From positions 11,592 through 75,591 of the forward strand of contig CAVVFV010000008.1 of the NCBI GenBank assembly GCA_963747695.1: a DNA stretch of 64,000 bases. The letters run 5' to 3'. A program made the translations under genes and the position numbers. Numbering within the stretch: position 1 is the first letter of the stretch; each line of letters opens with the position of its first letter. Below the pieces are notes generated by a model. It saw only the letters and a program-made list of their open reading frames with translations. It did not search any database and was not told the origin of the DNA. Origin of the DNA: Candidatus Falkowbacteria bacterium (GTDB lineage: Bacteria; Patescibacteriota; Patescibacteriia; Patescibacteriales; WJLG01). Positions 1 to 64,000 of this stretch are shown here, piece after piece.

Positions 1-1
1 A

Positions 2-208
2 CAGTACAAGTTCTTGGATTTGAAGCAGCTGGTGGAGAGATCTGAATCAATTATGGCCCAGGCTCAAGTCATCTGGACCGAGGTCACCTTGGCCTTCCAT
101 CCGGAAATGGCCGAGAAAATGACCAAAGCCAGAGGACACACCGGGCTGACCAGCGTAAGGTCAACGGACACCGATGTCATGATGGAAGACATCAAAGCTC
201 GCCGATAA
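2..208 (+). CDS. C-terminal fragment of a protein that starts upstream of the window (hypothetical)
   Basis: The frame is open from base 2, so the TTG at 14 in the track is probably internal. The stop TAA at 206-208 is followed by hairpins. Confidence 0.4.
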   Translation, partial: QYKFLDLKQLVERSESIMAQAQVIWTEVTLAFHPEMAEKMTKARGHTGLTSVRSTDTDVMMEDIKARR

Positions 209-228
209 ACGATTATCGGCATCACCAT

Positions 229-267
229 GCGGCTGTTTTGCAATGAAAGCAAAGCAGCCGTTTTTTT
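229..267 (+). terminator. Rho-independent terminator
   Basis: GCGGCTGTTTTGC...GCAAAGCAGCCG stem followed by T7. A smaller hairpin, GCCGATAA-ACGA-TTATCGGC (201-220), overlaps the stop codon. Confidence 0.7.
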
Positions 268-281
268 GTTGGCGGCGTTTG

Positions 282-292
282 TGTGCTATAAT
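282..292 (+). promoter_or_regulatory. Extended -10 promoter TGTGCTATAAT
   Basis: TGnTATAAT. The identical 11-mer recurs at 4024-4034 and 53285-53295, each upstream of a gene. Confidence 0.5.
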
Positions 293-303
293 TATATTGT
301 CTT

Positions 304-413
304 ATAATACGAATACAGCGAATTCTTCGCGAATACTACGAAATCCACGAATCGAATTATAATTCGTTAAAATGTTCGCGGTATTCGCGTAAAATTTGCA
401 GTATTCGCATTAT
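304..413. repeat. Intergenic palindromic element, CGAATAC-word family
   Basis: Left arm ATAATACGAATACAGCGAATTCTTCGCGAATACTACGAA is the imperfect reverse complement of TTCGCGGTATTCGCGTAAAATTTGCAGTATTCGCATTAT. It lies between the promoter at 282 and the kinase start. Confidence 0.8.
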
Positions 414-441
414 ATAACCAAGCTTGCTAAACAAAAAAACT

Positions 442-1425
442 ATGAAGTATGATTTTATCGCCGTCGGCGGCATAGTCGAAGATATCACTTTTTATACTGA
501 AGAAGGAGTGATGATTGATAATAAAGATGATGTCTTAAAACAAAAGCTGGTCGGTTTTGAATTGGGGGCGAAGATCCGCATCACCGATGTCAGCCGTTTT
601 CCCGGCGGCGGGGCCAACAACGCCGCGGTCTGTCTCTCTAAGCTGGGATTTAAAACCGCGCTCCTGGCGGCGGTGGGCGAAGACGAGCCGGCCAAAAAGA
701 TGATCAAGAATCTGGCCGAGAACGGCGTCGATACCCGGCTGGTCAGGATCTTGCGCGGACAAGAGACTGGATTTTCCTTCGTGGTAATCAATAAAGATCG
801 CGAGCACGTCGCCTTTGTTTATCGCGGCGCCAATTCGCTTCTGGCCGTTTCCAAGATCGAAGCGCAGATGATGCATTACGCCCGCTGGCTCTATGTCGCT
901 TCGCTTTCCGGAGAATGGGAAAAAGTTTTGGATAAAGTTTTCGGCGTCAAAGACGCGCTGGTCGCCTGGAACCCGGGCAATGTGCAGTTGGCCGCCGGCG
1001 CCGGACACCTGCATAAGTATATGAAAAAAACCGCCGTGTTTATGGTCAATAAGGATGAAGCCACTGAATTGGTTATTAGCGAAGGAAAAAATAAGAATAA
1101 AGATGAAAAGTTTTTTCAGGAGACCAAGAATCTGCTGGTCGCTTTGAAGGAATTGGGTCCGGCCGCGGTTTTGATCACTGCTGGCGGTCAAGGCGCGGAT
1201 TTTTACGACGGCGAATTTTTTCATCATGAGAAATCTTTGCAGGTGCCTGCCGCCAAGATCGCCGATACCACCGGCGTGGGCGATTCCTTCTGCGCCACCT
1301 TCGTCGCCGGTCTGGAAATGTATGAGGGCGATTATAAAAAAGCGATGAAGCTCGCGATGAAGAACGCCGCCGCCAATCTCAAGGAAGAAGGCGCGCAAAA
1401 CGGACTACTCTCAATTAAGAATTAA
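442..1425 (+). CDS. PfkB-family carbohydrate kinase (ribokinase-like)
   Basis: GGGANNAA near the N-terminus and DTTGVGDSF (PfkB signature 2) near the C-terminus. I prefer the ATG at 442 over the TTG at 424. Confidence 0.8.
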   Translation: MKYDFIAVGGIVEDITFYTEEGVMIDNKDDVLKQKLVGFELGAKIRITDVSRFPGGGANNAAVCLSKLGFKTALLAAVGEDEPAKKMIKNLAENGVDTRLVRILRGQETGFSFVVINKDREHVAFVYRGANSLLAVSKIEAQMMHYARWLYVASLSGEWEKVLDKVFGVKDALVAWNPGNVQLAAGAGHLHKYMKKTAVFMVNKDEATELVISEGKNKNKDEKFFQETKNLLVALKELGPAAVLITAGGQGADFYDGEFFHHEKSLQVPAAKIADTTGVGDSFCATFVAGLEMYEGDYKKAMKLAMKNAAANLKEEGAQNGLLSIKN

Positions 1426-1838
1426 GAGATAAGAGAGAAAAGATTAGAAATTATAATTTACTAATTAAATGGAGGGGATAACGCAAACAAAAAGTTTTAA
1501 ATTTGGCTTGAGAATAATTAATTTATATAAATATTTGACTGAACGAAAGAAGGAATATATTATTTCAAAGCAAGTTTTAAGAAGCGGGACTTCTATTGGC
1601 GCTAATATGGAAGAAGCCGTAGGCGGACAAAGTAGAGCCGATTTTTACGCAAAAATATGTATCGCCTACAAGGAGGCCAGAGAAACCGTTTATTGGCTAA
1701 AATTATTACGAGGTGGATGTTACATTGAAGAAAACGATTTTATATCTATTTATAAGGATTGCGAAGAACTTTGCAAACTTCTGGGAAAGACTAAAATAAC
1801 GATGACGAAGTAGCAATTTCTTCTCTCTTCTCTCTTAA
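1422..1838. repeat. Composite palindromic cassette (AGAGAGA-word arms) enclosing a four-helix-bundle ORF
   Basis: Arms are at 1422-1443 (TTAAGAGATAAGAGAGAAAAGA) and 1817-1838 (TTTCTTCTCTCTTCTCTCTTAA). They are reverse complements with 3 mismatches. Confidence 0.75.
1469..1813 (+). CDS. Four helix bundle protein (23S rRNA intervening-sequence protein / Avd-like family)
   Basis: RSGTSIGANMEEA and KEARETVYWLKLL motifs are typical of the family. Length is 114 aa. Confidence 0.8.
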   Translation: MEGITQTKSFKFGLRIINLYKYLTERKKEYIISKQVLRSGTSIGANMEEAVGGQSRADFYAKICIAYKEARETVYWLKLLRGGCYIEENDFISIYKDCEELCKLLGKTKITMTK

Positions 1839-2807
1839 ATGAATATCTTAATTACGGGCGGTGCCGGTTTCATCGGCTCGGATTTTATCAGGTTTTGGTT
1901 GGAAAAATATCCGGAAGATAAGATTATCAATCTGGATGTTTTGACGTACGCGGGAAATCTGGAAAATCTGCGGGCGGTGAAAAACAATCCCAACTATAAG
2001 TTCATCAAAGGCGATATCTGCGATGCCAATCTGGTCAATAAATTGGTGAAAGGCGTCGATTTGATCGTCAATTTTGCGGCGGAGTCGCATGTCGATCGTT
2101 CGATAATCGATAGCGCCGACTTTATCCGCACCAACGTCGAAGGCACCCGCGTTTTGCTGGACGCCGCAAGGAACAACGGTTCGCTCCGGTTTCATCATAT
2201 TTCCACTGACGAGGTTTTCGGCCACCTCGAGCCTAATGATCCGCCTTTCAACGAAAGAACGCCGTATAATCCGCGCAGTCCTTATGCCGCTTCCAAAGCC
2301 GCGGCCGATCATCTGGTCCGCGCCTATTTCAATACTTACGGCTTGCCGATCACCATTTCCAACTGTTCCAATAATTACGGCCCGTTCCAGCATCCGGAAA
2401 AATTCATTCCGTCGGCGATTACCAATATTTTACAAGGGAAAAAGATCGCGCTGTACGGTTCGGGAGAAAATATCCGCGACTGGATCAATGTCCGCGACCA
2501 TATCCGCGGCGTGGAAGCGGTCATCAAACAAGGCCAGAGCGGGGAGACTTATTGTCTGGGCGGCGGTGGAGAAATGACGAACTTGAATCTGGCGAAAAAG
2601 ATTCTGGCGCTGTTGGGAGAAGGCGAAGAAAAACTGGAATTTGTCGCCGACCGCCGGGGCCACGACCGCCGCTATGCGATCGATTCAAGCCGGGCACAGC
2701 GAGAATTGGGTTGGAAAAAAGAAATCGATTTCGACTTGGGTCTCGCCGAGACGGTCAGCTGGTATAAGAGCAATCGCTCTTGGTGGGAGAAATTAAAGAA
2801 TCGCTAA
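1839..2807 (+). CDS. rfbB: dTDP-glucose 4,6-dehydratase
   Basis: ITGGAGFIGS Rossmann motif, HISTDEVFG, and YAASKAAADHL (YxxxK). Confidence 0.9.
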   Translation: MNILITGGAGFIGSDFIRFWLEKYPEDKIINLDVLTYAGNLENLRAVKNNPNYKFIKGDICDANLVNKLVKGVDLIVNFAAESHVDRSIIDSADFIRTNVEGTRVLLDAARNNGSLRFHHISTDEVFGHLEPNDPPFNERTPYNPRSPYAASKAAADHLVRAYFNTYGLPITISNCSNNYGPFQHPEKFIPSAITNILQGKKIALYGSGENIRDWINVRDHIRGVEAVIKQGQSGETYCLGGGGEMTNLNLAKKILALLGEGEEKLEFVADRRGHDRRYAIDSSRAQRELGWKKEIDFDLGLAETVSWYKSNRSWWEKLKNR

Positions 2808-3436
2808 TGAACATCAGCCTTAATCAGCATAAGAAGATTTTTATCATTTGCGCCGCCGTTACGGTGCTCGGTTTATGCGCTTACACTTTTTTTGTGGCGC
2901 TAAGGGAGTCAGGTATTTCGGCGCTGGCTTCATCGACAATTAAGAACGTCAGCATCAAGCTGCCTGCCAACACCAGCTATCAGGTTGGCCAAAAATATTC
3001 GCTTTCCTGGAGTTCGGATTGCCGCGGCGGCACGGTGATGGTCTGGCTGTCGACCGCTTCCTCGAGCAAAGCGAACATCGGGATCCTGGTGCCGCTGGCG
3101 AGTTTTTCGGCGGCTGACTTTGGAACCAAAAGCCAAGATGACCGGATATTTTTCAATGATCCCTGGAAATTCATCCTGAGTCAAAACGCCAATAAGGGAA
3201 AAATAACCTGGACGGTTCCGCAAAAATTGAGCCTCGACAAGTCGCTTTTTGGCGGTTCCGTCGGAGTTTATTATATCTATTCTTTAGCCGACGGGCGGTA
3301 CGCCCTGCACAAGATCGTCGAGCAGCTGGTGGAAATGTCGGTAATGCCGGATAATTATTATCTGCGCGTCGACATCAAAGGGAAGAACGGCTGCGAAGCC
3401 ACGGGGTACAGTTCGGCGATAAAAATTATCAGATAG
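2807..3436 (+). CDS. Hypothetical membrane-anchored or secreted protein
   Basis: The ATG overlaps the rfbB stop (TAATG). It has an N-terminal hydrophobic helix and no recognisable motif. Confidence 0.55.
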   Translation: MNISLNQHKKIFIICAAVTVLGLCAYTFFVALRESGISALASSTIKNVSIKLPANTSYQVGQKYSLSWSSDCRGGTVMVWLSTASSSKANIGILVPLASFSAADFGTKSQDDRIFFNDPWKFILSQNANKGKITWTVPQKLSLDKSLFGGSVGVYYIYSLADGRYALHKIVEQLVEMSVMPDNYYLRVDIKGKNGCEATGYSSAIKIIR

Positions 3437-3437
3437 C

Positions 3438-3501
3438 AGATAAGAGAGAAGAGAGCAGAGATTTTTAAGCGTCTCTTATCTCTTCTCTCTTAATTCTTAT
3501 C
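3438..3501. repeat. Intergenic palindrome, AGAGAGA-word family, 'empty' (no ORF)
   Basis: AGATAAGAGAGAAGAGAG ... CTCTTATCTCTTCTCTCTTAATTCTTATC. It uses the same vocabulary as the arms flanking the 4HB gene at 1469. Confidence 0.7.
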
Positions 3502-3510
3502 TTTATTTTA

Positions 3511-3924
3511 ATGTCTTGCATTTTTTGTAAAATCATCGCCAAGGAAATTCCGGCTGCAGTTGTTTATGAGGATGAAAGATGCCTGGCTTTTTTGGATATC
3601 AATTACGTCAATCCCGGGCACACTTTATTGATCCCGAAGGATCATTATCCTTCCCTCGTTGACACGCCGGACGAGTTAGTGGCCTATTTGTTTATCAAAG
3701 CCAAGGATTTGCTGGTAAAAATAAAGCAGGCGATGGGCGCGGATTTCGTGGAAATTTGTGTCCTCGGCAATGATGTCCCGCATTTTCATATTCACTTTAT
3801 CCCTCGTTATTTCAATGATGGTTTGAGCAACGCTTGGCCGACCAAGGCTTACGCCGAAGGAGAGATGGCCAAGGTGGCTAAAAAGATCAGTCAGGAAACC
3901 GGCTATCATCCCCGCGGTAAGTAG
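3511..3924 (+). CDS. HIT-family (histidine triad) protein
   Basis: HFHIHFIP matches the HxHxHxx triad. Confidence 0.85.
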   Translation: MSCIFCKIIAKEIPAAVVYEDERCLAFLDINYVNPGHTLLIPKDHYPSLVDTPDELVAYLFIKAKDLLVKIKQAMGADFVEICVLGNDVPHFHIHFIPRYFNDGLSNAWPTKAYAEGEMAKVAKKISQETGYHPRGK

Positions 3925-3940
3925 CCGGCAATTCAGCTGA

Positions 3941-3966
3941 AAATAGCTTTAAAAGGCTATTTTTTG
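3941..3966 (+). terminator. Rho-independent terminator
   Basis: AAATAGC-loop-GCTATTT followed by a T run. Confidence 0.55.
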
Positions 3967-4023
3967 TTAGTATCAAGCGCGGAGAGGATGCCCAGACGAA
4001 AACGTTTTTGCTTATGATAAGTT

Positions 4024-4034
4024 TGTGCTATAAT
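4024..4034 (+). promoter_or_regulatory. Extended -10 promoter TGTGCTATAAT
   Basis: The identical 11-mer to 282-292, 39 nt upstream of the ATG at 4073. Confidence 0.5.
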
Positions 4035-4072
4035 ATTATCGTAAATTCAATAATTATCTAACCATTAAAGAT

Positions 4073-4495
4073 ATGAAAAACATCTTTATTATCGAGGATG
4101 ATATCACCTTGGCCGGGGCGATGCAGACCCAGTTCAATCTGAACGGCTTTAACACCGAGATCAACCGTGGCAACGAGGAAGATATCGAGGCCCTGATCAA
4201 CGAAATCAAGAAAGTCGATGCCGACATCGTGATCTTGGATTTGATCCTTCCCAAACTCGACGGATTCGAGATCATCAAGAAGATCAGGGAGGATGAAGAA
4301 ATTTCGGACATCTATATCTTCATCTTTACTGATGTTTCCGACGAGGACAGCAAAGCCCGCGGCTTGCGGATGGGCGCCAACCAGTATTTTATCAAGGAAG
4401 ATTTCAGCCCCGAGGAGTTCGCCGAAAAGGTGAAAAAGATCATGGTCAATCGCGAGGCGATGGAAAAAAGCGAAGGGAACACTTACCAAGTTTAA
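4073..4495 (+). CDS. Stand-alone response-regulator receiver domain (CheY-like)
   Basis: DIVILDLILPKLDG acceptor-Asp context. At 140 aa it has no output domain. Confidence 0.8.
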   Translation: MKNIFIIEDDITLAGAMQTQFNLNGFNTEINRGNEEDIEALINEIKKVDADIVILDLILPKLDGFEIIKKIREDEEISDIYIFIFTDVSDEDSKARGLRMGANQYFIKEDFSPEEFAEKVKKIMVNREAMEKSEGNTYQV

Positions 4496-4515
4496 AATTT
4501 TAGCCGGATAAAAGC

Positions 4516-6387
4516 ATGGTGTTAAAGAAAAATTTTTTTAGCCGAAGAAACATTATTATTTTCAGTATCATTATCGTGGTCGTCGGGGGCGCGGTAGTTT
4601 TTTTTGCGACCCGGAAAAACAATAACACGAGCTACGTGACCGATCTGGTCGTCAAGAAAGATCTGCTCGAGACGGTCAGCGAAGTCGGTACGGTGGAATC
4701 GCCCAGCCAGATCGATTTGAATTTTACCACCCCGGGAAAATTGGCGGCAAAGTTCGTCGGCGTCGGCGCCGAGATCAAGACCGGCGAAGTTCTGGCCCAG
4801 CTTGATTTTCAGACCTTGTCCATCCAGCGCGATCAAGCTCAGGCGAATTTGGCGAAATTATTACAAGGCGCGACTCCGGCGCAAATTGCCGTGGCTCAAG
4901 CGCAAGTCGACCAGGCCAACGCCGCCAATGCGGCCGCGGTCGATAATTTAAATAAGACCAATCTCTCGGTGGCCGAAGATATCAAACAGGCGCAGGCTAA
5001 TCTGAACGATCTGCAAGGTCTGACGGCGACGGTCACCACTTTTCAGCAAGCGGTCCTTTCGGGGCAAACAGCGCTGGCCAACGCGCAGACTGATTATCAG
5101 AAATCGATCGACAGCGCCACGCAAAATTTACTTAATGACCTTAACGGCAAATTGTCGTCGGCGGTTTCCGCCTTGGACGGTGTTAACGTAATAATCACCG
5201 ACGACAACGTCAAGAATTATTTAAGCTCGGAAAATACGACTTATTTATCGCTCACTAAGAATGATTATGACAGCGCCCAGACTTTATTGACGACCGCCAA
5301 CGGCAGCGTCGCGGCAGTGGACGGCGTGAAAAGCCAGGCCAATCTGGACCAGGCTGCCGGTGATACTTTAATTTGTTTGAAAAAAATTTCCGATTGTCTG
5401 GATAACTTGTATAATGCGCTGATCAACAGCGCGATTTCCAGCCAGACCGTTTTGGCTGCCGATAAATCCAATACCAGCGCCCAGATTACGGCCATCAATG
5501 CGGCGATCAGCGTTATTACCGTTGATCAGCAAAATATGGACAATGCCTATCTGTCGTATAGCACCAATGTTACGGCGGCGCAGAATGGTTTAAGTTCCGC
5601 GCAATCGGCTTGGGATCAGGCAATTACCAATGCGAAGAACGCGTTGGCGACGGCTCAGGTCGGCGGCAATCAGGAAATTTCCGCCGCGAGCAATGGCGTG
5701 AGCACGGCCAAACAAGCCTTGGATGTGGCGCAAAAACAGCTGGCGCAACTGAAAGCTCCGCCCCGAGTCGAGGATGTCAATTTGGCGCAGGCGGCGCTCG
5801 ATCTGGCCAACAAGCAGATCCAAGATGATATGATCACCTCGCCGATCGACGGGCAGGTGATCAAAGATAATTATGAAGTCGGCGAACAGACCAACCTGGC
5901 GACTCCGGTCTTTTCGGTCTTGGCAGAGAACGACCTGGAGGTCAGCGTGGAAATTTCCGAATCCGATATTGCCAAGCTCAAAGAAGGTGATGCGGTCGAA
6001 ATAACTTTGGATGCTTTTGGTCCTGATCAAAAATTCAACGGCAGCGTCTATTTCATCGATCCGGCTTCGACCGTCATCCAGGATGTGACTTACTATCGGG
6101 TAAAAATAAAGTTTACCGATCCGGCCGCGCAATTGGCGGCGATCAAGCCGGGAATGACCGCCAACGTGACGGTGATCGCCGACAAGCGGACCAATGTGCT
6201 CACCGTGCCGGAACGAGCCGTGATCGTCAATACCGACGGCAGCAAGATCGTCCGGATTTTAACCAAAGGAAAAATTACCGAAGTTCCGGTCAAAGTCGGT
6301 CTAAGAGGCGATGACGGTTCAGTGGAAATCACCGAAGGAAACTTGCAGACGGGCCAGACAGTCGTCGTGTTTATCAACGCTCAATAG
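4516..6387 (+). CDS. Efflux-type periplasmic adaptor (HlyD/MacA-like) with a very long coiled coil
   Basis: It has an N-terminal TM helix, lipoyl-like halves (GEVLAQLD ... ITSPIDGQVI) and a beta-barrel tail. About 340 aa of Ala/Gln-rich helix lies between the halves. Confidence 0.7.
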   Translation: MVLKKNFFSRRNIIIFSIIIVVVGGAVVFFATRKNNNTSYVTDLVVKKDLLETVSEVGTVESPSQIDLNFTTPGKLAAKFVGVGAEIKTGEVLAQLDFQTLSIQRDQAQANLAKLLQGATPAQIAVAQAQVDQANAANAAAVDNLNKTNLSVAEDIKQAQANLNDLQGLTATVTTFQQAVLSGQTALANAQTDYQKSIDSATQNLLNDLNGKLSSAVSALDGVNVIITDDNVKNYLSSENTTYLSLTKNDYDSAQTLLTTANGSVAAVDGVKSQANLDQAAGDTLICLKKISDCLDNLYNALINSAISSQTVLAADKSNTSAQITAINAAISVITVDQQNMDNAYLSYSTNVTAAQNGLSSAQSAWDQAITNAKNALATAQVGGNQEISAASNGVSTAKQALDVAQKQLAQLKAPPRVEDVNLAQAALDLANKQIQDDMITSPIDGQVIKDNYEVGEQTNLATPVFSVLAENDLEVSVEISESDIAKLKEGDAVEITLDAFGPDQKFNGSVYFIDPASTVIQDVTYYRVKIKFTDPAAQLAAIKPGMTANVTVIADKRTNVLTVPERAVIVNTDGSKIVRILTKGKITEVPVKVGLRGDDGSVEITEGNLQTGQTVVVFINAQ

Positions 6388-6396
6388 TTTCCGTGG

Positions 6397-6456
6397 GAAC
6401 GCAATACTTTGCGTTCAAATTTCGCGGGAGAAAAAAGCGCGCAAAATATTGCGCGC
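6397..6456 (+). other. Two 8-bp hairpins of similar design
   Basis: GAACGCAA-TACT-TTGCGTTC (6397-6416) and GCGCGCAA-AATA-TTGCGCGC (6437-6456). Neither has a T run. Confidence 0.5.
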
Positions 6457-6528
6457 CTACGATAAATAATTTTATTTGTTCAGGCGTTATGCTGTTTGGG
6501 AGGCAACATAGCCGATAATTCTGTTGAA

Positions 6529-7569
6529 ATGAAACTAGTGATTTTTGCCGGAGGCGTTGGCACCAGATTATGGCCGCTTTCCCGAGTCAATTCTCCCAAA
6601 CAATTTGATCGGATTTTTAATGGCGCTTCCACTTTGCAGCTGGCGTTCGACCGTACCGCTCCGGTTTTCGGCGCGAAAAATATTTTCATTCAGACGGTCG
6701 AACCGTATCGGGAAATCATTGCCAAACAATTGCCGAATTTGCCCCGGGAAAATATCCTGATCGAACCGTCCCGGCGCGATCTGGGTGCGGCAGTTTGCCT
6801 GGCGGCGGCCGAGTTGCGGCGGCGGGGATATCAGGGAGCCATGGCAATCCTCTGGTCGGATCATCTGATGAAACGGACGGAAGAATTTACCGGCGCGCTC
6901 GGCGAGGCGGAAAGATTGATCAACGCCGAGCCGGACCGTTTTATCTTTCTGGCCGAGCAGCCCAGATTTGCCAATAATAATTTAGGCTGGATAAAACTGG
7001 GAGAGAAGATCAATGCTTCCGGAACTTTCGCTCTGCACCGTTTTGCCGGCTGGAAATATCGGCCGCATCTGATTGAGTGCCAGGAAATGTTCGCCGACGG
7101 TCAGCATTTTTGGAATCCCGGCTATTTCGTCACTTCGATTGATTTTCTCCTGCAAAGCTACGAGCGGCTGGCTCCGGACATTTATCAGCCGGTCATGGCG
7201 GGAGATTATCGCGCGGCGGCAGTGAAACATTTTGATGAAGCAATCATCGAAAAATTGGATCTTTCGCGGGCGGCGGTGATCAAACTGAATATGGGTTGGT
7301 CGGATCCGGGAACTTTGTATGCCTTGAAAGAAGCTTTGCAAAAAAGTTGCGAAGAAAATGTCGCCCACGGCCAAGTGGCGGCTTATAATACCGATGATTG
7401 CCTGCTGTATAATCTGGAAAAAGGAAAGATTCTGACCGCGGTCGGCTTGTCGGGAATGGTGGTAATCAATACGCCCGACGCGTTACTGGTCGTCCCCAAA
7501 AGCGAAGTCGTCCACGTCACCAAACTGATTAAAAAAATGGAGGAATCAGGATTGCAGCAATTTTTATAA
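6529..7569 (+). CDS. Mannose-1-phosphate guanylyltransferase-like nucleotidyltransferase
   Basis: FAGGVGTRLWPLSR signature. I prefer the ATG at 6529 (MKLVIFAGG). Confidence 0.8.
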   Translation: MKLVIFAGGVGTRLWPLSRVNSPKQFDRIFNGASTLQLAFDRTAPVFGAKNIFIQTVEPYREIIAKQLPNLPRENILIEPSRRDLGAAVCLAAAELRRRGYQGAMAILWSDHLMKRTEEFTGALGEAERLINAEPDRFIFLAEQPRFANNNLGWIKLGEKINASGTFALHRFAGWKYRPHLIECQEMFADGQHFWNPGYFVTSIDFLLQSYERLAPDIYQPVMAGDYRAAAVKHFDEAIIEKLDLSRAAVIKLNMGWSDPGTLYALKEALQKSCEENVAHGQVAAYNTDDCLLYNLEKGKILTAVGLSGMVVINTPDALLVVPKSEVVHVTKLIKKMEESGLQQFL

Positions 7570-7689
7570 ATTGAGATGTTTACCAAATTTTATAATCATC
7601 TCTTTAATCAGCCTGTCTAAAATAATTTTCAGCCGTTGCCGATATTTTTTTAAAAACGGAGAAGATTATTTTAAAGAAGCGCCAGCGTA

Positions 7690-8745
7690 ATGTCTTTTAA
7701 AATCATCAAGTATTTATTTTCAGCCCTGGCTATCGCCGTCGTCATCGCCGCCGTTATAATTTTTTCTTACTACAGCGACATCAATACGCCCGCCAATGAA
7801 AACGGGACGGCGATTAAATTCACGGTGGCGAAAGGCGAAGGGGTCAAACAGATCAGCCAGGAGCTGTTTCAAGCCGGTTTGATCAGATCAAAATTTCATT
7901 TTACGACTTATGTGTCGCAGACCAAGACTGCGGCAAATATGCAAGCCGGCGTATACCAGCTTAGCCCGGCGATGACTATCAAACAAATCGTAGCGGAATT
8001 GGTGGCGGGAAAGGTTATCAATGAAGAAAAGGAGATCACTATTATTCCGGGCTGGAATTTGCGGGACATCGCCCAATATTTTCAAAGCGCGGGCATCGCT
8101 TCCTCCACCGCCTTTTATAAATTGGCTGGCGAGCCTTTGCATAAATATGCCAGCGGCAGCTTGCCTGATTATGCGGCTGAATTCTCGGTTCTGGCTGACA
8201 AACCCAAAAATTACAGTCTGGAAGGTTATCTTTTCCCGGATACCTATCGGGTTTATAACAACGCCAAGCCCGCAGACGTAATTTTGAAAATGATCGGCAA
8301 CCTGGACGCTAAATTTACCCCGCAAATGCGCTCCGACATCGCCCAGCAAGGCAAGACTATTTATCAGATCATCACCATGGCTTCGATTATTGAAAAAGAG
8401 GTGAGGAAGACCGAGGATATGAAAATAGTTTCGGGGATATTCTGGAATCGGCTTAAGATCGCCCAGCCCCTCGGTTCTGACGCGACGCTAAGCTATATCT
8501 ATAACGACAACAACGCCGCTCATTCGCTTGAGCAAATCAAAGTCGACTCGCCTTATAACACTTATCGCTTTGCCGGCTTGCCGCCCGGACCGATCTGCAA
8601 CCCGTCGCTCGACGCGATTATGGCGGCGATCTATCCCGCCGCGACTGATTATTATTATTTCTTGACCAATCCGGCCAACGGCGAAACTATCTTTGCCAAA
8701 ACTCTTGACGAACATAATCGGAATAAACAGAAATATTTGAGATAA
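7690..8745 (+). CDS. mltG: Endolytic murein transglycosylase MltG (YceG-like)
   Basis: N-terminal TM helix, GIFWNRL, LGSDATLSY and SPYNTYRFAGLPPGPICNP. Confidence 0.85.
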   Translation: MSFKIIKYLFSALAIAVVIAAVIIFSYYSDINTPANENGTAIKFTVAKGEGVKQISQELFQAGLIRSKFHFTTYVSQTKTAANMQAGVYQLSPAMTIKQIVAELVAGKVINEEKEITIIPGWNLRDIAQYFQSAGIASSTAFYKLAGEPLHKYASGSLPDYAAEFSVLADKPKNYSLEGYLFPDTYRVYNNAKPADVILKMIGNLDAKFTPQMRSDIAQQGKTIYQIITMASIIEKEVRKTEDMKIVSGIFWNRLKIAQPLGSDATLSYIYNDNNAAHSLEQIKVDSPYNTYRFAGLPPGPICNPSLDAIMAAIYPAATDYYYFLTNPANGETIFAKTLDEHNRNKQKYLR

Positions 8746-8759
8746 AAATATCGCTAAAC

Positions 8760-8876
8760 ATGATGCGAATACTACGAATTTTTCGCGAATACCGCGAACT
8801 ATTTATCGAATTAAGATGCGATAATTCGTTAAATCTATTTGTTGTATTCGCGAAGAATTCGTAGTATTCGCATCAT
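8760..8876. repeat. 117-nt palindromic element, CGAATAC-word family
   Basis: ATGATGCGAATACTACGAAT ... ATTCGTAGTATTCGCATCAT. It is near-identical in length and ends to 39030-39146. Confidence 0.9.
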
Positions 8877-8894
8877 GGCATAAAGATTATTTCT

Positions 8895-11252
8895 ATGGAC
8901 GACCAACAAAACGAATCATGGTTGGAAAAAAACAAAACTGTTTTTATCGTTTTGGGAATTTTTCTTATTTTGGCGATCGTCATCATCTTGATTTTTTTGG
9001 GCATGCGGCTGCTTAATGAATCAAAAACAAATATTTCCCAGCCGCCGGTTCCGGTTGCCACTTCTACCGTCACGGCGACGCCGGTTGTTTCCTCAACTGC
9101 GGCCTTGCCTACCTCCGGCGAAGCGGAACAGGCCGGCGCGGCCACCGGCACCGCCGCCTCCGAACAGCTGGCGGAGAAAGCCAGCTTCGGCGATTTTTAT
9201 CACCCGACGACTTCGACAATCATCTTAAAGCCGGCGAATTTCACCTTACCTTTCAATGTCAAAACCGCAGTCGCCAACTATTACGACGTTGATCGCAAAA
9301 TGAGCCTGGATAGCGGTTTGGACAGCTTGAATAACAATGGCTTTGCCGTGCTGGACAATCCTTTCAAGTCGGAAGCCGATGATTTTTTCCAGATGTATTC
9401 CTCGCTCGACGCCAAACAAGTGCCGACTTTGATCACCGGCGATTTCCTGATTTATTATTATCAGAATGTTTTGAAGCTGGCGTACCAGGAAGTGGAGAGT
9501 ACGATTTTTTACGATAATCTTTGGGCGGCGGATCAAAGATTGTATCAGATCGCCAAGCAAAGATACGAAGCTAACCTCAATCAAAAAGGAGCGGTGAACG
9601 AGGTGGCCTTGGAAGCATCACGGCTGGAAACGGCGTATTTCGCCACCGCCTTGAGTCTGTTGGCTCCGACCGATAATCAAATTTCTTCCGCTTCCGGATT
9701 GAGCGGCTCGAGTAATTTTACCACCGCCGAAGCTTCGCAATATTCTTTGCAGCTGCCGGCCTATCTCACCGACGATGTCGGAGCCGAGCTGGCGCTGATC
9801 CGCGCCGGCGCCGGCGTTGCCAAATCGCCGGTAATGCTGTACCAGCGCGATTATAAAAATTTCTCCGTGCCGACGGCTTTTCAGAGCAATGCCCGGCTAC
9901 GCAATTTTTATCTCGCTTCCCAGTGGCTCAATTCGGTTTTTCCGCTTGATTATCAGGGCGCGGCTTGTCCTAATTGTCTTCTCGACCGCGATGATTGGCG
10001 GATAAATTTTTCCGCGGCATTTCTCGTCTCCGCCGATCTGGCTTCGGATCAGAATTTGAAAAACGAATGGGCGAAGATTTATAAAATCCAATCATTTTTT
10101 TCCGGATTGCGCGGCGATTTGAATTATCTTGATTATGCTCAGGCTTTCAACGATGCTTTTCCCGGCCGTGCTGATATCACCGAGATTCTCCAAGGAGTAC
10201 CGGCCGATAATGACACAAACTTAGCGCTGTTGCAGAGTAAATTGGCGGCGATTGATTTTTCCGCTTTAACCGGCGGCTTAAGCAAGACTGCCACGACCAC
10301 TCAGCCGTTGCTGGGTTTCAAAATGCTGACGGATTCCTATTGGCCGGATGATTATATTTTCAGCCAGCTCGTTTACCCGGCGGTCGGAAAATTTTTGGGC
10401 ACGGATAAAGAGGCCCAGGCGGCAGTGACCGCTTGCTCATTACCCGGCCAGGTTGGGAACTATCGTTGCGTCGGTTCGGCGGATGACGTACTTAATCTGA
10501 TCTATCCGTTAAGTTCGAAAGGCGACGATTATTTCGCCAGTAACACCAACTATACTGACTATGGCCAGCAGGCGCTCAGTCTGCAAAAGATGCTCGGCGA
10601 TTTCAATGTCGATGCCTGGCACAGCAATTCTTATTGGACCAATTTGGACATCAGCAATAAATTTTTGCATGCTCCCGAATTGACCAAAGTCAACCTGATG
10701 AACAGCGTTGCCTGGCAGAATAAGAATCAGGCGGCGGCTCGAGCTGCCTGGGCGAACGAAGAATTGCCGGCCGATACTTTCGCGCCCTACAAAAGCCAGG
10801 ATGCGATCGGACTCAATCAAACCGGCGCGAGCAATCCGACCCCGCTGTATCAATATATCGAACCGGATCTGACTTTGTGCCGCGAGCTGGTTTTCGATTC
10901 ACAGATGGTTATCCAAATGCTCACCCTCCTCAATGTCGGCGACGGCGAAAATACCGTTCTGGCCGATTTGAAAACTATGGAAAAGAATTTGAGCGGCGCG
11001 GAAACGATTATGACCAAAGAATTGCAAGGCGAAGATTTAAGTGCGGCCGACAGCAGTTTCATCGACGACTTCAAACACGCTTTTTCCGTCACCAGCGAAG
11101 GGAGCAAAAGTTTCAGCTTAACGCCGGTCAGTAGCGGACACTCGCTTCAGGAAAACTTGTCCGGCGTCAAATTGCTGGTCTATTCATTCGTCCGCGGCGA
11201 TCAGAAATTCATGGCTGTCGGCCCTGTCTTCAATTTCACGGAAGAAAAATAA
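8895..11252 (+). CDS. Large membrane-anchored or secreted hypothetical protein (785 aa)
   Basis: N-terminal TM helix followed by a Pro/Ala/Thr linker. I recognise no motif with confidence; any DUF3160-like resemblance is only a guess. Confidence 0.6.
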   Translation: MDDQQNESWLEKNKTVFIVLGIFLILAIVIILIFLGMRLLNESKTNISQPPVPVATSTVTATPVVSSTAALPTSGEAEQAGAATGTAASEQLAEKASFGDFYHPTTSTIILKPANFTLPFNVKTAVANYYDVDRKMSLDSGLDSLNNNGFAVLDNPFKSEADDFFQMYSSLDAKQVPTLITGDFLIYYYQNVLKLAYQEVESTIFYDNLWAADQRLYQIAKQRYEANLNQKGAVNEVALEASRLETAYFATALSLLAPTDNQISSASGLSGSSNFTTAEASQYSLQLPAYLTDDVGAELALIRAGAGVAKSPVMLYQRDYKNFSVPTAFQSNARLRNFYLASQWLNSVFPLDYQGAACPNCLLDRDDWRINFSAAFLVSADLASDQNLKNEWAKIYKIQSFFSGLRGDLNYLDYAQAFNDAFPGRADITEILQGVPADNDTNLALLQSKLAAIDFSALTGGLSKTATTTQPLLGFKMLTDSYWPDDYIFSQLVYPAVGKFLGTDKEAQAAVTACSLPGQVGNYRCVGSADDVLNLIYPLSSKGDDYFASNTNYTDYGQQALSLQKMLGDFNVDAWHSNSYWTNLDISNKFLHAPELTKVNLMNSVAWQNKNQAAARAAWANEELPADTFAPYKSQDAIGLNQTGASNPTPLYQYIEPDLTLCRELVFDSQMVIQMLTLLNVGDGENTVLADLKTMEKNLSGAETIMTKELQGEDLSAADSSFIDDFKHAFSVTSEGSKSFSLTPVSSGHSLQENLSGVKLLVYSFVRGDQKFMAVGPVFNFTEEK

Positions 11253-11278
11253 GAAGTTTGGACGACAGTTATGAGCGA

Positions 11279-11307
11279 TTAAGAATTAGGATTTAAGAAT
11301 TATGAAT
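11279..11307. repeat. Left copy of a 29-nt inverted repeat (TAAGAATT words)
   Basis: TTAAGAATTAGGATTTAAGAATTATGAAT is the reverse complement of 12192-12220 with 1 mismatch. Confidence 0.85.
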
Positions 11308-11311
11308 ATCT

Positions 11312-11332
11312 GCCCCCTTCCAGGGGGTTTTT
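11312..11332 (+). terminator. Rho-independent terminator
   Basis: CCCCC-TTCCA-GGGGG followed by TTTTT. Confidence 0.7.
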
Positions 11333-11441
11333 GCTTATTTTAGATAAAATACTTGACTTAATTAAATAAGTGTGGCAATATTTAATAGAAATAATTATTT
11401 ATTTTGTCATTCCCGCCTTCGCGGGGATGACATATTGATTT

Positions 11442-11807
11442 ATGTATACTCCCAAAGTTCTCGAGCATTTTAAGAATCCGCGCAATCAGGGCGAAATGAA
11501 AGATTGCGACGCGGTCGGCCAGGAAGGCAACCCGGTCTGCGGCGACGTGATGAAAATATATCTGAAGATCGAAAATAATATCATTAAGGATGTTAAGTTC
11601 GAAACTTTGGGCTGCGCCGCGGCGATCGCCGTCTCTTCGGATCTGACCGAGATGGTCAAAGGCAAAACTTTGGACGAAGCGCTGGCGATCACTAAAGACG
11701 ATGTGGTCAAAGATCTGGGCGGCTTGCCGGAAGTTAAGGTTCATTGTTCGATGCTCGGCGTCGACGCGTTAAGAAAGGCGATTGAAAATTATAAAAATAA
11801 AAGCTAA
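11442..11807 (+). CDS. iscU: Fe-S cluster scaffold IscU/NifU N-terminal type
   Basis: Three conserved Cys contexts: PVCGD, LGCAAAIA and HCSMLG. Confidence 0.9.
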   Translation: MYTPKVLEHFKNPRNQGEMKDCDAVGQEGNPVCGDVMKIYLKIENNIIKDVKFETLGCAAAIAVSSDLTEMVKGKTLDEALAITKDDVVKDLGGLPEVKVHCSMLGVDALRKAIENYKNKS

Positions 11808-11876
11808 TGCTAATTTTGCGAATGATGCGAATCTACGAATATTCGCGCGATTCGCATCATTAGAAAATTAGCATTA
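11805..11876. repeat. Palindromic element, TAATGCTAATTTT...GATGCGAAT subtype
   Basis: Arm TAATGCTAATTTTGCGAATGATGCGAATC pairs with GATTCGCATCATTAGAAAATTAGCATTA. It starts in the iscU stop codon, and the same arms occur at 52585-52689. Confidence 0.85.
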
Positions 11877-11889
11877 AACTAATTGGCAT

Positions 11890-12138
11890 ATGTCGAAAAA
11901 TAAAATAAATAATATTGAAGAAAAGATAAGAAAATCGCTGGATACTGTCCGTCCTTCGCTGCAGGCCGACGGCGGCGACGTGGAGTTTAAGAGTTTTGAC
12001 GCTAAAAGCGGCACGGTGAAAGTCGCTCTGGTTGGTCATTGCGCCCATTGTCCAATGTCGCAGCTAACTTTGAAGGAAGGGGTGGAAGCGATCTTGAAGA
12101 AGGAAGTTCCGGAGGTAAAGAAAGTCATAAACGATTAA
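11890..12138 (+). CDS. NifU C-terminal-domain protein (Fe-S carrier)
   Basis: GGDVEF and GHCAHCPMS (CxxC) motifs. Confidence 0.85.
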   Translation: MSKNKINNIEEKIRKSLDTVRPSLQADGGDVEFKSFDAKSGTVKVALVGHCAHCPMSQLTLKEGVEAILKKEVPEVKKVIND

Positions 12139-12191
12139 TCAATTCGCCGCGCCGCCAGTCTCGCGAAGCGGACTGCGGCGGACCCAGATAT

Positions 12192-12220
12192 ATTCATAAA
12201 TCTTAAATCCTAATTCTTAA
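12192..12220. repeat. Right copy of the 29-nt inverted repeat
   Basis: ATTCATAAATCTTAAATCCTAATTCTTAA. It ends 10 nt before the ddl ATG. Confidence 0.85.
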
Positions 12221-12230
12221 ATCTTATTTA

Positions 12231-13214
12231 ATGAAAAAGGTAGCTTTATTTTTTGGCGGTTTGGGTAATGAAGCGGAAGTTTCGGTTAACTCGGCCGTCA
12301 ATGTTTTTAAGAATTTCGACTTGCGCCGATATAAATTGAGCTGCGTTTATTGGCATAAGAACGGCTTGTTTTACCGGGTGCCGGATCCGGCGCATTTGAA
12401 AACTTCGAACAAAAATATATTATTGATCGAAGATTTTAAGCGCAGTTTTGACGTTGCTTTGCCCATGACCCACGGCCGCTTCGGCGAAGACGGCGTGTTG
12501 CAGGGAATTTTTGAGGCGCAAATAATCAAATATTGCGGCTGCCGCCTCTTGGCATCGGCACTCTGCATGGATAAGGCGGTTTGCAAGGAATTGGCGGCGG
12601 GCGCCAAGATCAGACAGGTTAAATTTTTGGCTTTTGATGCCGCCTTGAGTCAAAAAAAAGATTTGGCCAAATTTCTGGCGGCCGTGAAGAAAACTTTGTG
12701 CTTTCCCGTTTACGTCAAGCCGTCTAATTCCGGATCTTCGGTCGGTATTACGCGCGTGGAAAGGGTGAGTGGTTTAGCTGGCGCCATCAGGGAAGCTTTT
12801 AAGCATGATCAAAAAATCTTGGTCGAGGAAGGCCTGATCAGTCCCAGAGAAATTGAAGTGGCGGTAATGGGTAACAAGGAATTGATCATTTCCCGGCCGG
12901 GGGAAATCAAACCCGGCAAAGATTTTTATGATTACGATGATAAATATAAATTGGGTCAGGCTCAAGCGATAATTCCGGCCCGGCTAAGTAACGCTCAGGC
13001 GCAAGCGATAAGGAATCTAGCGGAAAAAGTTTACCGGCTTTGCGGCTGCGCCGGATTCGCCCGCGTCGACTTTTTTATTCATCACGGCCAAGTTTATTTC
13101 AACGAGATCAACACCTTGCCCGGCTTTACGGATATCTCGATGTTCCCGATGTTGATGATTGACCAGGGAATGACCTATCGGCAGTTGATTAATAAAATTA
13201 TAGAATTGTCTTAA
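12231..13214 (+). CDS. ddl: D-alanine--D-alanine ligase
   Basis: ATP-grasp layout with FGEDGVLQG, SGSSVGI and NEINTLPGFT. Confidence 0.9.
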   Translation: MKKVALFFGGLGNEAEVSVNSAVNVFKNFDLRRYKLSCVYWHKNGLFYRVPDPAHLKTSNKNILLIEDFKRSFDVALPMTHGRFGEDGVLQGIFEAQIIKYCGCRLLASALCMDKAVCKELAAGAKIRQVKFLAFDAALSQKKDLAKFLAAVKKTLCFPVYVKPSNSGSSVGITRVERVSGLAGAIREAFKHDQKILVEEGLISPREIEVAVMGNKELIISRPGEIKPGKDFYDYDDKYKLGQAQAIIPARLSNAQAQAIRNLAEKVYRLCGCAGFARVDFFIHHGQVYFNEINTLPGFTDISMFPMLMIDQGMTYRQLINKIIELS

Positions 13215-13233
13215 TAAAAAAGTTTTTTTGTAT

Positions 13234-13283
13234 GTATTCGCGATATTCGCGGCATTCGCGCTCATTCGCGGATTAGCATCATG
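13234..13283. repeat. Solo arm (half element) of the CGAATAC/ATTCGC family
   Basis: GTATTCGCGATATTCGCGGCATTCGCGCTCATTCGCGGATTAGCATCAT resembles the right arms of full elements. No left arm is present. Confidence 0.65.
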
Positions 13284-14513
13284 TTTATGATATATTTCGA
13301 CCACAGCGCCACGACTCCGGCGGATAAGAAAGTCTTAAAAGCGATGGAGCCGTATTGGCGGGAAATTTTTGGCAATCCGTCTTCGATCCATGCATATGGG
13401 CAGCAGGCGGTTTTGGGCGTGGATCAGGCCCGGGCTAAAGCGGCCAAATTTTTCGGCTGCGAGAACGAGGAAATCATCTTCACTTCCGGCGCCACTGAGG
13501 CTAATAATCTGGCTTTGCGCGGGGTCATCAAGGCGTTAAAGGGCGAAGTTGCCAAGCCGCACATCATCACTTCCAAAGTCGAACATGACGCGATTATCGA
13601 ACCGTGCCGCGATCTCGAGCAGGAAGGGGTTGAAGTTACTTATTTGCCGGTTGATAAAACTGGAAGAATAAATCCGGAAGACGTGAAAAAGGCGATTAAG
13701 GAAAATACGGTCTTAGTTTCCATTATGGATGTGAATAGCGAGGTCGGCATCCGCGAGCCGATCCGCGAGATCGGCAAGCTGATCGAGAAAATCAATGAAG
13801 GAAGAATGAACGAGTGGCAGCGGACCGGGGCGGCCAAGAAATTGCCCAAGCCGCGGACGATTTATTTTCATACCGATGCCACGCAAGCGGTGAATTTTTT
13901 CGATTGCAACGTCGATAAGCTTCATGTTGACTTACTCTCAATGTCGGCGCATAAAATCTACGGACCCAAAGGCGTAGGACTTTTGTATATCAGAAAAGGC
14001 GTGTCAATCGCGCCGATTCAGCTGGGCGGTCATCATGAACGGAATATCCGTTCCGGAACCTTGAATGTCACCGGCATCGTCGGTCTGGGTGAAGCTTTGG
14101 CTTTAATCACTGAGACCGATCAGGAAAAAAATAATAAAAAAATAGCGGTCTTGCGCGATCGCCTGGTCGAGGGAGTAATAAAAAATATTCCCGATGTGGT
14201 TTTGAATACCGACCGCCCCAATGCGACTCCGGCCCATGCTCATTTTACGCTTCGTGGCGCGGAAGGTGAATCAGTCTTGATCTCACTTGATTTCGAAGGC
14301 ATAGCCGTGTCCACCGGTTCGGCTTGCGCTTCGAACAGTTTGAAATCATCGGAAGTTTTGGAGGCAATGGGCGTCTGTGAGGAAGATTCTCATTATTCGA
14401 TCCGCTTTACTCTGGGCAAGGATAATACCCGCGAAGAAGTTGATAAAGTCGTTAAAATTTTACCCGGGATAATTAAGAAGCTTAGAGAGATGAACCCGAT
14501 TTACGGAAAATAA
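13281..14513 (+). CDS. nifS: Cysteine desulfurase (NifS/IscS type)
   Basis: SAHKIYGPKG (PLP lysine) and TGSACAS (active-site Cys). The start may be the ATG at 13287. Confidence 0.9.
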   Translation: MFMIYFDHSATTPADKKVLKAMEPYWREIFGNPSSIHAYGQQAVLGVDQARAKAAKFFGCENEEIIFTSGATEANNLALRGVIKALKGEVAKPHIITSKVEHDAIIEPCRDLEQEGVEVTYLPVDKTGRINPEDVKKAIKENTVLVSIMDVNSEVGIREPIREIGKLIEKINEGRMNEWQRTGAAKKLPKPRTIYFHTDATQAVNFFDCNVDKLHVDLLSMSAHKIYGPKGVGLLYIRKGVSIAPIQLGGHHERNIRSGTLNVTGIVGLGEALALITETDQEKNNKKIAVLRDRLVEGVIKNIPDVVLNTDRPNATPAHAHFTLRGAEGESVLISLDFEGIAVSTGSACASNSLKSSEVLEAMGVCEEDSHYSIRFTLGKDNTREEVDKVVKILPGIIKKLREMNPIYGK

Positions 14514-14962
14514 CCAATATCAAATAACCAATATTTAAAAAAATAAAAAATATTAAAATAATTTAAAGCATGATTTATGATCTGGAGGGGAGAACTAAAT
14601 CATTTAGCAGTAATGTGCTGAATTTTTTGCAAGCCGTGCCGCGAAATGATTTTACCAGAAACATTATTTTACAATTGATCAGGTCGGCAACAAGTATTGG
14701 CGCAAATTATCATGAGGCGAATGGCGGCTGTTATAGGAAGGAATTTAAAAATAGAATTTCCATCTGCTTGAGAGAAACAAAAGAAACTAAATATTGGATA
14801 GAATTATTGGCTAAATGCAGGGGTGTTGAATTGGCGGCGTTAAGAAAATTGTGGAAAGAGGCTGCTGAATTTTCTCTAATTTTTGGCTAGATATATTCAA
14901 GTTTATAATATTAAAATATTTAGATATTTTTTTAAGTATTGGTTATTTGATATTGGATATTT
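14514..14962. repeat. Composite palindromic cassette (CCAATAT-word arms) enclosing a four-helix-bundle ORF
   Basis: Left arm CCAATATCAAATAACCAATATTTAAAAAAATA... (14514-14568) pairs with right arm ...TAAGTATTGGTTATTTGATATTGGATATTT (14901-14962). The cassette fills the nifS stop to GT4 start spacer exactly. Confidence 0.8.
14570..14890 (+). CDS. Four helix bundle protein (23S rRNA IVS protein / Avd-like family)
   Basis: RSATSIGANYHEANG and KETKYWIELL motifs. Length is 106 aa. Confidence 0.8.
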   Translation: MIYDLEGRTKSFSSNVLNFLQAVPRNDFTRNIILQLIRSATSIGANYHEANGGCYRKEFKNRISICLRETKETKYWIELLAKCRGVELAALRKLWKEAAEFSLIFG

Positions 14963-16093
14963 ATGAAGATCTTACTTGTAATAACGAAGGCCGTCGTGGG
15001 CGGGGCGCAGACTTCCGTATTGAATTTGGCGCGGGAAATGAAGCGGCGCGGTCATGAGGTCACGGTCGGGTTTGGCGATGGCGATTGGCTGCCGCTTGAA
15101 TTGGATAAAGCGAAAATCGCGTATTATCGTTTCCGTAATTTAAAGAGAACGCATAATCCCTTGGCCAATCTTTTTTTTATCGGCGAGATCGCCGGCTATT
15201 TGCGGCGCAAGGATTTTAGCGCGGTGCATTTCAATAGTTCCAATGCCTTGCCCGGCGCGATTGGCGCGAAATTGGCCGGTCGAAAAATTAGGACAATTTT
15301 CACTTTCCGGGGTATGTCGATGCTGGACGAGCATTACCGGACGAACCCGATCAAGAAGTTCGCTTATCGGTTATTTTTTAAATTCTGCCTGTTATTCGTG
15401 GACGCGCCGGTTTTCGTTTCCCGGGAAAATTGGGAAAAATTCGGCCAAGGCCAGCTAACCAAGCGAGGATTCTTGATTTACAATGGTTTGGATCCGGAAC
15501 AGGTGAATTTCGTTCCGCGGGCAGAGGCGATTAATTTTTTTTCGCAAAAGACCGGTCGTGATTTGGCGGGAAAATACCTCCTCGGCTCGATCGGCCGCCT
15601 GGATTATGCCAAGAATTACGAGTTCTTGATCAATATTTTCCCGAAAATTTTGAATATCCGGTCGGATGCCGCGCTAGCGATTATGGGCGAGGGAGCGGAG
15701 CGAGCGCAGTATGAAAATTTAATCCAGGCCAAAGGTTTGACGGAAAAAATATTTTTATTGGGCAACGTCGAGAATGGCGGCCGCTATCTTCGTGGGTTTG
15801 ATTTGTTCGTCCAGCCGTCGCGTTATGAAGGATTGTCAATCGCCTTGATCGAGGCCTTGTTTGCCGGCTCGCTTATTTTGACTAGCGACGTCGGCGGCAA
15901 TCGCGAGGTCGTCGGCGGCTCCAACGAAGAAATATACCGCCTGGACGATGAAGCGGAATTTCTCGCCAAATTCCAGGCTCTGCAGGATATCGATCTTTGG
16001 CCGAAGATAATCCACAATAACGCGGGTCAGGCGCTCAAATTCCGTCTCGCCGACACCGCCGACGGCTATGAGAAAATTTACCAAGAAAAATAA
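14963..16093 (+). CDS. Glycosyltransferase family 4 (GT-B)
   Basis: C-terminal EGLSIALIEALFAG (E-x7-E motif). Confidence 0.8.
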   Translation: MKILLVITKAVVGGAQTSVLNLAREMKRRGHEVTVGFGDGDWLPLELDKAKIAYYRFRNLKRTHNPLANLFFIGEIAGYLRRKDFSAVHFNSSNALPGAIGAKLAGRKIRTIFTFRGMSMLDEHYRTNPIKKFAYRLFFKFCLLFVDAPVFVSRENWEKFGQGQLTKRGFLIYNGLDPEQVNFVPRAEAINFFSQKTGRDLAGKYLLGSIGRLDYAKNYEFLINIFPKILNIRSDAALAIMGEGAERAQYENLIQAKGLTEKIFLLGNVENGGRYLRGFDLFVQPSRYEGLSIALIEALFAGSLILTSDVGGNREVVGGSNEEIYRLDDEAEFLAKFQALQDIDLWPKIIHNNAGQALKFRLADTADGYEKIYQEK

Positions 16094-16099
16094 TTTTAT

Positions 16100-16999
16100 A
16101 TGGCTAAACAATTCAGCGTCGTCATCCCGACCTATAATCGGCAAAAAGAGCTGGAGAATTGTCTGACTTCTATTTTGCGCCAGAATCTGCCGCCGGCGGA
16201 AATTATAATCGTCGATGACGCCGGATTAGGCGATGAATTTTTGGCCTATTGGAAACAGGAGTCAACCGTATTGAAGATCGATTTCGTTTATCGGCGCAAA
16301 GATCCGGTGAAAGAAATCCGCGGCAGTTCGGCATCGCGTAATATCGGTTTGGAGCTGGCAAAGGAAAAAATCTGTTTCATTCTGGATGATGATCTGGTCT
16401 TGGAAAATTATTTTTTCCAGGAAATAATGGCTGATTGGAGCGACGATCCCCGTTTGATCGGGGTCGGCGGAGTAATCAGCAATAACCGGATCCGAACCGA
16501 TTGGGAAAAAAAATATAATAAATTTTTTGGTTTTCGCACGGGGATTGCCTGGGATATCAATGGCAGCGGCTTTCAAATCTGGGATGACCATCTGGCCGAC
16601 CGGCAGGTTGCTTTTTACGTCCATGGCGGAGTCTGCGCTTATGATAAAGAGCTGGTCAAAAAACTTGGCGGGTTCACCATTTTCGGCGGCGGCCGCGAAT
16701 CTTTGGAAGACGTGGATTTTTGCTGGCGCGCGAAGCGGGCTGATTATCATTTTTTGATCGAGCCGAAAGCCCGCGTTTTCCATGCCCACAGTCCGGCGGG
16801 CCGCGAAGATGATTTTACCGCCGGTTATAAGGAAAGTTTCAATCGCCGGACAATCTTCAAAACCTTGGGCGGCAAGGAGAGAGACGATTTGATCCGTTTT
16901 TATTGGGCTAATGCCGGCTGGATCCTGCGTCAAATTCTAAGAGGAAAATTTAGAAAAGCCTGGGGGATGATCAGCGGTTTAAGAAAAAAATTTTTATGA
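16100..16999 (+). CDS. Glycosyltransferase family 2
   Basis: VVIPTYNR, IIIVDDAG and ILDDD motifs. Confidence 0.8.
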   Translation: MAKQFSVVIPTYNRQKELENCLTSILRQNLPPAEIIIVDDAGLGDEFLAYWKQESTVLKIDFVYRRKDPVKEIRGSSASRNIGLELAKEKICFILDDDLVLENYFFQEIMADWSDDPRLIGVGGVISNNRIRTDWEKKYNKFFGFRTGIAWDINGSGFQIWDDHLADRQVAFYVHGGVCAYDKELVKKLGGFTIFGGGRESLEDVDFCWRAKRADYHFLIEPKARVFHAHSPAGREDDFTAGYKESFNRRTIFKTLGGKERDDLIRFYWANAGWILRQILRGKFRKAWGMISGLRKKFL

Positions 17000-17775
17000 A
17001 ATTTTCCATCATCACCTGCACGAAAAATAGCGCCAAATATCTGGCGGACAATATCGCTTCGGTCAAAGCGCAGAGTTTTATCGACTATGAGCATATTTTT
17101 ATTGACGCCTTTTCAGCCGACGGCACGGTCGAGCTGATTAAAAAATATCAGCTGGAATTTCCTTCTCAGGTGAAGTTTTTTCAGTTGCCGCCGGCGGGAA
17201 TTTCCGCGGCGATGAATGCCGGCACCGAGCGGGCGGCGGGCGAGTTTTTGATCCACCTTCATTCCGATGACAGTTTTTATGATGAAAAAGTTTTGGCGGA
17301 CGTCGCTGCGTTTCTGGCAAAAAATCCGGCCTTGGATTGGATCTACGGCCGCGCCAATACAGTCAGGGACGACGGGTCGCCGGTATTGGTCTATCCGGAT
17401 AAACCGTTATTGCATTGGCATAATTCGCATAGTTTTATCGGCCGGTATTTGCTCAAGATCATGCGCTTTGTCCCGCACCAGGCGGTTTTCATCAGAAAAT
17501 CGGTATTGGAAAAATTCGGCGGCTTTGATGAAAGTCTGACCTCGGAGATGGACCCGGACCTTTGGTTTAGGCTGAGAAATAAAACCAATTGGAGTTTTTT
17601 TAACCGCATTATTTGCAATTACCGGATGGGCGAGGGGGCGCAATCATCCAGTGTTGACAAACGGCGGGAAAACTTGGAAAATATCAGAATAGTCCAGCAA
17701 AGGCATCTTAATCCGGTCGAATTTTTTTTAGTCGGTTTTCTCAATAAAATCAGGGCCAAGCGGGCAAAAAGATAG
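16996..17775 (+). CDS. Glycosyltransferase family 2
   Basis: FSIITCTKN, FIDAFSADGT and HSDD motifs. Its start overlaps the upstream stop (ATGA). Confidence 0.75.
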   Translation: MKFSIITCTKNSAKYLADNIASVKAQSFIDYEHIFIDAFSADGTVELIKKYQLEFPSQVKFFQLPPAGISAAMNAGTERAAGEFLIHLHSDDSFYDEKVLADVAAFLAKNPALDWIYGRANTVRDDGSPVLVYPDKPLLHWHNSHSFIGRYLLKIMRFVPHQAVFIRKSVLEKFGGFDESLTSEMDPDLWFRLRNKTNWSFFNRIICNYRMGEGAQSSSVDKRRENLENIRIVQQRHLNPVEFFLVGFLNKIRAKRAKR

Positions 17776-17778
17776 TCT

Positions 17779-18606
17779 ATGAATAAACGAATAAAAAAAA
17801 TCATCAAGTCAGTGGTGCCGCCGGTGATTTTGGCATTGGTCAAAGACCAGAGCGGCAAATGCAAATATGAGGGGATTTATCACGACTGGCAAGAGGCAAG
17901 AGCGCTGACGACCGGCTATGATGACCGGCAGATCTTGGAAAAAGCCCTGGCGGCAGCCCGGAAAGTGGAAAATGGCGAAGCGGTTTTTGAACGGGATACG
18001 GTTTTATTCGATCAGATCGAATATTCCTGGCCGTTGCTCGCCGCCTTGATGCTGGCCGCCGCCCAAGCTCGTGGCAGATTGAATGTGCTCGATTTCGGCG
18101 GATCGTTCGGGACGACCTTTCGACAGAATAAAAAGTTTTTGGATCGGCTTGAATCGGTAAGTTGGAATATCGTCGAGCAGGCCGAACTGGTCGAGGAAGG
18201 AAGAAAAAAAAACAAAGAGCAGAGGATTAAATTTTGGTCGAATATCGCCGAGTGTTTTGCCGCGCAGCCGATTGATCTGGCGGTTTTATCCGCCTCGCTG
18301 CAATATTTGACCGATCCATACGCTTTACTCAAGGAAATTTTATCACGCCGAGTTGGAATAATCGTGGTTGACCGATTGATCACCAGCGAGCAAGATGATT
18401 TCATAACTATTCAAAAAGTCCCGCCGACGATTTATCCGGCCAGCTATCCGGTTTGGATATTTAATCCGGCCAAGTTAAAGAATTTTTTCCAGGCCGCAGG
18501 CTATGAATTGCTGGAAGAATTCGCCGACCCCGTCAGTGGCGTCATCAGTGCAGGCTGTCAGACGGCCGAGCATCGGGGCTACATTTTTACTTTAGCCAAG
18601 AAATAA
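17779..18606 (+). CDS. Putative SAM-dependent methyltransferase (TIGR04325-like)
   Basis: VLDFGGSFG glycine-rich motif and a GYDD..ILEK N-terminus. The family assignment is from memory only. Confidence 0.5.
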   Translation: MNKRIKKIIKSVVPPVILALVKDQSGKCKYEGIYHDWQEARALTTGYDDRQILEKALAAARKVENGEAVFERDTVLFDQIEYSWPLLAALMLAAAQARGRLNVLDFGGSFGTTFRQNKKFLDRLESVSWNIVEQAELVEEGRKKNKEQRIKFWSNIAECFAAQPIDLAVLSASLQYLTDPYALLKEILSRRVGIIVVDRLITSEQDDFITIQKVPPTIYPASYPVWIFNPAKLKNFFQAAGYELLEEFADPVSGVISAGCQTAEHRGYIFTLAKK

Positions 18607-18608
18607 CT

Positions 18609-19583
18609 ATGAATAATTTTTGTACGCTATTTGATTCATTTTATCTCCTTAAGGGGTTGGCTTTATATAATTCCTTGGCCAAACAGCCGGAACCTTTCCA
18701 TCTCTATATTTTCGCCTTTGACGACCGCTGTCATGATATTTTGACCAAGTTAAAATTGACGTATGCCACCGTCATTCCGTTAAGCGACCTGGAAGACGAG
18801 CGCCTGAAAGCGGTGAAATCCGGCCGCAGCAAAGGCGAGTACTGTTGGACGGCCACGACTTCCGCGATCTTGTATTGCCTGGATAAATTTAATTTGGAAA
18901 GATGCACTTATATTGACGCCGATCTTTTTTTCTTTAATTCGCCGCAAATCGCTCTGCGCGAAATCGGCGATAAATCGGTTTTGATGACAGAACATCATTA
19001 TTCCCCCGAGTATGATCAATCGGCTTTGAGCGGGAAATATTGCGTCCAGTTCATGACGTTAAAGAACGATGCGGCCGGATTGAAAATTTTGAATTGGTGG
19101 AAGGATCGGGTGATCGAATGGTGTTTCAGCCGCCGAGAAGGCGATAAGTTCGGCGATCAGAAATATTTGGATGATTGGACAACCAGGTTTGCCGGCCTGG
19201 TAGCTGAGTCTAAATATTGGGGCGCGGGCGTCGCCCCTTGGAACACGCAGCGGTTTGAATTTTTCAAGCAGGACGGTATCATCAAGGTGCGGGAAAACGG
19301 AATAGCGTATAATCTGGTTTTTTTTCACTTTCACGATTCACAATTATATTTTTTTCTGAATAAATTAAGAATATTCCCGGGCAGTTATATTTTTAATCCT
19401 AATCCGCTGGTTAAAGAAATTTACGCCGCCTATGAAAAAGCGATTAACGAATCGTGGCAGATGGTAAAGTCGGCCGATCCGGATTTTCGCGTCGGGACTT
19501 TTTCCTGGAATCATATTTTAGAGGTGAAAGTCAGAAAGATTATTTTTCGGTTAAAACGAAAAATAAAGAATTTAAGTAAATAA
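18609..19583 (+). CDS. Putative GT-A fold glycosyltransferase
   Basis: YIDADLFFF (DxD) in a nucleotide-diphospho-sugar transferase-like context. Confidence 0.5.
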   Translation: MNNFCTLFDSFYLLKGLALYNSLAKQPEPFHLYIFAFDDRCHDILTKLKLTYATVIPLSDLEDERLKAVKSGRSKGEYCWTATTSAILYCLDKFNLERCTYIDADLFFFNSPQIALREIGDKSVLMTEHHYSPEYDQSALSGKYCVQFMTLKNDAAGLKILNWWKDRVIEWCFSRREGDKFGDQKYLDDWTTRFAGLVAESKYWGAGVAPWNTQRFEFFKQDGIIKVRENGIAYNLVFFHFHDSQLYFFLNKLRIFPGSYIFNPNPLVKEIYAAYEKAINESWQMVKSADPDFRVGTFSWNHILEVKVRKIIFRLKRKIKNLSK

Positions 19584-19592
19584 TTTAAAAAT

Positions 19593-20024
19593 ATGAATAA
19601 GAAAAAAATCAGGGTTAAAAATTCCGGATTCGTAAAATTGCAGAATTTTAACGATTTTCCCGACGGATCGCTGGGAATCGCCGAAGCCAAGAGAAATATT
19701 CCGATCGACATCAAAAGAGTCTATTTCATCAATAAGCTGTTTAATCAAAAATCGAAGCGCGGCCACCATGCCCACAAAAAATTGGAACAGATAATTTTTT
19801 GCGTCAACGGCAGCTTCAAAATAAAATTGGACGATGGCGCCGAACAACAGACGATTTTGCTGAATGATCCGACGGTCGGTATAATTTTGGGTAATAAACT
19901 ATGGCACGAAATGTCCAGCTTCACGTCAGATTGCGTGATTCTGGTCTTAGCTAATGATTATTTTGATGAAAAGGACTATCTGCGCAGTTACGACGAATTC
20001 TTAAAATACATTAGGAGAAAATAA
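19593..20024 (+). CDS. WxcM/FdtA-like sugar 3,4-ketoisomerase (cupin)
   Basis: WHEMSSFTSDCVILVLANDYFDEKDY is typical of the WxcM-like domain. Size is 143 aa. Confidence 0.7.
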   Translation: MNKKKIRVKNSGFVKLQNFNDFPDGSLGIAEAKRNIPIDIKRVYFINKLFNQKSKRGHHAHKKLEQIIFCVNGSFKIKLDDGAEQQTILLNDPTVGIILGNKLWHEMSSFTSDCVILVLANDYFDEKDYLRSYDEFLKYIRRK

Positions 20025-20027
20025 TTT

Positions 20028-21113
20028 ATGGAAGTTCCATTTTTTGACTATCGGCGTGAATTAAAAAAAATTAAACCAACGATCCTGAAAGCGGTGGACA
20101 AGGTTTTGTTGTCTGGAAATTTAATCATTGGCGACGAGGTCAGTAAATTTGAAACAGCCTTCGCGGGTACAGCCGGGGTTAAATTCGGGATCGGGGTGAA
20201 TTCCGGAACTGATGCTTTGAAAATCTCCTTAAGAGCCGTGGGTATCGCGGAAGGAGACGAAGTTATTACGGCAGCTAATACGGCCAGTCCGACAGTCAGC
20301 GCCATCAAGGAATTAATGGCCAAACCGGTCTTGGCTGATGTCGGCGAGGATTTCCTCGTAGACGTCGAAGAGATTGAGAAGAAGATCACGCCGAGAACCA
20401 AAGCGATCGTGCCAGTCCATCTTTACGGCCAGGTTTGCGCCATGGAAGCGATAATGGCGATCGCCCGGAAACATGGATTGAAGGTGGTGGAGGATTGCGC
20501 TCAGGCCCATGGGGCGTCTCGCCAAGGCAAGCCGGCCGGTAGTTTTGGCGATGCGGCCTGTTTCAGCTTTTATCCGACAAAAAATTTGGGCGCTTACGGC
20601 GATGCCGGACTGATCGTTACCGATGATCCGCAAATTGCCCAAGCCTGCAAGAGCTTAAGGAAGTATGGCATGGAAGATCAATATCTCTCGCTGCGCGACG
20701 GCTATAACAGCCGGTTGGACGAGATTCAAGCCGGAATTTTGAACGTTAAAATCAAATATCTGGCGGAAAATAATAAAAAGCGCGCGGCGACCGCCCAAAG
20801 ATATCTGGCTGAAATAACCAATCAGAAAATAATTTTGCCCAAGGTCAACGAGCAAGCCGTCCCGGTGTGGCATCAATTCGTGGTCAGAGTCGGGAAACGG
20901 GCGGAGTTTTTGGGATATCTTCGTAAAAATAAAATTGGTTTTGGCATTCATTATCCTTATCCGATCCATTTGCAGCCGGCTTTTTCCCAATTGGCTGCGG
21001 GTGATTTGCTCCGCGCGGAAAAATTCGCGCTCGAGATCGTTTCCTTGCCGATTTTCCCCGATTTGGAAAAAAAGGAAATTGATTATATAATTGAAACAAT
21101 CAATCGCTTCTAA
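20028..21113 (+). CDS. DegT/DnrJ/EryC1-family sugar aminotransferase
   Basis: [16 protein letters not shown] (PLP lysine) and HLYG motifs. Confidence 0.85.
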
Positions 21114-21120
21114 CGAAAAA

Positions 21121-21151
21121 AATCAGCCGGAATTATCCGGCTGATTTTTTT
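21121..21151. terminator. Bidirectional terminator between convergent genes
   Basis: AATCAGCCGGA-ATTA-TCCGGCTGATT is flanked by an A run and a T run. Confidence 0.75.
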
Positions 21152-21215
21152 GTTTGTAAGTTTAAACTAAATATTGGCTATTCAACCGGCAGTTTAGAAA
21201 AGAATATTATCGGCG

Positions 21216-22139
21216 CTAGGAAAAAATTTTCTTGAGACGCTTTGACCACTTCGATTGCCAGCAAGTTTGTGCTTTGAGGAAATCAATGATCGTCCGGCGG
21301 GCCGCCTGATTTTCTGTCACGGCAATTTTTTTAACTTCGATTTTGATATTTTCCACTGAACCGGTCTGGTCGAAATTATTTTCCTCGCCGCAGTGCGTGC
21401 CGCTGCCGCTGAAACCGATGTTTTTAATTAATGATTTTCCAGGATAGAGGGTGAATTTATTTTTTAAAAAAGCCGAGGCATACCAACGGATCGCCCAGGA
21501 ATCATTCTTTTTTTCGATCTGGTCGAGGAGCATCTGCGTGTAAGGGTAAGAACCGGAGAAGTCGAATTCGCCGGTCAGTTTTTTATCTTTCAACTCTTGC
21601 AATAATTTCCGGCCGTCGGCTTGAAACAGATTCCAGCCGCGCTTCCAAGTTGCCCAGCCCCAGCAATCGGCACCCCGAAGAAAAAAAGTTTCCGGCAAAG
21701 GTTTTTTGGTCGGATAGACGTAGCCGTGGATGCTCACGATTTGATCCTCGTTTTCATAGAGGTTCAAGCCGTCGTTCATGTACTGTAAAAAAAAGGGCGA
21801 GGTGACCATATCATCTTCCAAAACGATTATCCGGCCGGATTGATCGATTACTTCGCTGACACCGGCAATGATCGAATGAGCTAAGCCGTAATTCTTTTCG
21901 CGCGCCACGATCCTGATGCTTTGGAAACCAGTTACGGTTTTTAAAAATTCTCTGACCGCGTCAACGCCCGCTTTGCTTGAGGCAGAATCCTTGGCGCCAT
22001 CAGAAAAAATGATCAAATCGCTTTGAGCGGCTAGAGTATTCTTTTGCAATGCGGCCATTGTTTCCTTGGTTTCTCCGGGGCGATTATAAACAAAGAGGGC
22101 GATAGGAGCCGGCGGTTTAATTATTTCCATATTTTTCAA
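21216..22139 (-). CDS. Putative GT-A fold glycosyltransferase
   Basis: IALFVYNRP and IIVLEDDM motifs. Confidence 0.55.
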   Translation of the reverse strand: MKNMEIIKPPAPIALFVYNRPGETKETMAALQKNTLAAQSDLIIFSDGAKDSASSKAGVDAVREFLKTVTGFQSIRIVAREKNYGLAHSIIAGVSEVIDQSGRIIVLEDDMVTSPFFLQYMNDGLNLYENEDQIVSIHGYVYPTKKPLPETFFLRGADCWGWATWKRGWNLFQADGRKLLQELKDKKLTGEFDFSGSYPYTQMLLDQIEKKNDSWAIRWYASAFLKNKFTLYPGKSLIKNIGFSGSGTHCGEENNFDQTGSVENIKIEVKKIAVTENQAARRTIIDFLKAQTCWQSKWSKRLKKIFS

Positions 22140-23095
22140 CGATTAAAAGTGATTAACATCTTTTTAAATAGTTCCTTTAACTTCGTATAGGATTCGAACA
22201 AACCGATTTTTTTCAAGAGGCCGATCATTTTTTCTTTACTAAATGTTTGCCAGGCATAAATATTTTTTCCTTCAAAAGCCTCGCGCAAATACCTTTTTTT
22301 CTTGCCTTGCAAGTGTAGTGTGTTGAATTTGATTAAATTGCCCGAAGCATCCTTGCCGAAAGGCTGGTCAAAGCGCCAGAAGATCTTTTTTATCCCCCAG
22401 ATTGACATTTGATAGCTGACGCCGCCTTGGGCTCCCGATGAGATATTATCATCATAGGTTGAACCGTCGATTATGCCGGCCGTTTCGCCGACTTTTGCCG
22501 GGTATTTTTCCCGGTAAAAGCGCAGCAGCGTCATATCGCAAACGCCGCCGGGTTTATTCCGTAACTGATAATTTTTCCAAAATTCGGCCACCTTGGCATA
22601 GCCGGTTTCATCCTTCCGGCTGTAAACGTCCGTCAGAAAATCGCAAAAGTCATCCAAAGCTTCTTGGCTATTCCAGAAAGAATTATGGCCCGCCGAGCCT
22701 TCCGACAAAGTAAAAGAATAATTGGAGAATTTCGGCCACTCCTTAGCCAGGTCGGTAAAGATCAAGACGTCGGAATCGGCATGGAAAAAATCGGCTATAT
22801 CATTTTTTTTTACAAATTCGTTGATGATCAGCCACCGCTGCAGGCAAAAAATTTCAAAGGCCAAAGGATTAGAAGAGAAATGCTGATAGACCAAAGAGAA
22901 TTTTTCAGCCGCAGCGGAATAATCGCTGATTTTATACTGTTTGATCGAATCAAAAGGTCCGTTGCTGCCGTCATCGAGCAAAAATATATTTGCCGCCGGA
23001 TTCGAACGGCGCGCGGCAGCCAAGGCCAAGCGCAAATAATCGGCTTGACCTTGATGGATGAAGATGATGTTGATCGGCTGATCGGACACCGGCAT
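22136..23095 (-). CDS. Hypothetical protein, possible glycosyltransferase
   Basis: It overlaps its neighbour by 4 nt. FHADSDVLIF is DxD-like. I recognise no family. Confidence 0.4.
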   Translation of the reverse strand: MPVSDQPINIIFIHQGQADYLRLALAAARRSNPAANIFLLDDGSNGPFDSIKQYKISDYSAAAEKFSLVYQHFSSNPLAFEIFCLQRWLIINEFVKKNDIADFFHADSDVLIFTDLAKEWPKFSNYSFTLSEGSAGHNSFWNSQEALDDFCDFLTDVYSRKDETGYAKVAEFWKNYQLRNKPGGVCDMTLLRFYREKYPAKVGETAGIIDGSTYDDNISSGAQGGVSYQMSIWGIKKIFWRFDQPFGKDASGNLIKFNTLHLQGKKKRYLREAFEGKNIYAWQTFSKEKMIGLLKKIGLFESYTKLKELFKKMLITFNR

Positions 23096-23145
23096 AATTT
23101 TTTACTATGGAAATTAATCGAGGATATGCCAAAATTAATAAAATA

Positions 23146-24072
23146 TTAAACAAAGGTAAAATTTTTCTGGTTAAGATAATAATTCCAATCGATCGATTCC
23201 TTGGAAAAGATTATCAGCGGGACATCGGCATAATAGGCGGCAAAAGCTCCGAAGGTGCTGTTGGTTCCGATGATTAAGTCGGTTTGGGCTAAAGTGAATA
23301 AATCATCCAAGATTTTTCCCGAACTAAAAAAGAAATTCAGGCCGGCAAATATCTCCGGTGCGATCTTTTCATCCGAAGCGATAATAAAGCAGGCATCAGA
23401 CAGGCCGGTTTGAGCACTGAAATCCTTAAGGATCATGGCGACGCTTTCGGGGGTGAAATAATATGCGCCATTCTGAAAAGTTCGATAATCATTTTGGCGG
23501 ATATGGACGCCGACGATCTTGCCATATTTTTTTCGAGCTTCGTTCACCAATTTTTGACCCGCCACCCGTATATTCGGCCGGGGTGAAAAAAATCTTCTGA
23601 CCTGCTCGTGATAACGAATCAGGCCGTCCGGATTGCGAAAGGCATATCCGGAAAAAATGATATCGTCCGGGGCGGCTTCCGCGACCCGCAGTCTTTCTTT
23701 TTGCTGCTGATCAGTATTTTTTGACGGCGGTAAAAAGAAAGTCTCGGTAAAACTGCCGCCGTTGTCGCTCGGTTGTATTGCACGAGCCAATTTTTTGCGG
23801 CCGAATCTGAGCCGTAAATACAAATTATAAAGCCGGCTGATCGAAAAGCGTTTTTTGGGGAAATGCTGGAATAGTCGGCCGAAGAATAATCGGGGCAGTA
23901 AGCCGGTCCGGCAAGCCGGGAAATATCGCACATATTGGTAAAAAGCCGGATTGGCGCAGCCATAACCTTTTTCCAGACAATAGGCGTAAACGGCGGCGTA
24001 ATTCCATAATTGGTTGCCTAATTGGCCGTTATGATTGATGATGATTACTTTTTTGTCAGCCATTTTTTGCAA
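23146..24072 (-). CDS. Putative GT11-like (fucosyltransferase-like) glycosyltransferase
   Basis: The N-terminal GQLGNQLWNYAAVYAYC resembles the GT11 GGLGNQMFQYA motif. gmd and fcl lie in the same locus. Confidence 0.5.
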   Translation of the reverse strand: MQKMADKKVIIINHNGQLGNQLWNYAAVYAYCLEKGYGCANPAFYQYVRYFPACRTGLLPRLFFGRLFQHFPKKRFSISRLYNLYLRLRFGRKKLARAIQPSDNGGSFTETFFLPPSKNTDQQQKERLRVAEAAPDDIIFSGYAFRNPDGLIRYHEQVRRFFSPRPNIRVAGQKLVNEARKKYGKIVGVHIRQNDYRTFQNGAYYFTPESVAMILKDFSAQTGLSDACFIIASDEKIAPEIFAGLNFFFSSGKILDDLFTLAQTDLIIGTNSTFGAFAAYYADVPLIIFSKESIDWNYYLNQKNFTFV

Positions 24073-24800
24073 AAGTAAATTTTTTGTTTGATTCCACTTT
24101 TACGCCAGACAAATTCTAAAAAATTTTCCGCCTTCCTTTTATCAAGTTCAAGTTTTACCCCTTCTTTCCGGCAGAAGCGGAGCGCATCAAAGACGTATTT
24201 TCCTTTGACGATGGCTGTGCAAAAATAATCGATTATCGGCGCGCGGAAAGAAAGGAATGGCCGGTCAATCCGACGCGACCGCTCCAGTCCGCCGCCGGTT
24301 TCAAAATCCCAGCCGGTCTCTCCGTCTTTAAGGAGCGCTAATAATATCAGCCGATCCCAAATCGCAGTCTGGGTGCAATTGCGATAAGCCGCGTCCCGGC
24401 TGATCGTCCCGATTTCCTGATTGTTATCAAGAGGCTGATCCGGGCCGGGGCAAGGGTAGAGCCGCAGATAAGCCGCCTTAGTTTCGGCCATCACGCGGAG
24501 AGCCGCTTCGAGCTGACTATTGTCGACTTTTTTCCTTAAAAAATAATCTTCCTGAAAATAAATAATATAATCGCCGCTGATATTCTTTAAAGCGACCATC
24601 AAATTGCTGGCCCAGCCGCGATCAGGACTGGCCTTAAAAGTCGTCACTCGCGGATCGTTAAAGGTTTTGTCGTTGCCGATTAGAATTATTCGGAAAGGAC
24701 AATCCGGCCAGTAGCGGAAAAAAAAAGTAAAAAAAGGGCCCCAGGAATCGGCATAGGCATCGCAGGAGGAAATGACAACGGCGCAATTATTTTTTTCCAT
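24045..24800 (-). CDS. Hypothetical polysaccharide-locus protein
   Basis: I prefer the ATG at 24800 (MEKNNCAVVISSCDAY) because it removes the overlap with the upstream gene. Confidence 0.45.
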   Translation of the reverse strand: MEKNNCAVVISSCDAYADSWGPFFTFFFRYWPDCPFRIILIGNDKTFNDPRVTTFKASPDRGWASNLMVALKNISGDYIIYFQEDYFLRKKVDNSQLEAALRVMAETKAAYLRLYPCPGPDQPLDNNQEIGTISRDAAYRNCTQTAIWDRLILLALLKDGETGWDFETGGGLERSRRIDRPFLSFRAPIIDYFCTAIVKGKYVFDALRFCRKEGVKLELDKRKAENFLEFVWRKSGIKQKIYFCKKWLTKK

Positions 24801-24819
24801 ATTGGCGCGGATGATATTA

Positions 24820-25572
24820 TTATTTTTTTGCCTGGATAAAAGCGATGGCATACCAGAGATCCTTGATCATGTCGGTCTGGGCGGCTTCCGCCTCGTTGGT
24901 GGCGAGCCATAATTGGAATTGAGGAAAATACTTCTTATATTCGATCTTGACTGACGAAAAATTTTTGAACAGCCCGCTGATCCGCTCTTTATTATAAAGT
25001 TTGTTGATCGGCAAAACGTCTCTGACTCCATACGGAACAGTAACCAGTAAAGTGCCAGACGGTTTGAGAATTCTGGTCATTTCGTTGACTGCTTTTACGT
25101 CGCCTTGCGGATCGTCATCGCTGCCGTAACGGCCGGCCACGCCGATATGTTCCAAAGTTGAGACGCAGGAAACGACGTCGAAATAGTTATCGGCATAAGC
25201 GGTTTTTCTAATATCGCCGACGGTAAATTTTACAGCTTCGCTTTTAATCGACTTGCTATTCAGATCAAGGCTATGAATCTCGATCGTTTTGGGCAGGAAG
25301 TCATAAAGCAGATTGCTGGCCGTCGAGCCGACATCCAAAAGCTTGCCGCTCGAAATCTTGATGTTCTCCAGGAGCCAGGGATATTCCAAAGTCCGGTCGG
25401 AATTCGGCGGTTGCTGAAACAGGACTTTGGCCAATAAGCGGCAGTCCGAGAATTTTTGACATTCGTCTTGCTCTAAATAAAATAACGGCGCGTTGATAAA
25501 GTAGATCGCTTTTCTGAAAAATTTAATGGTTAAATTAAATAATCTTTTAAGTTTTCGTAAAATTAATTTCAT
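24820..25572 (-). CDS. Class I SAM-dependent methyltransferase
   Basis: LLDVGS motif. LEHIGVAGRYGSDDDPQGD...LKPSGTLLVTVP is paralogous to the gene at 30676-31449. Confidence 0.7.
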   Translation of the reverse strand: MKLILRKLKRLFNLTIKFFRKAIYFINAPLFYLEQDECQKFSDCRLLAKVLFQQPPNSDRTLEYPWLLENIKISSGKLLDVGSTASNLLYDFLPKTIEIHSLDLNSKSIKSEAVKFTVGDIRKTAYADNYFDVVSCVSTLEHIGVAGRYGSDDDPQGDVKAVNEMTRILKPSGTLLVTVPYGVRDVLPINKLYNKERISGLFKNFSSVKIEYKKYFPQFQLWLATNEAEAAQTDMIKDLWYAIAFIQAKK

Positions 25573-25603
25573 AGAATGATTGATCTTCCTAATTAAGAAA
25601 TAG

Positions 25604-26461
25604 TTATTTAATTAAGCGTGTCCGGGGGTTGGCGATAATATTTAACAGAGAAAAAAACGGCCGAGTGATTGATTTATTAAACAAATTTTTAAATTTTATC
25701 AACAGCACTATTTTCTTTTTTAAGCCGGCGGCAGAGAGGTAATAATCGGCGCTGCCCGTATTTTGCAGGTCGCGGCTGCCGCGCAAGAATGACAAGTTTT
25801 TTTTATCCTCAAGGCTAAAACCGAATTTTTCCTTATGCCGATAGTCATGGTTTTGATGGATAACCTGATATGATCGGCTGATATCGATTACCGGCAGATG
25901 TTCGGCCAGGCTGTGGGCGATCAGCCAGTTATCCCAACCGATCCGGCCGACGGCAAAGGCCGGAAGATCAAAAAAAGAATTTTTTCTAAAAATAAAAAAG
26001 TCACTGCCGGCCATCGGGTGCAAAACTCCGCGAATTTTCACGTCGTTATTTATTTTTGTTTCCCATTGCTGATCGGAAAAATCGAGCAAACCCTCAACCT
26101 CCAGATCCCGGCGCCGGCCGACAGCCAAAAATTCTTTGCTTGGCAAGAATTTTAATATTTTTAGCAATTCACCGGTTAAAATAATATCCGCATTGAGATA
26201 CATTAAAATATCGTTCTTGGCCTTTTGCCTGACCAGGCTGAAAGCGGAACTGATCAAAGGCGTGCCATATTCATTGCATTCTACCTGGGCAAGCTGGATA
26301 ATATTGTGTTTTTGGCAAAATTCAGCCACGCCGAAATCATTACCGACCAAAATAACCTCTACTCCATCGCCCAACTTGAGCCAACTTAAAATGGCATTGG
26401 TTTGGATGTCGATGATATGAGAATCTTCAAACGGTTTGGGGATAGAAAAGATAGTGATCAT
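25604..26461 (-). CDS. Hypothetical protein, possible glycosyltransferase
   Basis: It starts MITIFSIPKPF and contains YLNADIILT. It sits in an operon with GT2 and wzt. Confidence 0.4.
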   Translation of the reverse strand: MITIFSIPKPFEDSHIIDIQTNAILSWLKLGDGVEVILVGNDFGVAEFCQKHNIIQLAQVECNEYGTPLISSAFSLVRQKAKNDILMYLNADIILTGELLKILKFLPSKEFLAVGRRRDLEVEGLLDFSDQQWETKINNDVKIRGVLHPMAGSDFFIFRKNSFFDLPAFAVGRIGWDNWLIAHSLAEHLPVIDISRSYQVIHQNHDYRHKEKFGFSLEDKKNLSFLRGSRDLQNTGSADYYLSAAGLKKKIVLLIKFKNLFNKSITRPFFSLLNIIANPRTRLIK

Positions 26462-27231
26462 GTTTTTTTAATATTTTTTTGGTATTCCTTCAGACTCAGC
26501 CATGATTTTTTTTCATAGTCGAGGGAAAGCATAGTCAGCTCCCAGCCATGTTTAAAATCCAAAAAACCGAGTTTGCAGATATAGCAATCGATAAACATAT
26601 CTATCATCGCTAGACGCATTTCTAACGTGGAGAATCTTTTTCCGTCCAGATAGTAGGCCTCCCCCTGATATTTCAGATACCTCTCGTGCTTTTTCTCAAG
26701 TTGCTCTGTCGAATTGGCCCAATAGTGCTTGATGATGAAATTTTTCAGCTTAAGGGCTTTGAAGCCCGGCTTTAAACTTGTACCCTGATGGATGACATCG
26801 GCAAAATTCATCCTGTGGCGGTTAAAAATGCAGGTGCTGCCGGTCGTGCCCCAGCGGCCGAAAATTACCGGGTCGTTAAGATAATAATTCCGCATGGCAA
26901 CGACCACCTCGCCCAAATTATTATTCCGGCTGATCGCTTCCGTGATGGTCGGTAAAGCATCGTTGGGGAAGATCATATCCGGATCGACAAAAACTATCCA
27001 ATCATTTTTGGCTTGAGACGAAGCCCAGGCTCTGATTTTTTCGACATAGGGAACATGGGCATGATAAATTATCCTCGCCCCGTTTGCCTCGGCGATCCGG
27101 ATCGTTTCATCGCTCGAGCCAAGATCTACGATAACGTTTTCGTCGCAGAATTTTAAAGATTTTAAACATTCGTCGAGATGAATGGCTTCATTATAGGTCA
27201 CGGTGACCGATGAAAATTTTACCTTATCCAT
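26458..27231 (-). CDS. Glycosyltransferase family 2
   Basis: SVTVTYNE, VDLGSSD and FVDPD motifs. Confidence 0.75.
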   Translation of the reverse strand: MDKVKFSSVTVTYNEAIHLDECLKSLKFCDENVIVDLGSSDETIRIAEANGARIIYHAHVPYVEKIRAWASSQAKNDWIVFVDPDMIFPNDALPTITEAISRNNNLGEVVVAMRNYYLNDPVIFGRWGTTGSTCIFNRHRMNFADVIHQGTSLKPGFKALKLKNFIIKHYWANSTEQLEKKHERYLKYQGEAYYLDGKRFSTLEMRLAMIDMFIDCYICKLGFLDFKHGWELTMLSLDYEKKSWLSLKEYQKNIKKT

Positions 27232-27235
27232 AAAT

Positions 27236-28504
27236 TTAAATTTTCCATTTTGACGGCAAAAATATCTTCACGTGGCTGGGAAATGGCGTCAGCCTTTTTA
27301 TCCTGTCCCCCTGGATTATTTTTAAATAATGGCAATTTGAGAGATTATCATAAATTTCCGTCGCATTCCCGGCCCAGAGCGACAAGCTGTAATCCCCGGG
27401 GGAGAGATAGAAATTGGGAATGGAAACGGTAACGAAATATCGCCCTTCTTTAATTCCGGAAATTAAGAAACCATCATCTTCGTTGGTGAGATGAGAAATT
27501 GAAGATTGATAAATGTCCAAGATTTCCAGGCTCATTTGAATATTTTTCAGATCCTGATGAAAGGCGATTTCAATCTGAACATTTACCGTATCACCCATAT
27601 AAAAAGAATCATTTTCTTTTTTTCCGTCATTGAGAAGCTTGACGCCTTTAAATTCCATTTTGCCGTTGCCGTTGCGCCTTTTTTCGGAATCTTTGAAAAT
27701 AGTCAATTCATCCTTTTTATTATTTTCATCCAAATAATACTCGATGACATCGTCGGTATTCCCGATCATTTTTATACTGCCGCTGTCCAGCAGGATAGTT
27801 TTTTTGCAGAGCTGTTTTATCGCTCCCAGGTTATGGCTGACGAACAAAATAGTTCTGCCGTCTTGATTCGTGATCTCGCCCATCTTGCCCAAGCATTTTT
27901 TTTGAAAATCCGCATCGCCGACCGCGAGCACTTCGTCAACGATCAGAATATCCGGTTCCATGTGGGCGGCGACGGAAAAAGCCAAGCGGACGTACATACC
28001 GGAAGAAAAATATTTTACCGGTGTATCCAAAAATTTTTTCACGCCGGAGAATTCGACGATTTGATCGAATTTTTGGGCGATTTCCTGGCGTGACATTCCC
28101 AAGATTGCGCCGTTTAAAAAGATATTTTCCCGGCCGGTGAGTTCAGGATGAAAACCGGTGCCGACTTCCAATAAACTGCCGACCCGGCCGTTCAAGATTA
28201 TTTCGCCTTCGGTCGGCGGGGTGATTTGGGAGAGGATTTTCAAGAGGGTGGATTTGCCGGCGCCGTTATGGCCGATGATGCCGATCACCTCGCCCTTTTC
28301 CACGGTGAAATTAATATTTTTCAACGCCCAAAATTCTTCCTTAGTTTCCAACCCGGCCATTGCCTTGGTTTTTTTAATCAAAAATCTCCAAGGAGACCTC
28401 AGGATGTTCGCCAGGACGTCGCGCAAGGCGATATATTTGCCCTTTTGATGGGTAATATTATATTTTTTGCCTATATTTTTTACTTCGATTATCGGCGTAG
28501 ACAT
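27236..28504 (-). CDS. wzt: Polysaccharide ABC exporter ATP-binding protein with a C-terminal glycan-binding-type domain
   Basis: Walker A GHNGAGKST, signature FSSGMYVRLAF and Walker B ILIVDEVLAVGD. A beta-rich tail of about 170 aa follows. Confidence 0.85.
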   Translation of the reverse strand: MSTPIIEVKNIGKKYNITHQKGKYIALRDVLANILRSPWRFLIKKTKAMAGLETKEEFWALKNINFTVEKGEVIGIIGHNGAGKSTLLKILSQITPPTEGEIILNGRVGSLLEVGTGFHPELTGRENIFLNGAILGMSRQEIAQKFDQIVEFSGVKKFLDTPVKYFSSGMYVRLAFSVAAHMEPDILIVDEVLAVGDADFQKKCLGKMGEITNQDGRTILFVSHNLGAIKQLCKKTILLDSGSIKMIGNTDDVIEYYLDENNKKDELTIFKDSEKRRNGNGKMEFKGVKLLNDGKKENDSFYMGDTVNVQIEIAFHQDLKNIQMSLEILDIYQSSISHLTNEDDGFLISGIKEGRYFVTVSIPNFYLSPGDYSLSLWAGNATEIYDNLSNCHYLKIIQGDRIKRLTPFPSHVKIFLPSKWKI

Positions 28505-28508
28505 AAAA

Positions 28509-29327
28509 TTAAATTATATCGGCGAAGAACCTTTCGGTCTTTTTAAAGATATAGATGCCGGCAATAAGAATGACGGTGCAGGAGGTGAAAGAGATCGCGA
28601 CGAGCAGCCAGTTGATCGGGGCATTGCCTAAAATAGCCGCCTGCGCCGCCTTAATAACGCCAGTCATCGGATTAATCGAAAGAAGCCAGGCTTTTTTCCC
28701 CGCGATGCTGGCTGGATAGATGACCGGCGTGACGTAAAGCAGAATTTGGATGAAGAAAGGCAGGGCGTAGCGGACATCGCGATATTTTACGTTGATAGCC
28801 GCCAAGATCAGCCCGCCGCCTAAGGCAGCCATAAAAGAGATCAGGATTAAAAGCGGCAAGATCAACAGGCCGATCAAGTGCGGAGTAAAATGATAATAGA
28901 ACATCATGCCGACTAAGATTACGGCCGAGACGGCAAAATCGACGAACTTAGTGATGATCGTCGAAATCGGCAGGATCAGACGCGGGAAATAAACCTTAGT
29001 GATAATCGCCTGATTGCCAACCATTGAAACGCTGGCATCGGATAAGGCCGTGGAAAAAAATTGCCAGATCAGGAGACCGACGTAGACGAAGATCGGATAG
29101 GGGACATTATCGGACGGAACTTTAATCAGAGCGCCGAAAAAGACACTGAAAACGACCATAGTAATGAAAGGCTGGAAAATCGCCCAGCCCACGCCGATGG
29201 CTGTCTGTTTATAGCGGACTTTTAAATCGCGCCAGGCCAAAAAATAAATCAGCTCGCGATATTGCCAGAGCTCTTTCAAATCGTTCCAACTAATAATTTT
29301 TTTTGGTCTGATGATCGTTTGTGCCAT
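28509..29327 (-). CDS. wzm: ABC-2 type polysaccharide exporter permease
   Basis: Six predicted TM helices. It lies directly upstream of wzt. Confidence 0.8.
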   Translation of the reverse strand: MAQTIIRPKKIISWNDLKELWQYRELIYFLAWRDLKVRYKQTAIGVGWAIFQPFITMVVFSVFFGALIKVPSDNVPYPIFVYVGLLIWQFFSTALSDASVSMVGNQAIITKVYFPRLILPISTIITKFVDFAVSAVILVGMMFYYHFTPHLIGLLILPLLILISFMAALGGGLILAAINVKYRDVRYALPFFIQILLYVTPVIYPASIAGKKAWLLSINPMTGVIKAAQAAILGNAPINWLLVAISFTSCTVILIAGIYIFKKTERFFADII

Positions 29328-29328
29328 A

Positions 29329-29577
29329 TTACCAAGTCTTAATTTTTTCCTTAGTGGTTTTTTTAAGCTGTTGATACGACTCGACAGCCTGCCGTTCGAT
29401 CTCCGGAGAAATGAGTCTGAGGATTTCTTTGCCCATAATCCGGTATTGCCGGCCGATTTTATTAGCTCGAATCAGGCCCTTTTTCAAAAGCCTTTTCATG
29501 GTGCTGCCGCTGATTTTTAGGAGTTGCTGGGTCTCAGCAGTGGTATAAACCTCATTTTCATTTATCTCGTTGTTCAT
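29329..29577 (-). CDS. Excisionase-family helix-turn-helix DNA-binding protein
   Basis: YTTAETQQLLKISGSTMKRLLKKGLIRANKIGRQYRI. I prefer the ATG at 29577. Its stop lies 1 nt from the wzm start. Confidence 0.65.
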   Translation of the reverse strand: MNNEINENEVYTTAETQQLLKISGSTMKRLLKKGLIRANKIGRQYRIMGKEILRLISPEIERQAVESYQQLKKTTKEKIKTW

Positions 29578-29583
29578 GTTTTT

Positions 29584-29589
29584 ATTATA
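29584..29589 (-). promoter_or_regulatory. Candidate -10 box (TATAAT) giving a near-leaderless HTH transcript
   Basis: The minus strand reads AGATATAAT-AAAAAC-ATG. Confidence 0.35.
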
Positions 29590-29687
29590 TCTTAAGGGGT
29601 TATTAGGTGTCAATAAGTAGTAAGAAAGTTGAAAAAAGGCGATGTCCGGTGTATGATTATATTTGATAATCATGTGACTTAGCCGGC

Positions 29688-30659
29688 ATGTTCAAGATTA
29701 ACTTGCCCACTAAAGCTAATTTGATGAGTAGAGTTTTAGCAAAAATTAAAGCGAGTCTTAAATTTGCCCGTCACGAGGTCCGAATAGTTTTGGCGCGGAT
29801 AAAAGGCCGCTACGGGAAAAAAATTTTTTCCGGATCGAAAGGAAATGAGCTGATCGCCATAGCTTTGACCGGTCAGGCGCCTTTTATGGCCGCCAGAATC
29901 GGCAGCGGGGAACTCGAATGTATAAGTTTTTATTTTAAAAATAGAAAGACGGCCAAAGTTCCCTATCCCGAGGAAATAAAAAAGAAGATGCATGATAATG
30001 CCGGATTTTTTCCGGCTGATGATGAGAGTCTTGATAAGTTTAGTGAAATTTTTCTTGAAAGTTTAAAAAAAACCGACTTGTTGGCGGTTTGGTTTAATCA
30101 AAACGAGGATCTTATTTGCCGCGAGTTTTGTCCAGGCGCCCAATTTTCGGAACTGAAAAGTTTAGAGCCGTATTACTGGCCCAAGCCTTGGAGTGCGGCA
30201 TTGGCCGGGAAGAAAGTCCTGGTGGTCCATCCGTTTGTCCAAACCATCTCCAGTCAATATCAGAATAAGCGCAAATTGATTTTTGCCAACCCCGCGGTTT
30301 TACCAAAATTTACGCTAAAGACGGTGCGGACTGTCCTATCGCTGGGAGATGAAAAAACTCAATTTACAGATTGGTTCGCGGCCTTGGCGAGCATGGAAAA
30401 AGCGATTGCCGCCGAGGATTTTGACGTCGCGATCATCGGCGCCGGCGCTTATGGCTTGCCGCTCGCGGCTTATGTCAAAAGTTTGGGCAAGCAAGCCGTC
30501 CATATGGGCGGCGCAACCCAGATCCTTTTCGGAATCAAGGGCAAGAGATGGGATAAAGCGCCGTTTATTTCCCGTTTATATAATGAAAATTGGGTCAGGC
30601 CGACGGCTGAGGAAACGCCGCGGGGAGCGGAAAAAGTCGAAGGCGCTACTTATTGGTGA
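29688..30659 (+). CDS. Hypothetical protein, possible GT-D-like glycosyltransferase
   Basis: ARIGSGELECISFY loosely resembles the DUF1792 R-x-GDGE motif. This call is weak. Confidence 0.35.
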   Translation: MFKINLPTKANLMSRVLAKIKASLKFARHEVRIVLARIKGRYGKKIFSGSKGNELIAIALTGQAPFMAARIGSGELECISFYFKNRKTAKVPYPEEIKKKMHDNAGFFPADDESLDKFSEIFLESLKKTDLLAVWFNQNEDLICREFCPGAQFSELKSLEPYYWPKPWSAALAGKKVLVVHPFVQTISSQYQNKRKLIFANPAVLPKFTLKTVRTVLSLGDEKTQFTDWFAALASMEKAIAAEDFDVAIIGAGAYGLPLAAYVKSLGKQAVHMGGATQILFGIKGKRWDKAPFISRLYNENWVRPTAEETPRGAEKVEGATYW

Positions 30660-30675
30660 ACGATATCTTAGAGAG

Positions 30676-31449
30676 TTATTTAGTGAACCAAAAACAGCCG
30701 CAGCCGAAAATTAGATTTTTTACCAATGCCGGATCGGCATTTTTTATTAGGCCGACTTCTTTCCAGTTGTCAGCGACGAGAGAAAATTCTTTAAGTTTCA
30801 GATCTTGAAAATATTCCCTGATCTGTTCGTAACTATAAATACGATGGGCGTTGAATTGCAAGCGCGGCTGGCCGACCGGTACGACGAAAAGTAAATTACC
30901 ACCGGGTTTTAGCACGCGGATCAATTCTTTCATCGCCGCCAGATCGCCGTCCGGATTGAGCGGATCGCCGTAACGGCCCAAACCGACATGTTCTACCACA
31001 TGCATGCATGACAAGGATTCCATGCTATTGTCGGCGAACGGCAAGGCGAGCAAATCGGCCTGACCGCTGGTTAAATTGGAAAGCTTCAGGTCGGCAGGAC
31101 GGTAATCGTAAAATTTTACCGGCACAAAAGCGGATACCAGGGTGGAAAAATGAAGAACCGAAGATATATCGATGTGCAGTGCCGGTTTGGTTTGGGCGAT
31201 AATTCTGGCGGCCCAGGCCGGATGATAGGTGTAATGCGGCTCAAAATCGGAAGTGGCGGTTTTTTCATCCAACAACGGCCGGACATTGCTGGAGTAAAAA
31301 GCAAAACGCTTATTTTTGTCCAAAGCGCGAAAAGCCCGGATCTCGCCGATAAAGAGAAAATACTTCGGGAGATGAGAAATTTTTTTGATTATTTCTTTAA
31401 CTTCCTTTTTAATGATTACCTTCGATTCCTCGAGGAGTAAAGTGAGCAT
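30676..31449 (-). CDS. SAM-dependent methyltransferase (DUF268-like)
   Basis: VEHVGLGRYGDPLNPDGD...LKPGGNLLFVVP. Confidence 0.65.
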   Translation of the reverse strand: MLTLLLEESKVIIKKEVKEIIKKISHLPKYFLFIGEIRAFRALDKNKRFAFYSSNVRPLLDEKTATSDFEPHYTYHPAWAARIIAQTKPALHIDISSVLHFSTLVSAFVPVKFYDYRPADLKLSNLTSGQADLLALPFADNSMESLSCMHVVEHVGLGRYGDPLNPDGDLAAMKELIRVLKPGGNLLFVVPVGQPRLQFNAHRIYSYEQIREYFQDLKLKEFSLVADNWKEVGLIKNADPALVKNLIFGCGCFWFTK

Positions 31450-31536
31450 ATTTAGTGGTTGATCGCCGCAAGCGAATTAATAATTGATAAACGTGGCTGA
31501 TTGTTAGCTGACCAGGGAATAATTAATCGGCACTAA

Positions 31537-32334
31537 CTATTTTTCCAATTCGGCAGTAAGCTCGGCAAGCAGCTCATCGTAAATTTTTTGTCCGTAGTGG
31601 TAAGGGAATTTATCGACCGGATTATATTCCGCCGGACTTCCGCAGATGATATTTTTGACAAAAGTTTTCTGCGCCGCTAACTTAAGCATCACTTCCCTGA
31701 TCTTCCGCGACCGCTCAAGATATTTTTCCCGTTTTTCCAATTCATCCGGATAATGGATAAAGAAAATCATTATGCCGGGATATTTTTTACTCGCCCAATC
31801 AAAAAAGGCTGTGTAATATTTTTCCAGGTCCAGTAGTGGCAGCATGCCCGAAGCAGAGAAGGTATGGTTGAAATTTTCGTCGTGGACGAGATCGTTCCAG
31901 AAGCAAGTGAACGACCAGCCTTCGTTTTTGTGAGTGAATTTCTTATCAGTCAGTTCGGCGAAGGAATCCATCACCAAATATTTCACCGGACGTTTATTGG
32001 CGAGCCAAGGCAATTTTTCCTGTTGCTTGATGATTTCGTTAAGATCGCTTCGGCGGAGCCGGAAATATTTGATGATCTCCGCGGTTTTCGGCCGCGGCGC
32101 GCCGTTGACGCAATCCAGAAAAGTATCAACGCGGGTTTTCTGCTGGTTGATCACCAGGAAATTATGATGTTTATTCAGCCATGACCGCAGCAACTTATTG
32201 CCCAGGCAGGCATTTCGGCCGAGAATAACCGTTTTTTTATCAAAAGGATTATGATAAACGAACGCATTCCGAAGGTTCGCCAGCTTGATGGCCAGCCCAA
32301 GAGAAAAATATTTCTTTAGTTTATTTTTCATCAT
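31537..32334 (-). CDS. Hypothetical protein
   Basis: A long ORF in a coding-dense locus with no recognised motif. Confidence 0.45.
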   Translation of the reverse strand: MMKNKLKKYFSLGLAIKLANLRNAFVYHNPFDKKTVILGRNACLGNKLLRSWLNKHHNFLVINQQKTRVDTFLDCVNGAPRPKTAEIIKYFRLRRSDLNEIIKQQEKLPWLANKRPVKYLVMDSFAELTDKKFTHKNEGWSFTCFWNDLVHDENFNHTFSASGMLPLLDLEKYYTAFFDWASKKYPGIMIFFIHYPDELEKREKYLERSRKIREVMLKLAAQKTFVKNIICGSPAEYNPVDKFPYHYGQKIYDELLAELTAELEK

Positions 32335-32482
32335 CGTTTTATTATCAAGCGAAGCGAGCGAAATGATCTCGCGCCTCGCCGGGATCGTTTCCGAGCGAGC
32401 GCAGAGAAAATACTCCGTCCGCTTGCGGCGGAGACACCTGCCAGAAAGATGGGGCGAGTGCTCGCCCTGCGGTTGATACCAT

Positions 32483-32941
32483 TCATTCTGTTAGAGCCGC
32501 TTGTTCACTGACTGTTTCCGGCGCTGGTTCCTGCCGGCGCGGGGTGTATACATAATATTTATATAAGAAGAAATTCCAGGAAACCGCCAGGATGATCGAG
32601 CTAAGGCGAACCAGGCGATAATCGTATTTTAACAGATGATTGAAGAGGTACATCGCGCCGACAGCGAAACAGTAATTATAAGCGACGACGATGCCGAAGC
32701 GGATGAGCTGATGATGGGTCAGGGGGTTACCTTTGAATGACCAATATTTATTCAAAAGAAAGACGTAAACCAAAATAAAAATCTGATTGGCGACGACCGC
32801 GACAAAAGCCGGCCAATGCCAGACTTCTTTGAGGAAGATCAGACTGCCCATATCCAAAACGACGGCGCTCGTGCCGACGATGAAGTATTTGACGAATTGC
32901 CGGCGCATCGACCAGAAGAAATTGAAAGTTTTTTTGAGCAT
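32483..32941 (-). CDS. GtrA-family membrane protein
   Basis: 152 aa with four TM helices. The FVKYFIVGTSAVVLD start is typical of GtrA-like proteins. Confidence 0.7.
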   Translation of the reverse strand: MLKKTFNFFWSMRRQFVKYFIVGTSAVVLDMGSLIFLKEVWHWPAFVAVVANQIFILVYVFLLNKYWSFKGNPLTHHQLIRFGIVVAYNYCFAVGAMYLFNHLLKYDYRLVRLSSIILAVSWNFFLYKYYVYTPRRQEPAPETVSEQAALTE

Positions 32942-32988
32942 TTCAGGAATTAATTTAATTAATATAGTCGGGAATAGACCCTCCCCGT

Positions 32989-33025
32989 CAGGCCGAGGCG
33001 GCCTGCCACCCCTCCCGAGGAGGGG
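32989..33025. repeat. Stand-alone GC-rich twin hairpin
   Basis: CAGGCCG-AGG-CGGCCTG followed by CCCCTCC-CGA-GGAGGGG. The same design forms the cores inside the elements at 36531, 48799, 53133 and 54294. Confidence 0.8.
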
Positions 33026-33032
33026 ACGAAAA

Positions 33033-33962
33033 TTATTCCAGGTTATCTAAATACCATCGGTAATAAGATTTTAATCCGTCGGCTAAATTTATTTTATGTT
33101 GCCAGCCGAGCTGATGCAAGCGGGAAACATCCAGCAGTTTGCGGGGCGTTCCATCGGGCTTGGTTTTGTCCCAAGAGATATCACCCGAGAAGCCGGTGAT
33201 CTTTTTGATCAGTTCGACGATTTCTTTGATGGAAAGATCTTCGCCCGTGCCGATATTGACGATTTCGCTGTTGTCATAATTATTCATTAAAAAAACGCAG
33301 GCGTCGGCCAGATCATCGACGTGGAGAAATTCCCGTTTGGCCTTTCCCGTTCCCCACACCACGACTTTTTTATCTCCGCGGATCTTAGCTTCATGAAATT
33401 TGCGCAATAATGCCGGCAGGACGTGAGAGTTCTGCAAATCGAAGTTATCGTTAGGGCCGTAAAGATTAGTGGGCATCACGGAAATGAAATTGGTGCCGTA
33501 TTGTCGGTTATAGGATTGGCAAGTGATGATGCCGGCGATTTTGGCGATCGCATAAGGCTTGTTGGTTTCTTCCAATGGTCCGGATAAAAGATATTCTTCT
33601 TTGATCGGCTGTTTGGCGTCGCGCGGATAAATACAGGAACTGCCGAGAAATAATAATTTTTTCACGCTGTTTAGTTGAGACTCGCGGATGACATTGTTCT
33701 GGACGGTTAAATTTTCATAAATGAAATCGGCCGGATAAGTCTGATTGGCGACGATGCCGCCGACTTTGGCGGCGGCGAGAAAGACGTATTCCGGCTTTTC
33801 GGTTTGGAAAAATTCCGCTACGGCATGCTGGTCGAGCAAATCAAGTTCTTGCCTGGTTTTCAAAACCAAATTGCCAAATCCTTCCGTTTGTATTTTTCGG
33901 ACAATAGCTGAACCGACCAAGCCGTTGTGACCAGCGACATAAATAGATGAGTTTTTATTCAT
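33033..33962 (-). CDS. fcl: GDP-L-fucose synthase
   Basis: [21 protein letters not shown] (YxxxK) and NLYGPNDNF motifs. Confidence 0.9.
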
Positions 33963-33977
33963 ATAAATTTAGCGGCA

Positions 33978-34065
33978 AATATCCAATATCAAATAACTAA
34001 TATCAAAAAAATATTAAAATATTTAATTATTTTTTAAAATATTGGTTATTTGATCTTGGATATTT
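33978..34065. repeat. Intercistronic palindrome, CCAATAT-word family, 'empty'
   Basis: AAATATCCAATATCAAATAACTAATATC... pairs with ...ATATTGGTTATTTGATCTTGGATATTT. It lies between the gmd stop and the fcl start. Confidence 0.85.
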
Positions 34066-35103
34066 TTAACCGCCGGCACTTTCTTGCTTTAAATCCTTGA
34101 CACACATCTCCTTGATCAACTCGGTGAAAGATACTTGCGGTGCCCAGCCTAATTTGGTTTTGGCTTTGGTCGGGTCGCCGAGGAGGATGTCGACTTCGGT
34201 CGGGCGGAAATATTTAGGATCAATTTCGATAATTATTTTACCGGTTTTTTTATCCAGGCCTTTTTCGTTGACGCCTTGGCCTTGCCAGACAAGCTGGATG
34301 TCGAAGTGAGCGGCGGCTTTCTCGGCGAATTCGCGGACCGTGTGGGTTTCGCCGGTCGCCAAAAGATAATCATCCGGCGCTTCGGCTTGGAGCATTAGCC
34401 ACATACCGCGGACATAATCTTGGGCATGGCCCCAGTCGCGCTGGGCGTCGAGATTGCCCAAAAATAATTTTTGTTCTTTGCCTAATTTGATCCGGGCGAG
34501 TCCCCGAGTGATTTTGCGGGTGACGAAAGTTTCGCCGCGGCGGGGAGATTCATGATTGAATAAGATCCCGTTGACGGCAAACATATTGTAAGCCTCACGG
34601 TAATTTCTGGTGATCCAGTAAGCGAAAACTTTGGCTACTCCGTAAGGCGAGCGGGGATAGAAAGGCGAGGTTTCTTTGAGGGGAATTTCCGCGGCCTTGC
34701 CGAACATCTCGCTGGAAGAAGCTTGATAAAATTTGGTCTTAATCCTGGACTCGCGGATGGCATCAAGCAAGCGCAAGGCGCCGAGGCCGGTGACATCGGC
34801 GGTGTATTCCGGCATATCGAAAGAAACGCGGACATGGCTTTGCGCGCCCAGGTTATAAATTTCATCCGGCTGGATTTTCTCCAGCAGGCGGCTCAAGTTG
34901 CTCGAATCGGAAAGATCGCCGAAATGCAAGAATAATTTGACGCCATTGATGTGCGGATCAGTATAAAGATGGTCGATGCGGCCGGTATTGAAAGTGCTGG
35001 CGCGGCGGATCAAACCGTGGACTTCATACCCCTTTTCCAATAATAACTCCGCCAAATAGGAGCCGTCTTGTCCGGTAATGCCGGTGATCAGTGCCTTTTT
35101 CAT
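34066..35103 (-). CDS. gmd: GDP-mannose 4,6-dehydratase
   Basis: [23 protein letters not shown] and [10 protein letters not shown] motifs. Confidence 0.92.
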
Positions 35104-35107
35104 AATT

Positions 35108-35157
35108 TGATGCGAATGCCGCGAATTAGTCGCGAATGCCGCGAAAATCGCGAATAA
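35108..35157. repeat. Solo arm (half element) of the CGAATGC/ATTCGC family
   Basis: TGATGCGAATGCCGCGAATTAGTCGCGAATGCCGCGAAAATCGCGAATAA lies 4 nt upstream of the gmd start in gene orientation. Confidence 0.65.
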
Positions 35158-35165
35158 TATTTATT

Positions 35166-36524
35166 TTATCTGCCGGCTCGAGATAAAACCGTGGAAATCG
35201 TTTTTAAGATGATTGATAAGTCCAGATAGATCGAGCGGTTTTTTACATAATACAGATCGTACTGTAATTTTTTCATCGTATCGGCAAAAGAAGGCGAATG
35301 GTATTCCCCGGAAATTTGGTCGCAACCGGTGACGCCCGGTTTGACCAGCATCCGCTCGCGGTAAAAAGGGATTTGTTTTTCCAGCTCAGTGATCAATTCC
35401 GGCCGTTCGGGGCGCGGGCCGACAAAACTCATTTCGCCTCTGATAATATTGAGCACCTGGGGAATTTCGTCCAGGCGGGTTTTGCGCAAGAACGAACCGA
35501 AGCGGGTAATGCGGCTGTCATTGACCGCGGTCGGGGAGTGGTCGTTATTTTCGGTTTTCATCGTGCGGAATTTGATGATCCGGAAATTTTTTCCCCGTTC
35601 GCCGGTCCGCGTTTCCAGAAAAAATACCGGGCCGCGGCTTTCCAATTTGACGATCAAGCCGATGATCAGCCAGAAAATTAAGCTGACCAGGAAGATCAGG
35701 AGCGACAAGATAAGATCAGACGTCCGTTTGAACAGATCGAAGTCTCTCTTGTTGCCTTCGTTCAGATTTTCCAAAAACCACATCTTGTTGATTTCCTCCA
35801 GAGGGATTTTGCCGGCGATGTTTTCATAAAAATCAACCAAGTTGATAAAAGTGATTTTTAACGGCAGGCATTCGAAAAGCAAAGCGCGCAATTCCTGCGA
35901 ATCGGGCGCCGTGGCAAGTATGACATTATTGATTTTTCTTTTTTCGATCAAAGCCGGCAGGTCATTGAGATTGGAAAAGATCGGCGTGCCGTTCAATTCT
36001 TTGCTGTTTGTTTTTTCGTCCAGGATGAAAGACAAAGAAAAACCCAGCTGCGGCTTTTGTTTCAACTCGGCCGAGATTTCTTCAACCAAGTGATTTTGGC
36101 CGATGATCGCCAGATTGACGCGGGGCAGATATGATTTGAGCAGGGAATTCAGAGAGCGGCGCCAAATGATGAACAGGGCGGCGAAGACAACGATGAAAAT
36201 CGCCAAATTGGTTTTGGGAGTCAGTTTGTCGTGAGGGAAAAGATAAAAATAAACGATCGATAAAAGCGCCGCAATAATAAAACTTTGGCCGACTCGCTGA
36301 AAGAATTGAGCGTTGTTGACCGCTTGGCGCAGATCGTAAAGATTGGAAATGTAAAAAGCGATCAGCCAAAAAACAAAAACCACCAGGAATGATTCCCAGA
36401 GCTTTTGATAGGTTTCGGCGCCCGGCAAAGTCAGATAGCGGAGCCAGAGTGTCAGAAACAGGGCCAGCTGCATGACGATCAGATCGCCCAACAGGATAAG
36501 GAAATTTTTAAATCGATTGCTCAT
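35166..36524 (-). CDS. Polyprenyl-phosphate glycosyl-1-phosphate transferase (WbaP/exopolysaccharide initiating enzyme type)
   Basis: N-terminal TM block, then a bacterial sugar-transferase domain with KFRTM, DEIPQ and GEMSFVGPRP. Confidence 0.85.
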   Translation of the reverse strand: MSNRFKNFLILLGDLIVMQLALFLTLWLRYLTLPGAETYQKLWESFLVVFVFWLIAFYISNLYDLRQAVNNAQFFQRVGQSFIIAALLSIVYFYLFPHDKLTPKTNLAIFIVVFAALFIIWRRSLNSLLKSYLPRVNLAIIGQNHLVEEISAELKQKPQLGFSLSFILDEKTNSKELNGTPIFSNLNDLPALIEKRKINNVILATAPDSQELRALLFECLPLKITFINLVDFYENIAGKIPLEEINKMWFLENLNEGNKRDFDLFKRTSDLILSLLIFLVSLIFWLIIGLIVKLESRGPVFFLETRTGERGKNFRIIKFRTMKTENNDHSPTAVNDSRITRFGSFLRKTRLDEIPQVLNIIRGEMSFVGPRPERPELITELEKQIPFYRERMLVKPGVTGCDQISGEYHSPSFADTMKKLQYDLYYVKNRSIYLDLSIILKTISTVLSRAGR

Positions 36525-36530
36525 AAAAAA

Positions 36531-36678
36531 ATAATACGAATACTACGAATTTTATGCGAATACTACGAACACTGCGAACCGAATAACACACCCTGTCCGC
36601 GAGGCGCGGACACCCCTCTCGAGAGGGGAATAAAAATAGTTCGCGGTATTCGCGAAGAATTCGCGGTATTCGTATCAT
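36531..36678. repeat. Nested palindromic element: CGAATAC arms plus a GC-rich twin-hairpin core
   Basis: Arms ATAATACGAATACTACGAA... and ...TTCGCGGTATTCGTATCAT. The core at 36595-36628 is GTCCGCG-AGG-CGCGGAC plus CCCCTCTCGAGAGGGG. Confidence 0.85.
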
Positions 36679-36758
36679 GTCATGTAATACTTAAATTAGC
36701 AGAAAAAATCGCGAAAAGCAAGCTTGCCTAAACAAGGCGGGAATGATAAGATTTAGGC

Positions 36759-37814
36759 ATGGAAAAACGAAGTTTGGAAGAAAAAAAAGGCTGGCCGTTG
36801 GCGGGAAACGTCAAGATTACCGATTTTTTGGAAAAAAGCATCACCAACGGTAAAATAGTCAATACTTATATTTTTTTGGGCTTAAAGGACCTGGGCAAGA
36901 CCGCGGCGGCCGTTTATTTTGCCAAGAGTCTGCTCTGCCAGAAGCAGAAGCCGGGAATTTTTTCGTTGCCTTGCGGCAGCTGTTCGTCTTGCCGCCAAAT
37001 GCAGAATTCCGGCAAGGAAGAAAAGGGTTTTGAAACATTGCACGGCGATTTTCATTTAGTCAGAAAAGAAGAGGGTAAGAAAAATATTTCCATCGAGCAA
37101 ATCCGGGAATTCATCAGGATTTTAGAAATGAGTTCTTTTTCGAATTCCTATAAAGTCGGCATTATCAAGGACGCTGATGATCTTTCCGAGGGAGCGGCCA
37201 ATGCATTGCTAAAAACCCTGGAAGAACCGCGGCCGAAAGTCGTCGTGATTTTGACCGCTGCCCGCCTGGAAAAAATTCCCGCGACGATCGTTTCGCGCAG
37301 CCAGGTGCTGCATTTCTTGCCGGTGCCGGTTGCGACGATCTATGATTATCTGGTCAAGGATCTTGGTTGTCCGCGCGGGGAAGCCAAAAATATTTCGCGC
37401 TTGAGCCTGGGCCGGCCGGCGCTGGCGGCGAAATTTTTCGAAGACCGGGATTTTTATCAGAGTTATTTGGAAAAAACCGAAACCTTTTTGCAATTTTTTA
37501 AAAATAATTTGAACGATCGCCTGACCGCGGTCGGTGCGATCAGCGCCGCCGGGGATGAGGAAAGCAAAGCGGAGACCGCCCTGGGAATTTTAAACGTCTG
37601 GCAGGGGATCTTGAGAGATTTGATTTTGCTTAACTCCAATAATGGCGATTTGATCCAGCATGAGCCGTGGCGGGAAAAATTGGAAAAAATCTCCGGCGGA
37701 TTGAATGGCGGCAGTCTAAAAAAGATCAGCGAGTCGCTCGCGCTGGGCGAAAAATATGTCCGTGCCAATGTCAATCCGCGGCTGGTGCTGGAGAATATAG
37801 CCATTAATATATAA
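36759..37814 (+). CDS. holB: DNA polymerase III subunit delta'
   Basis: FLGLKDLGKT P-loop-like motif, CGSCSSC zinc module and LLKTLEEP. Confidence 0.8.
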   Translation: MEKRSLEEKKGWPLAGNVKITDFLEKSITNGKIVNTYIFLGLKDLGKTAAAVYFAKSLLCQKQKPGIFSLPCGSCSSCRQMQNSGKEEKGFETLHGDFHLVRKEEGKKNISIEQIREFIRILEMSSFSNSYKVGIIKDADDLSEGAANALLKTLEEPRPKVVVILTAARLEKIPATIVSRSQVLHFLPVPVATIYDYLVKDLGCPRGEAKNISRLSLGRPALAAKFFEDRDFYQSYLEKTETFLQFFKNNLNDRLTAVGAISAAGDEESKAETALGILNVWQGILRDLILLNSNNGDLIQHEPWREKLEKISGGLNGGSLKKISESLALGEKYVRANVNPRLVLENIAINI

Positions 37815-37899
37815 TTTTTAATTTTTGTAATTTTTAAATTTTTAAAGAATTTTTAATATTTAATTTTTAAAAATTATAAAATTAAAAATTAAAAATTAT
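37811..37899. repeat. Palindromic element, AATTTTTA-word family
   Basis: ATAATTTTTAATTTTTGTAATTTTTAAATTTTT... pairs with ...AAATTAAAAATTAAAAATTAT. Confidence 0.75.
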
Positions 37900-37906
37900 C
37901 AGCCAT

Positions 37907-38998
37907 ATGTTCAATCAAAAAATCATCATTGCTTTTTCGCTTTGTTTGGCGGCGGTGCTGTTAATGGGCGCCGGGTGTTCCATTTCTTTCAAAGGCGGCG
38001 ACACCTCGGCGGTTGACGGCGGATTTTGGGTCAGTCTGGATCAAGGCGTATCCTGGCGGCAGGTCAATGCCGTGCCGACTGCCGGAGGCGTAAGCAATAT
38101 CAATGCGCTCGACGATTCGAGCCTGGCGCTGGATCCGGAGGACACGAACGCGATTTATTTCGGCAGCGCCACTGACGGATTATATTATACTTATGGTCTA
38201 AGCAACGGCTGGACCAAGGCGACGGGTTTGAATGAAAAGAAAATCAATGCCGTGGCCGTCAGCCCTGATGATAAATGCATCATTTATGCGGCCGCCGGCA
38301 ATAAAGTCTACCGCTCGAGCGACTGCAGCCGCACCTGGACGCAAATTTATTTTGATAATGATCCCACCACGCAGATCAATGCGCTGGCAGTAGATTTTTA
38401 TAACGCCCAGCGCCTTTATTTCGGAAATTCGAGAGGCGATGTGGGGCGCAGCGTCGATCGCGGCGATCATTGGGTAACGGTTTTACGCTCCGGCTCCGGA
38501 ATCAATCAGATCGTGCTGAGCCCGGCGGACAGCCGCAAGGTTTTCGTCACTACCGTCGGCGAAGGCATTTATCGGACTGCCGATGCCGGTGATAATTGGG
38601 TCTCGCTCAAGGGCGAGATGGCAGAATTCAAAAATAGTTTTAATATCGTTTCGCTGGTAGTCACGCCGGGTAATGACGGCCTGATTTTTGCGGCCACGGC
38701 TTACGGACTTTTAAAATCAGCCGATTCCGGCGACACTTGGACAAGGATCAATCTGATCACCTCGGAACAAAACGCTTCGATTAATTCTTTGGCCGTCAAC
38801 CCGCAGAATTCTAAAGAAATTTATTATGTCACTAATACTACTTTTTACAGTTCGGGAGACGGCGGCGCCAGCTGGCGGACCAAAAAACTTCCTTCCACCC
38901 GCGCCGGCTGGCAATTGCTGGTCAAGCCGGACGAACCCAAGGTGATCTTTATGGGAGTGAAGAAAACTCAACAAAGTTCCGGAGCCTTCGGATTATAA
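37907..38998 (+). CDS. Lipoprotein with six BNR/Asp-box repeats (beta-propeller, Ycf48/sialidase-like fold)
   Basis: LLMGAGCS lipobox. SxDxGxxW occurs six times: SLDQGVSW, SSDCSRTW, SVDRGDHW, TADAGDNW, SADSGDTW and SGDGGASW. Confidence 0.75.
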   Translation: MFNQKIIIAFSLCLAAVLLMGAGCSISFKGGDTSAVDGGFWVSLDQGVSWRQVNAVPTAGGVSNINALDDSSLALDPEDTNAIYFGSATDGLYYTYGLSNGWTKATGLNEKKINAVAVSPDDKCIIYAAAGNKVYRSSDCSRTWTQIYFDNDPTTQINALAVDFYNAQRLYFGNSRGDVGRSVDRGDHWVTVLRSGSGINQIVLSPADSRKVFVTTVGEGIYRTADAGDNWVSLKGEMAEFKNSFNIVSLVVTPGNDGLIFAATAYGLLKSADSGDTWTRINLITSEQNASINSLAVNPQNSKEIYYVTNTTFYSSGDGGASWRTKKLPSTRAGWQLLVKPDEPKVIFMGVKKTQQSSGAFGL

Positions 38999-39029
38999 TG
39001 GAGGAATAAGAAAATTAATAAGTTCGCAC

Positions 39030-39146
39030 ATGATGCGAATACTACAAATTTTACGCGAATACTACAAACAGATTTCACGAATTTACTTTTAATAATTCGA
39101 TAAATAGTTCGCGGTATTCGCGAAGAATTCGTAGTATTCGCATCAT
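39030..39146. repeat. 117-nt palindromic element, CGAATAC-word family
   Basis: ATGATGCGAATACTACAAAT ... ATTCGTAGTATTCGCATCAT. It is a close copy of 8760-8876. Confidence 0.9.
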
Positions 39147-39182
39147 GATTTCAACTTTAGATTAAATTAAAATAACAATATT

Positions 39183-39737
39183 ATGAATCAATACTTAGTC
39201 GCAAAAAAAGGCGAATTTCAGAAGGCCGTGGAGTTCTTCAAGAAAGACATTTCATCTTTGCGCACCGGACGGGCCAATACCGCTATTTTGGAGGGGGTGC
39301 AAGTCGAAGCTTACGGCGCCAAGACGCCCTTGGTCGGTTTGGCCAATGTGGTGGCGGCCGATGCGCGCAGCCTGATCGTGTCTCCTTGGGATAAAAATGT
39401 CGTTAAAGATGTAGAGAAGGCGATCATCGAAGCCGGTCTGGGCGTCGGAGTGGTCAACGAAGGCGACAAGATCCGTCTGACGATTCCGGCGATGACCGAA
39501 GAAAACCGCCAGGATTTAGTGAAAAGGCTGAATGAAAAAACCGAGCAGGCCAAAGTTTCCGTCCGGCAGAATCGTGAAGTGATCAAAACCGCCATCGAAA
39601 AAGCCGAGAAAGGCAAGGCAATCTCCGAAGATGACCGCTTCCGCTTTATGGAAGAATTGGAAGAAGAAGTGAAAAAAGTTAACGAAGAACTTAAAGCCAT
39701 CCGCGATAAGAAAGAGAAAGAGGTAATGACTATATAA
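39183..39737 (+). CDS. frr: Ribosome recycling factor
   Basis: Full-length RRF-like sequence of 184 aa, with RTGRAN and ISEDD motifs. Confidence 0.9.
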   Translation: MNQYLVAKKGEFQKAVEFFKKDISSLRTGRANTAILEGVQVEAYGAKTPLVGLANVVAADARSLIVSPWDKNVVKDVEKAIIEAGLGVGVVNEGDKIRLTIPAMTEENRQDLVKRLNEKTEQAKVSVRQNREVIKTAIEKAEKGKAISEDDRFRFMEELEEEVKKVNEELKAIRDKKEKEVMTI

Positions 39738-39738
39738 T

Positions 39739-39834
39739 GGCGCTTAGGCACTTAGGTAATTAGGGCTTAGGATTGTTTTTATGTTCAGAAATTAATATCG
39801 TTGCGCCTAAGCACCTAATTAACTAAGTACCTAA
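39739..39834. repeat. Paired word blocks: four TTAGG-core words (CTTAGG x3 plus ATTAGG), then four CTAA-core words (CCTAAG, ACTAAG, CCTAA x2)
   Basis: GGCGCTTAGGCACTTAGGTAATTAGGGCTTAGG (39739-39771) and GCGCCTAAGCACCTAATTAACTAAGTACCTAA (39803-39834). Confidence 0.7.
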
Positions 39835-39855
39835 TAATTTTTTAAAATATTTTTT

Positions 39856-41136
39856 ATGCTTTTAACGATAGTCGTCTTTGTAATAGTTCTATCCGTCCTC
39901 GTCTTCGTCCATGAGGCCGGGCATTTTTGGGCGGCGAGAAAAATGGGGGTGAAGGTCGAGGAATTCGGTTTTGGCTTGCCGCCGCGAGCCATTGGCGCGT
40001 TGAAATTTACCGCTGACCGGGCGGTGCCTTTGGCGGAAGAAGAAACTGTCGAGGTGGAGGAAAATATGTTCGGCGACCAAAAAATTCATGAAGAAATTAC
40101 CGAAGTCGGAGTAATAAAAAAAATAAAGCGGTGGAAATTTTTTTGGGGCGAACGATTGCCCGACCCGGAAAAAGATTTTGTCGCCGCTGATACGGTTTAC
40201 TCGATCAACTGGCTGCCCTTGGGAGGATTTTGCAAGATCAAAGGAGAAAACGGCGAAGGCGAAACTGATTCCGATAGCTTTGTTAACAAGGCGATCTGGA
40301 AAAGGATCGCCATAATTTCCGCCGGCGTGATTATGAACGTCATCCTGGCGATGGTGCTTTTTGCCGCCGGCTATATGATCGGTTTGCCGCAGAGCGTCGA
40401 TGACAACACCGGCCAGAATTATATTACCGATCAAAAAATTCAGATTGTCGAGGTTTTGCCGAACACGCCCGCGGCGAGCGCCGGAATAAAGGCGGGAGAC
40501 GTGATCATCTCGATCGACGGGAATAAGTTCACCCGCGACACGCTCTTGCAGGATTATGTCAACGCCCATGCCGGAAAAGTTTTGGACTATCAGATTTTAC
40601 GCGATAATCAAACCATCGATTACCAGATTACGCCGACCGTCAATAACGGCAAAGGGCAGATCGGCATCGCCATCGTCGATACCGGCCTGGTGCGCTATCC
40701 TTGGTATCTGGCGATCTGGAAAGGCATTACCACGGCGATAATCCTGCTTTGGGTGATCATTGTCGCCTTTTACGAATTGATCAAGAATCTGATCCTGGGC
40801 CATGGCGTTTCGGCGGAAATTTCCGGACCGGTCGGCATTGCCACGATGACCGGCCAATACGCGCGGATGGGTTTTGTCTATCTTCTGCAATTCGTCGGCC
40901 TGCTTTCGCTTAACTTGGCCGTCGTAAATTTTCTGCCCTTGCCGGCGTTGGATGGCGGAAGAATTATTTTTTTGCTGATTGAAAAGATCAAAGGCAGCCC
41001 GGTCAAGCGGGAAGTGGAAGCGACGGTTCATAATGTCGGTTTCATCGCTCTGATCATTTTAGTCTTGGCGATCACGGTTAAAGACATCGCGCCGTACACC
41101 AGCCCGTTGGTTAATTTGTGGAAGAAGATATTTTAA
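39856..41136 (+). CDS. rseP: RIP metalloprotease RseP (site-2 protease)
   Basis: HEAGHF (HExxH), a PDZ segment and NFLPLPALDGG. Confidence 0.9.
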   Translation: MLLTIVVFVIVLSVLVFVHEAGHFWAARKMGVKVEEFGFGLPPRAIGALKFTADRAVPLAEEETVEVEENMFGDQKIHEEITEVGVIKKIKRWKFFWGERLPDPEKDFVAADTVYSINWLPLGGFCKIKGENGEGETDSDSFVNKAIWKRIAIISAGVIMNVILAMVLFAAGYMIGLPQSVDDNTGQNYITDQKIQIVEVLPNTPAASAGIKAGDVIISIDGNKFTRDTLLQDYVNAHAGKVLDYQILRDNQTIDYQITPTVNNGKGQIGIAIVDTGLVRYPWYLAIWKGITTAIILLWVIIVAFYELIKNLILGHGVSAEISGPVGIATMTGQYARMGFVYLLQFVGLLSLNLAVVNFLPLPALDGGRIIFLLIEKIKGSPVKREVEATVHNVGFIALIILVLAITVKDIAPYTSPLVNLWKKIF

Positions 41137-41141
41137 ACTCC

Positions 41142-41158
41142 CCTCCTTTCGAAGGAGG
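41142..41158. other. GC hairpin CCTCCTTT-CG-AAGGAGG just after the rseP stop
   Basis: Stem of 7 matched pairs (an 8-nt left arm, CCTCCTTT, against a 7-nt right arm, AAGGAGG), related in flavour to the CCCCTC/GAGGGG hairpins. Confidence 0.5.
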
Positions 41159-41207
41159 TGTCTGGCGGTGGTTTGGCAGGAGAAAATCGCCGACCCCATT
41201 AAATTTT

Positions 41208-41450
41208 ATGTGGGATAATATTTCTCAAGTTATAATATTCGTTTTCGGCGTCTTGTCGATCTTTTTGGTCGCCAAGAAAAACAAGTGGGGTTTTGTCTGC
41301 GGCCTAGCCACCCAGCCTTTCTGGTTCATCACCACTTATATCAATCACCAATGGCCGATTTTCTTTTTGAATTTTTTCTACACTGCTGTCTGGATTTTTG
41401 GAGTTTATGAATGGTTTTATAAAGATAAAAAAATAATCAATAAGCCATGA
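41208..41450 (+). CDS. Small membrane protein (80 aa, hypothetical)
   Basis: I prefer the ATG at 41208 because the track's N-terminal extension runs through the hairpin. It has two or three hydrophobic helices. Confidence 0.5.
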   Translation: MWDNISQVIIFVFGVLSIFLVAKKNKWGFVCGLATQPFWFITTYINHQWPIFFLNFFYTAVWIFGVYEWFYKDKKIINKP

Positions 41451-42163
41451 AGCTAAAAATTTTTTTCATCATCATCGTCGGCGCGCTGGCCTTGAGCGGT
41501 TGCGCCTCAAGCAACGCGATCAACGTCCCGCTGCAGCCGCAGGCAGTAAGCCCGACGGCCGAACAGGCGGCTAATCCAACGAGTCAAACTAATAATCAAT
41601 CTAATCAAAATCAAATGAGCATTGGTAAAACCACCACGGTCACCCCGGGAACCGCCGATTCTAAATTATTGGCACAATACGATGGAGCAATCTTGCACAC
41701 CAATTTCGGCGACATCGAAGTGCAATTTTACAACGACGAAGCGCCGATTACCGTCACTAATTTTTTGCGTCTCGCCCAGTCCGGTTTTTACGACGGCACC
41801 AAGTTTCACCGCGTCATCCCCAATTTTATGATCCAGGGCGGCGATCCGAATTCCAAAGATAATGACTGGTCCAACGACGGCATGGGCGGTCCGGGCTATC
41901 AATTCAATGATGAACCGAATAACGAGAAGTTAGTTTACGGTTCGCTGGCGATGGCCAATTCCGGCCCGAATACCAACGGATCGCAATTCTTTATCGTCAC
42001 CAAGACCGACGGTACTCCTTGGCTCGACGGCAGCTATAACAATTTCGGCCACGTCGTCAAAGGCATGGATGTCGCCTTGAAGATAGTCAATCTGCCCCGC
42101 AACGAGAATGACCATCCGACAACCGACGCGACGATTAAAAATATAACGCTAGTAAAGAAATAA
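41447..42163 (+). CDS. Cyclophilin-type peptidyl-prolyl isomerase, lipoprotein
   Basis: LALSGCAS lipobox, FHRVIPNFMIQGGDP and MANSGPNTNGSQFFI. Confidence 0.9.
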   Translation: MKLKIFFIIIVGALALSGCASSNAINVPLQPQAVSPTAEQAANPTSQTNNQSNQNQMSIGKTTTVTPGTADSKLLAQYDGAILHTNFGDIEVQFYNDEAPITVTNFLRLAQSGFYDGTKFHRVIPNFMIQGGDPNSKDNDWSNDGMGGPGYQFNDEPNNEKLVYGSLAMANSGPNTNGSQFFIVTKTDGTPWLDGSYNNFGHVVKGMDVALKIVNLPRNENDHPTTDATIKNITLVKK

Positions 42164-42181
42164 AAAGTAAGAAGTAAAAAA

Positions 42182-42664
42182 ATGGAGGGGACCAAACTTG
42201 AAGAAATTAATCGATTAAAAGAAGAAACAGAAGAAAAATATAAGAAAATAGTCAAACTTTTTTGTCCGGCTTTAAAATCCGAAATTTATTTCAATTCCGA
42301 AGGCTTTCATCATTTGCGATATGATGGCCATCGGAGCGAAAGAGACAAAGTAGTTCAAAGAAATAAATTTTTGTGTTTTGATGCCGCAGTAGAAATATTG
42401 AAAACCTCAACAACTATTCAAGAATATCGCCGATCAATTTGTCCGATTGGAAAAATTGACCAAAGCGGTTTTCGTAAAACTAAAACAGTCGAATGGTTTT
42501 GTTTTTTCGCCATCATCAGTTTTTCCAAATGCCGCCGCATCAAGGTAATTGTTAGGCGCATCGGCGAAGAAACTAGAAAATTTAATTTCTGGAGCATTAT
42601 GCCATATTGGAATTTGACCAGCGGACGAAGAGTTATCGGCTTGAAAGAAATCGAAGATGGCTAA
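42182..42664 (+). CDS. Hypothetical protein (160 aa)
   Basis: A clear ORF followed by a terminator. I recognise no family. Confidence 0.5.
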   Translation: MEGTKLEEINRLKEETEEKYKKIVKLFCPALKSEIYFNSEGFHHLRYDGHRSERDKVVQRNKFLCFDAAVEILKTSTTIQEYRRSICPIGKIDQSGFRKTKTVEWFCFFAIISFSKCRRIKVIVRRIGEETRKFNFWSIMPYWNLTSGRRVIGLKEIEDG

Positions 42665-42666
42665 TC

Positions 42667-42695
42667 AAAAACACCCTCGATCGAGAGTGTTTTTA
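42667..42695 (+). terminator. Rho-independent terminator
   Basis: ACACCCTCGA/TCGAGAGTGT stem followed by TTTT. Confidence 0.7.
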
Positions 42696-42765
42696 TTGTG
42701 CCTGCTTTTCGGTTTATACTCCCTTTTGGGGACTAACCGAACAGGGCTTGCGCCCACAAGCACAT

Positions 42766-42774
42766 TGTTATAAT
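42766..42774 (+). promoter_or_regulatory. Extended -10 promoter TGTTATAAT
   Basis: TGnTATAAT, 25 nt upstream of the rlmN ATG. Confidence 0.45.
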
Positions 42775-42799
42775 ATAGTATTTTATAAGATTTGTCAAA

Positions 42800-43855
42800 A
42801 TGGATATTAAGAAAATACAAGAAATATTGAAGGATGAGCCGAAATTCAGGATCAAGCAGGTCTATGAGGCGGTTTTTGCCAAATTCATCGATAATTGGGA
42901 TGAGGCGACCAATCTGCCTTTCAGCTTGCGGGAGAAGTTGAAAGCCGAAGCGCCGCTCGAAATCAAAGCGGATATTTTGGTGGCGTCCGATAAAAGTACT
43001 GTTAAAGCGGCGCTTGACTTCGGCGACGGCAAGATTGAAACAGTCTTGATCCGCCATGGCGAAGGCCGGAATACGGTTTGCGTTTCTTCGCAGATCGGTT
43101 GCCTGTTAGGCTGCGAATTCTGTCTGACCGGAGCTTGCGGCTTCACTCGCAGCCTGAATTTTTATGAAATCGTCGAACAGGTTTTGTTTTTTTCCCGCTA
43201 TCTTCGCTCCCCCTTCGCTAAGGCTACGGGGGACAAGCAAGAGGGGAATGAGAGGGTTTCCAATGTTGTTTTTATGGGCATGGGCGAGCCATTATTGAAC
43301 TATGATGAAGTGATGAAGGCCGTCAGATTTTTTAATGACGAAGAGACTTTCAACATCGGGGCGCGGAAGATTTCCATCTCCACGGTGGGGATCATCGATG
43401 GCATCAAGAAATTAGCCAATGAGCCGTTGCAAATAAATTTAGCTTTATCGCTGCACGCGCCGGACGATGAATTACGCCAGCAAATAATGCCGGTCGCCAA
43501 AAATAATCCGTTGAAAAGCTTGCTTAAGGCCGTGAAAAGTTACATTACTAAAACCAACCGCAAAGTGATGATCGAATATTTAATGCTCGATAAAGTCAAT
43601 GATTCTTCGGCTCAAGCGCAGAAATTAGCCGATTTGCTCAAAGTTCATCTGGGCCGATTGTTCATGGTTAATTTGATCTCTTATAATGAAACGCAAAAAT
43701 ACCGAACTTCGCCGCCCGCGGTGATCAATAATTTTAGAAAAATTCTGGAGCGGGAGGGCATCGAGACTTCGCAGCGTTTTAAGTTCGGCCGCGACGTGCA
43801 GGCCGCTTGCGGACAACTGGCCGGCGGCAAAGAAAAAAGAAAAGATAAAAGATAA
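42800..43855 (+). CDS. rlmN: 23S rRNA/tRNA adenine-C2 methyltransferase RlmN (radical SAM)
   Basis: GCLLGCEFC (CxxxCxxC), VVFMGMGEPL and a C-terminal Cys. Confidence 0.9.
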   Translation: MDIKKIQEILKDEPKFRIKQVYEAVFAKFIDNWDEATNLPFSLREKLKAEAPLEIKADILVASDKSTVKAALDFGDGKIETVLIRHGEGRNTVCVSSQIGCLLGCEFCLTGACGFTRSLNFYEIVEQVLFFSRYLRSPFAKATGDKQEGNERVSNVVFMGMGEPLLNYDEVMKAVRFFNDEETFNIGARKISISTVGIIDGIKKLANEPLQINLALSLHAPDDELRQQIMPVAKNNPLKSLLKAVKSYITKTNRKVMIEYLMLDKVNDSSAQAQKLADLLKVHLGRLFMVNLISYNETQKYRTSPPAVINNFRKILEREGIETSQRFKFGRDVQAACGQLAGGKEKRKDKR

Positions 43856-43884
43856 AAAATTGATTCATTCGTAGTAAATAAAAG

Positions 43885-43916
43885 ACCGCGGTCGCTGGAA
43901 GCTGGCCGCGGTTTTT
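43885..43916. terminator. Terminator between convergent rlmN and the 43930 operon
   Basis: ACCGCGG...CCGCGGT stem followed by TTTTT, with an A-rich 5' flank. Confidence 0.65.
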
Positions 43917-43929
43917 GAGTTGATTATTC

Positions 43930-44589
43930 CTAATCGCTGAGGTTAGTAACAGTGATCCGGTTTGGCTCCAGAACCACGATTTTACCGACAATCGAGTTCT
44001 TCTTGCCACTAATGCTTGACGGCGCGATGGAGTTGCCATCCACGATTAGCGTCGTTTCCTGGCGAACCTTCTGTCCTTTGTCTTCTCTGTCTTCAACCAG
44101 GCGGATGAAATAGTAGCCTTCCTTGAAGAGTTTAGAGGTGGGATCGGAAGGGGGCCGGTTTTGTTTGGTAATGACTCTGGTGACCAGACCCAGGATTTCG
44201 GTAAATTGCCGCAGCACAAGGAACCTGCCCCTGAAAAGTTGATGTCCTGGTTTTCCCGGAATACGGTTTTCTGATTTTTCGAAGACGATCAGCCGGGACG
44301 ATTCAATGAAAATATTTTTCCCGATAACGCTGTTGTTTCCAGTAATACTGGTTGCGGGAATTTCATTGTTATCGACCAACACCGCGGTCACTCTGTCGCG
44401 CGGTGGTTTTTCTTTGTTTTCGGGCTCGATAATTTTCAACAAAGAGAAATTCTGGGGGAAGAGCAGGGGAAAAGAAGGGTCGGGAGAGATTTCTGATTCT
44501 TGAGTGAAGACTTCGTATACCTCTCCGCAAATCTCCAGTACCGGTCGGAGCACATTGATTATTCCCGGGATAATTATCTGGCTGGGCAT
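43930..44589 (-). CDS. Hypothetical protein with an internal duplication (219 aa)
   Basis: Strong SD (AAGGAGG-cgagt-ATG). Two similar segments: VLVDNNEIPATSITGNNSVIGKNIFIESSRLIVFE and LIVDGNSIAPSSISGKKNSIVGKIVVLEPNRITVTN. Confidence 0.65.
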   Translation of the reverse strand: MPSQIIIPGIINVLRPVLEICGEVYEVFTQESEISPDPSFPLLFPQNFSLLKIIEPENKEKPPRDRVTAVLVDNNEIPATSITGNNSVIGKNIFIESSRLIVFEKSENRIPGKPGHQLFRGRFLVLRQFTEILGLVTRVITKQNRPPSDPTSKLFKEGYYFIRLVEDREDKGQKVRQETTLIVDGNSIAPSSISGKKNSIVGKIVVLEPNRITVTNLSD

Positions 44590-44963
44590 ACTCGCCTCCT
44601 TTTTGGCTTACAGTTTTCTTCAAAATCGATTCCATTGCTGTTGAGACAATATTTTCGCCTGCCGAATTTCCAGCGCAGAACGTATTCGGACATCGTGACT
44701 TTTTTACCGACTAATTTTTCCGGGTCGTATCCCTGGAGAGCCGACTTTTTGCAGATGAAATACTCGTCAGTTCCGATTTTGCCGGAGGATTGATCCGGCA
44801 GATCAGTCTTGACGGTAAATTCCAGCATTTTAATGGTATAAAGGCCGTAGCGCCGGGAAAATTCTTTCTGTTCGGTGAGGGTTCCGGCAATCCAGGAAAA
44901 GGGCAGAACATTGAAATAATCTCCGGGTTTCGCGATTTTTTGAAAAAGAACACCTAATCTCAT
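44574..44963 (-). CDS. Hypothetical protein (129 aa)
   Basis: Strong SD (TAGGAGG-ttatt-ATG). It overlaps the downstream gene by 16 nt. Confidence 0.65.
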   Translation of the reverse strand: MRLGVLFQKIAKPGDYFNVLPFSWIAGTLTEQKEFSRRYGLYTIKMLEFTVKTDLPDQSSGKIGTDEYFICKKSALQGYDPEKLVGKKVTMSEYVLRWKFGRRKYCLNSNGIDFEENCKPKRRRVCPAR

Positions 44964-45072
44964 AATAACCTCCTAATCGTAGGGTATGTCAAAGGAAAAA
45001 TATTTTTTTCGTATCTTGATATTCTGGCGTAAAGCTGGGCGCTTGTCAAGCATCTTGTGTCGGACGGAGATA

Positions 45073-45081
45073 TGATATAAT
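45073..45081 (+). promoter_or_regulatory. Extended -10 promoter TGATATAAT
   Basis: TGnTATAAT, 19 nt upstream of the ATG at 45101. Confidence 0.45.
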
Positions 45082-45100
45082 CTAATTAAATGGATAAAAT

Positions 45101-45367
45101 ATGTTAGCCAAACAGCAAAAAATATTAACCGAAAAGCAGGAGCTTTATTTGCGGGTCAAGGCGATCCCCGGAGCCGCGCGCACGGAAATCAAAACTGAAA
45201 TGGCCGACGGAACGATCAAGATTGCCGTCGCCGCGCCGCCGGAAAAAGGCAAGGCCAACCAGGCGCTGATTGAATTTTTAGCCGAAGAGTTCGGCGTCCC
45301 GAAGAACGCCATTAAAATAATTAGCGGCGCAGGAGTAAGATTGAAACTAATAAAAATCACCAAGTAG
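45101..45367 (+). CDS. DUF167 (YggU-like) protein
   Basis: LRVKAIPGA...IKIAVAAPPEKGKANQALIEFLAEEF... is typical of the YggU family. Confidence 0.75.
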   Translation: MLAKQQKILTEKQELYLRVKAIPGAARTEIKTEMADGTIKIAVAAPPEKGKANQALIEFLAEEFGVPKNAIKIISGAGVRLKLIKITK

Positions 45368-45370
45368 AAA

Positions 45371-45541
45371 ATAATATCCAATAAAAAATAACCAATATCA
45401 TAAAAAATAATCAATAACCAATAACCAATATTTTTAAAAAATATTATAATAATTAAATATCTAAAATCTTGGCTGGTTATTTTAATTATTAAAATATTAA
45501 ATTATTTTTTAAAATATTTGTTATTTGATATTGGATATTAA
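45371..45541. repeat. Palindromic element, CCAATAT-word family (long)
   Basis: AATAATATCCAATAAAAAATAACCAATATC... pairs with ...TTGTTATTTGATATTGGATATTAAT. Confidence 0.8.
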
Positions 45542-45547
45542 TGATTT

Positions 45548-46438
45548 ATGGATCTTTCGGTCATCATCGTTTCCTGGAATGTCAAAGAGAAACTGAATAA
45601 ATGCCTGACGCATCTTGGTTTGAGCCAGACGAATTTTTCTTTTGAAGTTATCGTCGTTGATAACGGATCGCATGACGGTTCGGCCGAGATGGTGCGGGAT
45701 GAATTCGCTCAAGTCAAATTGATCGCCAACCATGGCAATCTGGGCTTCGCGCGCGCGGTCAATCAGGCTTTCCGGGAAAGCACGGGCGATTTCATTTTTT
45801 TACTCAACCCGGATAATTTTGTTTTTCCTTTGACGCTTGATAATCTGCTGCATTGGCTCCTCGCCAATCGTAAAGCCGCGATCGCCGGCTGCCGCTTGGT
45901 CGACCGGGAGAACAAAGATCTCAAGGGTCAGGTGCGAAGATTCCCCGGGATATTCAATCAGCTGGTGGTGGTCTTGAAGTGGCCTTATCTGTTTCCTAGA
46001 ATTTTGGATCGCTATCTTTGCGTCGGATTTGATTACGACCGGCCGGCCATCGTCGACAGCGTTCGCGGCAGCGCGATGATCATCCGCCGGGCGAAACTGG
46101 AGCAGGCTTTGTCTTATGAGCGGTGGCAGCGAGGAGAAATGCTTGATGAAAGATTTTTTGTTTGGTTTGAAGATGTCGATCTTTGCCGCACTTTCAAAGC
46201 GGCGGAGCTGGAAGTATGGTATACGCCGGCCGCCCGCTGTTTCGACCTGGTTGGGCAAAGCTTCTCGCAAATTCCCCGCCTCACGGCGCAAAAATATTTC
46301 CGCGATTCAATGTTGAAATATTTCAAGAAATGGAAACCCGCCTGGCAATATTGGATTTTGTGGCTGGTCTGGCCGGCGGGGATTACTTTGACGTTTATTT
46401 TCACGGCGCTAGGTTTTGAGAAGAAAGACAATAGCTGA
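45548..46438 (+). CDS. Glycosyltransferase family 2
   Basis: SVIIVSWN, VVDNGSHDGS, NLGFARA and FEDVDLC motifs. Confidence 0.8.
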   Translation: MDLSVIIVSWNVKEKLNKCLTHLGLSQTNFSFEVIVVDNGSHDGSAEMVRDEFAQVKLIANHGNLGFARAVNQAFRESTGDFIFLLNPDNFVFPLTLDNLLHWLLANRKAAIAGCRLVDRENKDLKGQVRRFPGIFNQLVVVLKWPYLFPRILDRYLCVGFDYDRPAIVDSVRGSAMIIRRAKLEQALSYERWQRGEMLDERFFVWFEDVDLCRTFKAAELEVWYTPAARCFDLVGQSFSQIPRLTAQKYFRDSMLKYFKKWKPAWQYWILWLVWPAGITLTFIFTALGFEKKDNS

Positions 46439-46443
46439 TTTTT

Positions 46444-46541
46444 AATATTAAATATCAAATAATTAATATCCAAAAAATAATATAATATTTTAATATTAAA
46501 ATATTTTTTTGAATATTGGATATTTGATATTGGATATTTTT
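46444..46541. repeat. Palindromic element, CCAATAT-word family
   Basis: AATATTAAATATCAAATAATTAATATCC... pairs with ...GAATATTGGATATTTGATATTGGATATTTT. Confidence 0.8.
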
Positions 46542-46552
46542 AAATTAATTAA

Positions 46553-47617
46553 ATGTCCAAAAAGGTCGGAATTATTTTAGTAAATTATAAAGATTACGCG
46601 CAGCGTTTCCTCGCCGATTGCCGCGATTCTTTGCGCGCGCAAAATTATTCGCGAGAAGAGTTTACGGTTTATCTCGTCGATAATGCTTCGAGCGATGAAT
46701 CGGAAAAATATCTCAAAGAAAATTATCCGGAAGCGACAATCGTTTCCCGGCCAGATGGGAATTATTCCGCGGCCAATAATGCCGGCATAAAGGCGGCAAC
46801 GTCCGACGGCGCGGAAGTTTTCGTCATTGCCAATATGGATATGGCCTTTGAAAAAAATTGGCTGACTGAGCTGATCAACGCGCTAGAGAGTGATGATAAA
46901 ATCGGCATCGCTCAGTCGAAAATTTTGCTTTACTCTCAAGGCAACGAAACTAAAAAAATAAATACTCTCGGCAATGCGATTAATTTTTTAGGTTTTGGTT
47001 TTACCACCGGCTACCAAGAAGCTGATCGGGAAATCGTCGGCCTGCCAGAGATCAGAGGCTATGCTTCGGGCAGCTCGTTCGCTGTCAAAAAAGCAGTATT
47101 GGACAAGATCGGCGGCTACAACGAAGAGTATTATATGTATCATGATGATCTGGAAATGGGCTGGAAAGCCAAGCTGGCGGGATATAAAATAGTCTTAGCT
47201 CCGAAATCCGTCTGTTATCACAAATATGAATTTTCCCGCAGCATCAAGATGGTTTATTATATGGAGCGCAACCGCCTGATCACCATTTTTTCTTTCTATG
47301 AATTGACTTCAATACTCGCGATACTTCCCGCCTTGATTATTATGGAATTGGGCCAATTGTTTTTTGCTTTAATCAAAGGCTGGTTGCCGGAAAAATTGCG
47401 GGCCGACGAATATTTTTTGCACGCCGAAAATTGGGACAAAATTATGGCCGCAAGAAAGCAGGTTAAGAATTTCCGCGCCAAAAAAGATCGCGAGATCGTC
47501 GATGATTTTTCCGGAGAAATCTTGTTCCAGGAAATCGACAACCCAATTCTTAAATATCTTGCCAACCCTTTCTTCAAGTGGTATTGGAATTTGGCCAAGA
47601 GAGCGATTAAGGGATAA
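46553..47617 (+). CDS. Glycosyltransferase family 2
   Basis: GIILVNY, LVDNASSD, NNAG and HDDLEMG motifs. Confidence 0.8.
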   Translation: MSKKVGIILVNYKDYAQRFLADCRDSLRAQNYSREEFTVYLVDNASSDESEKYLKENYPEATIVSRPDGNYSAANNAGIKAATSDGAEVFVIANMDMAFEKNWLTELINALESDDKIGIAQSKILLYSQGNETKKINTLGNAINFLGFGFTTGYQEADREIVGLPEIRGYASGSSFAVKKAVLDKIGGYNEEYYMYHDDLEMGWKAKLAGYKIVLAPKSVCYHKYEFSRSIKMVYYMERNRLITIFSFYELTSILAILPALIIMELGQLFFALIKGWLPEKLRADEYFLHAENWDKIMAARKQVKNFRAKKDREIVDDFSGEILFQEIDNPILKYLANPFFKWYWNLAKRAIKG

Positions 47618-47674
47618 CAAATATATTTCTAAGATTCTTTGAGCGCGAGTTCTTGGAATTCAGGATTTTTTTAT

Positions 47675-47846
47675 TTTTGTCATCCTGAGCGCCGCGCGAA
47701 GGATATATTTTGCAGGCCGCGGATTTATTTCGATCATTATTTTTAACGCCGGATAAATAAAATTTTTGATAATCAGTAAAAAAGTTTCTGGGTTAATATA
47801 TCCTTCGTCGTTCGCCGAGGCGGCTCCCTCCTATGGATGACAAAAA
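47675..47846. repeat. Long-range inverted repeat (GTCATCC...GGATGAC type) enclosing about 85 nt with no ORF
   Basis: TTTTTGTCATCC pairs with GGATGACAAAAA, and CGAAGGATATATT pairs with AATATATCCTTCG. The right arm carries a CGCCGAGGCGGC mini-hairpin. Confidence 0.7.
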
Positions 47847-47891
47847 AGGTTTGACTAAAATAAACCCAGGAAGTATGCTTGAAACATCATT

Positions 47892-47984
47892 ATTAATATC
47901 CAATATCAAATAACCAATAATTTAAAAAATAATAAAATATTTAAATATTGAATTATTTTTTTGATATTGGTTATTGGATATTCA
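47892..47984. repeat. Palindromic element, CCAATAT-word family
   Basis: ATTAATATCCAATATCAAATAACCAATAAT... pairs with ...TTGATATTGGTTATTGGATATTCAG. Confidence 0.8.
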
Positions 47985-47990
47985 GATAAC

Positions 47991-48770
47991 ATGGACGTCT
48001 CCGTCATCATCGTCAATTATCAAAGCCAGGATAAAGTCCTAAAATGCCTCGACGCTCTGTTGGACGCGGATTGGGGAGATTTGCAGTACGAAATAATCGT
48101 CGTCGATAATAATTCCGGCGATGACCTGACGCGTGTTAAGGAGATTTTTCCGGAAGTGAAAATCATCCAGAGCGAGAAAAATCTGGGCATGGGCGGCGGC
48201 AACAATCTGGGCGCCAAGAATTCCACGGGAAAATATATTTTGATTTTAAATCCTGATACCGCGGTTAAAGCTGATGCGATCCTTAAGCTTTATCAACACT
48301 TGCGGGAAAATCAAACGGCCGGAATCGTCGGGCCGAAACTTTTAAATCCGGACGGCAGCTTGCAATATTCCTGTCTGCGCTTTCCGAAAATCTATACGCC
48401 GATTTTGCGCCGGACATTTTTCGGCGAATTGGCGCCGCAACACCTGAATGATTTTTTAATGAAAGATTTTGATCACTCGGCGATCAAGAGCGTCGACTGG
48501 CTGATGGGTTCCTGCTTCCTGATCCGCCGCGAAATCATGGAAAAAGACGGCCATATTTTCGATGAGAAATATTTTATGTATTTTGAGGATACCGATCTTT
48601 GTCGGCGGATGAAGGAAAAACATAATTATGAAGTTGTTTATCATCCGGAAGCGGTCGTAATTCATGATCATGCTCGGGCGAGTGCGGATCAGCCCTGGTT
48701 TGTCGCGCCGTTCGTCGATCCGCTCGCGAGAGAACATATCAAATCATGGCTGAGATATTTCATCGGTTAA
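47991..48770 (+). CDS. Glycosyltransferase family 2
   Basis: I prefer the ATG at 47991 (MDVSVIIVNY) because the track's TTG lies inside the repeat. Motifs are VVDNNSGD, NLGMGGG and FEDTDLC. Confidence 0.8.
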   Translation: MDVSVIIVNYQSQDKVLKCLDALLDADWGDLQYEIIVVDNNSGDDLTRVKEIFPEVKIIQSEKNLGMGGGNNLGAKNSTGKYILILNPDTAVKADAILKLYQHLRENQTAGIVGPKLLNPDGSLQYSCLRFPKIYTPILRRTFFGELAPQHLNDFLMKDFDHSAIKSVDWLMGSCFLIRREIMEKDGHIFDEKYFMYFEDTDLCRRMKEKHNYEVVYHPEAVVIHDHARASADQPWFVAPFVDPLAREHIKSWLRYFIG

Positions 48771-48798
48771 ATTATTCAAAGATAAAAGGCGTGCGTAT

Positions 48799-48931
48799 AT
48801 CATACGAATACTACGAATAACCCACCCCGCCACCGCGGCGGTGGCACCCCTCCCAAGAGGGGAATCGCGAATACCGCAAACTCCGCGAACCAAATTAAAA
48901 TTTGTTAAATTATTCGTTGTATTCGCATCAT
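48799..48931. repeat. Rearranged CGAATAC-family element with a GC twin-hairpin core
   Basis: ATCATACGAATACTACGAATAA, then the core at 48829-48862 (GCCACCG-CGG-CGGTGGC plus CCCCTC-CCAA-GAGGGG), then ...GTTGTATTCGCATCAT. Confidence 0.8.
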
Positions 48932-48939
48932 GTAATTTT

Positions 48940-49818
48940 ATGCAAAAAATCACCAAAGCTATTCTGCCGATCGCCGGCGCCGGGACGCGTTTCTTGCCGG
49001 CTACCAAAGCCCAGCCCAAGGAAATGCTGCCGGTGGTCGATAAGCCCGCCGTGCAATACTTGGTGGAAGACGCGGCTAAAGCCGGGATCAAAGAAATAAT
49101 TTTCGTCACCGGCCGCGGTAAACGGGCGATCGAGGATCATTTTGATTATTCGTTCGAATTGGAACAGCTGCTGTTGAAAAAAAATAAACCGGAACTTTTG
49201 GAAAAAGTCCGGCAGATGGAAAACCTGGCCAAATTCTCTTATGTCCGCCAACCGATGCCGTTAGGCGATGGCCACGCCATTTCCTGCGCCGCTCATCTCT
49301 TAGGTAATGAGGCGGCGGTGGTAATGTTCGGCGATACGCTTTATGATTCTCTCGTGCCGGTCAGCCGGCAGGTGATGGATGTTTACGAAAAGTACGGCGT
49401 TCCCGTAGTTGGTTTGGCCGAAGTGGCGCCGGAAGAATTCAATAAATTCGGCATGTACGGCGGGCAAGACTTGGGCGACGGAGTGATCAAGATTGAAAAA
49501 GTGATTGAAAAACCGGCTCGGCCGGCGGATTCGCCTTCAAATTTGGCGGCGCCGGGAGTTTACGTCATCACGCCGGACATTATGAAAATTTTGCAGGAAA
49601 TGAAGACGGGTAAAAGCGGGGAAATCAGATTGTTAGACGCGTTCGAAATAATGCTGGAAAGAAAGATGCCGATCTATGGAAAAAAGCTGGAGGGTGAATG
49701 GCTGGACACGGGGAATAAGTTCAATTTTTTGAAAGCTTCGATAAAGTTCGGTCTGAAGGACGGGGAGATCAAGGGGCAGTTAAAAAAATTCCTCAAAGAT
49801 CTTGCTGATACTTTATAA
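48940..49818 (+). CDS. galU: UTP--glucose-1-phosphate uridylyltransferase
   Basis: I prefer the ATG at 48940. The motif is AILPIAGAGTRFLPATKAQPKEMLPVVDKP. Confidence 0.9.
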   Translation: MQKITKAILPIAGAGTRFLPATKAQPKEMLPVVDKPAVQYLVEDAAKAGIKEIIFVTGRGKRAIEDHFDYSFELEQLLLKKNKPELLEKVRQMENLAKFSYVRQPMPLGDGHAISCAAHLLGNEAAVVMFGDTLYDSLVPVSRQVMDVYEKYGVPVVGLAEVAPEEFNKFGMYGGQDLGDGVIKIEKVIEKPARPADSPSNLAAPGVYVITPDIMKILQEMKTGKSGEIRLLDAFEIMLERKMPIYGKKLEGEWLDTGNKFNFLKASIKFGLKDGEIKGQLKKFLKDLADTL

Positions 49819-49834
49819 AATTTTCTTTTAAAAA

Positions 49835-49888
49835 AACCGCCCCGCACCATCTTTTGAAAAATTCAAAAGATGGTGCGGGGCGGTTTTA
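49835..49888. terminator. Bidirectional terminator with a 24-bp perfect stem
   Basis: AACCGCCCCGCACCATCTTTTGAA-AAAT-TTCAAAAGATGGTGCGGGGCGGTT is flanked by A and T runs between convergent genes. Confidence 0.8.
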
Positions 49889-49894
49889 ATTTAT

Positions 49895-51268
49895 CTATTG
49901 GATATTCAAGCGATACAGCCCTTCGTCATTGCCATTCTTGGCCGTGAAATAAAGATTCTTTTCCGCGTCATCGAAGACCGGCGAGGTGATCGAATCAAAG
50001 GAGGCCAGTTCCGTCACTTGGATCTCGTCGGTGCTGGTCCAGGTGATGACGTTGATATTTTTTTCCGTAGTGTAAAGGATATAATTGGCCGCTTTGGTTT
50101 TGATGATGCTGGTGATCGGCTGCGACCAGCGGGTGATCAGTTTATTCTCGTTTTTGTCCAGGTCAAGCACCCAGATTTCGTAATCATTGGCCCAGACCAG
50201 CTCATTGTCGTTGATCCATTCGGTTTTTTTGACCGAATCGATGGTCTCGACGATGGGGGAAGCGGCCGAAACATTCGGATCAATCAGGTAAAGAGTTTGG
50301 TATTTTTGATCATAAAGATTGATCAATTTGGCGGTCGGGTTGATGAGCTGGTAGCCGGAAGAAGCGGGCAGATCGATTACCTTCAGCTCTTTTTTATCAT
50401 TGAGAGAATAGAATTTCAGCTGGGCGTTGATCCCATTCTGCACCACGTAGTATAAATTTTTATTTTTTAATTCATAATCCAGGACATTGTTTTCTTTGAT
50501 GATCGTCTGATTTGATTGGTCGGTCAGATCGAAAATATTGATCGAATTTTTGTATTGATAATAGATTTTATCCATTTCATCGTTCCACTTCAGATTGGTG
50601 ATGGTCGAGCCGACGATTTTATCCAGTTGCAGGTTTTTGTCCGGATTTTTCAGATTGAGCAAGGTTTTTTCCACGGCTAGGCGATTGCTGTCGGTCGACC
50701 AAGATGCGGCGGTTGAAGTCGGTAAACTGGCATTCGAAATCTTATCCAGAGCCTGCGATTTCAAGTCAAACAGCAGTCCGCTGGAAGGCAAGAAGATCTT
50801 TTTATTATTCGGGGCGAGAAAAATTTGCTGGCTCTTCAGTTTGGCTAAAAGCTGCGGCGCGGTATTCTTGAACAGATTGATATCGAGGACGTGCGTGATC
50901 TTGCCGGGGAAGATTTCGATCCGGCGCTGCCAGGGCCAATAGCCGGGCAGTTCGACCCGCAGGTCATAAGAGCCGGGCAGTAAATCTTTGATCCGGGCCG
51001 GAGTTTTAATGGCGTTTTCCGGAGCGGGGATGATCTGCTTCAGGAAAAGATTGGAAAAATGTTCGGCCGGCTGATTATTCAGGAAAACTTCGGCGCCGCT
51101 CGGAGCCGAGTAGATTATGGTCATACCGGTCTTCTGCACGCCTAAAGGCGTGAGCAGATGCCGCCAATCGATCTCATAGCCGGAAGCATAAAGAATGATC
51201 ATCGGCGTGATGATCAAAAAGAGGAAACAGAAAGAATAAAAGATTATTCGGCGTAAAGTCAGGGTCAT
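49895..51268 (-). CDS. Membrane-anchored PEGA-domain protein with a beta-propeller-like C-terminal region
   Basis: N-terminal TM helix. GAEVFLNNQP...PGSYDLRVELPGYWPW is PEGA-like. Confidence 0.6.
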   Translation of the reverse strand: MTLTLRRIIFYSFCFLFLIITPMIILYASGYEIDWRHLLTPLGVQKTGMTIIYSAPSGAEVFLNNQPAEHFSNLFLKQIIPAPENAIKTPARIKDLLPGSYDLRVELPGYWPWQRRIEIFPGKITHVLDINLFKNTAPQLLAKLKSQQIFLAPNNKKIFLPSSGLLFDLKSQALDKISNASLPTSTAASWSTDSNRLAVEKTLLNLKNPDKNLQLDKIVGSTITNLKWNDEMDKIYYQYKNSINIFDLTDQSNQTIIKENNVLDYELKNKNLYYVVQNGINAQLKFYSLNDKKELKVIDLPASSGYQLINPTAKLINLYDQKYQTLYLIDPNVSAASPIVETIDSVKKTEWINDNELVWANDYEIWVLDLDKNENKLITRWSQPITSIIKTKAANYILYTTEKNINVITWTSTDEIQVTELASFDSITSPVFDDAEKNLYFTAKNGNDEGLYRLNIQ

Positions 51269-51304
51269 AGGCGCATAAATTTTATATTCGAACCGAGCGG
51301 GGGT

Positions 51305-52576
51305 TCAGCTGATTTTTTTAATATCCGCGCCCAACGTATTTAATCGCTCGGCGATATTTTCGTAGCCGCGTTCAATTTGATAGATGTTATCGATTTCGGT
51401 GCGGCCGTCGGCGACCAGAGCCGCGACGATCAGGGCGATGCCGGCGCGCAAATCCGAACTGGTAAGTTGATGGCCGTAAAGTCTGGTCGGGCCGTTGACC
51501 ACGATGCGATGCGGATCGCACATAATGATGTCGGCGCCCATCTGGGAAAGCAGGTCGGCGTAGAGCAGCCGGCGGTCAAAAATAGTTTCATGGATCAAAG
51601 ACGAGCCCTCGGCTTGAGTCATTAAGACGGCGTAAGGCTGCTGCAGATCGGTGGGGAATCCCGGATATTCATGGGTTTTGATGCCGTAGGATTTGATTTT
51701 TTTGGCCGGCTTGATCTTTAACCAGTCGGCGCCTTCTTCAAAAGGAATGCCCAGCCGATTTTTGAAAATTTCCAAAAGGACCCGGATATGTTCGGGTACG
51801 CATTTTTTGATCAGCAATTCCGAATGAGTGGCCGCCGCCATGATGGCGAATGAGCCGGTTTCCAGCCGATCGGGCATCACGGCAAAATTTCCGGCCGAAA
51901 TTTTGGCCACGCCCTCGATTACGACGGTCGGGGTGCCGGCGCCCGAAATTTTCGCGCCTTGCGAGTTGAGATAATCAGCCAGCGCTTTAATTTCCGGCTC
52001 CATCGCGCAGTTTTTTAAAATCGTTTGGCCGCGCGCCAAAGTCGCGGCCATAATCATCGCTTCGGTGGCCGTGACGGCAATCAATTTATAAAAAAAGAAT
52101 TCGCCGCCCTTCAATCCGCCCTTGGCTTTGAGATGATAGTGACCGTCTTTGACGTCCACCTCCGCGCCCAGCGCGGCGAACCCGTCCAAGAAAACATCAA
52201 TATCCCGTTTGCCGGCGCCGATGATGCAGCCGCCCGGATGGGGGAATTTCGCTTCGCCGAAGCGCGCCAAAAGCGGCGCGACGAACATTATCGAAGCGCG
52301 AAATTTATTGGCAATTTTGGGATTCAATTCGGTTTTATTGACGGTCGATGGATCGATGATCACTGTCCCTTTCACCGGGTAGTCGATCTGGGCGCCCAGA
52401 TCTTCCAATAAAGCAAGCGATTGTTTGACGTCCTCGATCTCGGGGAGATTAGTGATGGTAATTTTTTCAGTCGACAAAATCGCGGCGGGGATGATCTTCA
52501 GCGCCGCGTTCTTGGCTCCTTTAACTTCGATTTCGCCTTTTAATTTCGCCGGACCGTTAATGATGAATTTAGACAT
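51305..52576 (-). CDS. murA: UDP-N-acetylglucosamine 1-carboxyvinyltransferase
   Basis: KGAKNAALKI and HPGGCIIGAGKRDID (active-site Cys). Confidence 0.92.
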   Translation of the reverse strand: MSKFIINGPAKLKGEIEVKGAKNAALKIIPAAILSTEKITITNLPEIEDVKQSLALLEDLGAQIDYPVKGTVIIDPSTVNKTELNPKIANKFRASIMFVAPLLARFGEAKFPHPGGCIIGAGKRDIDVFLDGFAALGAEVDVKDGHYHLKAKGGLKGGEFFFYKLIAVTATEAMIMAATLARGQTILKNCAMEPEIKALADYLNSQGAKISGAGTPTVVIEGVAKISAGNFAVMPDRLETGSFAIMAAATHSELLIKKCVPEHIRVLLEIFKNRLGIPFEEGADWLKIKPAKKIKSYGIKTHEYPGFPTDLQQPYAVLMTQAEGSSLIHETIFDRRLLYADLLSQMGADIIMCDPHRIVVNGPTRLYGHQLTSSDLRAGIALIVAALVADGRTEIDNIYQIERGYENIAERLNTLGADIKKIS

Positions 52577-52584
52577 AAAGAATA

Positions 52585-52689
52585 TAATGCTAATTTTCGA
52601 ATGATGCGAATCTGCGAATATTCGTAAAATTGCATTACTATTTATAAGTTACAATTCGTAAATTCGCATCATTCGCGAAATTAGCATTA
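52585..52689. repeat. Palindromic element, TAATGCTAATTTT...GATGCGAAT subtype
   Basis: TAATGCTAATTTTCGAATGATGCGAAT pairs with ATTCGCATCATTCGCGAAATTAGCATTA. The arms match those at 11805-11876. Confidence 0.85.
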
Positions 52690-52876
52690 GAATTATATTA
52701 TAGCATAGCCTAAGCAAGGCATTATTTCAACTTCGATATGTTTACAGTCAGTTTTGCTTATAGTGTCAAGATTGCTTTTTATTTTGCTAAGTGGTAGGCT
52801 AAAAACAGCTAAGCTAATAATAGCTATACTTTATCGAAGGGGTTATCAATCTATTGATAAAAACTTCACTAAATCT

Positions 52877-53044
52877 ATGGAATGGTTAAAGAAACTTTTC
52901 GGAGGAAAAAAACAGGACATGCCGAAAGAGGCGCCGATGAACGCGCCGAAAGCTCCCGAGATGCCGATGGGCGGAATGCCGGAGAACAAGCCGATGAACA
53001 ATGCAGGAATGGCCGATCAGCCGGGTAGCGAAGACATGAAATAA
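52877..53044 (+). CDS. Small Met/Pro-rich hypothetical protein (55 aa)
   Basis: ATG at 52877 (MEWLKKLFGG...), followed by a terminator. It is low-complexity, so the call is uncertain. Confidence 0.35.
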   Translation: MEWLKKLFGGKKQDMPKEAPMNAPKAPEMPMGGMPENKPMNNAGMADQPGSEDMK

Positions 53045-53057
53045 AATACGGTTTAAA

Positions 53058-53098
53058 AATAATCAGCTTAATCAAAAAAGAGCTGGTTATTTTTTTTG
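53058..53098 (+). terminator. Rho-independent terminator
   Basis: ATAATCAGCT...AGCTGGTTAT stem followed by T8. Confidence 0.65.
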
Positions 53099-53132
53099 GA
53101 AACAGCGTTTCGGAACTAACCAACTTGAGTGT

Positions 53133-53280
53133 ATAATGCGAATACAACGAATTGTACGCGAATACTACGAACCCGCTAACCGAATAACACACCCCGTCCG
53201 CGAGGCGCGGCCACCCCTCTCGAGAGGGGAATTAAAAATGGTTCGCGGTATTCGCGCATAATTCGTAGTATTCGCATCAT
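53133..53280. repeat. Nested palindromic element: CGAATAC arms plus a GC twin-hairpin core
   Basis: It is collinear with 36531-36678. The core at 53196-53229 is GTCCGCG-AGG-CGCGGCC plus CCCCTCTCGAGAGGGG. Confidence 0.85.
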
Positions 53281-53284
53281 ATTA

Positions 53285-53295
53285 TGTGCTATAAT
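53285..53295 (+). promoter_or_regulatory. Extended -10 promoter TGTGCTATAAT, probable leaderless tatD transcript
   Basis: The -10 box ends 7 nt before the tatD ATG at 53303. Confidence 0.5.
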
Positions 53296-53302
53296 AAAAT
53301 GC

Positions 53303-54154
53303 ATGAAGCTAATCGACACTCACTCCCACGTCAATTTTAAGAAATTCTCCGCCGACGCCGATCAAGTTATTCTCAATGCCTTGAATAACGAGACCGGGAT
53401 GATTATTGTCGGCGCTGATTACAAAACTTCCAAGCGGGCGCTGGATCTGGCTAATAAATATGAAAAGGGCGTTTATGCCTCGGTCGGTTTGCATCCGGTG
53501 CATCTGGAAGATATCACCGAAGCCGGCGAGGACGGCCGGGAAGTGGTCCGCGTGCGCGCCGAAGAATTCATTTATGATAATTATGAGAAGCTGGCCGAGT
53601 TCGAGAAGACCGTGGCCATCGGCGAGATCGGCCTGGATTATTATCATCTGAAACTTTCGCCGGACCTGGAAAATTCTAAAAAAAAGCAGAGAGAAGTTTT
53701 CGTCAAACAGCTTTTGCTCGCCCGCAATTTTGATCTGCCGGCGATCATCCATTGCCGCGTGGCGCACGACGATCTGCTGGCCACTTTGAAAAAATTCCGC
53801 GAAGACTATAAAGAAAAAATTCCTTTGGACAAACCTTGGGGGGTGATTCATTGTTTTTCCGGCGACGAAAATCTGGCCTGGGAATATTTCCGTCTCGGTT
53901 TTATGATCTCCTTTACCGGCATCATCACTTTCAGCCAGCAATGGGACAGCCTGATCCGCAAGATGCCGCTCGATAAATTCATGGTGGAAACCGATTGTCC
54001 GTTTATGACGCCGGAACCTTTTCGGGGGAAGAGGAATGAGCCGGCCTTGGTCGCTTACGTGGCCGAACGGATCGCTGCCATCCGCGGCGTCGAACCGGAC
54101 CGCATTGCCGAAGTCTCCACCGAAAATGCCAGAAGGTTTTTTAACATCTCATAG
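53303..54154 (+). CDS. tatD: TatD-family metal-dependent hydrolase/DNase
   Basis: LIDTHSH, GEIGLDY, IIHCR, IHCFSG and ETDCPF motifs. Confidence 0.88.
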   Translation: MKLIDTHSHVNFKKFSADADQVILNALNNETGMIIVGADYKTSKRALDLANKYEKGVYASVGLHPVHLEDITEAGEDGREVVRVRAEEFIYDNYEKLAEFEKTVAIGEIGLDYYHLKLSPDLENSKKKQREVFVKQLLLARNFDLPAIIHCRVAHDDLLATLKKFREDYKEKIPLDKPWGVIHCFSGDENLAWEYFRLGFMISFTGIITFSQQWDSLIRKMPLDKFMVETDCPFMTPEPFRGKRNEPALVAYVAERIAAIRGVEPDRIAEVSTENARRFFNIS

Positions 54155-54213
54155 CAGGTGACATATATCAGGTAGCAGGTAGCATGCTATTTTTTTTGTG
54201 GCAAAATCTAATC

Positions 54214-54241
54214 TTGACAACACTGGAAGAAGTGATAAAAT
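54214..54241 (+). promoter_or_regulatory. groESL promoter (TTGACA-16 nt-TGaTAAAAT)
   Basis: -35 TTGACA at 54214-54219, TG at 54233-54234 and -10 TAAAAT at 54236-54241. Confidence 0.65.
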
Positions 54242-54252
54242 AAGGTATGCTT

Positions 54253-54279
54253 TTAGCACTTCAAGCGTTGGAGTGCTAA
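54253..54279 (+). promoter_or_regulatory. CIRCE operator (HrcA binding site)
   Basis: TTAGCACTT-N9-GAGTGCTAA against the consensus TTAGCACTC-N9-GAGTGCTAA. Confidence 0.9.
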
Positions 54280-54293
54280 CCAATTATTTAATA

Positions 54294-54477
54294 TGATGCT
54301 AATCCGCAAATGAGCGCGAATGCCGCGAAAACCGCGAATAACACACCCCGTCAAGCCGAGGCGGCTTGCCACCCCTCTCCCACGCATCGCTTCGCTTTGC
54401 GGGGCAAGCGAGAAGGGAATTATTTAATTATTCGCATTTTTCGCGGCATTCGCGACTTTTTCGCAGCATTCGCATCA
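54294..54477. repeat. Nested palindromic element in the groES 5' leader (CGAATGC arms, GC core, extra insert)
   Basis: Arms TGATGCTAATCCGCAAATGAGCGCGAATGCCGCGAAAACCGCGAATAA and TTATTCGCATTTTTCGCGGCATTCGCGACTTTTTCGCAGCATTCGCATCA. Core is CAAGCCG-AGG-CGGCTTG (54352-54368) plus CCCCTCTC-[30 nt]-GAGAAGGG (54372-54417). Confidence 0.85.
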
Positions 54478-54485
54478 GAATTTTT

Positions 54486-54773
54486 ATGACAATTAAACCT
54501 CTTCACGACAATGTGGTCATTAAACCGGTGGTCGCGGAAAAGACCACCAAAGCCGGAATCGTTTTACCGGACACGGTCGATAAAGGCAAACCCGAGCAGG
54601 GCACGGTAATGGCGGTCGGTACGGGAAAAATTTTGGACAACGGCCAGCTGGCCAGGATGTCGGTCAAGGTCGGGGATAAAGTGATGTTCAAAAAATACGC
54701 CGCGGACGAGATCGAAATCGGCGGCGAGAAAATGATTTTAATTTCCGAGTCGGATATTTTAGCAATATTATAA
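54486..54773 (+). CDS. groES: Co-chaperonin GroES
   Basis: I prefer the ATG at 54486 (MTIKPLHDNVVIKPV...). The track's extension reads through the repeat. Confidence 0.92.
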   Translation: MTIKPLHDNVVIKPVVAEKTTKAGIVLPDTVDKGKPEQGTVMAVGTGKILDNGQLARMSVKVGDKVMFKKYAADEIEIGGEKMILISESDILAIL

Positions 54774-56543
<1,770 letters not shown>

Positions 56544-56629
56544 GCGGAAATTTTCAATTTTCAATTATCAATTTTCAAACAATTTTGAATAAAAAAGATG
56601 GGGTTGAGGCCCTGTCTTTTTTTAGAACT

Positions 56630-56658
56630 TTGACAAATATATTAAATAATGATAGCAT
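56630..56658 (+). promoter_or_regulatory. Promoter TTGACA-14 nt-TGaTAGCAT
   Basis: TTGACAAATATATTAAATAATGATAGCAT is paralogous to the sequence at 57717-57745. Confidence 0.5.
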
Positions 56659-56732
56659 AATTTAATATTTATTTTGGACTTTGAAAATTAGTAGAGTTAG
56701 CTAAATAAACCATTAAGCGAAGGGAGCCAGCA

Positions 56733-57650
56733 ATGGCAGAAAAAATTTATTTCAATGGGTTGGGTGGAGTTGTGGTCGGAAGCATTACCGGTATTGTGCT
56801 GGTACACCGGTTCGGGTGGAATCAGTGGTGGCAGATTGTCGGGGCGATAATCGTCGGCGGGCTAATCGGTCTTACGGCGGCAGATCCGAAATGGGTACTC
56901 GGCAAACTGGCGCAAAGTTATAAGAATTTTTTCCCAAAGGAGGAAGACGCACCCGCTCCGGAAAAGAAAAAAATAAGCGCGGCGCAGTTTTTTTTCAACG
57001 CCAGCGTGACTGCGAGATGGATACTGACCTTTGCCAGCGTCTTCATTCTTATGTTGGCACCAGCGGCTGCTAAGATTATGTTTCACGTGAATGTATCAGA
57101 TGTCGGCTTCGCCCCCAACGATTTGGCTATCCTTCCTTTCGTTCTTTTGATCGGACTACTGTTGGCATTCTTTTTAACGCCGCTTTTCGATCAGGAGAAT
57201 TTTCTCAACCAAAAATATTGGAATAAATCAAAACTGCATTGCAACGGCAGGAGTCATGTTGACACGCAAGATCTTGCTGAATATTATGGCTTCTGGGGAG
57301 CAGAAAAACAGATGCTACTGATCGGCGTATATTCGACTTTCAGAGTGCTTTTGCTGTACGTGCAAATCGCGCTGTTTATTCCGGCCAATATTTTTTTTCT
57401 CTTGGTCGCCGCGGTTTATCTTCTGCGCGAAATCGCGAAAAGCGCCCGGCACCTGTTGATTTTTTTGAGCATCAACTTGAGCATTATCGTGGCGACCTGC
57501 TGTTCGTCCTTGATTCCGGCATTGATCTGGGGATTGCTAAGCGGCGTGTTGTTCTATCACGTTTCCTTCAAACTATCGCGGCTGCCTTTTGTCAAATTCA
57601 CTAAAGCCTACCGCGGCTATAGTATAATTTGGTGCTGGAAATTAAGTTAA
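56733..57650 (+). CDS. Multi-pass membrane protein (hypothetical, 305 aa)
   Basis: About seven hydrophobic helices and a weak SD (GGGAG). I recognise no family. Confidence 0.55.
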   Translation: MAEKIYFNGLGGVVVGSITGIVLVHRFGWNQWWQIVGAIIVGGLIGLTAADPKWVLGKLAQSYKNFFPKEEDAPAPEKKKISAAQFFFNASVTARWILTFASVFILMLAPAAAKIMFHVNVSDVGFAPNDLAILPFVLLIGLLLAFFLTPLFDQENFLNQKYWNKSKLHCNGRSHVDTQDLAEYYGFWGAEKQMLLIGVYSTFRVLLLYVQIALFIPANIFFLLVAAVYLLREIAKSARHLLIFLSINLSIIVATCCSSLIPALIWGLLSGVLFYHVSFKLSRLPFVKFTKAYRGYSIIWCWKLS

Positions 57651-57683
57651 GGGTTTTCAAACGCAATTTTTCGTCTGTCCTTT

Positions 57684-57713
57684 TAGGGATCGGTATTAAA
57701 CCGGTCCCTATTT
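57684..57713 (+). terminator. Hairpin, possible terminator
   Basis: TAGGGATCGG-TATTAAA-CCGGTCCCTA followed by TTT. Confidence 0.5.
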
Positions 57714-57716
57714 ATA

Positions 57717-57745
57717 TTGACAAATAGATTAGAAAATGATATCGT
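57717..57745 (+). promoter_or_regulatory. Promoter TTGACA-14 nt-TGaTATCGT
   Basis: TTGACAAATAGATTAGAAAATGATATCGT is paralogous to the sequence at 56630-56658. Confidence 0.5.
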
Positions 57746-57815
57746 GACAAAGTAAAAATTGATGGGTCGAAAGTTATTTTTCTAACAAAAAAAATGAGGA
57801 CAAAGGAGGTTAAAC

Positions 57816-58052
57816 ATGGGGATTGGTAATGAACTCGAAAAATTGGCCGGAAAAGTTATTGTGATTTCTAAAGATAGATATTCAGGCGTAATCACAATAT
57901 TTTATGACGAAGAAGATCAACGTCCGATTGGGTCGCTGAGTTCTAAAATCATAAAGATTGATCGAGATTCTTTTACTACTGATTCGGGGGATGTTTATGC
58001 ATTAAGTTTTGTAAGTAAAATTGTATATCATTCGCCATTTAAATCAGGATGA
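57816..58052 (+). CDS. Small hypothetical protein (78 aa)
   Basis: Strong SD (AAAGGAGG-ttaaac-ATG). A terminator follows. Confidence 0.55.
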   Translation: MGIGNELEKLAGKVIVISKDRYSGVITIFYDEEDQRPIGSLSSKIIKIDRDSFTTDSGDVYALSFVSKIVYHSPFKSG

Positions 58053-58087
58053 AAAAAATAATTCAGAGTCCTTCTGAGATCATAATG

Positions 58088-58117
58088 AAGGGGCAGGTAT
58101 TAAGCCGCCCCTTTTTT
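58088..58117 (+). terminator. Rho-independent terminator
   Basis: AAGGGGC...GCCCCTT stem followed by TTTTTT. Confidence 0.7.
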
Positions 58118-58381
58118 ATTTCAAGGAATTAGTTCTAATTCGTCCCTTTGGGGGAGGAATTTTTTTGTATGCAAAAAAAATTAATTTAGTCAAACTGTAC
58201 AAAAAATGTGCACACAAGTTATCCACAACAATCAATTAAAAATTAAAAAATAAAAATTAAAAATTTGCTTTATTTTCCTGCCCTTTTTGAGAAGAAAAAC
58301 ATCCCTGATATTTTTAGTAATAATAGAGAAAAAAAATTAACAAAAAATGCTCAATTTTCCAGCAAAAGGGACTCAGGAAGT

Positions 58382-58390
58382 GATATAATT
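58382..58390 (+). promoter_or_regulatory. Extended -10 promoter TGATATAAT upstream of the giant gene
   Basis: TGnTATAAT in an AT-rich region. The palindrome TTGTATATACAA lies just downstream. Confidence 0.4.
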
Positions 58391-58537
58391 ATATTGTATA
58401 TACAATATATGCGAAGGGGACTTTCAGCGCGACAAAAAGCGGGAAAAATAAGGCCTCGGTCTTTTGGTATTCGGGCGGGGCGGCAGCGGACAAAAAAAAT
58501 CCGCGGCTTTGGTTTTTCCATCAACTGTTCAAAAATT

Positions 58538-61500
58538 TTGATCATCGCTTTTTATCTATTGGCGATCGGCGGTTTTGTCGTCGTCTTGGATAAGTCCTTG
58601 CACGCGACCGCCAACGACAATCTGGCGACGGTTAATTTTTACGCCAATGCGGCGCGAGTCGAGGGTGCGGACAATTCCTGGACGGGGATCGACCAGGTTC
58701 TGGGCGCGCCGCAAGTAGCGGATTCGGGCGAGGCAAGCGATTTCAACTCTGAAAATTCCGCAATCTATTCCGGCGGCCGGCAAGCTTTGATTCTTGATAA
58801 TTTTACCACCGAAGATTTCATTAAAAGTTCCGCTCCGGTCGAGGTGACCTCGTCCCCGCAAGCCGCGGCGAAAAATAATCAGCTGCCAAATATTTTAGCG
58901 ACTTCGAGCGCCGCAGGCACCAGCGGAGCAGAAACTTCTTCCAGCGCGTCGATTATTTCTTTGCCGCTTGAAAGCGCTTCTTCTTCCGCGGATAATTCCA
59001 GCGGCTCCGTTAGTCCGGCTCCGGCTGATTCCGGCAATGAAGTTCCAGCTCCGCCGCCCGCGGATAATTCTTCGGCTGTCGAACCGGCAACGCCGGCGAT
59101 GCCGTCCGACAATTTTTCGCCCGCCGATCCGGCCGCACCCGCGCCAACGGCGCCGGCTGATAATTCCACGGTAAGCGAACCGGCGGCGACGACGGTACCT
59201 GAGACTGATAATAATTCTTCGCCGGCGGCGGCTGATCAAGCTCCGGCACCGGACGTGCAGAATCATTTACCTGATGCGGGCAGCGTTGCTCCGGATAACG
59301 GCGATTCGAGCGGACCGGTGTCGTGGCTCAAGGAAATTGGAAATATTTTAGCGGTTAGCAAAAATCAGTTCGGCGAGACTTTGCTCGGCAAGTTGGCGTT
59401 AGCCGATTCGCAATGGGGTTCGGACGCCGATGACCGTAACATCCTTTTTGGGCCGTTCAAGAGCGCTAAGATCAAAGTTTCCATCGCCGCAATCGAACAA
59501 GCCGCGGCGGAAAATACTTTCCCGGCTTCATCGGGCGCGATAGCTTCTTCGACCGATTCAATCCCGGCTCAAGCGGCCACGGGAACCAGTCCGGATAAGC
59601 AGCCGGCCGCCGCGGCAGTGGAAACGACAACCAATAACGATAGTTCGGCTTCTTCCTCGGTAAATTCGGGCACTACCGGCGGTGTTATCCAAAAGATCTT
59701 GGATTTCTTCGCGCCGGGCAAAGCCGGCGCTGCGGAAATCGATCCGGCGACCAACGGCGCGCCGATCGTTATCTGGTATTCGTTTGCCGACGAAGGCGAC
59801 GGCAATGTCTGGCGGCAGCTCGGTGTGATCGACTCGGGAGCGCTGGCTAATGGCGATCGCGGCGGCTATCTTACTTTTGACGCGCCGTTCCTGAACGACT
59901 GGCGCGATCTCGATAATCTGCGTTTGAAATTCGCCGGTACCGACGGCACGGGAAATTTTAAAGCCTACTTGGACAGCGCTTGGGTGGAAATTTCTTATCA
60001 GAACGGACCGGACAAAGTCGAGACTCCCCCGGCGAATACCGACAAGGACAAATTGGAGATTGACGGCAAGGAAATCAATTTTACCTGGACTGATAATAAC
60101 AGCAATGAGAATCTGATCATCAAATCGGATGCGAAAAAATATTTCGGGCTGACCGACGCCGAAATGTATTTCAGCGTGGAGAATACCGGCGTCCGCGACG
60201 AAGCCGTCAATTTCCAGTTTTATTTTCCGGCGACCAGTTCGCAGGTAATCAAATTGAATGAACTCGTGCCCCACAGTCCATACTTAACCGAAGTGCCGCA
60301 GTATCAGGCGCAGATTTACGATTGCGCCAACGGCTGGGACAAGCGGGGAAATATTTGGAGTTGCTATCCGACGGGAGAAGATAGAGCTTGCGGCGAGGTC
60401 AGCCCCAACCGCCGCTATTGCCGGATCAACGGCGTGATGACCGGCACGGTCGAGAAGATCCAGTACGCCGACCGCTGGCAGGAACTCGGTTTGGACGGGA
60501 AAGCGATCGCGACCCAGGAAGGGTTGCTGCAGAAATTATTCGGCCTGGGTCCGCAGACCAAGGAAGTGCCGGAAAATTTTGTTAATAAGAAAACTACGGC
60601 CGACACGGTGACGATCGCGCCGGGCGAGGTAAAATATTTTAAAGCGAGCCTGAATTTTCCCGCCAACACGGAAGGAGAATTTTATGTCGAAGCGATCGGC
60701 GGCGGCGACGGTTACGGGTTGCTTGATCCCTGGTGGAATTCGGGCTGGAATTATCGCTTGCCGATCACCATCGATAACTCGGGCAATACCAACGCGCTCA
60801 CCGATTACCAGGTTTATCTGGAAATTTCTTCTTCGACCAGCCGCGATTTCTGGCGCAACATCAAACCGGACGGCAGCGATATCCGTTTTACCGATTCCGC
60901 TCAAACCACCGAATTGCCGTATTGGGTGCAGTCTTTCGATTCAACCGCTTCTTCGGCAAAAATCTGGGTCAAAGTCGATTCGATCCCGGCGGCGACAACC
61001 AGCAAGATTTATTTGTATTACGGCAACGGCGGCGCGTCCAGCGCTTCCGACCAGTTCGCGCCGTTCACTTTTTCAACTTTGCAGAATATTTTTTATACGG
61101 CGAGTTCCTCGGCAGCCAAAACCATCAACGTCGTCAGTTTGATCGATAACAATCAGGTGCAATTGGATAACGGCACGGCGATCAATCTGAGCCGGCAGCA
61201 GACTGCCGTCTTTACCGGTTTTTCCGCGACGTCGGTAGTCAAAGCCAAAGGGCCGATCATGGCCAAACTGTCCGGCGGCGCCGGTTTGGAATCGGCCATC
61301 CCGATTTCTTTTGCCGGCAGCGATTTTGTGATTCCTTCCAACCGCGGGCAAGAAAGTTTTAATTTTTACGCGCCGTTCGCGGCCGCCAACATTACGCTTG
61401 CCGATGGCCAAACTTTGAAGCAAAGCCAAGCGGTAAATCAAGGAAGCGCCTGGACCACCGAGCAGGATATCGCCACCGACAGCATCGCGATCGTAGGAAG

Positions 61501-64000
61501 CGACCAGCCGGTCTTATTTTCTTTCGCCGATGATCTGCCGGGTGACAGTCTGATCGGCTATCCGGCCACTGATCGCGATCTTTACGGCGTGAAGTCGCGA
61601 TACAATCTGATCGGCGCAAGCACCGTTTCTTCTTTCACCATATTTTGTTCGAATGATTCTTCGACGACGATTTCAGCTCTGCCGGCCGGAGCGCTGCAGC
61701 CGAATCAAACCTGTTCCGGCGGCAGCAAAGGCGCCGGCGATGCCGTCCGCTTAGCCGGAATCAGTGGCGCGATCAACGCCATCCAGCAAGACGAAGGAAC
61801 GTCGAGTGAATCGACGATGTTCTTGCCGTTCAAGGAATTTTCCAGCGAGTATATGCTGCCGACCAATGCGGCGCACATTGCCGTGGTTTGCGCTCCCGAA
61901 TCAGGCGAGGTCGATTTATCTGTTTATGATCAAAATAATAATTTCGTCTCCAGCTCGACTTGTTCGGGAGTCGGAAATTATCCCGGCAAAGCATATTTTG
62001 GCGCGGCTGATGACACTACTTATTTAGCCGGATCGCGGATCGTTTCCACCAACGGCCGGCCGTTTTACGCTTATTACGAAGATACCTCGGCGACGGCAGG
62101 AGGCGCGGAGACGAATTTATTCGGCGCGGTGCAAACAAGAAATTATTCTTCGCCTGACCCGACCTATACTGTCGGCGCGCAGCAGATCGAAGGTCCGCCG
62201 ACCGGTTTGATCAACTCGGCCGCGGAAAAAACCGATCGCTCCGGCAGAGTCGCAGTTTCGATCGCGGTAAATGATCTTTCCCGCGATGATTGCCGCGCTA
62301 AGATCGAATACTCCGCCCAAGTCGGCGGCCATTGCGATTTCGGCTCACCGCTTAAGCCGACGCTGGACGAAAATTTTGTCACGGCGGATTTCGGTACGCC
62401 GGCCATCAGCAATTTGGATATTTATCAGATCGGCACGTCGACCAATCCGATCAGCACGGCGAGCGGCACGAATAACATCTTGTTCGCGTGGCAATCCAAG
62501 ACCGATCTGCCGGCCGCCGACGGAATTTATTGTTTGCGTTTGACCGCTAACGATAACATCAGCGATCAGACGATACCGGCGACGACCACGGTCGAAATCG
62601 ATAACGCAGCGCCGACGGTTCCGGGCGATTTGACGCTAGCAGCCAAGGACGGCACCAGCGCGACTTTGAAATTTTCCGCTACCTCGACTGACTCCCATTT
62701 TAAAGAATATCGGATTTATTATAAGCAGTATGACGGTTCGCCGGTCAACATAACGGACATTTTGTTCGGTTCGTCTTCGGACGTCAATTTGGCTGACGCG
62801 AATTTCAACCACTCCACTTCGACGAAGGTCGGCGGCCTGGTCACGGGAATGAAATATACTTTCAATCTTTTCGCTTACGATACTTTTGGCAACATTTCCA
62901 GTTCCACGGACAGCCTTAACGTGGTGGCTAATGATCCGCCGACCGCCACGCTGAATTCGGCTGCGGAAAAAACCGACGGCTCCGGCAAAGTGGATATTTC
63001 TTTCACCGCCGACGATCTTGATCACGACAACACCTTGCGCGCCAAGCTCGAGTATCAACCCGGCTCAAAATGCGATTTCACTTCTTCCAGCCTGGCGACG
63101 ATCGACGCCGACAGTCTGGCTGCTTTGCACGGCTCGGTGCAGGCCGATAATAATCAGACTTATCGGATCGGCACGACTTCGTACTACATTTTGACTTCGC
63201 TCGGACCGAACACGGTCAATCTCGATTGGCTTTCCGACTTGGATGCGCCGACGGCGAGCGGAACTTATTGCCTGCGTCTCACCGCCAATGATGGCGTCGA
63301 CGATCAGCTTACGCCTTCAAATATGGTCGTTGTTTTGGATAACATCAAACCGACCGCGCCGGGGGATTTGTCGATCGGCAGTTCCACTGAAACTTCACTG
63401 CAGTTGATCTTGCCGACGAAGCATCTCGCTCAAGACAACAACGAGCCGACCTCTGGAGCTTATAAGATTTTCTACAAAGAAGGTACTGCCGGTGTTTCCA
63501 CCGCGGATACGCCGTTTACCAGTCCGGCTTTGGATGCTTACGATTTCAACGGTTCAAGCTCAGTGCTCATTTCCGGCTTGACTGCCAATACTCATTACGT
63601 TTTTAATCTCTGGGCTTATGATTCTTTCGGCAACAATGTCAGTTCGACGGAAATTACAGCGCGGACCGATGCGGACCTGACTAATAAGTCCTTGCTGTTC
63701 GCCAATCCGGAAAGCACCGGCACCACGACCGATATCGCCGTGGCGGATAACCAGAGCGCTTGGGATTTCCGCGCTCGGGTAAGCGATGTCGACGGTTATG
63801 CGGCAATCAACGATGTGACTTTGAGTTTAGCCGATGACTATAATATCTCGCCGCCGCTCGATGATCTTAAATTCATTTGGACTAAATCGACCGGAGCTTT
63901 CGCCGAAACCGGCATTGATTCCAACTCGGCTGCCGCGCTTTCGCCGGAGAGCACTTCTTCCTGCGCCGGACTTTTCTGTACGGTTGATTTTAAAATTATT
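58538..64000 (+). CDS. Giant cell-surface protein, 3'-truncated by the window (over 1820 aa): N-terminal TM anchor, Pro/Ala/Ser linker, DUF2341-like lectin-fold domain, tandem FN3-like modules
   Basis: One frame is open from 58385 to the window end, and all listed ORFs across this span are short shadows. WWNSGWNYRLPITIDN...DIRFTD...LPYWV...KIWVKV...IYLYYGN (about 60728-61055) matches the DUF2341 pattern. The start is uncertain: TTG at 58538 is the first canonical in-frame start. Confidence 0.8.
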   Translation, partial: MIIAFYLLAIGGFVVVLDKSLHATANDNLATVNFYANAARVEGADNSWTGIDQVLGAPQVADSGEASDFNSENSAIYSGGRQALILDNFTTEDFIKSSAPVEVTSSPQAAAKNNQLPNILATSSAAGTSGAETSSSASIISLPLESASSSADNSSGSVSPAPADSGNEVPAPPPADNSSAVEPATPAMPSDNFSPADPAAPAPTAPADNSTVSEPAATTVPETDNNSSPAAADQAPAPDVQNHLPDAGSVAPDNGDSSGPVSWLKEIGNILAVSKNQFGETLLGKLALADSQWGSDADDRNILFGPFKSAKIKVSIAAIEQAAAENTFPASSGAIASSTDSIPAQAATGTSPDKQPAAAAVETTTNNDSSASSSVNSGTTGGVIQKILDFFAPGKAGAAEIDPATNGAPIVIWYSFADEGDGNVWRQLGVIDSGALANGDRGGYLTFDAPFLNDWRDLDNLRLKFAGTDGTGNFKAYLDSAWVEISYQNGPDKVETPPANTDKDKLEIDGKEINFTWTDNNSNENLIIKSDAKKYFGLTDAEMYFSVENTGVRDEAVNFQFYFPATSSQVIKLNELVPHSPYLTEVPQYQAQIYDCANGWDKRGNIWSCYPTGEDRACGEVSPNRRYCRINGVMTGTVEKIQYADRWQELGLDGKAIATQEGLLQKLFGLGPQTKEVPENFVNKKTTADTVTIAPGEVKYFKASLNFPANTEGEFYVEAIGGGDGYGLLDPWWNSGWNYRLPITIDNSGNTNALTDYQVYLEISSSTSRDFWRNIKPDGSDIRFTDSAQTTELPYWVQSFDSTASSAKIWVKVDSIPAATTSKIYLYYGNGGASSASDQFAPFTFSTLQNIFYTASSSAAKTINVVSLIDNNQVQLDNGTAINLSRQQTAVFTGFSATSVVKAKGPIMAKLSGGAGLESAIPISFAGSDFVIPSNRGQESFNFYAPFAAANITLADGQTLKQSQAVNQGSAWTTEQDIATDSIAIVGSDQPVLFSFADDLPGDSLIGYPATDRDLYGVKSRYNLIGASTVSSFTIFCSNDSSTTISALPAGALQPNQTCSGGSKGAGDAVRLAGISGAINAIQQDEGTSSESTMFLPFKEFSSEYMLPTNAAHIAVVCAPESGEVDLSVYDQNNNFVSSSTCSGVGNYPGKAYFGAADDTTYLAGSRIVSTNGRPFYAYYEDTSATAGGAETNLFGAVQTRNYSSPDPTYTVGAQQIEGPPTGLINSAAEKTDRSGRVAVSIAVNDLSRDDCRAKIEYSAQVGGHCDFGSPLKPTLDENFVTADFGTPAISNLDIYQIGTSTNPISTASGTNNILFAWQSKTDLPAADGIYCLRLTANDNISDQTIPATTTVEIDNAAPTVPGDLTLAAKDGTSATLKFSATSTDSHFKEYRIYYKQYDGSPVNITDILFGSSSDVNLADANFNHSTSTKVGGLVTGMKYTFNLFAYDTFGNISSSTDSLNVVANDPPTATLNSAAEKTDGSGKVDISFTADDLDHDNTLRAKLEYQPGSKCDFTSSSLATIDADSLAALHGSVQADNNQTYRIGTTSYYILTSLGPNTVNLDWLSDLDAPTASGTYCLRLTANDGVDDQLTPSNMVVVLDNIKPTAPGDLSIGSSTETSLQLILPTKHLAQDNNEPTSGAYKIFYKEGTAGVSTADTPFTSPALDAYDFNGSSSVLISGLTANTHYVFNLWAYDSFGNNVSSTEITARTDADLTNKSLLFANPESTGTTTDIAVADNQSAWDFRARVSDVDGYAAINDVTLSLADDYNISPPLDDLKFIWTKSTGAFAETGIDSNSAAALSPESTSSCAGLFCTVDFKII

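What the first reader, a model, noticed from the sequence alone, without database searches (positions are those of the whole stretch)
1422..1838. Four-helix-bundle (Avd / 23S-IVS-type) ORF sits in the loop of an intergenic palindrome that exactly spans pfkB stop to rfbB start
The left arm is TTAAGAGATAAGAGAGAAAAGA (1422-1443) and begins one base before the kinase TAA stop codon, overlapping it. The right arm is TTTCTTCTCTCTTCTCTCTTAA (1817-1838) and ends one base before the rfbB ATG at 1839. The arms are reverse complements with 3 mismatches in 22 nt. The 345-nt four-helix-bundle ORF is the only thing between them.

An 'empty' palindrome made of the same AGAGAG/TCTCTC words, with juxtaposed arms and no ORF, fills the next intergenic gap at 3438-3501.

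A long stem with a loop encoding an S23p/four-helix-bundle protein is the known architecture of ORF-bearing intervening sequences in 23S rRNA, which RNase III excises. Here the same design sits in an mRNA intercistronic spacer.

I propose a cargo-optional hairpin cassette. It could be a processing or insulator site whose loop can carry a 4HB gene, or a mobile element whose passenger is the 4HB gene.
Basis: partly seen in the sequence, partly recalled or inferred. Interest (0 to 1): 0.85.

Follow-up and report, generated by a model that had tools for sequence, protein, structure and literature searches.

The report
Four-helix-bundle gene inside heptamer-repeat hairpin
A small gene otherwise known from insertions in ribosomal RNA sits here between two ordinary genes, in the loop of a hairpin whose arms are mirrored runs of 7-base words, and this turns out to be a widespread, apparently undescribed modular element found across many bacterial phyla.

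Summary
Arms 1422-1445 and 1815-1838 pair (21 of 24) around a PF05635/TIGR02436 four-helix-bundle (4HB) ORF. They run from the pfkB stop codon to the epimerase ATG. A second 4HB gene (14570-14890) has the same layout with unrelated arms (38 nt, 95% paired).

In two independent cohorts (78 genome loci from many phyla, 64 metagenome loci), 70-72% of 4HB genes have flanking inverted repeats above the 95th percentile of control genes. The arms are tandem arrays of 7-nt words; only period 7 is enriched. The purine-rich arm lies upstream in 102 of 106 elements.

Arms co-vary between orthologs, change length by 7-nt units, and their words co-diverge with the protein. The cassette is present or absent at this same junction in close relatives. 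ORF-less copies coexist in the genome, and homology between copies ends at the array edges. The protein is under purifying selection (dN/dS 0.03-0.11).

The Coxiella 23S rRNA intervening sequence has the same anatomy and is cut by RNase III. My best reading is an IVS-type hairpin cassette living in operon spacers. RNase III processing here is inferred, not shown; no RNA-specific G·U signature was found. Novelty: new variant of a known kind.

The parts
1422..1445 (+). Left arm A1: purine-rich heptamer array (TAAGAGA/TAAGAGA/GAAAAGA). It contains the pfkB stop codon (1423-1425).
   Evidence: TRF period 7 at 1423-1448; anchoring on the stop codon is conserved in orthologs
1469..1813 (+). 4HB ORF #1 (114 aa), PF05635 / TIGR02436, '23S rRNA intervening-sequence protein' family
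   Evidence: dN/dS 0.03-0.11
1815..1838 (+). Right arm A'1: pyrimidine-rich heptamer array (TCTTCTC units). It ends directly at the epimerase ATG (1839).
3431..3461 (+). Arm A2: the purine-rich half of the 'empty' palindrome, starting in the stop-codon region of the 217-aa gene
3472..3502 (+). Arm A'2: the pyrimidine-rich half of the 'empty' palindrome, upstream of HIT. It is orthologous to the right arm of the 4HB element in L089, and it is the best complement of A1.
   Evidence: 29 of 32 nt identical to L089
424..1425 (+). PfkB-family kinase, the host gene in front. Its last codons ATT AAG AAT TAA are part of the heptamer array.
1839..3436 (+). Epimerase/dehydratase (1839-2807) plus an overlapping 217-aa gene (to 3436). 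This two-gene block is itself bracketed by arms A'1 and A2 and is variably present in relatives.
14508..14545 (+). Left arm of the second element (W2): AAATAACCAATATC x2. It starts in the stop codon of the IscS-like gene (ends 14513).
14570..14890 (+). 4HB ORF #2 (106 aa, PF05635 E=7e-14). It has a premature TAG relative to its ortholog in L169.
14925..14962 (+). Right arm of W2. It ends directly at the glycosyltransferase ATG (14963).
   Evidence: (z=-4.2)
33977..34065 (.). ORF-less copy of the W2 family (arms plus inner flank)
45372..45540 (.). ORF-less copy of the W2 family (composite)
46444..46539 (.). ORF-less copy of the W2 family
47895..47982 (.). ORF-less copy of the W2 family

Best explanation
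What it is (shown). The feature is one copy of a modular genetic element made of three parts that stay together:
- a purine-rich tandem array of a 7-nt word;
- a four-helix-bundle gene of the 23S-rRNA-IVS protein family (PF05635/TIGR02436);
- the complementary pyrimidine-rich array.

The element lies inside an operon in the same direction as the gene in front of it. The two arrays run from that gene's stop codon to the next gene's start codon. It is the same kind of element as the ORF-bearing intervening sequences of 23S rRNA, here living in an mRNA spacer.

How it most likely works:
1. Supported, not proven: it has no convincing promoter or terminator of its own and is transcribed by read-through from pfkB.
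2. Predicted by folding: in the transcript the arrays pair into a duplex of 22 bp or more (family median 32 nt). This brings the host stop and start codons to the base of the stem.
3. Inferred by analogy, untested: RNase III cuts this duplex, as it does in the rRNA-borne relatives. Cutting releases the 4HB message and separates the flanking cistrons, each keeping a half-stem end, so the insertion is tolerated.
4. Shown: at the DNA level the arrays gain and lose whole 7-nt units, the two arms stay complementary, and the arrays mark the ends of the unit.
5. Shown as a pattern, mechanism inferred: ORF-less copies persist as REP-like palindromes. Recombination between arrays of the same word adds or removes cargo, both the 4HB gene and neighbouring gene blocks.
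6. Function inferred: the protein is functional. Because its sequence co-diverges with the word, it may bind its own array.
For: Anatomy in the window. Arms pair in the MFE and centroid folds: W1 z=-2.4, W2 z=-4.2, empty palindrome z=-5.4.

Generality:
- In 78 genome loci from many phyla, the median flanking inverted-repeat score is 36 against 16 for 261 control genes. 70% exceed the control 95th percentile (Mann-Whitney p=9e-28).
- Replicated in 64 metagenome loci, where 72% exceed it.
- Periodic flanks are period 7 in 30 of 31 and 35 of 35 cases, against 0 of 156 control windows. In the second cohort it is 21 of 21 and 19 of 19.
- Heptamer arrays occur at 2.76 per kb next to 4HB genes against 0.165 per kb elsewhere in the same loci.

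Geometry and polarity:
- Arms have a median length of 32 nt and 97% are at least 20 nt. The left arm starts a median of 3 nt inside the upstream stop codon. The downstream start lies a median of 5 nt after the right arm.
- The gene is co-directional with the upstream gene in 65 of 69 loci.
- The purine-rich arm is upstream in 102 of 106 elements (p=1e-25).

Operon context: the scan finds a terminator at 229-261, a promoter-like site at 269-298, and only weak consensus promoter matches inside the 4HB ORF. No terminator lies between pfkB and the epimerase.

Constraint on the arms:
- Four orthologs at the pfkB junction all keep 20 bp or more, anchored on the stop codon. Each pair shows 2-5 two-sided compensatory changes in 22 positions.
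- Window versus L089: spacers are 34 of 36 and 29 of 32 identical, while synonymous sites are saturated.

Behaviour as a unit, and mobility:
- In W2 versus L169 the block 14506-14965 is about 92% identical against about 70% in the flanks. Third-codon-position identity is 86% inside against 47-52% outside.
- L164 and L168 share an 86% identical block that starts at the array edge, in unrelated contexts.
- Words track protein identity (Mantel 0 of 500).
- The cassette is present or absent at the same junction in relatives.
- ORF-less copies are homologous to the loaded copy.

Protein is functional: dN/dS 0.03-0.11.

Link to rRNA IVS: the Coxiella 23S IVS has GACAGAT heptamers in its stem, upstream of the S23p ORF. 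Their copy number varies between strains, and RNase III cuts at the first repeat (PMC4990558).
Against: - RNase III cleavage of these mRNA stems is untested. No RNase III signature motif was found in the 64-kb window, which is uninformative for the rest of the genome.
- The one sequence test specific for RNA-level pairing failed. Sense-strand G.U mismatches number 35 and A.C mismatches 44 (p=0.37), so complementarity could be maintained at the DNA level.
- About 28-30% of loci have no strong inverted repeat within 150 nt. Some have directly repeated arrays (L077). Some have arms of slightly different words, mismatched once per unit (L021, AATTAGG versus AATTACG).
- The element encodes no recombinase or transposase. 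No target-site duplication could be defined.
- The copy in question shows no recent movement. Its history is broadly congruent with pfkB.
- Inverted heptamer arrays also bracket ordinary genes, such as IscU/NifU at 11278-12226. The arrays are therefore not exclusive to 4HB genes.
Confidence: 0.6

Rival explanations
1. Purely DNA-level mobile element, MITE-like or REPIN-like. The heptamer arrays would be terminal inverted repeats recognised as DNA hairpins or cruciforms by an enzyme encoded elsewhere, or handled by replication and repair. RNA pairing would be incidental and there would be no RNA processing role.
For: - No G.U over A.C excess on the sense strand.
- Array length changes in whole 7-nt units, which is typical of replication slippage.
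- Homology between copies ends at the array edges.
- ORF-less copies are gained in a lineage-specific way.
- Words are shared between neighbouring junctions of one genome.
Against: - Orientation and polarity rules are strong: co-directional with the upstream gene in 65 of 69 loci, and purine-rich arm upstream in 102 of 106.
- The arms sit precisely on stop and start codons, which points to constraints from expression.
- No transposase lies in or near the elements, and no target-site duplication was found.
- The rRNA-borne relatives are experimentally processed as RNA.
Confidence: 0.22
2. Host regulatory device. The hairpins would be REP-like intercistronic stabilisers or translational-coupling structures. 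Translation to the upstream stop codon would melt the stem base and free the downstream start. The 4HB protein would be a trans-acting regulator that binds the arrays, including ORF-less ones, to tune operon expression.
For: - The stop codon lies inside the left arm and the start codon directly follows the right arm.
- Palindromes fill many co-directional spacers in the window.
- The protein is under purifying selection.
- Word and protein co-diverge.
- Arms are conserved far beyond synonymous sites.
Against: - The gene is patchily present or absent at one junction among close relatives.
- Proteins 50-65% identical occur across more than 10 phyla.
- A discrete block is younger than its flanks.
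- Copies occur in unrelated contexts.
These are traits of a selfish or exchangeable element rather than a core regulator. There are no binding data.
Confidence: 0.13
3. Chance complementarity of low-complexity AG-rich and CT-rich spacer sequence, with no biological meaning.
For: The arms are low-complexity. The whole-region fold z-score for W1 is modest (-2.4).
Against: - The word is confined to the four arms.
- A second element has unrelated arms that are 95% paired.
- Two cohorts give p of about 1e-27.
- Covariation is seen in orthologs.
Confidence: 0.01
4. Accessory protein (Avd) of a diversity-generating retroelement.
For: The fold superfamily is shared with Avd (my own knowledge; the finding's title mentions it).
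Against: - The neighbours are a kinase, an epimerase, a HIT protein and a response regulator, with no reverse transcriptase.
- There is no template/variable repeat pair.
- The protein matches TIGR02436 and PDB 2RLD, the IVS-protein branch.
Confidence: 0.01

Closest known systems
ORF-bearing intervening sequences (IVS) of 23S rRNA (Coxiella burnetii, Leptospira, Brucella, Xanthomonas; S23p ORF)
   Same: - Same protein family in the loop.
- Terminal inverted repeats form a long stem, and the element is about 430 nt.
- In Coxiella the stem 5' of the ORF is made of tandem heptamers (GACAGAT) whose copy number varies between strains, and it is purine-rich (PMC4990558).
- ORF-less versions exist.
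   Different: - Located between protein-coding genes in an operon, not in helix 9, 25 or 45 of 23S rRNA. There is no rRNA in the window or in 16 related loci.
- The arms overlap host stop and start codons.
- The protein is under purifying selection here, whereas the Coxiella ORF is decaying.
- RNase III excision is untested.
REP/REPIN elements and their RAYT transposases
   Same: - A gene is flanked by inverted copies of a short repeat, and that repeat also occurs genome-wide as ORF-less palindromic doublets in intergenic spacers.
- There are several repeat families per genome.
- Protein and repeat co-diverge.
   Different: The protein is a small four-helix bundle, not a Y1 (IS200/IS605-like) transposase, and no catalytic motif is known. 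The arms are tandem 7-nt arrays rather than a fixed REP sequence.
Intergenic heptamer tandem repeats (cyanobacterial STRR, TAACTGA repeats of Beggiatoaceae, cyanobacteria and Bacteroidetes, GGGAATC of Xanthomonas, Geobacter heptanucleotide sites)
   Same: - 7-nt tandem arrays in intergenic regions, often ending next to a start codon.
- They often occur in convergent, inverted pairs: 70-75 pairs in Xanthomonas (PMC4692102).
- A horizontally patchy distribution is proposed for TAACTGA (PMC4679880). TAACTGA arrays flank the 4HB gene in Nostocales locus L044.
   Different: Those papers do not connect the arrays with a gene. Here the arrays bracket a specific protein family.
RNase III processing hairpins between cistrons (phage T7 early mRNA; the stems bracketing 16S and 23S rRNA)
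   Same: A long duplex formed by sequences that flank a transcription unit inside a longer transcript. This is the functional analogy for step 3.
   Different: No experimental cleavage data here. The arms are repeat arrays, and the loop encodes a conserved protein.
Integron gene cassettes (attC)
   Same: Promoterless, co-oriented units separated by imperfect palindromes whose structure is conserved more than their sequence. The set of units between fixed anchors varies (the pfkB..HIT interval).
   Different: No integrase was seen. The palindrome arms flank the ORF rather than follow it, and the arms are heptamer arrays.

Membership tests
PF05635 / TIGR02436 four-helix-bundle (23S rRNA IVS protein, S23p) | HMM match above the curated cutoff | tested here: met
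   PF05635: 88.9 bits against a cutoff of 33.8. TIGR02436: 96.6 bits against 24. The second paralog scores 52.5 and 62.3 bits.
PF05635 / TIGR02436 four-helix-bundle (23S rRNA IVS protein, S23p) | Sequence relative with a solved four-helix-bundle structure | tested here: met
   PDB 2RLD, E=1.9e-29, residues 3-106. No structure was predicted here.
ORF-bearing 23S rRNA intervening sequence | Inserted within a 23S rRNA helix | tested here: not met
   No Rfam family in the window. The flanks are PfkB and an epimerase. No rRNA was found in 16 related loci.
ORF-bearing 23S rRNA intervening sequence | Terminal inverted repeats forming a long stem with the S23p ORF in the loop | tested here: met
ORF-bearing 23S rRNA intervening sequence | Excision from the precursor by RNase III | not testable with these tools
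   Needs RNA-end mapping or an in vitro assay. Stem length (97% at least 20 nt) is compatible with an RNase III substrate.
Diversity-generating retroelement (Avd) | Adjacent reverse transcriptase and a template/variable repeat pair | tested here: not met
   Neighbouring genes. There are no long direct repeats around the ORF.
REP/REPIN-RAYT system | The flanked gene encodes a Y1 (IS200/IS605-type) transposase | tested here: not met
   The only Pfam hit is PF05635.
REP/REPIN-RAYT system | The same repeat occurs as ORF-less inverted doublets elsewhere in the genome | tested here: met
   The W2 family has 4 ORF-less copies in 64 kb. The AAGAGAG palindrome is at 3431-3502. 22 of 69 loci have same-word arrays within 4 kb on either side.
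MITE / terminal-inverted-repeat transposon | Target-site duplication and an identifiable transposase family | tested here: inconclusive
   Occupied and unoccupied junctions were compared. No duplication could be defined because the ends are repetitive, and no transposase was seen.
Intrinsic terminator | Short G+C-rich stem followed by a T run | tested here: not met
   The terminator scan finds none at the arms. The loop is 369 nt.
Known anti-phage defence proteins | Match to a PADLOC model | tested here: not met
   0 families for both paralogs.

The most novel reading that the evidence does not exclude
The four-helix-bundle IVS proteins and heptamer tandem arrays form one self-propagating system. 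Each protein lineage recognises its cognate 7-nt word and promotes the maintenance, spread or cargo exchange of the array hairpins, in a RAYT/REPIN-like partnership built on a non-transposase protein.

This would explain three long-standing puzzles:
- the excess of heptamer repeats in bacterial genomes (STRR, TAACTGA, GGGAATC);
- the function of the S23p/TIGR02436 family;
- the origin of 23S rRNA intervening sequences, as copies that landed in rRNA.
Probability: 0.2. Interest if true: 0.95.

Novelty: new variant of a known kind. Interest (0 to 1): 0.8.

Why it matters
The S23p/four-helix-bundle family has thousands of members and solved structures. It has had no known function since the rRNA intervening sequences were described around 1990. 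The origin of those intervening sequences and the excess of 7-nt tandem repeats in bacteria are also unexplained.

The results here tie the three together. Across many phyla the gene travels with a pair of inverted heptamer arrays, mostly outside rRNA, inside operons. ORF-less derivatives of the same element populate intergenic spacers.

This gives concrete experiments: RNase III end mapping, protein-array binding assays and a genome-wide census. It also matters for annotation, where these spacers and small ORFs are currently treated as unrelated features. They also appear to break metagenome assemblies, since many of the close homologs sit on contigs of only 1-3 kb.

The arrays also appear to drive gain and loss of neighbouring gene blocks in streamlined Patescibacteria genomes.

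Tried and rejected
- G.U versus A.C mismatch asymmetry as a signature of RNA-level selection: 35 versus 44, no signal. I therefore do not claim RNA-level selection from sequence alone.
- An rRNA context: there is no Rfam hit in the window. A 23S-like motif near L037 was not confirmed, and 16 loci scanned showed only a tRNA and an L10 leader.
- An own promoter or terminator for the cassette: only weak consensus matches inside the ORF, not above shuffle expectation (9 versus 5.6±2.7).
- An RNase III gene in the window, by signature motif: none found, which is uninformative.
- Defence-system membership: none.
- DGR/Avd reading: rejected because no reverse transcriptase or repeat pair is present.
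- Recent transposition of the copy in question: rejected, because the 4HB and PfkB identity matrices are broadly congruent.
- Target-site duplication: could not be defined from occupied versus unoccupied junctions.
- Literature: four searches found no paper linking PF05635 genes outside rRNA to inverted heptamer arrays. The library lacks most subscription journals, so absence is not proof.
- Several look-ups returned no DNA (P0002, P0003, P0008, P0145, P0244), so those contexts are known only as gene order.
Full report
**1. The observation**

The sequence is as described. The left arm TTAAGAGATAAGAGAGAAAAGA (1422-1443) overlaps the TAA stop codon of a PfkB-family kinase (ORF 424-1425). The right arm TTTCTTCTCTCTTCTCTCTTAA (1817-1838) ends directly at the ATG (1839) of an NAD-dependent epimerase/dehydratase.

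The repeat finder extends the pair to 24 nt, 1422-1445 / 1815-1838, at 88% complementarity. Between the arms lies only ORF 1469-1813 (114 aa). It matches PF05635 (E=3e-25), TIGR02436 and the solved Bacteroides protein 2RLD (E=2e-29).

The palindrome at 3431-3502 is real. It folds at -32.9 kcal/mol, z=-5.4. The AAGAGAG-type word is confined to these four arms within 64 kb: 8 of 9 matches, against 1.4 expected. The 1400-1860 RNA fold pairs the arms, but the whole-region z-score is only -2.4. The case against chance therefore rests mainly on the comparisons below.

**2. The same design occurs twice in the window, and many ORF-less palindromes surround it**

A second PF05635 gene (14570-14890, 32% identical to the first) sits between arms 14508-14545 and 14925-14962. 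These are 38 nt long and 95% complementary, and the fold has z=-4.2. They are built from an unrelated word (AAATAACCAATATC, twice). They again run from the stop codon of the gene in front (an IscS-like aminotransferase, ending at 14513) to the ATG of the gene behind (a glycosyltransferase, 14963).

The window also contains several families of intergenic palindromes built from short words. Four of them (33977-34065, 45372-45540, 46444-46539, 47895-47982) align with this second element minus its ORF. The alignment covers both arms and the inner 3' flank. They relate to the loaded copy the way ORF-less IVSs relate to ORF-bearing ones, or MITEs to their parent element.

**3. The arms are tandem arrays of 7-nt words, and this holds across bacteria**

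Tandem Repeats Finder reports period 7 for all four AAGAGAG arms and for the arms of the second element.

I fetched 80 loci encoding relatives from one genome per species. The relatives are 50-65% identical, and the hosts include Bacteroidota, Ignavibacteria, Lentisphaerae, Proteobacteria, Firmicutes, Cyanobacteria, Planctomycetes and Chloroflexi. I scored the best inverted repeat between the 150 nt upstream and the 150 nt downstream of each ORF.
- The median score is 36, against 16 for 261 other genes in the same loci.
- 70% exceed the control 95th percentile (Mann-Whitney p=9e-28).

The arms are runs such as (AATTACG)n...(CGTAATT)n, AATTAAG, AATTAGG, AGGTATG, AATGAGT, AAATGCA and AGTTGAC. 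Among 28-nt windows that are at least 85% periodic, 30 of 31 upstream and 35 of 35 downstream have period 7. None of 156 control windows is periodic.

Heptamer arrays are 17-fold denser next to 4HB genes than elsewhere in the same loci (2.76 against 0.165 per kb).

An independent cohort of 64 usable metagenome loci (37-88% identity) reproduces this. 72% exceed the same threshold, and all periodic flanks have period 7. The words there are new, including AAAGGCA, AATGACA, AAAGGGT, GAATAGT and AAGTTCG.

**4. Geometry and polarity**

For the 106 elements with a clear inverted repeat:
- Arms have a median length of 32 nt, and 97% are at least 20 nt.
- The loop has a median length of 396 nt.
- The left arm begins a median of 3 nt inside the upstream gene's stop codon.
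- The downstream start lies a median of 5 nt after the right arm.

The 4HB gene is co-directional with the upstream gene in 65 of 69 loci. The purine-rich arm is upstream on the sense strand in 102 of 106 elements (p=1e-25), although the words are unrelated.

In the window, a terminator (229-261) and a promoter-like site (269-298) precede pfkB. Nothing convincing lies between pfkB and HIT. The cassette therefore appears to be co-transcribed with the operon.

**5. Evolution at this very junction**

The closest 4HB relatives lie at the same place. The order is PfkB-4HB-epimerase-217aa-HIT in L081 and L083/84, and PfkB-4HB-HIT in L089 and in the contig of P0003.

The 4HB and PfkB identity matrices are broadly congruent, and dN/dS of the 4HB gene is 0.03-0.11. 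This copy is therefore old, vertically inherited, and encodes a working protein.

The arms differ between orthologs but stay paired. All four orthologs keep 20 bp or more, anchored on the base before the pfkB stop codon. Each pair shows 2-5 two-sided compensatory changes in 22 positions. Between the window and L089 the synonymous sites are saturated, yet the spacers are 34 of 36 and 29 of 32 identical and differ by exactly one 7-nt unit on each side.

Other close relatives lack the gene. L086 (PfkB 83% identical), L087 (78%), the contig of P0145 (66%) and L088 (61%) go straight from PfkB to the next gene, with gaps of 11-19 nt in the three for which DNA is held (the P0145 contig has a 69-nt gap). 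L086 and L087 retain heptamer words across the stop codon.

**6. The 'empty' palindrome reinterpreted**

In L089 the right arm and spacer in front of HIT are orthologous to the right half of the window's empty palindrome (3472-3510), differing by one heptamer unit.

The window's left arm A1 matches that distal arm better than its nearest partner: score 22 over 28 nt against 18 over 24. The layout is therefore A1-4HB-A'1-[epimerase+217aa]-A2-A'2-HIT, and the two-gene block is itself bracketed by arms.

Among relatives the pfkB..HIT interval holds every combination: 4HB plus the block, the block alone, the 217-aa gene alone, 4HB alone, or nothing. Recombination between same-word arrays in direct orientation would produce exactly such deletions. 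That mechanism is inferred.

L086 has an orthologous empty palindrome in front of HIT, built from another word (AAGTAAG). Within each genome the words at the two junctions resemble each other.

**7. The unit can move**

For the second element, the relative L169 has the gene at the same junction.
- The flanking genes are 71-74% identical in protein, with third-position identity of 47-52%.
- The 4HB ORF has 86% third-position identity, and the spacers are 53 of 56 and 73 of 75 identical.
- The high-identity block starts at the left arm and ends at the right arm.

Either the element was exchanged between these lineages long after they split, or its whole sequence is under unusual constraint.

L164 and L168 are different contigs from one sample, with unrelated neighbouring genes. 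They share an 86% identical 491-nt block that begins exactly at the outer edge of the (AAAGGGT)n array. In L012, two 4HB copies within 4 kb both carry the rare word AGGTATG.

Across 120 elements, arm-word similarity rises steadily with protein identity. Words differ by at most 1 nt in 6% of pairs below 35% identity, 48% at 55-65%, and 96% above 80% (Mantel 0 of 500). ORF and arms are therefore inherited as a unit. Alternatively, the protein and its word co-evolve.

**8. What it is and how it probably works**

The closest described thing is the ORF-bearing intervening sequence of 23S rRNA. The Coxiella paper reports a 28-bp terminal stem, an S23p ORF in the loop, tandem GACAGAT heptamers between a purine-rich stretch and the start codon, strain-variable copy number, and RNase III cleavage at the first repeat (PMC4990558). 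That is the anatomy found here.

I therefore read the feature as an IVS-type hairpin cassette residing in an mRNA spacer. The steps from transcription to RNase III cleavage are inferred by analogy and from folding. They are compatible with the stem lengths, the orientation rule and the polarity rule.

They are not supported by the one RNA-specific sequence test I could make: G.U 35 against A.C 44, p=0.37. DNA-level maintenance, through slippage and palindrome correction, clearly also acts.

No enzyme for mobility is encoded. Exchange by recombination between arrays of the same word, with ORF-less palindromes serving as landing sites, is my inference.

**9. Comparison with the literature**

Intergenic heptamer arrays have been described without a gene link:
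- TAACTGA repeats in Beggiatoaceae, cyanobacteria and Bacteroidetes, with suspected horizontal spread (PMC4679880).
- GGGAATC arrays in Xanthomonas, with 70-75 convergent pairs (PMC4692102).
- Heptanucleotide sites in Geobacter (PMC2700814).

In the Nostocales locus L044 the 4HB gene is flanked by (TCAGTTA)n upstream and (TAACTGA)n downstream. Four full-text searches found no paper that connects PF05635 genes outside rRNA with inverted heptamer arrays. The library omits most subscription journals, so this is not proof of novelty.

**10. Verdict**

- The interpretation as a cargo-optional, IVS-like hairpin cassette is supported in its structural and evolutionary parts. Its RNA-processing part is untested.
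- The heptamer-array nature of the arms, the polarity rule, the word-protein co-divergence and the cross-phylum generality are additions.
- It fails the defining test for a 23S rRNA IVS, which is location in rRNA, so I file it as a new variant of that kind.
- The source is a Patescibacteria-type genome, judging from the names of the closest relatives.

Noticed in passing
window 303-414, 8759-8877, 36531-36678, 39029-39147, 53132-53281, 54315-54454; related shorter copies at 11808-11889 and 52577-52700: The most abundant palindrome family in the window is built on CGAATAC/TACGAAT words, with a period of about 9-10 rather than 7, and is 110-150 nt long. No loaded (ORF-bearing) copy lies in the window. 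The copy upstream of pfkB lies just after the promoter-like TGCTATAAT. It is present in relative L086 but absent in L081, L087 and L088.
   Followed up: partly
window 36570-36640 and 53193-53240: Two CGAATAC-family palindromes carry the same nested pair of G+C-rich mini-hairpins (GTCCGCGAGGCGCGGAC, then CCCCTCTCGAGAGGGG) in their loops. A second small element appears to have inserted into the first.
   Followed up: no
window 11278-11307 and 12197-12226: Inverted heptamer arrays (ATTAAGA x4.3 and TAAATCT x4.3, about 30 of 33 complementary by eye) bracket two housekeeping genes: IscU-like NifU_N (11442-11807) and a NifU domain protein (11890-12138). The arrays are about 890 nt apart. So array pairs can bracket cargo other than 4HB genes.
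   Followed up: partly
window 37786-37917 and 54765-54892; also 58234-58265 and 56549-56578: A T-first palindrome family is built on AATTTTTAAA words. There are also solo direct arrays (AATTAAA)x4.6 and (AATTTTC)x4.3.
   Followed up: no
window 39744-39835: A single palindrome is built on CTTAGG/CCTAAG words of period 8: GCACTTAGGTAATTAGGGCTTAGG ... CCTAAGCACCTAATTAACTAAGTACC.
   Followed up: no
window 14888-14890: The second 4HB gene ends at a TAG where its ortholog in L169 has CAG. It loses the last 6 residues (QIYSSL), so it may be starting to decay. The ortholog of the first gene in another relative (P0006) is truncated to 89 aa.
   Followed up: partly
window 49833-49887: A perfect 26-bp G+C-rich hairpin with A and T runs on either side lies between convergent genes. 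It looks like an ordinary bidirectional terminator and is unlike the word-built palindromes.
   Followed up: no
window 57651-58555: A 905-nt stretch has no long ORF, contains several strong local hairpins and an (AATTAAA) array, and has no Rfam match at gathering threshold.
   Followed up: no
L074 3527-3631 and 4043-4166 (Endomicrobia MAG): The 4HB arms here are 105-124 nt long. They show a higher-order repeat of about 46 nt, made of heptamer runs (AATTACA) plus a spacer. This was the highest inverted-repeat score of the set (119).
   Followed up: no
P0008 contig (gene order only): One close 4HB homolog (66% identical) lies directly upstream of PrgI, TraC-like and TraG-like genes, which is a type IV secretion or conjugation-like cluster. 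This hints at one route for horizontal spread.
   Followed up: no
L086 4470-4510: At the unoccupied pfkB-epimerase junction of L086, a direct array (AAGTAAA)x5 spans from the last pfkB codons to the epimerase ATG. The kinase C-terminus (…EVKSKK) is encoded by the array itself.
   Followed up: partly

What the first reader, a model, noticed from the sequence alone, without database searches (positions are those of the whole stretch)
14963..36524. Glycan-assembly locus of about 21.5 kb using the ABC-transporter-dependent route, large for a putatively reduced genome
The locus contains at least 24 consecutive genes:
- one GT4, at least three clear GT2 and six or more further GT-like proteins
- three methyltransferases (17779, 24820, 30676)
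- an FdtA-like isomerase plus a DegT aminotransferase
- gmd and fcl (GDP-fucose)
- a GT11-like putative fucosyltransferase
- GtrA
- a WbaP-type initiating phosphoglycosyl transferase
- Wzm/Wzt

rfbB (1839), a mannose-1-P guanylyltransferase (6529), galU (48940) and three more GT2 genes (45548-48770) lie outside the locus.

There is no Wzx flippase, no Wzy polymerase and no O-antigen ligase in the window. That is consistent with complete cytoplasmic assembly followed by ABC export, as in S-layer glycans, teichoic-acid-like polymers or O-PS of the O8/O9a type.

For an organism that otherwise looks streamlined, more than one third of the window is devoted to a methylated fucose and amino-sugar polymer.
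Basis: partly seen in the sequence, partly recalled or inferred. Interest (0 to 1): 0.6.

Follow-up and report, generated by a model that had tools for sequence, protein, structure and literature searches.

The report
ABC-exported surface glycan locus, Patescibacteria
This is a real 21.5-kb gene cluster in a small-genome (Patescibacteria) bacterium that most likely builds a fucose- and amino-sugar-containing surface polysaccharide inside the cell and exports it through a Wzm/Wzt pump. It is a known kind of system, here with a swappable, serotype-like cassette.

Summary
Positions 14963-36524 carry 24 tightly packed ORFs, and 22 of them are linked to glycan synthesis.

Strong family matches:
- one GT4 and three GT2 glycosyltransferases
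- three methyltransferases
- an FdtA/QdtA isomerase with a QdtB-like 3-aminotransferase
- gmd and fcl
- GtrA
- a WbaP/WsaP-type initiating transferase
- Wzm, and a Wzt that carries a carbohydrate-binding domain

Of the eight weak or "dark" ORFs:
- 22136 has a GT-A fold resembling GT8/GT6 enzymes (pLDDT 95.6).
- 25604 belongs to a divergent GT2-like family.
- 18609 belongs to a large family that sources name "glycosyl transferase".
- Four have only sub-threshold GT hits.
- 31537 is not a GT. It has an SGNH-hydrolase-like fold.

ORF 29329 is an HTH_17 DNA-binding protein.

The window has no Wzx, Wzy, ligase or GT-C. Its only other polytopic membrane ORFs are RseP and an unclassified 7-TM ORF.

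Two related Patescibacteria contigs carry the locus at the same iscS (L091, L092) and holB (L008/L091 only) flanks. They share conserved arms but differ in the cassette. Wzm is 87% and the Wzt ATPase 83% identical to the relative, while the Wzt carbohydrate-binding domain is only 20% identical.

Verdict: a new member of a known kind, closest to the Geobacillus S-layer glycan pathway. The acceptor is unknown.

The parts
14963..16093 (+). GT4-family glycosyltransferase. First gene of conserved arm A.
   Evidence: Glycos_transf_1 1.4e-25 and Glyco_transf_4 8e-18. 77% and 58% identical in L092 and L091.
16100..16999 (+). GT2 glycosyltransferase (arm A).
   Evidence: PF00535 3.9e-21. 76% and 66% identical in relatives.
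16996..17775 (+). GT2 glycosyltransferase (arm A).
   Evidence: PF00535 3e-22. 86% and 75% identical in relatives.
17779..18606 (+). SAM methyltransferase of the TIGR04325 family (arm A).
   Evidence: TIGR04325 3.3e-67, 226 bits against a cut-off of 80.
18609..19583 (+). Probable glycosyltransferase of a large family with no Pfam model (arm A).
   Evidence: More than 7500 homologues, about 50% identical to Bacteroidota proteins that NCBI names 'glycosyl transferase'. Invariant D103-x-D105 and H240. No Pfam or PDB sequence hit.
19593..20024 (+). dTDP-4-keto-6-deoxyglucose 3,4-ketoisomerase (FdtA/QdtA type).
   Evidence: PF05523 6.5e-42. PDB matches: FdtA 2pa7 at 1e-38 and QdtA at 1.7e-36.
20028..21113 (+). 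PLP sugar aminotransferase, most like nucleotide-sugar 3-aminotransferases.
   Evidence: DegT 3.3e-110. The nearest named solved relatives are QdtB at 1.8e-89 (molecule name), then 5u1z and 2oga, which I recall as WlaRG and DesV. The top match, 7b0d (1.9e-97), is deposited as a glutamine--scyllo-inositol transaminase. 4-aminotransferases are far weaker.
21216..22139 (-). GT2-like glycosyltransferase (weak). Last gene of the variable cassette.
   Evidence: PF00535 1.4e-4, 22.3 bits against 23.3. EpsD 2.8e-6. 72% identical homologue in L092, absent from L091.
22136..23095 (-). GT-A-fold glycosyltransferase resembling retaining GT8/GT6 enzymes (variable cassette).
   Evidence: AF2 pLDDT 95.6. Foldseek matches to SetA, LgtC, LARGE1, glycogenin and GT6, E 4e-6 to 1e-4. 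Invariant D107-x-D109 and H261. The domain is fused to GT2, GT4, GT9, MT and TPR domains in giant proteins.
23146..24072 (-). GT11-like putative fucosyltransferase (weak).
   Evidence: PF01531 1.2e-3, below the cut-off. The sequence shows 'HIRQNDY' and 'NSTFGAFAAYY', which resemble GT11 motifs as I recall them.
24045..24851 (-). Possible GT-A-like protein (very weak).
   Evidence: PF00535 8e-3. hhalign places 'FQEDY' on the GT2 DxD position, probability 12%. 60% identical homologue in L091.
24820..25572 (-). SAM methyltransferase in the variable cassette. Candidate chain-capping enzyme.
   Evidence: Methyltransf_11 2.2e-10 and DUF268 8.4e-10.
25604..26461 (-). Member of a divergent GT2-like family.
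   Evidence: About 2000 homologues, all 'hypothetical'. 9 of 50 members hit PF00535, best 5.7e-6. hhalign against GT2 gives 44% probability with 'NAD' on the DxD position.
26458..27231 (-). GT2 glycosyltransferase.
   Evidence: PF00535 3.9e-12.
27236..28504 (-). Wzt: ABC ATPase (residues 1-260) plus a C-terminal carbohydrate-binding domain (residues 261-422; Pfam Wzt_C matches 275-398).
   Evidence: ABC_tran 1.3e-24 and Wzt_C 1.4e-15. The ATPase is 83% identical to the relative and the CBD only 20%.
28509..29327 (-). Wzm: ABC-2 permease.
   Evidence: PF01061 4.6e-14. 5 predicted TM segments. 87% identical in the relative.
29329..29577 (-). HTH_17 (excisionase/MerR-like) DNA-binding protein, 82 aa after correcting the start. 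First gene of the transporter operon.
   Evidence: HTH_17 3.4e-9. The start at Met33 is supported by the conserved promoter and ATG and by the 82-aa gene called in L007.
29584..29613 (-). Perfect sigma-70 consensus promoter (TTGACA-18-TATAAT). The ATG begins 7 nt after the -10 element.
   Evidence: The only 12/12 match in 14000-33900. Conserved in L008 and L007 while the upstream sequence is unalignable.
29688..30659 (+). GT-D-fold-like protein (weak). Occupies the second variable spot.
   Evidence: PF22882 9.4e-5 and NF040628 1.8e-4, both below cut-off. Absent from L007 and L008, where other genes occupy this position.
30676..31449 (-). DUF268/Methyltransf_11 methyltransferase (arm C).
   Evidence: DUF268 1.7e-15. 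59% identical in L008 and L009, next to the 31537 family in both.
31537..32334 (-). Rare SGNH-hydrolase-fold protein ('X'). Not a GT; possibly an O-acyl transferase or esterase.
   Evidence: Only 9 homologues. AF2 pLDDT 86. Foldseek matches to GDSL esterases, PAF-AH and the OatA C-domain, TM 0.4-0.5.
32483..32941 (-). GtrA-family small membrane protein.
   Evidence: PF04138 5.6e-15. 3 hydropathy TM segments.
33033..33962 (-). GDP-L-fucose synthase (Fcl).
   Evidence: NF047922 1.9e-151, 503.8 bits against 500.
34066..35103 (-). [quoted passage not shown]
   Evidence: TIGR01472 4e-174.
35166..36524 (-). WbaP/WsaP-type polyprenyl-phosphate hexose-1-phosphate transferase (initiator).
   Evidence: Bac_transf 1.6e-60 plus CoA_binding_3. 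TIGR03025 above its cut-off. 5 TM segments.
1839..2807 (+). [quoted passage not shown] Supplies the FdtA substrate; lies outside the locus.
   Evidence: TIGR01181 3.2e-140, above its cut-off.
6496..7569 (+). Mannose-1-phosphate guanylyltransferase-like gene. Supplies GDP-mannose; lies outside the locus.
   Evidence: NTP_transferase plus ManC_GMP_beta-helix. TIGR01479 3.1e-56, below its cut-off.

Best explanation
This is one ABC-transporter-dependent surface-glycan locus of a Patescibacteria bacterium. It is organised as conserved 'arms' around an exchangeable, serotype-like cassette.

Proposed mechanism:
1. Precursor supply. GDP-L-fucose comes from ManC, Gmd and Fcl. A dTDP-3-amino-3,6-dideoxyhexose comes from RmlB, an FdtA/QdtA isomerase and a QdtB-like aminotransferase.
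2. Initiation. A WbaP/WsaP-type transferase places a hexose-1-phosphate on polyprenyl phosphate.
3. Elongation. Soluble GTs extend the chain at the cytoplasmic face. The conserved GTs (GT4, two GT2, 18609) probably build the adaptor or backbone. The cassette GTs (26458, 25604, 24045, 23146, 22136, 21216) probably build the strain-specific part.
4. Capping. A methyltransferase caps the non-reducing end.
5. Export. The Wzt carbohydrate-binding domain recognises the cap and Wzm/Wzt exports the finished chain.
6. Fate outside the cell. An enzyme not encoded in this window attaches the chain to an unknown acceptor. GtrA hints at an additional decoration outside the membrane through a polyprenyl-phosphate sugar.

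Shown: gene identities, folds, operon layout, synteny and the variability pattern. Inferred: substrates, the order of GT action, methyl capping, and the acceptor.
For: - Gene identities are supported by curated models.
- The Wzt_C domain is present. CBD-bearing Wzt proteins require a terminal cap such as a methyl group (PMC9445017).
- All GTs and MTs are soluble, and the window has no Wzx, Wzy, ligase or GT-C.
- The aminotransferase is nearest to QdtB and, as I recall the entries 5u1z and 2oga, to WlaRG and DesV. It sits next to an FdtA/QdtA homologue.
- 22136 has a GT-A fold.
- The operon HTH-wzm-wzt plus seven GT/MT genes follows a conserved consensus promoter.
- Two related contigs carry arm A directly after iscS (L091, L092). 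One of them also shows arm C, the transporter genes and the holB end (L008/L091).
- The cassette differs between relatives, with a breakpoint inside wzt. The ATPase is 83% identical and Wzm 87%, but the CBD only 20%.
- Among 83 loci with ATPase relatives, only 9 have a detectable CBD match, at 31% identity or less.
- The combination of a WbaP-type initiator, Wzm/Wzt and a terminal O-methyl cap is established for the Geobacillus stearothermophilus S-layer glycan (PMC2943079).
Against: - No ligase, OTase or LCP, and no acceptor, was identified in the window.
- No clear RmlA was found. The gene at 48841 is GalU-like and scores below its cut-off.
- No N-acyltransferase for the amino sugar was found.
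- Five of the putative GTs rest on weak evidence: sub-threshold hits for 21216, 23146, 24045 and 29688, and database names plus a motif for 18609.
- Methyltransferase substrates are unknown.
- In GCA_028707065.1 the X-MT pair lies on a different contig, next to a Wzx-like Polysacc_synt gene. The modules may therefore not all serve one polymer.
- There is no expression or chemical data.
Confidence: 0.7

Rival explanations
1. The 21.5 kb holds two or three co-located but independent glycosylation systems rather than one pathway. For example, arm C (PGT, gmd, fcl, GtrA, X, MT) could make a short lipid-linked fucose-containing unit for protein or cell-wall decoration. The transporter operon and arm A would then make a separate polymer.
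For: - Arm C genes are separated by 62-148 bp gaps, unlike the tightly coupled transporter operon.
- The transporter operon has its own conserved promoter.
- In GCA_028707065.1, arm A lies at the iscS site (L092), while the X-MT pair sits on another contig with WavE, GT61 and a Polysacc_synt flippase (L009).
- GtrA family proteins are associated with polyprenyl-phosphate monosaccharide routes (PMC5836110).
Against: - There is only one initiating transferase and only one exporter in the locus.
- In the one relative whose whole locus is covered (L008/L091), all modules stay together between iscS and holB. L007 shows arm C close to the HTH-wzm genes.
- No GtrB or GT-C partner lies beside GtrA.
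Confidence: 0.2
2. The polymer is made by a Wzx/Wzy-dependent route encoded elsewhere in the genome. WbaP-type initiators are typical of that route. The Wzm/Wzt pair would then export something else, such as a teichoic-acid-like polymer.
For: - The initiator is WbaP-like, not WecA-like.
- The Wzt ATPase scores best against TagH-type models, though below their cut-offs.
- A related genome has a Polysacc_synt gene near X-family genes.
Against: - No Wzx or Wzy is present anywhere in 64 kb.
- No CDP-glycerol or CDP-ribitol genes, and no TagF-type genes, were found.
- wzm and wzt are embedded among the GT genes and co-transcribed with seven of them.
- The Wzt CBD co-varies with those GT genes.
- A WbaP homologue working with Wzm/Wzt has precedent (PMC2943079).
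Confidence: 0.07

Closest known systems
S-layer glycan (slg) pathway of Geobacillus stearothermophilus NRS 2004/3a (WsaP, WsaC-F, Wzm/Wzt, WsaB)
   Same: Both use a WbaP-homologue initiator with five TM helices together with Wzm/Wzt. Both have cytoplasmic GTs, tightly packed and overlapping genes, and methyltransferase activity proposed to cap the chain for recognition by Wzt. Both hosts have a monoderm-type envelope (PMC2943079).
   Different: - Here the methyltransferases are stand-alone proteins, not a domain of a GT such as WsaE.
- No Wzy_C oligosaccharyltransferase (WsaB) and no adjacent S-layer gene is present.
- The sugars are predicted to be fucose and a 3-amino-3,6-dideoxyhexose, not rhamnose.
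- The transporter operon is led by an HTH_17 gene.
CBD-dependent O-antigen ABC systems (E. coli O9a/O8 WbdD-Wzt; Aquifex aeolicus WzmWzt)
   Same: Both have a Wzt with a C-terminal carbohydrate-binding domain plus methyltransferases. In the known systems the CBD reads a methyl or methyl-phosphate cap (PMC9445017, PMC3482155). Here the CBD is the hypervariable part.
   Different: - No WecA-type initiator is present.
- No WbdD-like kinase/coiled-coil ruler is present.
- No WaaL ligase or LPS is expected in a Patescibacteria envelope.
- Cap chemistry here is untested.
Fdt/Qdt pathways to dTDP-Fuc3NAc or dTDP-Qui3NAc (Aneurinibacillus, Thermoanaerobacterium S-layer glycans)
   Same: An isomerase and a 3-aminotransferase lie adjacent to each other. 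They are close to FdtA/QdtA and QdtB.
   Different: No FdtC/QdtC-type N-acetyltransferase is present in the locus. The amino group may stay free or be modified in another way. RmlA was not identified in the window.
Gtr-type three-component glycosylation (GtrA/GtrB/GtrC; Listeria GtcA)
   Same: A GtrA-family protein is present and conserved in relatives.
   Different: No adjacent GtrB-like GT2 with C-terminal TM helices and no GT-C enzyme is present. Flippase activity of this family has not been proven biochemically (PMC5836110).

Membership tests
ABC-transporter-dependent polysaccharide pathway (Wzm/Wzt) | ABC-2 permease (Wzm) and ATPase (Wzt) encoded together | tested here: met
   PF01061 4.6e-14, and PF00005 1.3e-24. 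The genes are 4 bp apart.
ABC-transporter-dependent polysaccharide pathway (Wzm/Wzt) | Wzt C-terminal carbohydrate-binding domain (cap-dependent subtype) | tested here: met
   PF14524 1.4e-15, 58 bits against 30.4.
ABC-transporter-dependent polysaccharide pathway (Wzm/Wzt) | No Wzx flippase or Wzy polymerase in the locus | tested here: met
   Pfam scans of all large ORFs. Only five polytopic ORFs exist in six frames, and none resembles Wzx or Wzy. The rest of the genome was not seen.
ABC-transporter-dependent polysaccharide pathway (Wzm/Wzt) | Chain-terminating modification enzyme acting on the non-reducing end | not testable with these tools
   Three methyltransferases are present. Their substrates cannot be determined from sequence.
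ABC-transporter-dependent polysaccharide pathway (Wzm/Wzt) | Polyprenyl-phosphate initiating transferase | tested here: met
   TIGR03025, 362.6 bits against 295.6. It is WbaP-type rather than WecA-type.
Geobacillus-type S-layer glycosylation (slg) cluster | Wzy_C-domain O-oligosaccharyltransferase (WsaB/WsfB) | tested here: not met
   No PF04932 hit and no 10-12-TM ORF in the window.
Geobacillus-type S-layer glycosylation (slg) cluster | Target S-layer or surface protein | tested here: inconclusive
   A surface protein of more than 1860 aa (TM anchor, Ser/Ala/Pro-rich linker, DUF2341, fn3) starts at about 58409. No link to the glycan has been shown.
GDP-L-fucose de novo pathway | Gmd and Fcl | tested here: met
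   TIGR01472 4e-174 and NF047922 1.9e-151, both above their cut-offs.
dTDP-3-amino-3,6-dideoxyhexose (Fdt/Qdt) pathway | RmlA, RmlB, 3,4-ketoisomerase, 3-aminotransferase and N-acetyltransferase | tested here: inconclusive
   RmlB, the isomerase and the aminotransferase are present. No LbH acetyltransferase and no clear RmlA were found.
GT11 alpha-1,2-fucosyltransferase (ORF 23146) | Significant match to PF01531 and the HxRRGD-type motif | tested here: inconclusive
   18.6 bits against a cut-off of 23.9. 'HIRQNDY' is present in the sequence. The motif comparison is from memory.
Gtr three-component glycosylation system | GtrA plus GtrB (a GT2 with C-terminal TM helices) plus a GT-C transferase | tested here: not met
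   Only GtrA is present in the locus. The GT2 genes at 45548 and 46553 have one predicted TM each but lie more than 12 kb away. No GT-C is present.
SGNH/GDSL hydrolase superfamily (ORF 31537) | SGNH fold with the Ser-(Gly)-Asn-His catalytic blocks | tested here: inconclusive
   Fold matches to GDSL esterases, PAF-AH and OatA-C have probability 1.0, but TM is only 0.4-0.5. The invariant residues are R40, C43, D123, S124 and H246, which is not the canonical GDS...DxxH pattern.

The most novel reading that the evidence does not exclude
This Patescibacteria lineage may keep a fixed-site (iscS-holB), serotype-like glycan island. Its exchangeable unit would be the Wzt cap-reading domain together with the downstream GT/MT genes, driven by a conserved consensus promoter and a small HTH_17 protein. 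The variable glycan would decorate giant surface proteins that mediate attachment to hosts or evasion of phages. A previously undescribed SGNH-fold family (31537), paired with a DUF268 methyltransferase, would add a new sugar modification.
Probability: 0.3. Interest if true: 0.55.

Novelty: new member of a known kind. Interest (0 to 1): 0.38.

Why it matters
Patescibacteria are mostly uncultured, and those grown so far live attached to other microbes. Their surface is therefore the likely interface for recognising hosts and for phage attack, yet its chemistry is essentially unknown.

This locus gives a concrete and testable prediction: a capped polymer containing fucose and a 3-amino-3,6-dideoxyhexose, exported by Wzm/Wzt. 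It also shows that the part that varies between related genomes is the Wzt cap-reading domain plus the adjacent GT/MT genes. That is the same modular logic as serotype variation in Gram-negative O antigens.

The work also assigns folds to two previously unannotated proteins. The general fact that these genomes are rich in glycosyltransferases is already in the literature, so the advance is incremental.

Tried and rejected
- Single-sequence phmmer of the four no-Pfam ORFs against PDB sequences found nothing useful.
- Profile searches of the 31537, 22136, 25604 and 18609 families against PDB sequences also found nothing. Only structure prediction plus Foldseek resolved 31537 and 22136.
- A shallow GT2 profile built from the window's own GT2 proteins gave only low-probability hhalign matches to the dark ORFs, at 0.3-44%. 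These are suggestive for DxD register only.
- Rfam and ARAGORN found no RNA genes in the window. The ORF-poor, higher-GC region at 58-64 kb, which I first suspected to be non-coding, is a giant ORF running off the window end.
- The genome-contig scan with IscS gave only one related genome, at 56% identity and without the locus downstream. Synteny came instead from exact-protein look-ups of homologues.
- The 80 metagenome loci found with Wzt contained no homologues of 18609, 22136, 24045, 25604 or 29688.
- A classical teichoic-acid reading was rejected because no TagD/TagF-type genes are present.
- A mobile-element reading of the HTH_17 'excisionase-family' gene was rejected. No integrase is present, and the gene is conserved as the first gene of the wzm-wzt operon in relatives.

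Full report
**1. Observation**

The interval 14963-36524 contains 24 ORFs with almost no intergenic space. Seven lie on the + strand (14963-21113). Sixteen lie on the - strand (36524 down to 21216). One + strand gene (29688-30659) is embedded among the - strand genes.

- GT4 at 14963
- GT2 at 16100, 16996 and 26458
- Methyltransferases at 17779 (TIGR04325, 226 bits against 80), 24820 and 30676 (Methyltransf_11/DUF268)
- FdtA at 19593 and DegT at 20028
- Wzt at 27236, with ABC_tran plus Wzt_C
- Wzm at 28509 and GtrA at 32483
- Fcl at 33033 and Gmd at 34066
- A polyprenyl glycosylphosphotransferase with Bac_transf and five TM helices at 35166

The genes named outside the locus are also real:
- RmlB at 1839
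- A ManC-like gene at 6496
- Three GT2 genes at 45548-48770
- A GalU-like gene at 48841

**2. The uncertain ORFs**

Eight ORFs had weak or no Pfam hits. All are predicted to be soluble.

- **22136.** It belongs to a family with at least 1800 representative clusters. Its domain is fused to GT2, GT4, GT9, methyltransferase and TPR modules in giant proteins. An AlphaFold model reached pLDDT 95.6. The model matches retaining GT-A enzymes: SetA, LgtC, LARGE1, glycogenin and GT6. The family has an invariant DxD and a C-terminal His. I accept it as a glycosyltransferase.
- **25604.** It belongs to a family of about 2000 'hypothetical' proteins. Nine of 50 members reach PF00535. It is a divergent GT2-like protein.
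- **18609.** It belongs to a very large family (more than 7500 hits) that NCBI names 'glycosyl transferase'. It is about 50% identical to Bacteroidota members and has an invariant DxD. I could not obtain independent fold evidence.
- **21216, 23146, 24045 and 29688.** These keep only sub-threshold GT2, GT11, GT2 and GT-D hits.
- **31537.** It is not a GT. It is a rare family with 9 homologues. The model has pLDDT 86. Its fold resembles SGNH/GDSL esterases and the OatA C-domain, but its conserved residues are non-canonical.
- **29329.** It is an HTH_17 DNA-binding protein.

'Six or more further GT-like proteins' therefore holds as a count of candidates (seven), with graded support.

**3. Pathway type**

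A six-frame hydropathy scan finds only five polytopic membrane ORFs in 64 kb: Wzm, GtrA, the initiating transferase, RseP and an unclassified 7-TM ORF at 56733. No Wzx, Wzy, O-antigen ligase/Wzy_C or GT-C is present.

The locus is bounded by housekeeping genes:
- Left: nifU, ddl, iscS and an IVP gene
- Right: holB, a BNR protein, frr and rseP

Nothing relevant is hidden at its edges. With a CBD-bearing Wzt, the ABC-transporter-dependent reading is well supported. In characterised systems the CBD binds a terminal cap, such as a methylated sugar, that both stops elongation and licenses export (PMC9445017, PMC3482155). Three methyltransferases are available here, but their substrates are not known.

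**4. Sugars**

Gmd and Fcl, with ManC upstream, give GDP-L-fucose.

The isomerase is equally close to FdtA and QdtA. The aminotransferase's best PDB match is 7b0d, deposited as a glutamine--scyllo-inositol transaminase (1.9e-97). QdtB follows at 1.8e-89, then 5u1z and 2oga, which I recall as WlaRG and DesV. All of these named enzymes are 3-aminotransferases. 4-aminotransferases score far lower. With RmlB, this predicts a dTDP-3-amino-3,6-dideoxyhexose.

Two gaps remain. No N-acetyltransferase and no clear RmlA were found.

**5. Operon structure**

The only perfect sigma-70 consensus in 14-34 kb lies on the - strand at 29613-29584, inside the 5' end of the mechanically called HTH ORF. The ATG of Met33 begins 7 nt after the -10 element. 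The promoter and this ATG are conserved in two related loci, while the upstream sequence is unalignable.

The real product is therefore 82 aa, the size called in L007. The mRNA is probably leaderless or nearly so. The transcription unit is HTH_17, wzm, wzt and seven GT/MT genes, ending at the convergent junction 21113/21216.

**6. Comparison with relatives**

Homologue look-ups recovered parts of the locus in related Patescibacteria assemblies.

- **Ga0633490_0000021 (L008 plus L091).** It shows the whole region between iscS and holB.
- **GCA_028707065.1 (L092).** It carries arm A at 72-88% identity directly after iscS.
- **L007.** It carries arm C and the HTH-wzm genes.

Conserved parts:
- Arm A: GT4, GT2, GT2, MT, 18609, FdtA and DegT
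- Arm C: PGT, gmd, fcl, GtrA, 31537 and MT
- HTH, wzm and the ATPase half of wzt

Variable parts:
- *The genes downstream of wzt.* In L091 they are replaced by a Methyltransf_21 gene, a GT61 gene and two unknown genes; one of these unknowns is a 60% homologue of 24045 and is the only window cassette gene kept. L092 keeps homologues of 21216, 22136 and 23146, with an extra methyltransferase inserted.
- *The slot between the arm-C methyltransferase and the HTH gene.* In this window it holds the GT-D-like gene. In relatives it holds Glyco_trans_1_2 genes and giant CHAP, LCAT or Laminin_G surface proteins.

The breakpoint lies inside wzt. Residues 1-260 are 83% identical to the relative and Wzm is 87% identical, but residues 261-422 (the CBD) are only 20% identical. 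Across 83 loci with ATPase relatives, only 9 have a detectable match to this CBD, at 31% identity or less.

The cap-reading domain therefore travels with the variable GT/MT genes. This is the behaviour expected of a serotype-specific module.

The variable cassette also has the lowest GC in the locus, 0.442 against 0.465 in the arms.

**7. Organism and scale**

The best genome-collection relative of IscS is a Candidatus Paceibacterota MAG at 56% identity. Closer relatives are labelled 'Patescibacteria group bacterium'.

The exact proteins occur on a 331,635-bp contig, so the locus is about 6.5% of that contig. The literature already notes that Patescibacteria genomes encode many cell-surface modification genes, including glycosyltransferases (PMC12911398).

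**8. Comparison with known systems**

The closest described system is the S-layer glycan pathway of Geobacillus stearothermophilus. It combines a WbaP homologue (WsaP), Wzm/Wzt, cytoplasmic GTs and a terminal 2-O-methyl cap thought to be read by Wzt (PMC2943079).

The present locus works like that system but fails one defining membership feature: it has no Wzy_C oligosaccharyltransferase. No target protein has been demonstrated either. A giant DUF2341/fn3 surface protein with a Ser/Ala/Pro-rich linker starts at about 58409 and is a candidate acceptor only.

GtrA suggests an extra polyprenyl-phosphate sugar decoration route, as proposed for Listeria GtcA (PMC5836110). The partner enzymes for that route are absent from the window.

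**9. Verdict**

The locus is a new member of a known kind. Four features lift it slightly above routine annotation:
- The fixed-site, cassette-like variability
- The swapped CBD
- The HTH-led operon with a consensus promoter
- Two newly fold-assigned protein families

Noticed in passing
window 58247-64000 (+ strand); probable start at 58409: A giant ORF of at least 1863 aa runs off the window end and is invisible to the ORF listing. It has an N-terminal TM anchor and a Ser/Ala/Pro/Asn-rich linker of about 350 aa. It also has a DUF2341 domain and repeated fn3 modules. Its GC is 0.50-0.53, against about 0.45 elsewhere. It is a candidate surface adhesin or glycan acceptor.
   Followed up: partly
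window 29584-29613 (- strand) and the ATG at 29577: A perfect TTGACA-18-TATAAT promoter has the HTH_17 start codon 7 nt after the -10 element. This implies a leaderless or near-leaderless mRNA. It is conserved in L008 and L007 while the upstream DNA is unalignable.
   Followed up: yes
window 27236-27724 (Wzt C-terminal domain) compared with L091 17283-18551: A sharp identity drop occurs inside wzt, from 83% in the ATPase to 20% in the CBD. It marks a recombination or replacement breakpoint at the domain junction.
   Followed up: yes
window 1469-1813 and 14570-14890: Two genes encode '23S rRNA-intervening-sequence protein' (PF05635) four-helix-bundle proteins. One sits directly at the left edge of the glycan locus and the other just upstream of rfbB. 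The one at the locus edge is absent from the same position in L091 and L092.
   Followed up: no
L007 2924-7777; L008 11923-16513: In related bins the slot between the arm-C methyltransferase and the HTH-wzm operon holds giant secreted proteins. These are a 1265-aa CHAP/fn3 protein, a 1075-aa LCAT/PGAP1 lipase-like protein and a Laminin_G_3 protein. Surface proteins are therefore embedded in the glycan locus.
   Followed up: no
L010 6029-11843: In a distant locus an AAA_21 ATPase plus a DUF4276 gene pair is inserted between wzm and wzt. I recall this pair as resembling a defence-type module. The 31537-family gene there is followed by a WavE gene, as also in L009.
   Followed up: no
window 56733-57650: A 305-aa protein with 7 predicted TM segments and no family assignment lies immediately upstream of the giant surface-protein gene.
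   Followed up: partly
window 60525-60633: A weak RNase P class A partial match (17 bits against a gathering score of 100, E 0.03) lies inside the giant ORF. It is almost certainly chance.
   Followed up: no
window 37907-38998 and 8895-11252: A BNR/sortilin-like beta-propeller protein and a 785-aa DUF3160 protein flank the locus region. Both are conserved at the same positions in relatives (L008, L091, L092).
   Followed up: no

What the first reader, a model, noticed from the sequence alone, without database searches (positions are those of the whole stretch)
36595..36628. GC-rich twin hairpin nested inside AT-rich palindromes shows compensatory base changes between copies
Five copies share the layout hairpin 1, then ACC/CA, then hairpin 2, then GAAT.

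Hairpin 1 stems:
- GTCCGCG/CGCGGAC (36595-36611)
- GTCCGCG/CGCGGCC (53196-53212)
- GCCACCG/CGGTGGC (48829-48845)
- CAGGCCG/CGGCCTG (32989-33005)
- CAAGCCG/CGGCTTG (54352-54368)

The loop is AGG or CGG. The G-to-A change in CAGGCCG versus CAAGCCG is matched by a C-to-T change in the partner strand, and the GCCACCG copy is fully re-paired.

Hairpin 2 variants:
- CCCCTCTC/GAGAGGGG (36613-36628 and 53214-53229)
- CCCCTC-CCAA-GAGGGG (48847-48862)
- CCCCTCC-CGA-GGAGGGG (33009-33025)
- CCCCTCTC-[30-nt insert]-GAGAAGGG (54372-54417)

Covariation that preserves pairing is the classical signature of a selected RNA or DNA structure. Four copies are nested in the loop of CGAATAC-family palindromes, and one stands alone between gtrA and fcl. 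The nesting goes three levels deep at 54294-54477.
Basis: seen in the sequence. Interest (0 to 1): 0.78.

Follow-up and report, generated by a model that had tools for sequence, protein, structure and literature searches.

The report
Mobile twin-hairpin repeat linked to DUF559 nuclease
The GC-rich twin hairpin is real, but it looks like a small mobile DNA repeat rather than a regulatory RNA: the same unit occurs across many bacterial phyla and phages, where inverted copies bracket a small DUF559 endonuclease gene, a pairing I found no description of.

Summary
All five copies exist at the stated coordinates, all on the + strand. A covariance model finds exactly these five in the window.

The unit is about 47 nt: (A)ACCACCCCG, then hairpin 1, then CACCCC fused to hairpin 2 (CCCCTC(C)-N3-5-(G)GAGGGG), then AAT. 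It belongs to a very large family. Pattern scans found it in 40 phage contigs and in at least 120 genome loci from many phyla.

Across 155-226 distinct copies, hairpin 1 has free sequence and length but stays 83-93% Watson-Crick paired, using all four pair types. Hairpin 2 and the C-rich boxes are nearly invariant. G·T and A·C mismatches are equally rare (25 v 25), which argues for a DNA-level palindrome rather than an RNA.

The units form the inverted terminal repeats of a 430-650 bp cassette encoding a DUF559 (Vsr-like) endonuclease. This holds in both directions: 14 of 120 motif-selected loci, and at least 74 of 80 protein-selected loci. The cassette often sits in-frame inside restriction-modification genes.

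Close Patescibacteria relatives have empty orthologous sites for copies C and E. Copy E is inserted exactly at the dyad of a CGAATAC palindrome.

No DUF559 gene lies in the window. There was no Rfam match and I found no publication. The window copies are best read as orphan, probably trans-mobilised, repeat units.

The parts
36584..36633 (+). Unit A, the finding itself. It comprises the 5' box AACACACCCTG, hairpin 1 at 36595-36611 (GTCCGCG-AGG-CGCGGAC), the CACCCC box fused to hairpin 2 at 36613-36628, and AAT.
   Evidence: Sequence. CM hit of 65.7 bits, E 7.7e-15. RNA fold -23.9 kcal/mol, z -4.6.
53185..53234 (+). Unit B. It is 94% identical to A. Hairpin 1 is at 53196-53212, with a T x C mismatch at the second pair. 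Hairpin 2 is at 53214-53229.
   Evidence: repeat family D10. CM hit of 69.2 bits.
48818..48867 (+). Unit C. Hairpin 1 is at 48829-48845 (GCCACCG-CGG-CGGTGGC) and hairpin 2 at 48847-48862. It is inserted after CGAAT, between two modules of the left arm of a CGAATAC palindrome.
   Evidence: CM hit of 67 bits. The orthologous site in relative L243 lacks it: a 43-nt gap, with 'TAT' in its place.
32976..33030 (+). Unit D, which stands alone between a GtrA-like gene and an epimerase gene, both on the - strand. Hairpin 1 is at 32989-33005 and hairpin 2 at 33009-33025. It ends GACG rather than GAAT.
   Evidence: CM hit of 37 bits, E 1.4e-7. Flanking genes from Pfam.
54340..54420 (+). Unit E. Hairpin 1 is at 54352-54368. 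Hairpin 2 is at 54372-54417 and is interrupted in its loop by a further 30-nt hairpin-forming insert at 54380-54409.
   Evidence: CM hit of 18 bits over the 5' part. An 87-nt gap in relative L244, placed exactly at the palindrome dyad. L245 12520-12615 carries a unit with the same 30-nt insert at a different locus.
36531..36685 (.). Host AT-rich CGAATAC-family palindrome, carrying unit A at its apex.
   Evidence: families D5, D7, D8.
53133..53287 (.). Host CGAATAC-family palindrome carrying unit B at its apex. It lies between a terminator and the TGCTATAAT box just upstream of the TatD gene.
48801..48932 (.). Host CGAATAC-family palindrome carrying unit C. Its right arm has lost one module relative to L243.
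54294..54477 (.). Host palindrome (GCGAATGCCGCGAA subfamily) carrying unit E at its dyad. It lies between the CIRCE operator (54253-54279) and the groES start codon (54486).
39030..39153 (.). Paralogous 'empty' CGAATAC palindrome with no unit, used as an in-window empty-site comparison. Others are at 304-420 and 8760-8883.

Best explanation
**What the copies are.** The five twin hairpins are orphan copies of a roughly 47-nt modular DNA repeat.

**Where the repeat normally sits.** In its complete form, two inverted copies of the repeat are the terminal inverted repeats of a 430-650 bp cassette. The layout is ATTCCCCTCC...(unit, reversed)...DUF559 ORF...(unit, forward)...GGAGGGGAAT. The cassette encodes a Vsr-like PD-(D/E)XK endonuclease of the DUF559 family.

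**What the unit does.** It works at the DNA level as a mobile palindromic element.
- The two C-rich boxes and hairpin 2 are the sequence-specific part.
- Hairpin 1 is a structure-only module whose sequence drifts but whose pairing is kept.

**How the window copies arose.** They are insertions into pre-existing AT-rich palindromes, at or near the dyad, always directly after CGAAT in this genome. One more sits in a plain intergenic spacer.

**Which steps are shown.**
- The family exists and is very widespread.
- Hairpin 1 covaries.
- The link between the unit and this DUF559 subfamily holds in both directions and is subfamily-specific.
- The unit is present or absent at orthologous sites in close relatives.

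**Which steps are inferred.**
- The DUF559 nuclease, encoded elsewhere in the genome or supplied by an incoming element, recognises extruded hairpins or cruciforms. It nicks, and this drives copying of units and cassettes in trans, much as RAYT does for REPs or a homing endonuclease does for its gene.
- Single-stranded hairpin tips are preferred entry points, which would explain the nesting.
For: **1. The family is real and widespread.**
- The pattern CACCCCTCNNNNGAGGGGAAT gave 63 matches in 40 phage contigs, nearly all with the upstream box and a hairpin 1.

**2. The cassette link holds in both directions.**
- The most-shared ORF cluster among motif-selected loci is DUF559 (15 loci; Pfam PF04480, E 3.6e-29).
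- tblastn finds the gene in 14 loci, immediately flanked by units.
- In the reverse test, 80 metagenome loci were chosen by protein similarity only. At least 74 have a hairpin-2 core within 250 bp, and the dominant layout is '< gene >'.
- The covariance model finds 247 units in those 215 kb.
- The link is specific to this subfamily. Of 10 viral DUF559 relatives, only the closest (54% identity) has flanking units.
- Catalytic-type residues are invariant (D61, E72, D74, H78).

**3. The structure is a DNA-level one.**
- Hairpin 1 is 83-93% Watson-Crick paired at depths 3-7 and uses all four pair types.
- Six of its 7 pairs show double changes.
- G·T equals A·C (25 v 25 of 920 cells).

**4. There is evidence of mobility.**
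- Unit C is a 43-nt indel relative to L243, and unit E an 87-nt indel at the exact dyad relative to L244.
- Relatives carry units at other loci.
- The E-type variant recurs at a different locus in L245.

**5. Units and cassettes occur in-frame inside ORFs.** Hosts include HsdR and Eco57I/Type ISP-like genes, with recurrent insertion sites.

**6. Independent literature fits.** A published survey lists DUF559 proteins as enriched among predicted inversion targets, which fits flanking inverted repeats (PMC9881135).
Against: - No DUF559 gene lies in the 64-kb window or in about 94 kb from relatives, so trans-mobilisation in this genome is unproven.
- No target-site duplication or defined cleavage site was found.
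- The junctions at the empty sites are not perfectly clean. Four nt are replaced at C, and there are about 9 extra nt at E.
- No experiment links DUF559 to these repeats. The nuclease could instead be a passenger, or a homing enzyme that merely targets the repeat.
- Part of the copy set was collected with patterns that fix the boxes, so box conservation is partly circular. The protein-selected set is free of this.
- The all-plus orientation in the window does not generalise: 76 v 60 relative to GC skew (p = 0.2).
Confidence: 0.68

Rival explanations
1. The unit is a strand-specific structured RNA made from the + strand: a cis-regulatory element, a small RNA, an mRNA stabiliser or a terminator. 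The hairpins would be selected because the RNA must fold.
For: - The RNA folds are stable.
- Hairpin 1 covaries strongly.
- In the window, 4 of 5 units lie upstream of + strand genes. Unit E would sit in the groES 5' UTR, downstream of CIRCE.
Against: - There is no Rfam match at gathering or permissive thresholds.
- Orientation relative to flanking genes is mixed: 24 same/same against 14 opposite/opposite. Unit D is antisense to both of its neighbours.
- G·U is not tolerated more than A·C.
- No U-tract follows either hairpin on either strand.
- Units occur in-frame inside long ORFs and as inverted pairs flanking a gene.
- Close relatives lack the unit at the same promoter regions.
Confidence: 0.08
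2. The causality runs the other way. The unit, or a head-to-head pair of units, is the recognition or homing site of a free-standing DUF559 homing endonuclease. The units themselves spread by host recombination, replication slippage or an unrelated mechanism, and the nuclease gene simply homes into them.
For: - The gene sits between inverted copies with sharp outer boundaries and no target-site duplication.
- Head-to-head doublets without a gene exist (10 cases).
- The cassette recurs at the same position of divergent HsdR genes.
- Vsr-fold homing endonucleases are known: I-Bth0305I (PMC3239194) and fractured genes (PMC2677866).
Against: - It leaves unexplained how solo units reach new sites such as palindrome dyads.
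- It leaves unexplained why the unit sequence is conserved across phyla wherever the nuclease subfamily is found.
- Most units are solo.
Confidence: 0.15
3. The unit is a REP/BIME or IS200/IS605-derived palindromic element (PATE), mobilised by an HUH Y1 transposase (RAYT/TnpA) acting on single-stranded hairpins.
For: - The units are GC-rich hairpins with conserved 5' flanking nucleotides.
- They occur as singlets and as inverted doublets.
- All five window copies share one orientation on the strand with positive GC skew, which is the lagging-strand template.
Against: - The gene bracketed by inverted units is DUF559, not a Y1 transposase.
- No other shared ORF cluster was found in 160 loci.
- There is no GTAG-type 5' tetranucleotide. 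The two hairpins differ from each other, and the sequence is conserved across phyla rather than being species-specific.
- There is no orientation bias relative to GC skew elsewhere.
Confidence: 0.04
4. The window copies are inert relics. They would be units inherited with duplicated palindromes, no longer mobile and without function in this genome.
For: - A and B are 94% identical and share palindrome arms, so at least one pair could have arisen by duplication of the whole composite.
- No nuclease gene is nearby.
- D and E are degenerate: D has lost the AAT, and E has an interrupted hairpin 2 and GAGAAGGG.
Against: - Presence or absence differs between relatives with 93-95% identical GroEL.
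- Four different hairpin 1 sequences all remain paired.
- The E-type variant is found at another locus in L245.

These points indicate recent activity in the lineage.
Confidence: 0.05

Closest known systems
REP/BIME (REPIN) elements and their RAYT transposases (REPtrons); from my own knowledge of Nunvar 2010, Bertels & Rainey 2011 and Ton-Hoang 2012
   Same: - Short GC-rich palindromic units are dispersed in intergenic DNA as singlets and inverted doublets.
- One small nuclease gene is bracketed by two inverted units.
- The hairpin stem is maintained while its sequence drifts.
   Different: - The bracketed gene here is a PD-(D/E)XK Vsr-like DUF559 nuclease, not an HUH Y1 enzyme.
- The unit has two different hairpins plus two C-rich boxes, and no GTAG.
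- The boxes are conserved across phyla and phages rather than being species-specific.
- Units and cassette insert in-frame in ORFs.
Mitochondrial GC clusters and double-hairpin elements (yeast GC42, Allomyces DHEs; PMC4478555)
   Same: - They are about 40-nt GC-rich palindromic elements embedded in AT-rich DNA.
- They show sporadic presence or absence between close relatives.
- They merge and nest to form new elements, and are transferred horizontally.
- Their mobilising enzyme is unknown or only suspected.
   Different: - They are organellar and eukaryotic, with different sequences.
- They have no consistent partner gene, whereas here a specific nuclease gene is bracketed by the units.
Free-standing Vsr-fold (EDxHD) homing endonucleases, such as I-Bth0305I and the 'fractured gene' endonucleases (PMC3239194, PMC2677866)
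   Same: - A small Vsr-like nuclease gene behaves as a selfish insertion inside conserved genes, including phage genes.
- It recurs at site-specific positions.
   Different: - Those sit in group I introns or between split-intein halves and have no dispersed twin-hairpin repeats.
- The present cassette has about 47-nt structured inverted repeats and leaves hundreds of orphan units.
Rickettsia palindromic elements and classical MITEs (Correia, RUP, BOX); from my own knowledge
   Same: - They are short, non-coding and hairpin-forming.
- They insert in intergenic regions and, for RPEs, in-frame within ORFs.
- They have a modular architecture, as in BOX elements.
   Different: - No target-site duplication is seen here.
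- A solo unit is a single end rather than a TIR pair.
- The partner enzyme is not a DDE transposase.

Membership tests
Any Rfam 15 RNA family | A covariance-model match at the gathering score, or at least a suggestive E-value | tested here: not met
   There were 0 hits at gathering over the window. Nothing relevant appeared at E<=10 on 36480-36760. Nothing appeared at E<=0.1 on six unit-rich loci.
DUF559-cassette terminal repeat (the family defined here) | 5' box (A)AC(C/A)CACCCCG, then a paired hairpin 1, then CACCCC fused to hairpin 2 CCCCTC(C)-loop-(G)GAGGGG, then AAT | tested here: met
   All five window copies are hit by model R1 (18-69 bits). D deviates at the AAT, and E carries a 30-nt insert in the hairpin 2 loop.
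DUF559-cassette terminal repeat (the family defined here) | A DUF559 subfamily gene is present in the same genome | not testable with these tools
   There is none in the 64-kb window (tblastn) and none in the relatives' loci. The rest of the 331,635-bp contig and of the genome could not be read.
REP/BIME-RAYT | The units bracket a Y1 HUH (RAYT) gene | tested here: not met
   The bracketed gene is DUF559 (PF04480). No other recurrent neighbour was found among 160 loci.
REP/BIME-RAYT | A conserved GT(A/G)G tetranucleotide 5' of a single imperfect palindrome | tested here: not met
   The 5' box is (A)ACCA-CCCCG (position weights). The unit has two distinct hairpins.
IS200/IS605 PATE | Similar subterminal hairpins at both ends, insertion 3' of a fixed tetra- or pentanucleotide, and a lagging-strand orientation bias | tested here: not met
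   Hairpins 1 and 2 are unrelated in sequence. GAAT precedes the unit only in this window: AAT in that register occurs in 5% of 370 copies elsewhere. There is no bias relative to GC skew (76 v 60).
MITE | Terminal inverted repeats plus a target-site duplication, with no ORF | tested here: inconclusive
   Head-to-head and tail-to-tail doublets exist. No target-site duplication was found at 21 cassette boundaries, nor around units.
Intrinsic (Rho-independent) terminator | A GC-rich hairpin followed directly by a U-tract | tested here: not met
   On the + strand hairpin 2 is followed by AAT(A/T)AAAA. On the - strand hairpin 1 is followed by (A)CGGGGTGTGTTATT. Neither is a T-run.
DUF559 / Vsr-like PD-(D/E)XK nucleases (for the partner protein) | A Pfam PF04480 match above cut-off, conserved acidic/His catalytic positions, and a solved homologue | tested here: met
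   PF04480 matches with E 3.6e-29 against a cut-off of 20.6 bits. D61, E72, D74 and H78 are invariant. PDB 3HRL matches at E 3e-23. Nuclease activity itself was not tested.

The most novel reading that the evidence does not exclude
The twin-hairpin unit and its DUF559 gene together form a previously undescribed class of cross-phylum selfish element.

It would be a REPtron-like system driven by a Vsr-fold nuclease instead of an HUH transposase. It would move between phyla on phages and insert into hairpin tips and palindrome dyads. It would also insert in-frame into restriction-modification genes, with the units translated as Pro/Gly-rich linkers. It would seed genomes, including tiny CPR genomes, with orphan units that can then be mobilised in trans.
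Probability: 0.4. Interest if true: 0.85.

Novelty: new variant of a known kind. Interest (0 to 1): 0.68.

Why it matters
- DUF559 is one of the commonest 'endonuclease-like' domains of unknown function. This subfamily alone has more than 7,000 90%-identity clusters. A specific, testable DNA partner would give it a function.
- A nuclease-plus-repeat system conserved from Bacteroidota to cyanobacteria, Firmicutes, CPR bacteria and phages would be a new route of horizontal DNA flow.
- It would also be a source of in-frame domain insertions in defence genes.
- Practically, the unit explains assembly breaks. Many cassette contigs are only 0.7-2 kb long.
- It explains spurious 'programmed inversion' calls around DUF559 genes.
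- It accounts for GC-rich islands in AT-rich CPR intergenic palindromes that could otherwise be mistaken for riboswitch-like RNAs.

Tried and rejected
- **Rfam.** I scanned at gathering and at permissive thresholds and found nothing.
- **Cultured phages.** blastn of a consensus unit against INPHARED gave only a chance 21-nt hit.
- **Literature.**
  - Searches with sequence strings returned only unrelated primer hits.
  - Searches for DUF559, COG2852 and PF04480 found no paper on these repeats.
  - The only indirect link is the enrichment of DUF559 among predicted inversion targets.
- **GAAT as a general target or target-site duplication.** Rejected. It holds for the window (5 of 5) but not for 370 copies elsewhere.
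- **Replication-strand bias.** All five window units are on the G-rich strand, but there is no bias across other genomes (p = 0.2).
- **A DUF559 remnant next to copy C.** The only tblastn signal (48615-48779, E = 0.03) overlaps a glycosyltransferase gene on the other strand, so I treat it as chance.
- **Polymorphism in the same strain.** The Logan contigs from ERR11748453 are 100% identical to the window and break at the repeats.
- **An orthologous empty site for copy B.** Relatives carry different palindrome families, or none, at that spacer, so no clean comparison was possible.
- **Shared neighbour genes other than DUF559.** The only other recurrent clusters were generic ones (histidine kinases, ABC ATPases) or phage structural proteins.
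Full report
**1. The observation**

- CACCCCTC occurs five times on the + strand, always inside a copy. Its reverse complement never occurs.
- A covariance model (R1), run over the window with filters off, returns exactly these five as full-length hits, all on the + strand, at 69, 67, 66, 37 and 18 bits.
- The stems, the loops, the compensatory G>A / C>T change and the 30-nt insert in hairpin 2 of the 54352 copy are as described.
- DNA folding of 54290-54480 (-49.6 kcal/mol, z -5.5) and 48790-48935 (-32.2 kcal/mol, z -6.0) reproduces the nested architecture.

There are two small corrections.
- The 32989 copy ends GGGGACG rather than GAAT.
- The 48829 copy lies between repeat modules of the left arm, inside the outer arms of its palindrome, rather than at the apex.

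The flanking genes are as follows:
- copy D: a GtrA-like gene and an NAD-epimerase next to gmd;
- copy A: a sugar transferase and holB;
- copy C: a GT2 glycosyltransferase and a nucleotidyl transferase;
- copy B: murA and TatD;
- copy E: TatD and groES.

**2. The motif is one member of a very large family**

*Phage contigs.* A scan of viral contigs with only the hairpin-2 part (CACCCCTCNNNNGAGGGGAAT) gave 63 matches in 40 loci.
- Almost every match has the same upstream architecture, (A)ACCACCCCG followed by a hairpin of arbitrary sequence and then CACCCC.
- These contigs are genuine phages. They encode terminase, prohead protease, tail sheath, tape-measure and baseplate proteins.

The loci come from Chryseobacterium, Flavobacterium, Pedobacter, Oscillospiraceae, Planctomycetota, Verrucomicrobiales, cyanobacteria, Chloroflexota, Nitrospira, Ignavibacteria, Deinococcales, Patescibacteria and others.

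*Unit edges.* Position weights place the edges at (A)ACCA|CCCCG on the 5' side and GAGGGG|AAT(T) on the 3' side.

*Arrangement.* Units occur mostly solo. They also occur as tail-to-tail pairs, head-to-head pairs and tandems.

*Known families.* Rfam has no matching family. Cultured-phage records have no match.

**3. Structure test**

I anchored hairpin 1 between the two boxes and counted pairs from the outside in, using 155 distinct sequences.
- Pairs are 83-93% Watson-Crick at depths 3-7, and all four pair types are used.
- Swapping right arms between copies gives only 46 ± 2%. Sliding the partner by one position gives 27-43% at depths 2-7.
- A T x C mismatch at the second position is itself conserved, occurring in 45% of copies.

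I then ran the model on a set chosen independently of the motif: units found in 80 loci picked only by protein similarity.
- Six of 7 hairpin-1 pairs show changes on both sides.
- The covariation score is 0.188 against 0.050 in shuffles (0 of 500 reach it), and is higher than in every slid control.
- Hairpin 2 is 99.6% paired but essentially invariant, so it is conserved as sequence rather than demonstrably as structure.

Over 920 stem cells from 226 distinct copies, there are 25 G·T/T·G cells and 25 A·C/C·A cells. An RNA read from one strand should tolerate G·U but not A·C. This symmetry points instead to a palindrome maintained in DNA, on both strands or as duplex.

**4. What it belongs to**

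*From motif to gene.* I clustered all ORFs in the 160 motif-selected loci. The cluster shared by most loci (15) is a protein of roughly 125-150 aa. It is DUF559, PF04480, with E 3.6e-29. Its nearest solved structure is 3HRL. tblastn places the gene in 14 of the 120 genome loci, each time directly flanked by units.

*From gene to motif.* I took 80 metagenome loci by DUF559 similarity alone.
- At least 74 have a hairpin-2 core within 250 bp of the gene.
- The commonest layout is an inverted unit just upstream and a forward unit just downstream, with the GGGGAAT ends facing outward.
- The model finds 247 units in these 215 kb.

*Cassette boundaries.* They are sharp, ATTCCCCTCC...GGAGGGGAAT, and the cassette is 433-647 bp long in the 21 cassettes measured. 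There is no target-site duplication.

*Specificity.* Among 10 DUF559 relatives in phage contigs, only the closest (54% identity) has flanking units. Those at 26-47% identity have none.

*The protein.* It is about 55-65% identical across phyla. D61, E72, D74 and H78 are invariant. The subfamily has more than 7,000 90%-identity clusters. Their sources name them only 'DUF559 / endonuclease domain-containing / very-short-patch-repair endonuclease'.

*In-frame insertion.* Cassettes and units are frequently in-frame inside larger ORFs.
- One example is a 1303-aa HsdR (L130). Others are Eco57I/Type ISP-like enzymes (L054, L081).
- In these ORFs the units are read through as TTPxxGHPSKEGN in the forward direction or NSPPLEGCPKDGVV in the reverse direction.
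- The same HsdR position (...LRATG|) is occupied in four divergent genes.
- A published survey lists DUF559 proteins among the annotations most enriched in predicted inversion targets (odds ratio 14; PMC9881135). That is what flanking inverted repeats would produce.

**5. Evidence of insertion in this lineage**

*The organism.* GroEL places the window in a Patescibacteria (CPR) bacterium. The closest relatives are 93-95% identical, and Falkowbacteria are about 73-75% identical. I fetched four syntenic loci from relatives.

*Copy C.* L243 has the same CGAATAC palindrome downstream of the GT2 gene but lacks the unit. The difference is a 43-nt gap, with TAT in its place.

*Copy E.* L244 has the same CIRCE-palindrome-groES arrangement but no unit. 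The difference is an 87-nt gap exactly at the dyad, CGAATAA|TATTCG. L243 also has an empty palindrome there.

*Copy B.* Relatives carry other palindrome families, or none, at that spacer.

*Units elsewhere in the relatives.* L243 and L247 each carry one upstream of the GT2 gene, and L060 has three in 8 kb. L245 carries a unit with the same 30-nt hairpin-2 insert as copy E, but downstream of groEL.

*In-window comparison.* Palindromes at 304-420, 8760-8883 and 39030-39153 are empty paralogues.

The palindromes therefore came first, and the twin hairpin is a later, discrete insertion with rapid turnover. In this genome all five units follow GAAT. Elsewhere this is not the rule. I read it as a local preference, or as microhomology with the unit's own GAAT end, and not as a target-site duplication.

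**6. Mechanism**

*Shown.*
- The unit is a mobile-type indel.
- It is the terminal repeat of a DUF559 cassette.
- It has a structure-only module (hairpin 1) and a sequence-specific module (the boxes and hairpin 2).
- Nothing about it is strand-specific in the way an RNA element would be.

*Inferred.*
- The DUF559 nuclease recognises the boxes and hairpin 2 on extruded hairpins or cruciforms and nicks. Repair or copy-choice then spreads cassettes and orphan units.
- Hairpin tips and palindrome dyads are favoured entry points. This would explain unit-in-palindrome nesting and hairpin-in-hairpin-2 nesting. It would also explain the nested hairpin 1 variants seen in L019 and L076.

*Not shown.* No nuclease gene is in the window, so action in trans, or past action, has to be assumed.

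*The main rival within this framework.* The nuclease may be a homing enzyme that targets unit pairs, while the units spread by other means.

*Less likely readings.* A cis-regulatory RNA, a REP/RAYT or IS200/IS605 derivative, and inert relics are all less likely, for the reasons given under rival explanations.

**7. Comparison and novelty**

In organisation, the closest system is REP/BIME with RAYT: dispersed palindromic units plus one nuclease gene bracketed by inverted units. The membership tests fail, however. The enzyme has a different fold, there is no GTAG, and the unit has two unlike hairpins.

In form and behaviour it recalls mitochondrial GC clusters and double-hairpin elements (PMC4478555). 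In enzyme fold it recalls the Vsr-like homing endonucleases (PMC3239194, PMC2677866).

I found no description of this repeat or of its link to DUF559 in Rfam or in the searchable literature. That literature is incomplete.

I rate it a new variant of a known kind. Its 'selected structure' inference is partly supported, and its implicit RNA reading is not.

**Caveats**
- The viral and genome copy sets were collected with patterns that fix the boxes. Conservation of the boxes is independently supported only by the protein-selected set.
- The model-based alignment leans towards the model's structure. My anchored counts do not depend on it.
- Gene calls in foreign loci are crude longest-ORF calls.

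Noticed in passing
window 304-420, 8760-8883, 11815-11865, 13235-13285, 35104-35160, 39030-39153, 52590-52690 (plus the four hosts of the units): The window has a family of long AT-rich palindromes built from roughly 10-nt periodic modules (GCGAATAC-TA-CGAAT...), sitting in intergenic spacers between a terminator and the next promoter. Close relatives have palindromes at the same spacers built from different modules: CAATGTAACAAT in L243, L245 and L247, and AAATGCTAAATG in L244 and L247. L243 and L244 also share the CGAATAC family. The repeat word is therefore lineage-specific while the position is conserved. Their function is unknown.
   Followed up: partly
window 14504-14564, 14906-14992, 33964-34095, 45368-45570, 46438-46569, 47889-48013; and 37795-37900, 54767-54891: There are two further intergenic repeat or palindrome families in the same genome: a CCAATAT/ATATTGG family and an AATTTTTAA family (repeat finder families D1-D4, D6 and D2).
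   Followed up: no
window 54214-54279 and 54486: A sigma-70-like promoter (TTGACA ... TAAAAT) is followed by a canonical CIRCE operator (TTAGCACTT-N9-GAGTGCTAA, 54253-54279). The 184-nt palindrome with unit E lies between CIRCE and the groES start codon, so it should be part of the groESL 5' UTR. Relative L245 has no palindrome there.
   Followed up: partly
window 53286-53305; L243 5893-5913: An extended -10 box (TGCTATAAT) ends only about 8 nt before the TatD start codon, both here and in relatives. This suggests a leaderless mRNA.
   Followed up: no
window 52875-53044 region; L243 5536-5703, L244 7029-7190, L245 7434-7592, L247 4118-4291: A small conserved ORF (about 52-57 aa, beginning MEWLKKLFGGKK...) with its own terminator lies between murA and TatD in all relatives. 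It has no Pfam hit on record.
   Followed up: no
L130 1010-4918; L054 2508-4166; L081 711-5713: The DUF559 cassette with its flanking units is read through in-frame inside HsdR and Eco57I/Type ISP-like restriction-modification genes. L081 carries several units and partial duplications inside two adjacent R-M ORFs. PF18135 (Type ISP C-terminal domain) co-occurs with DUF559 in some database proteins.
   Followed up: partly
L205 1880-2177; L206 1911-2123; L130 2529-2617: There are head-to-tail tandem arrays of up to six units with a 42-nt period directly downstream of the DUF559 gene. The GGGGAAT end of one unit abuts the ACCACCCC start of the next.
   Followed up: no
L081 (units near 1912-2151 and 4776-5219): A short unit variant lacks hairpin 1 (ACCACCCC-TG-CCCCTCC-AAA-GGAGGGGAAT, translated TTPAPPKEGN). 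It pairs tail-to-tail with full units.
   Followed up: no
Short-read assemblies break at these repeats. The Logan contigs of the source strain end at 54338 and start at 54384, which is the position of unit E. Many DUF559 cassette contigs are only 0.7-2 kb long.
   Followed up: partly
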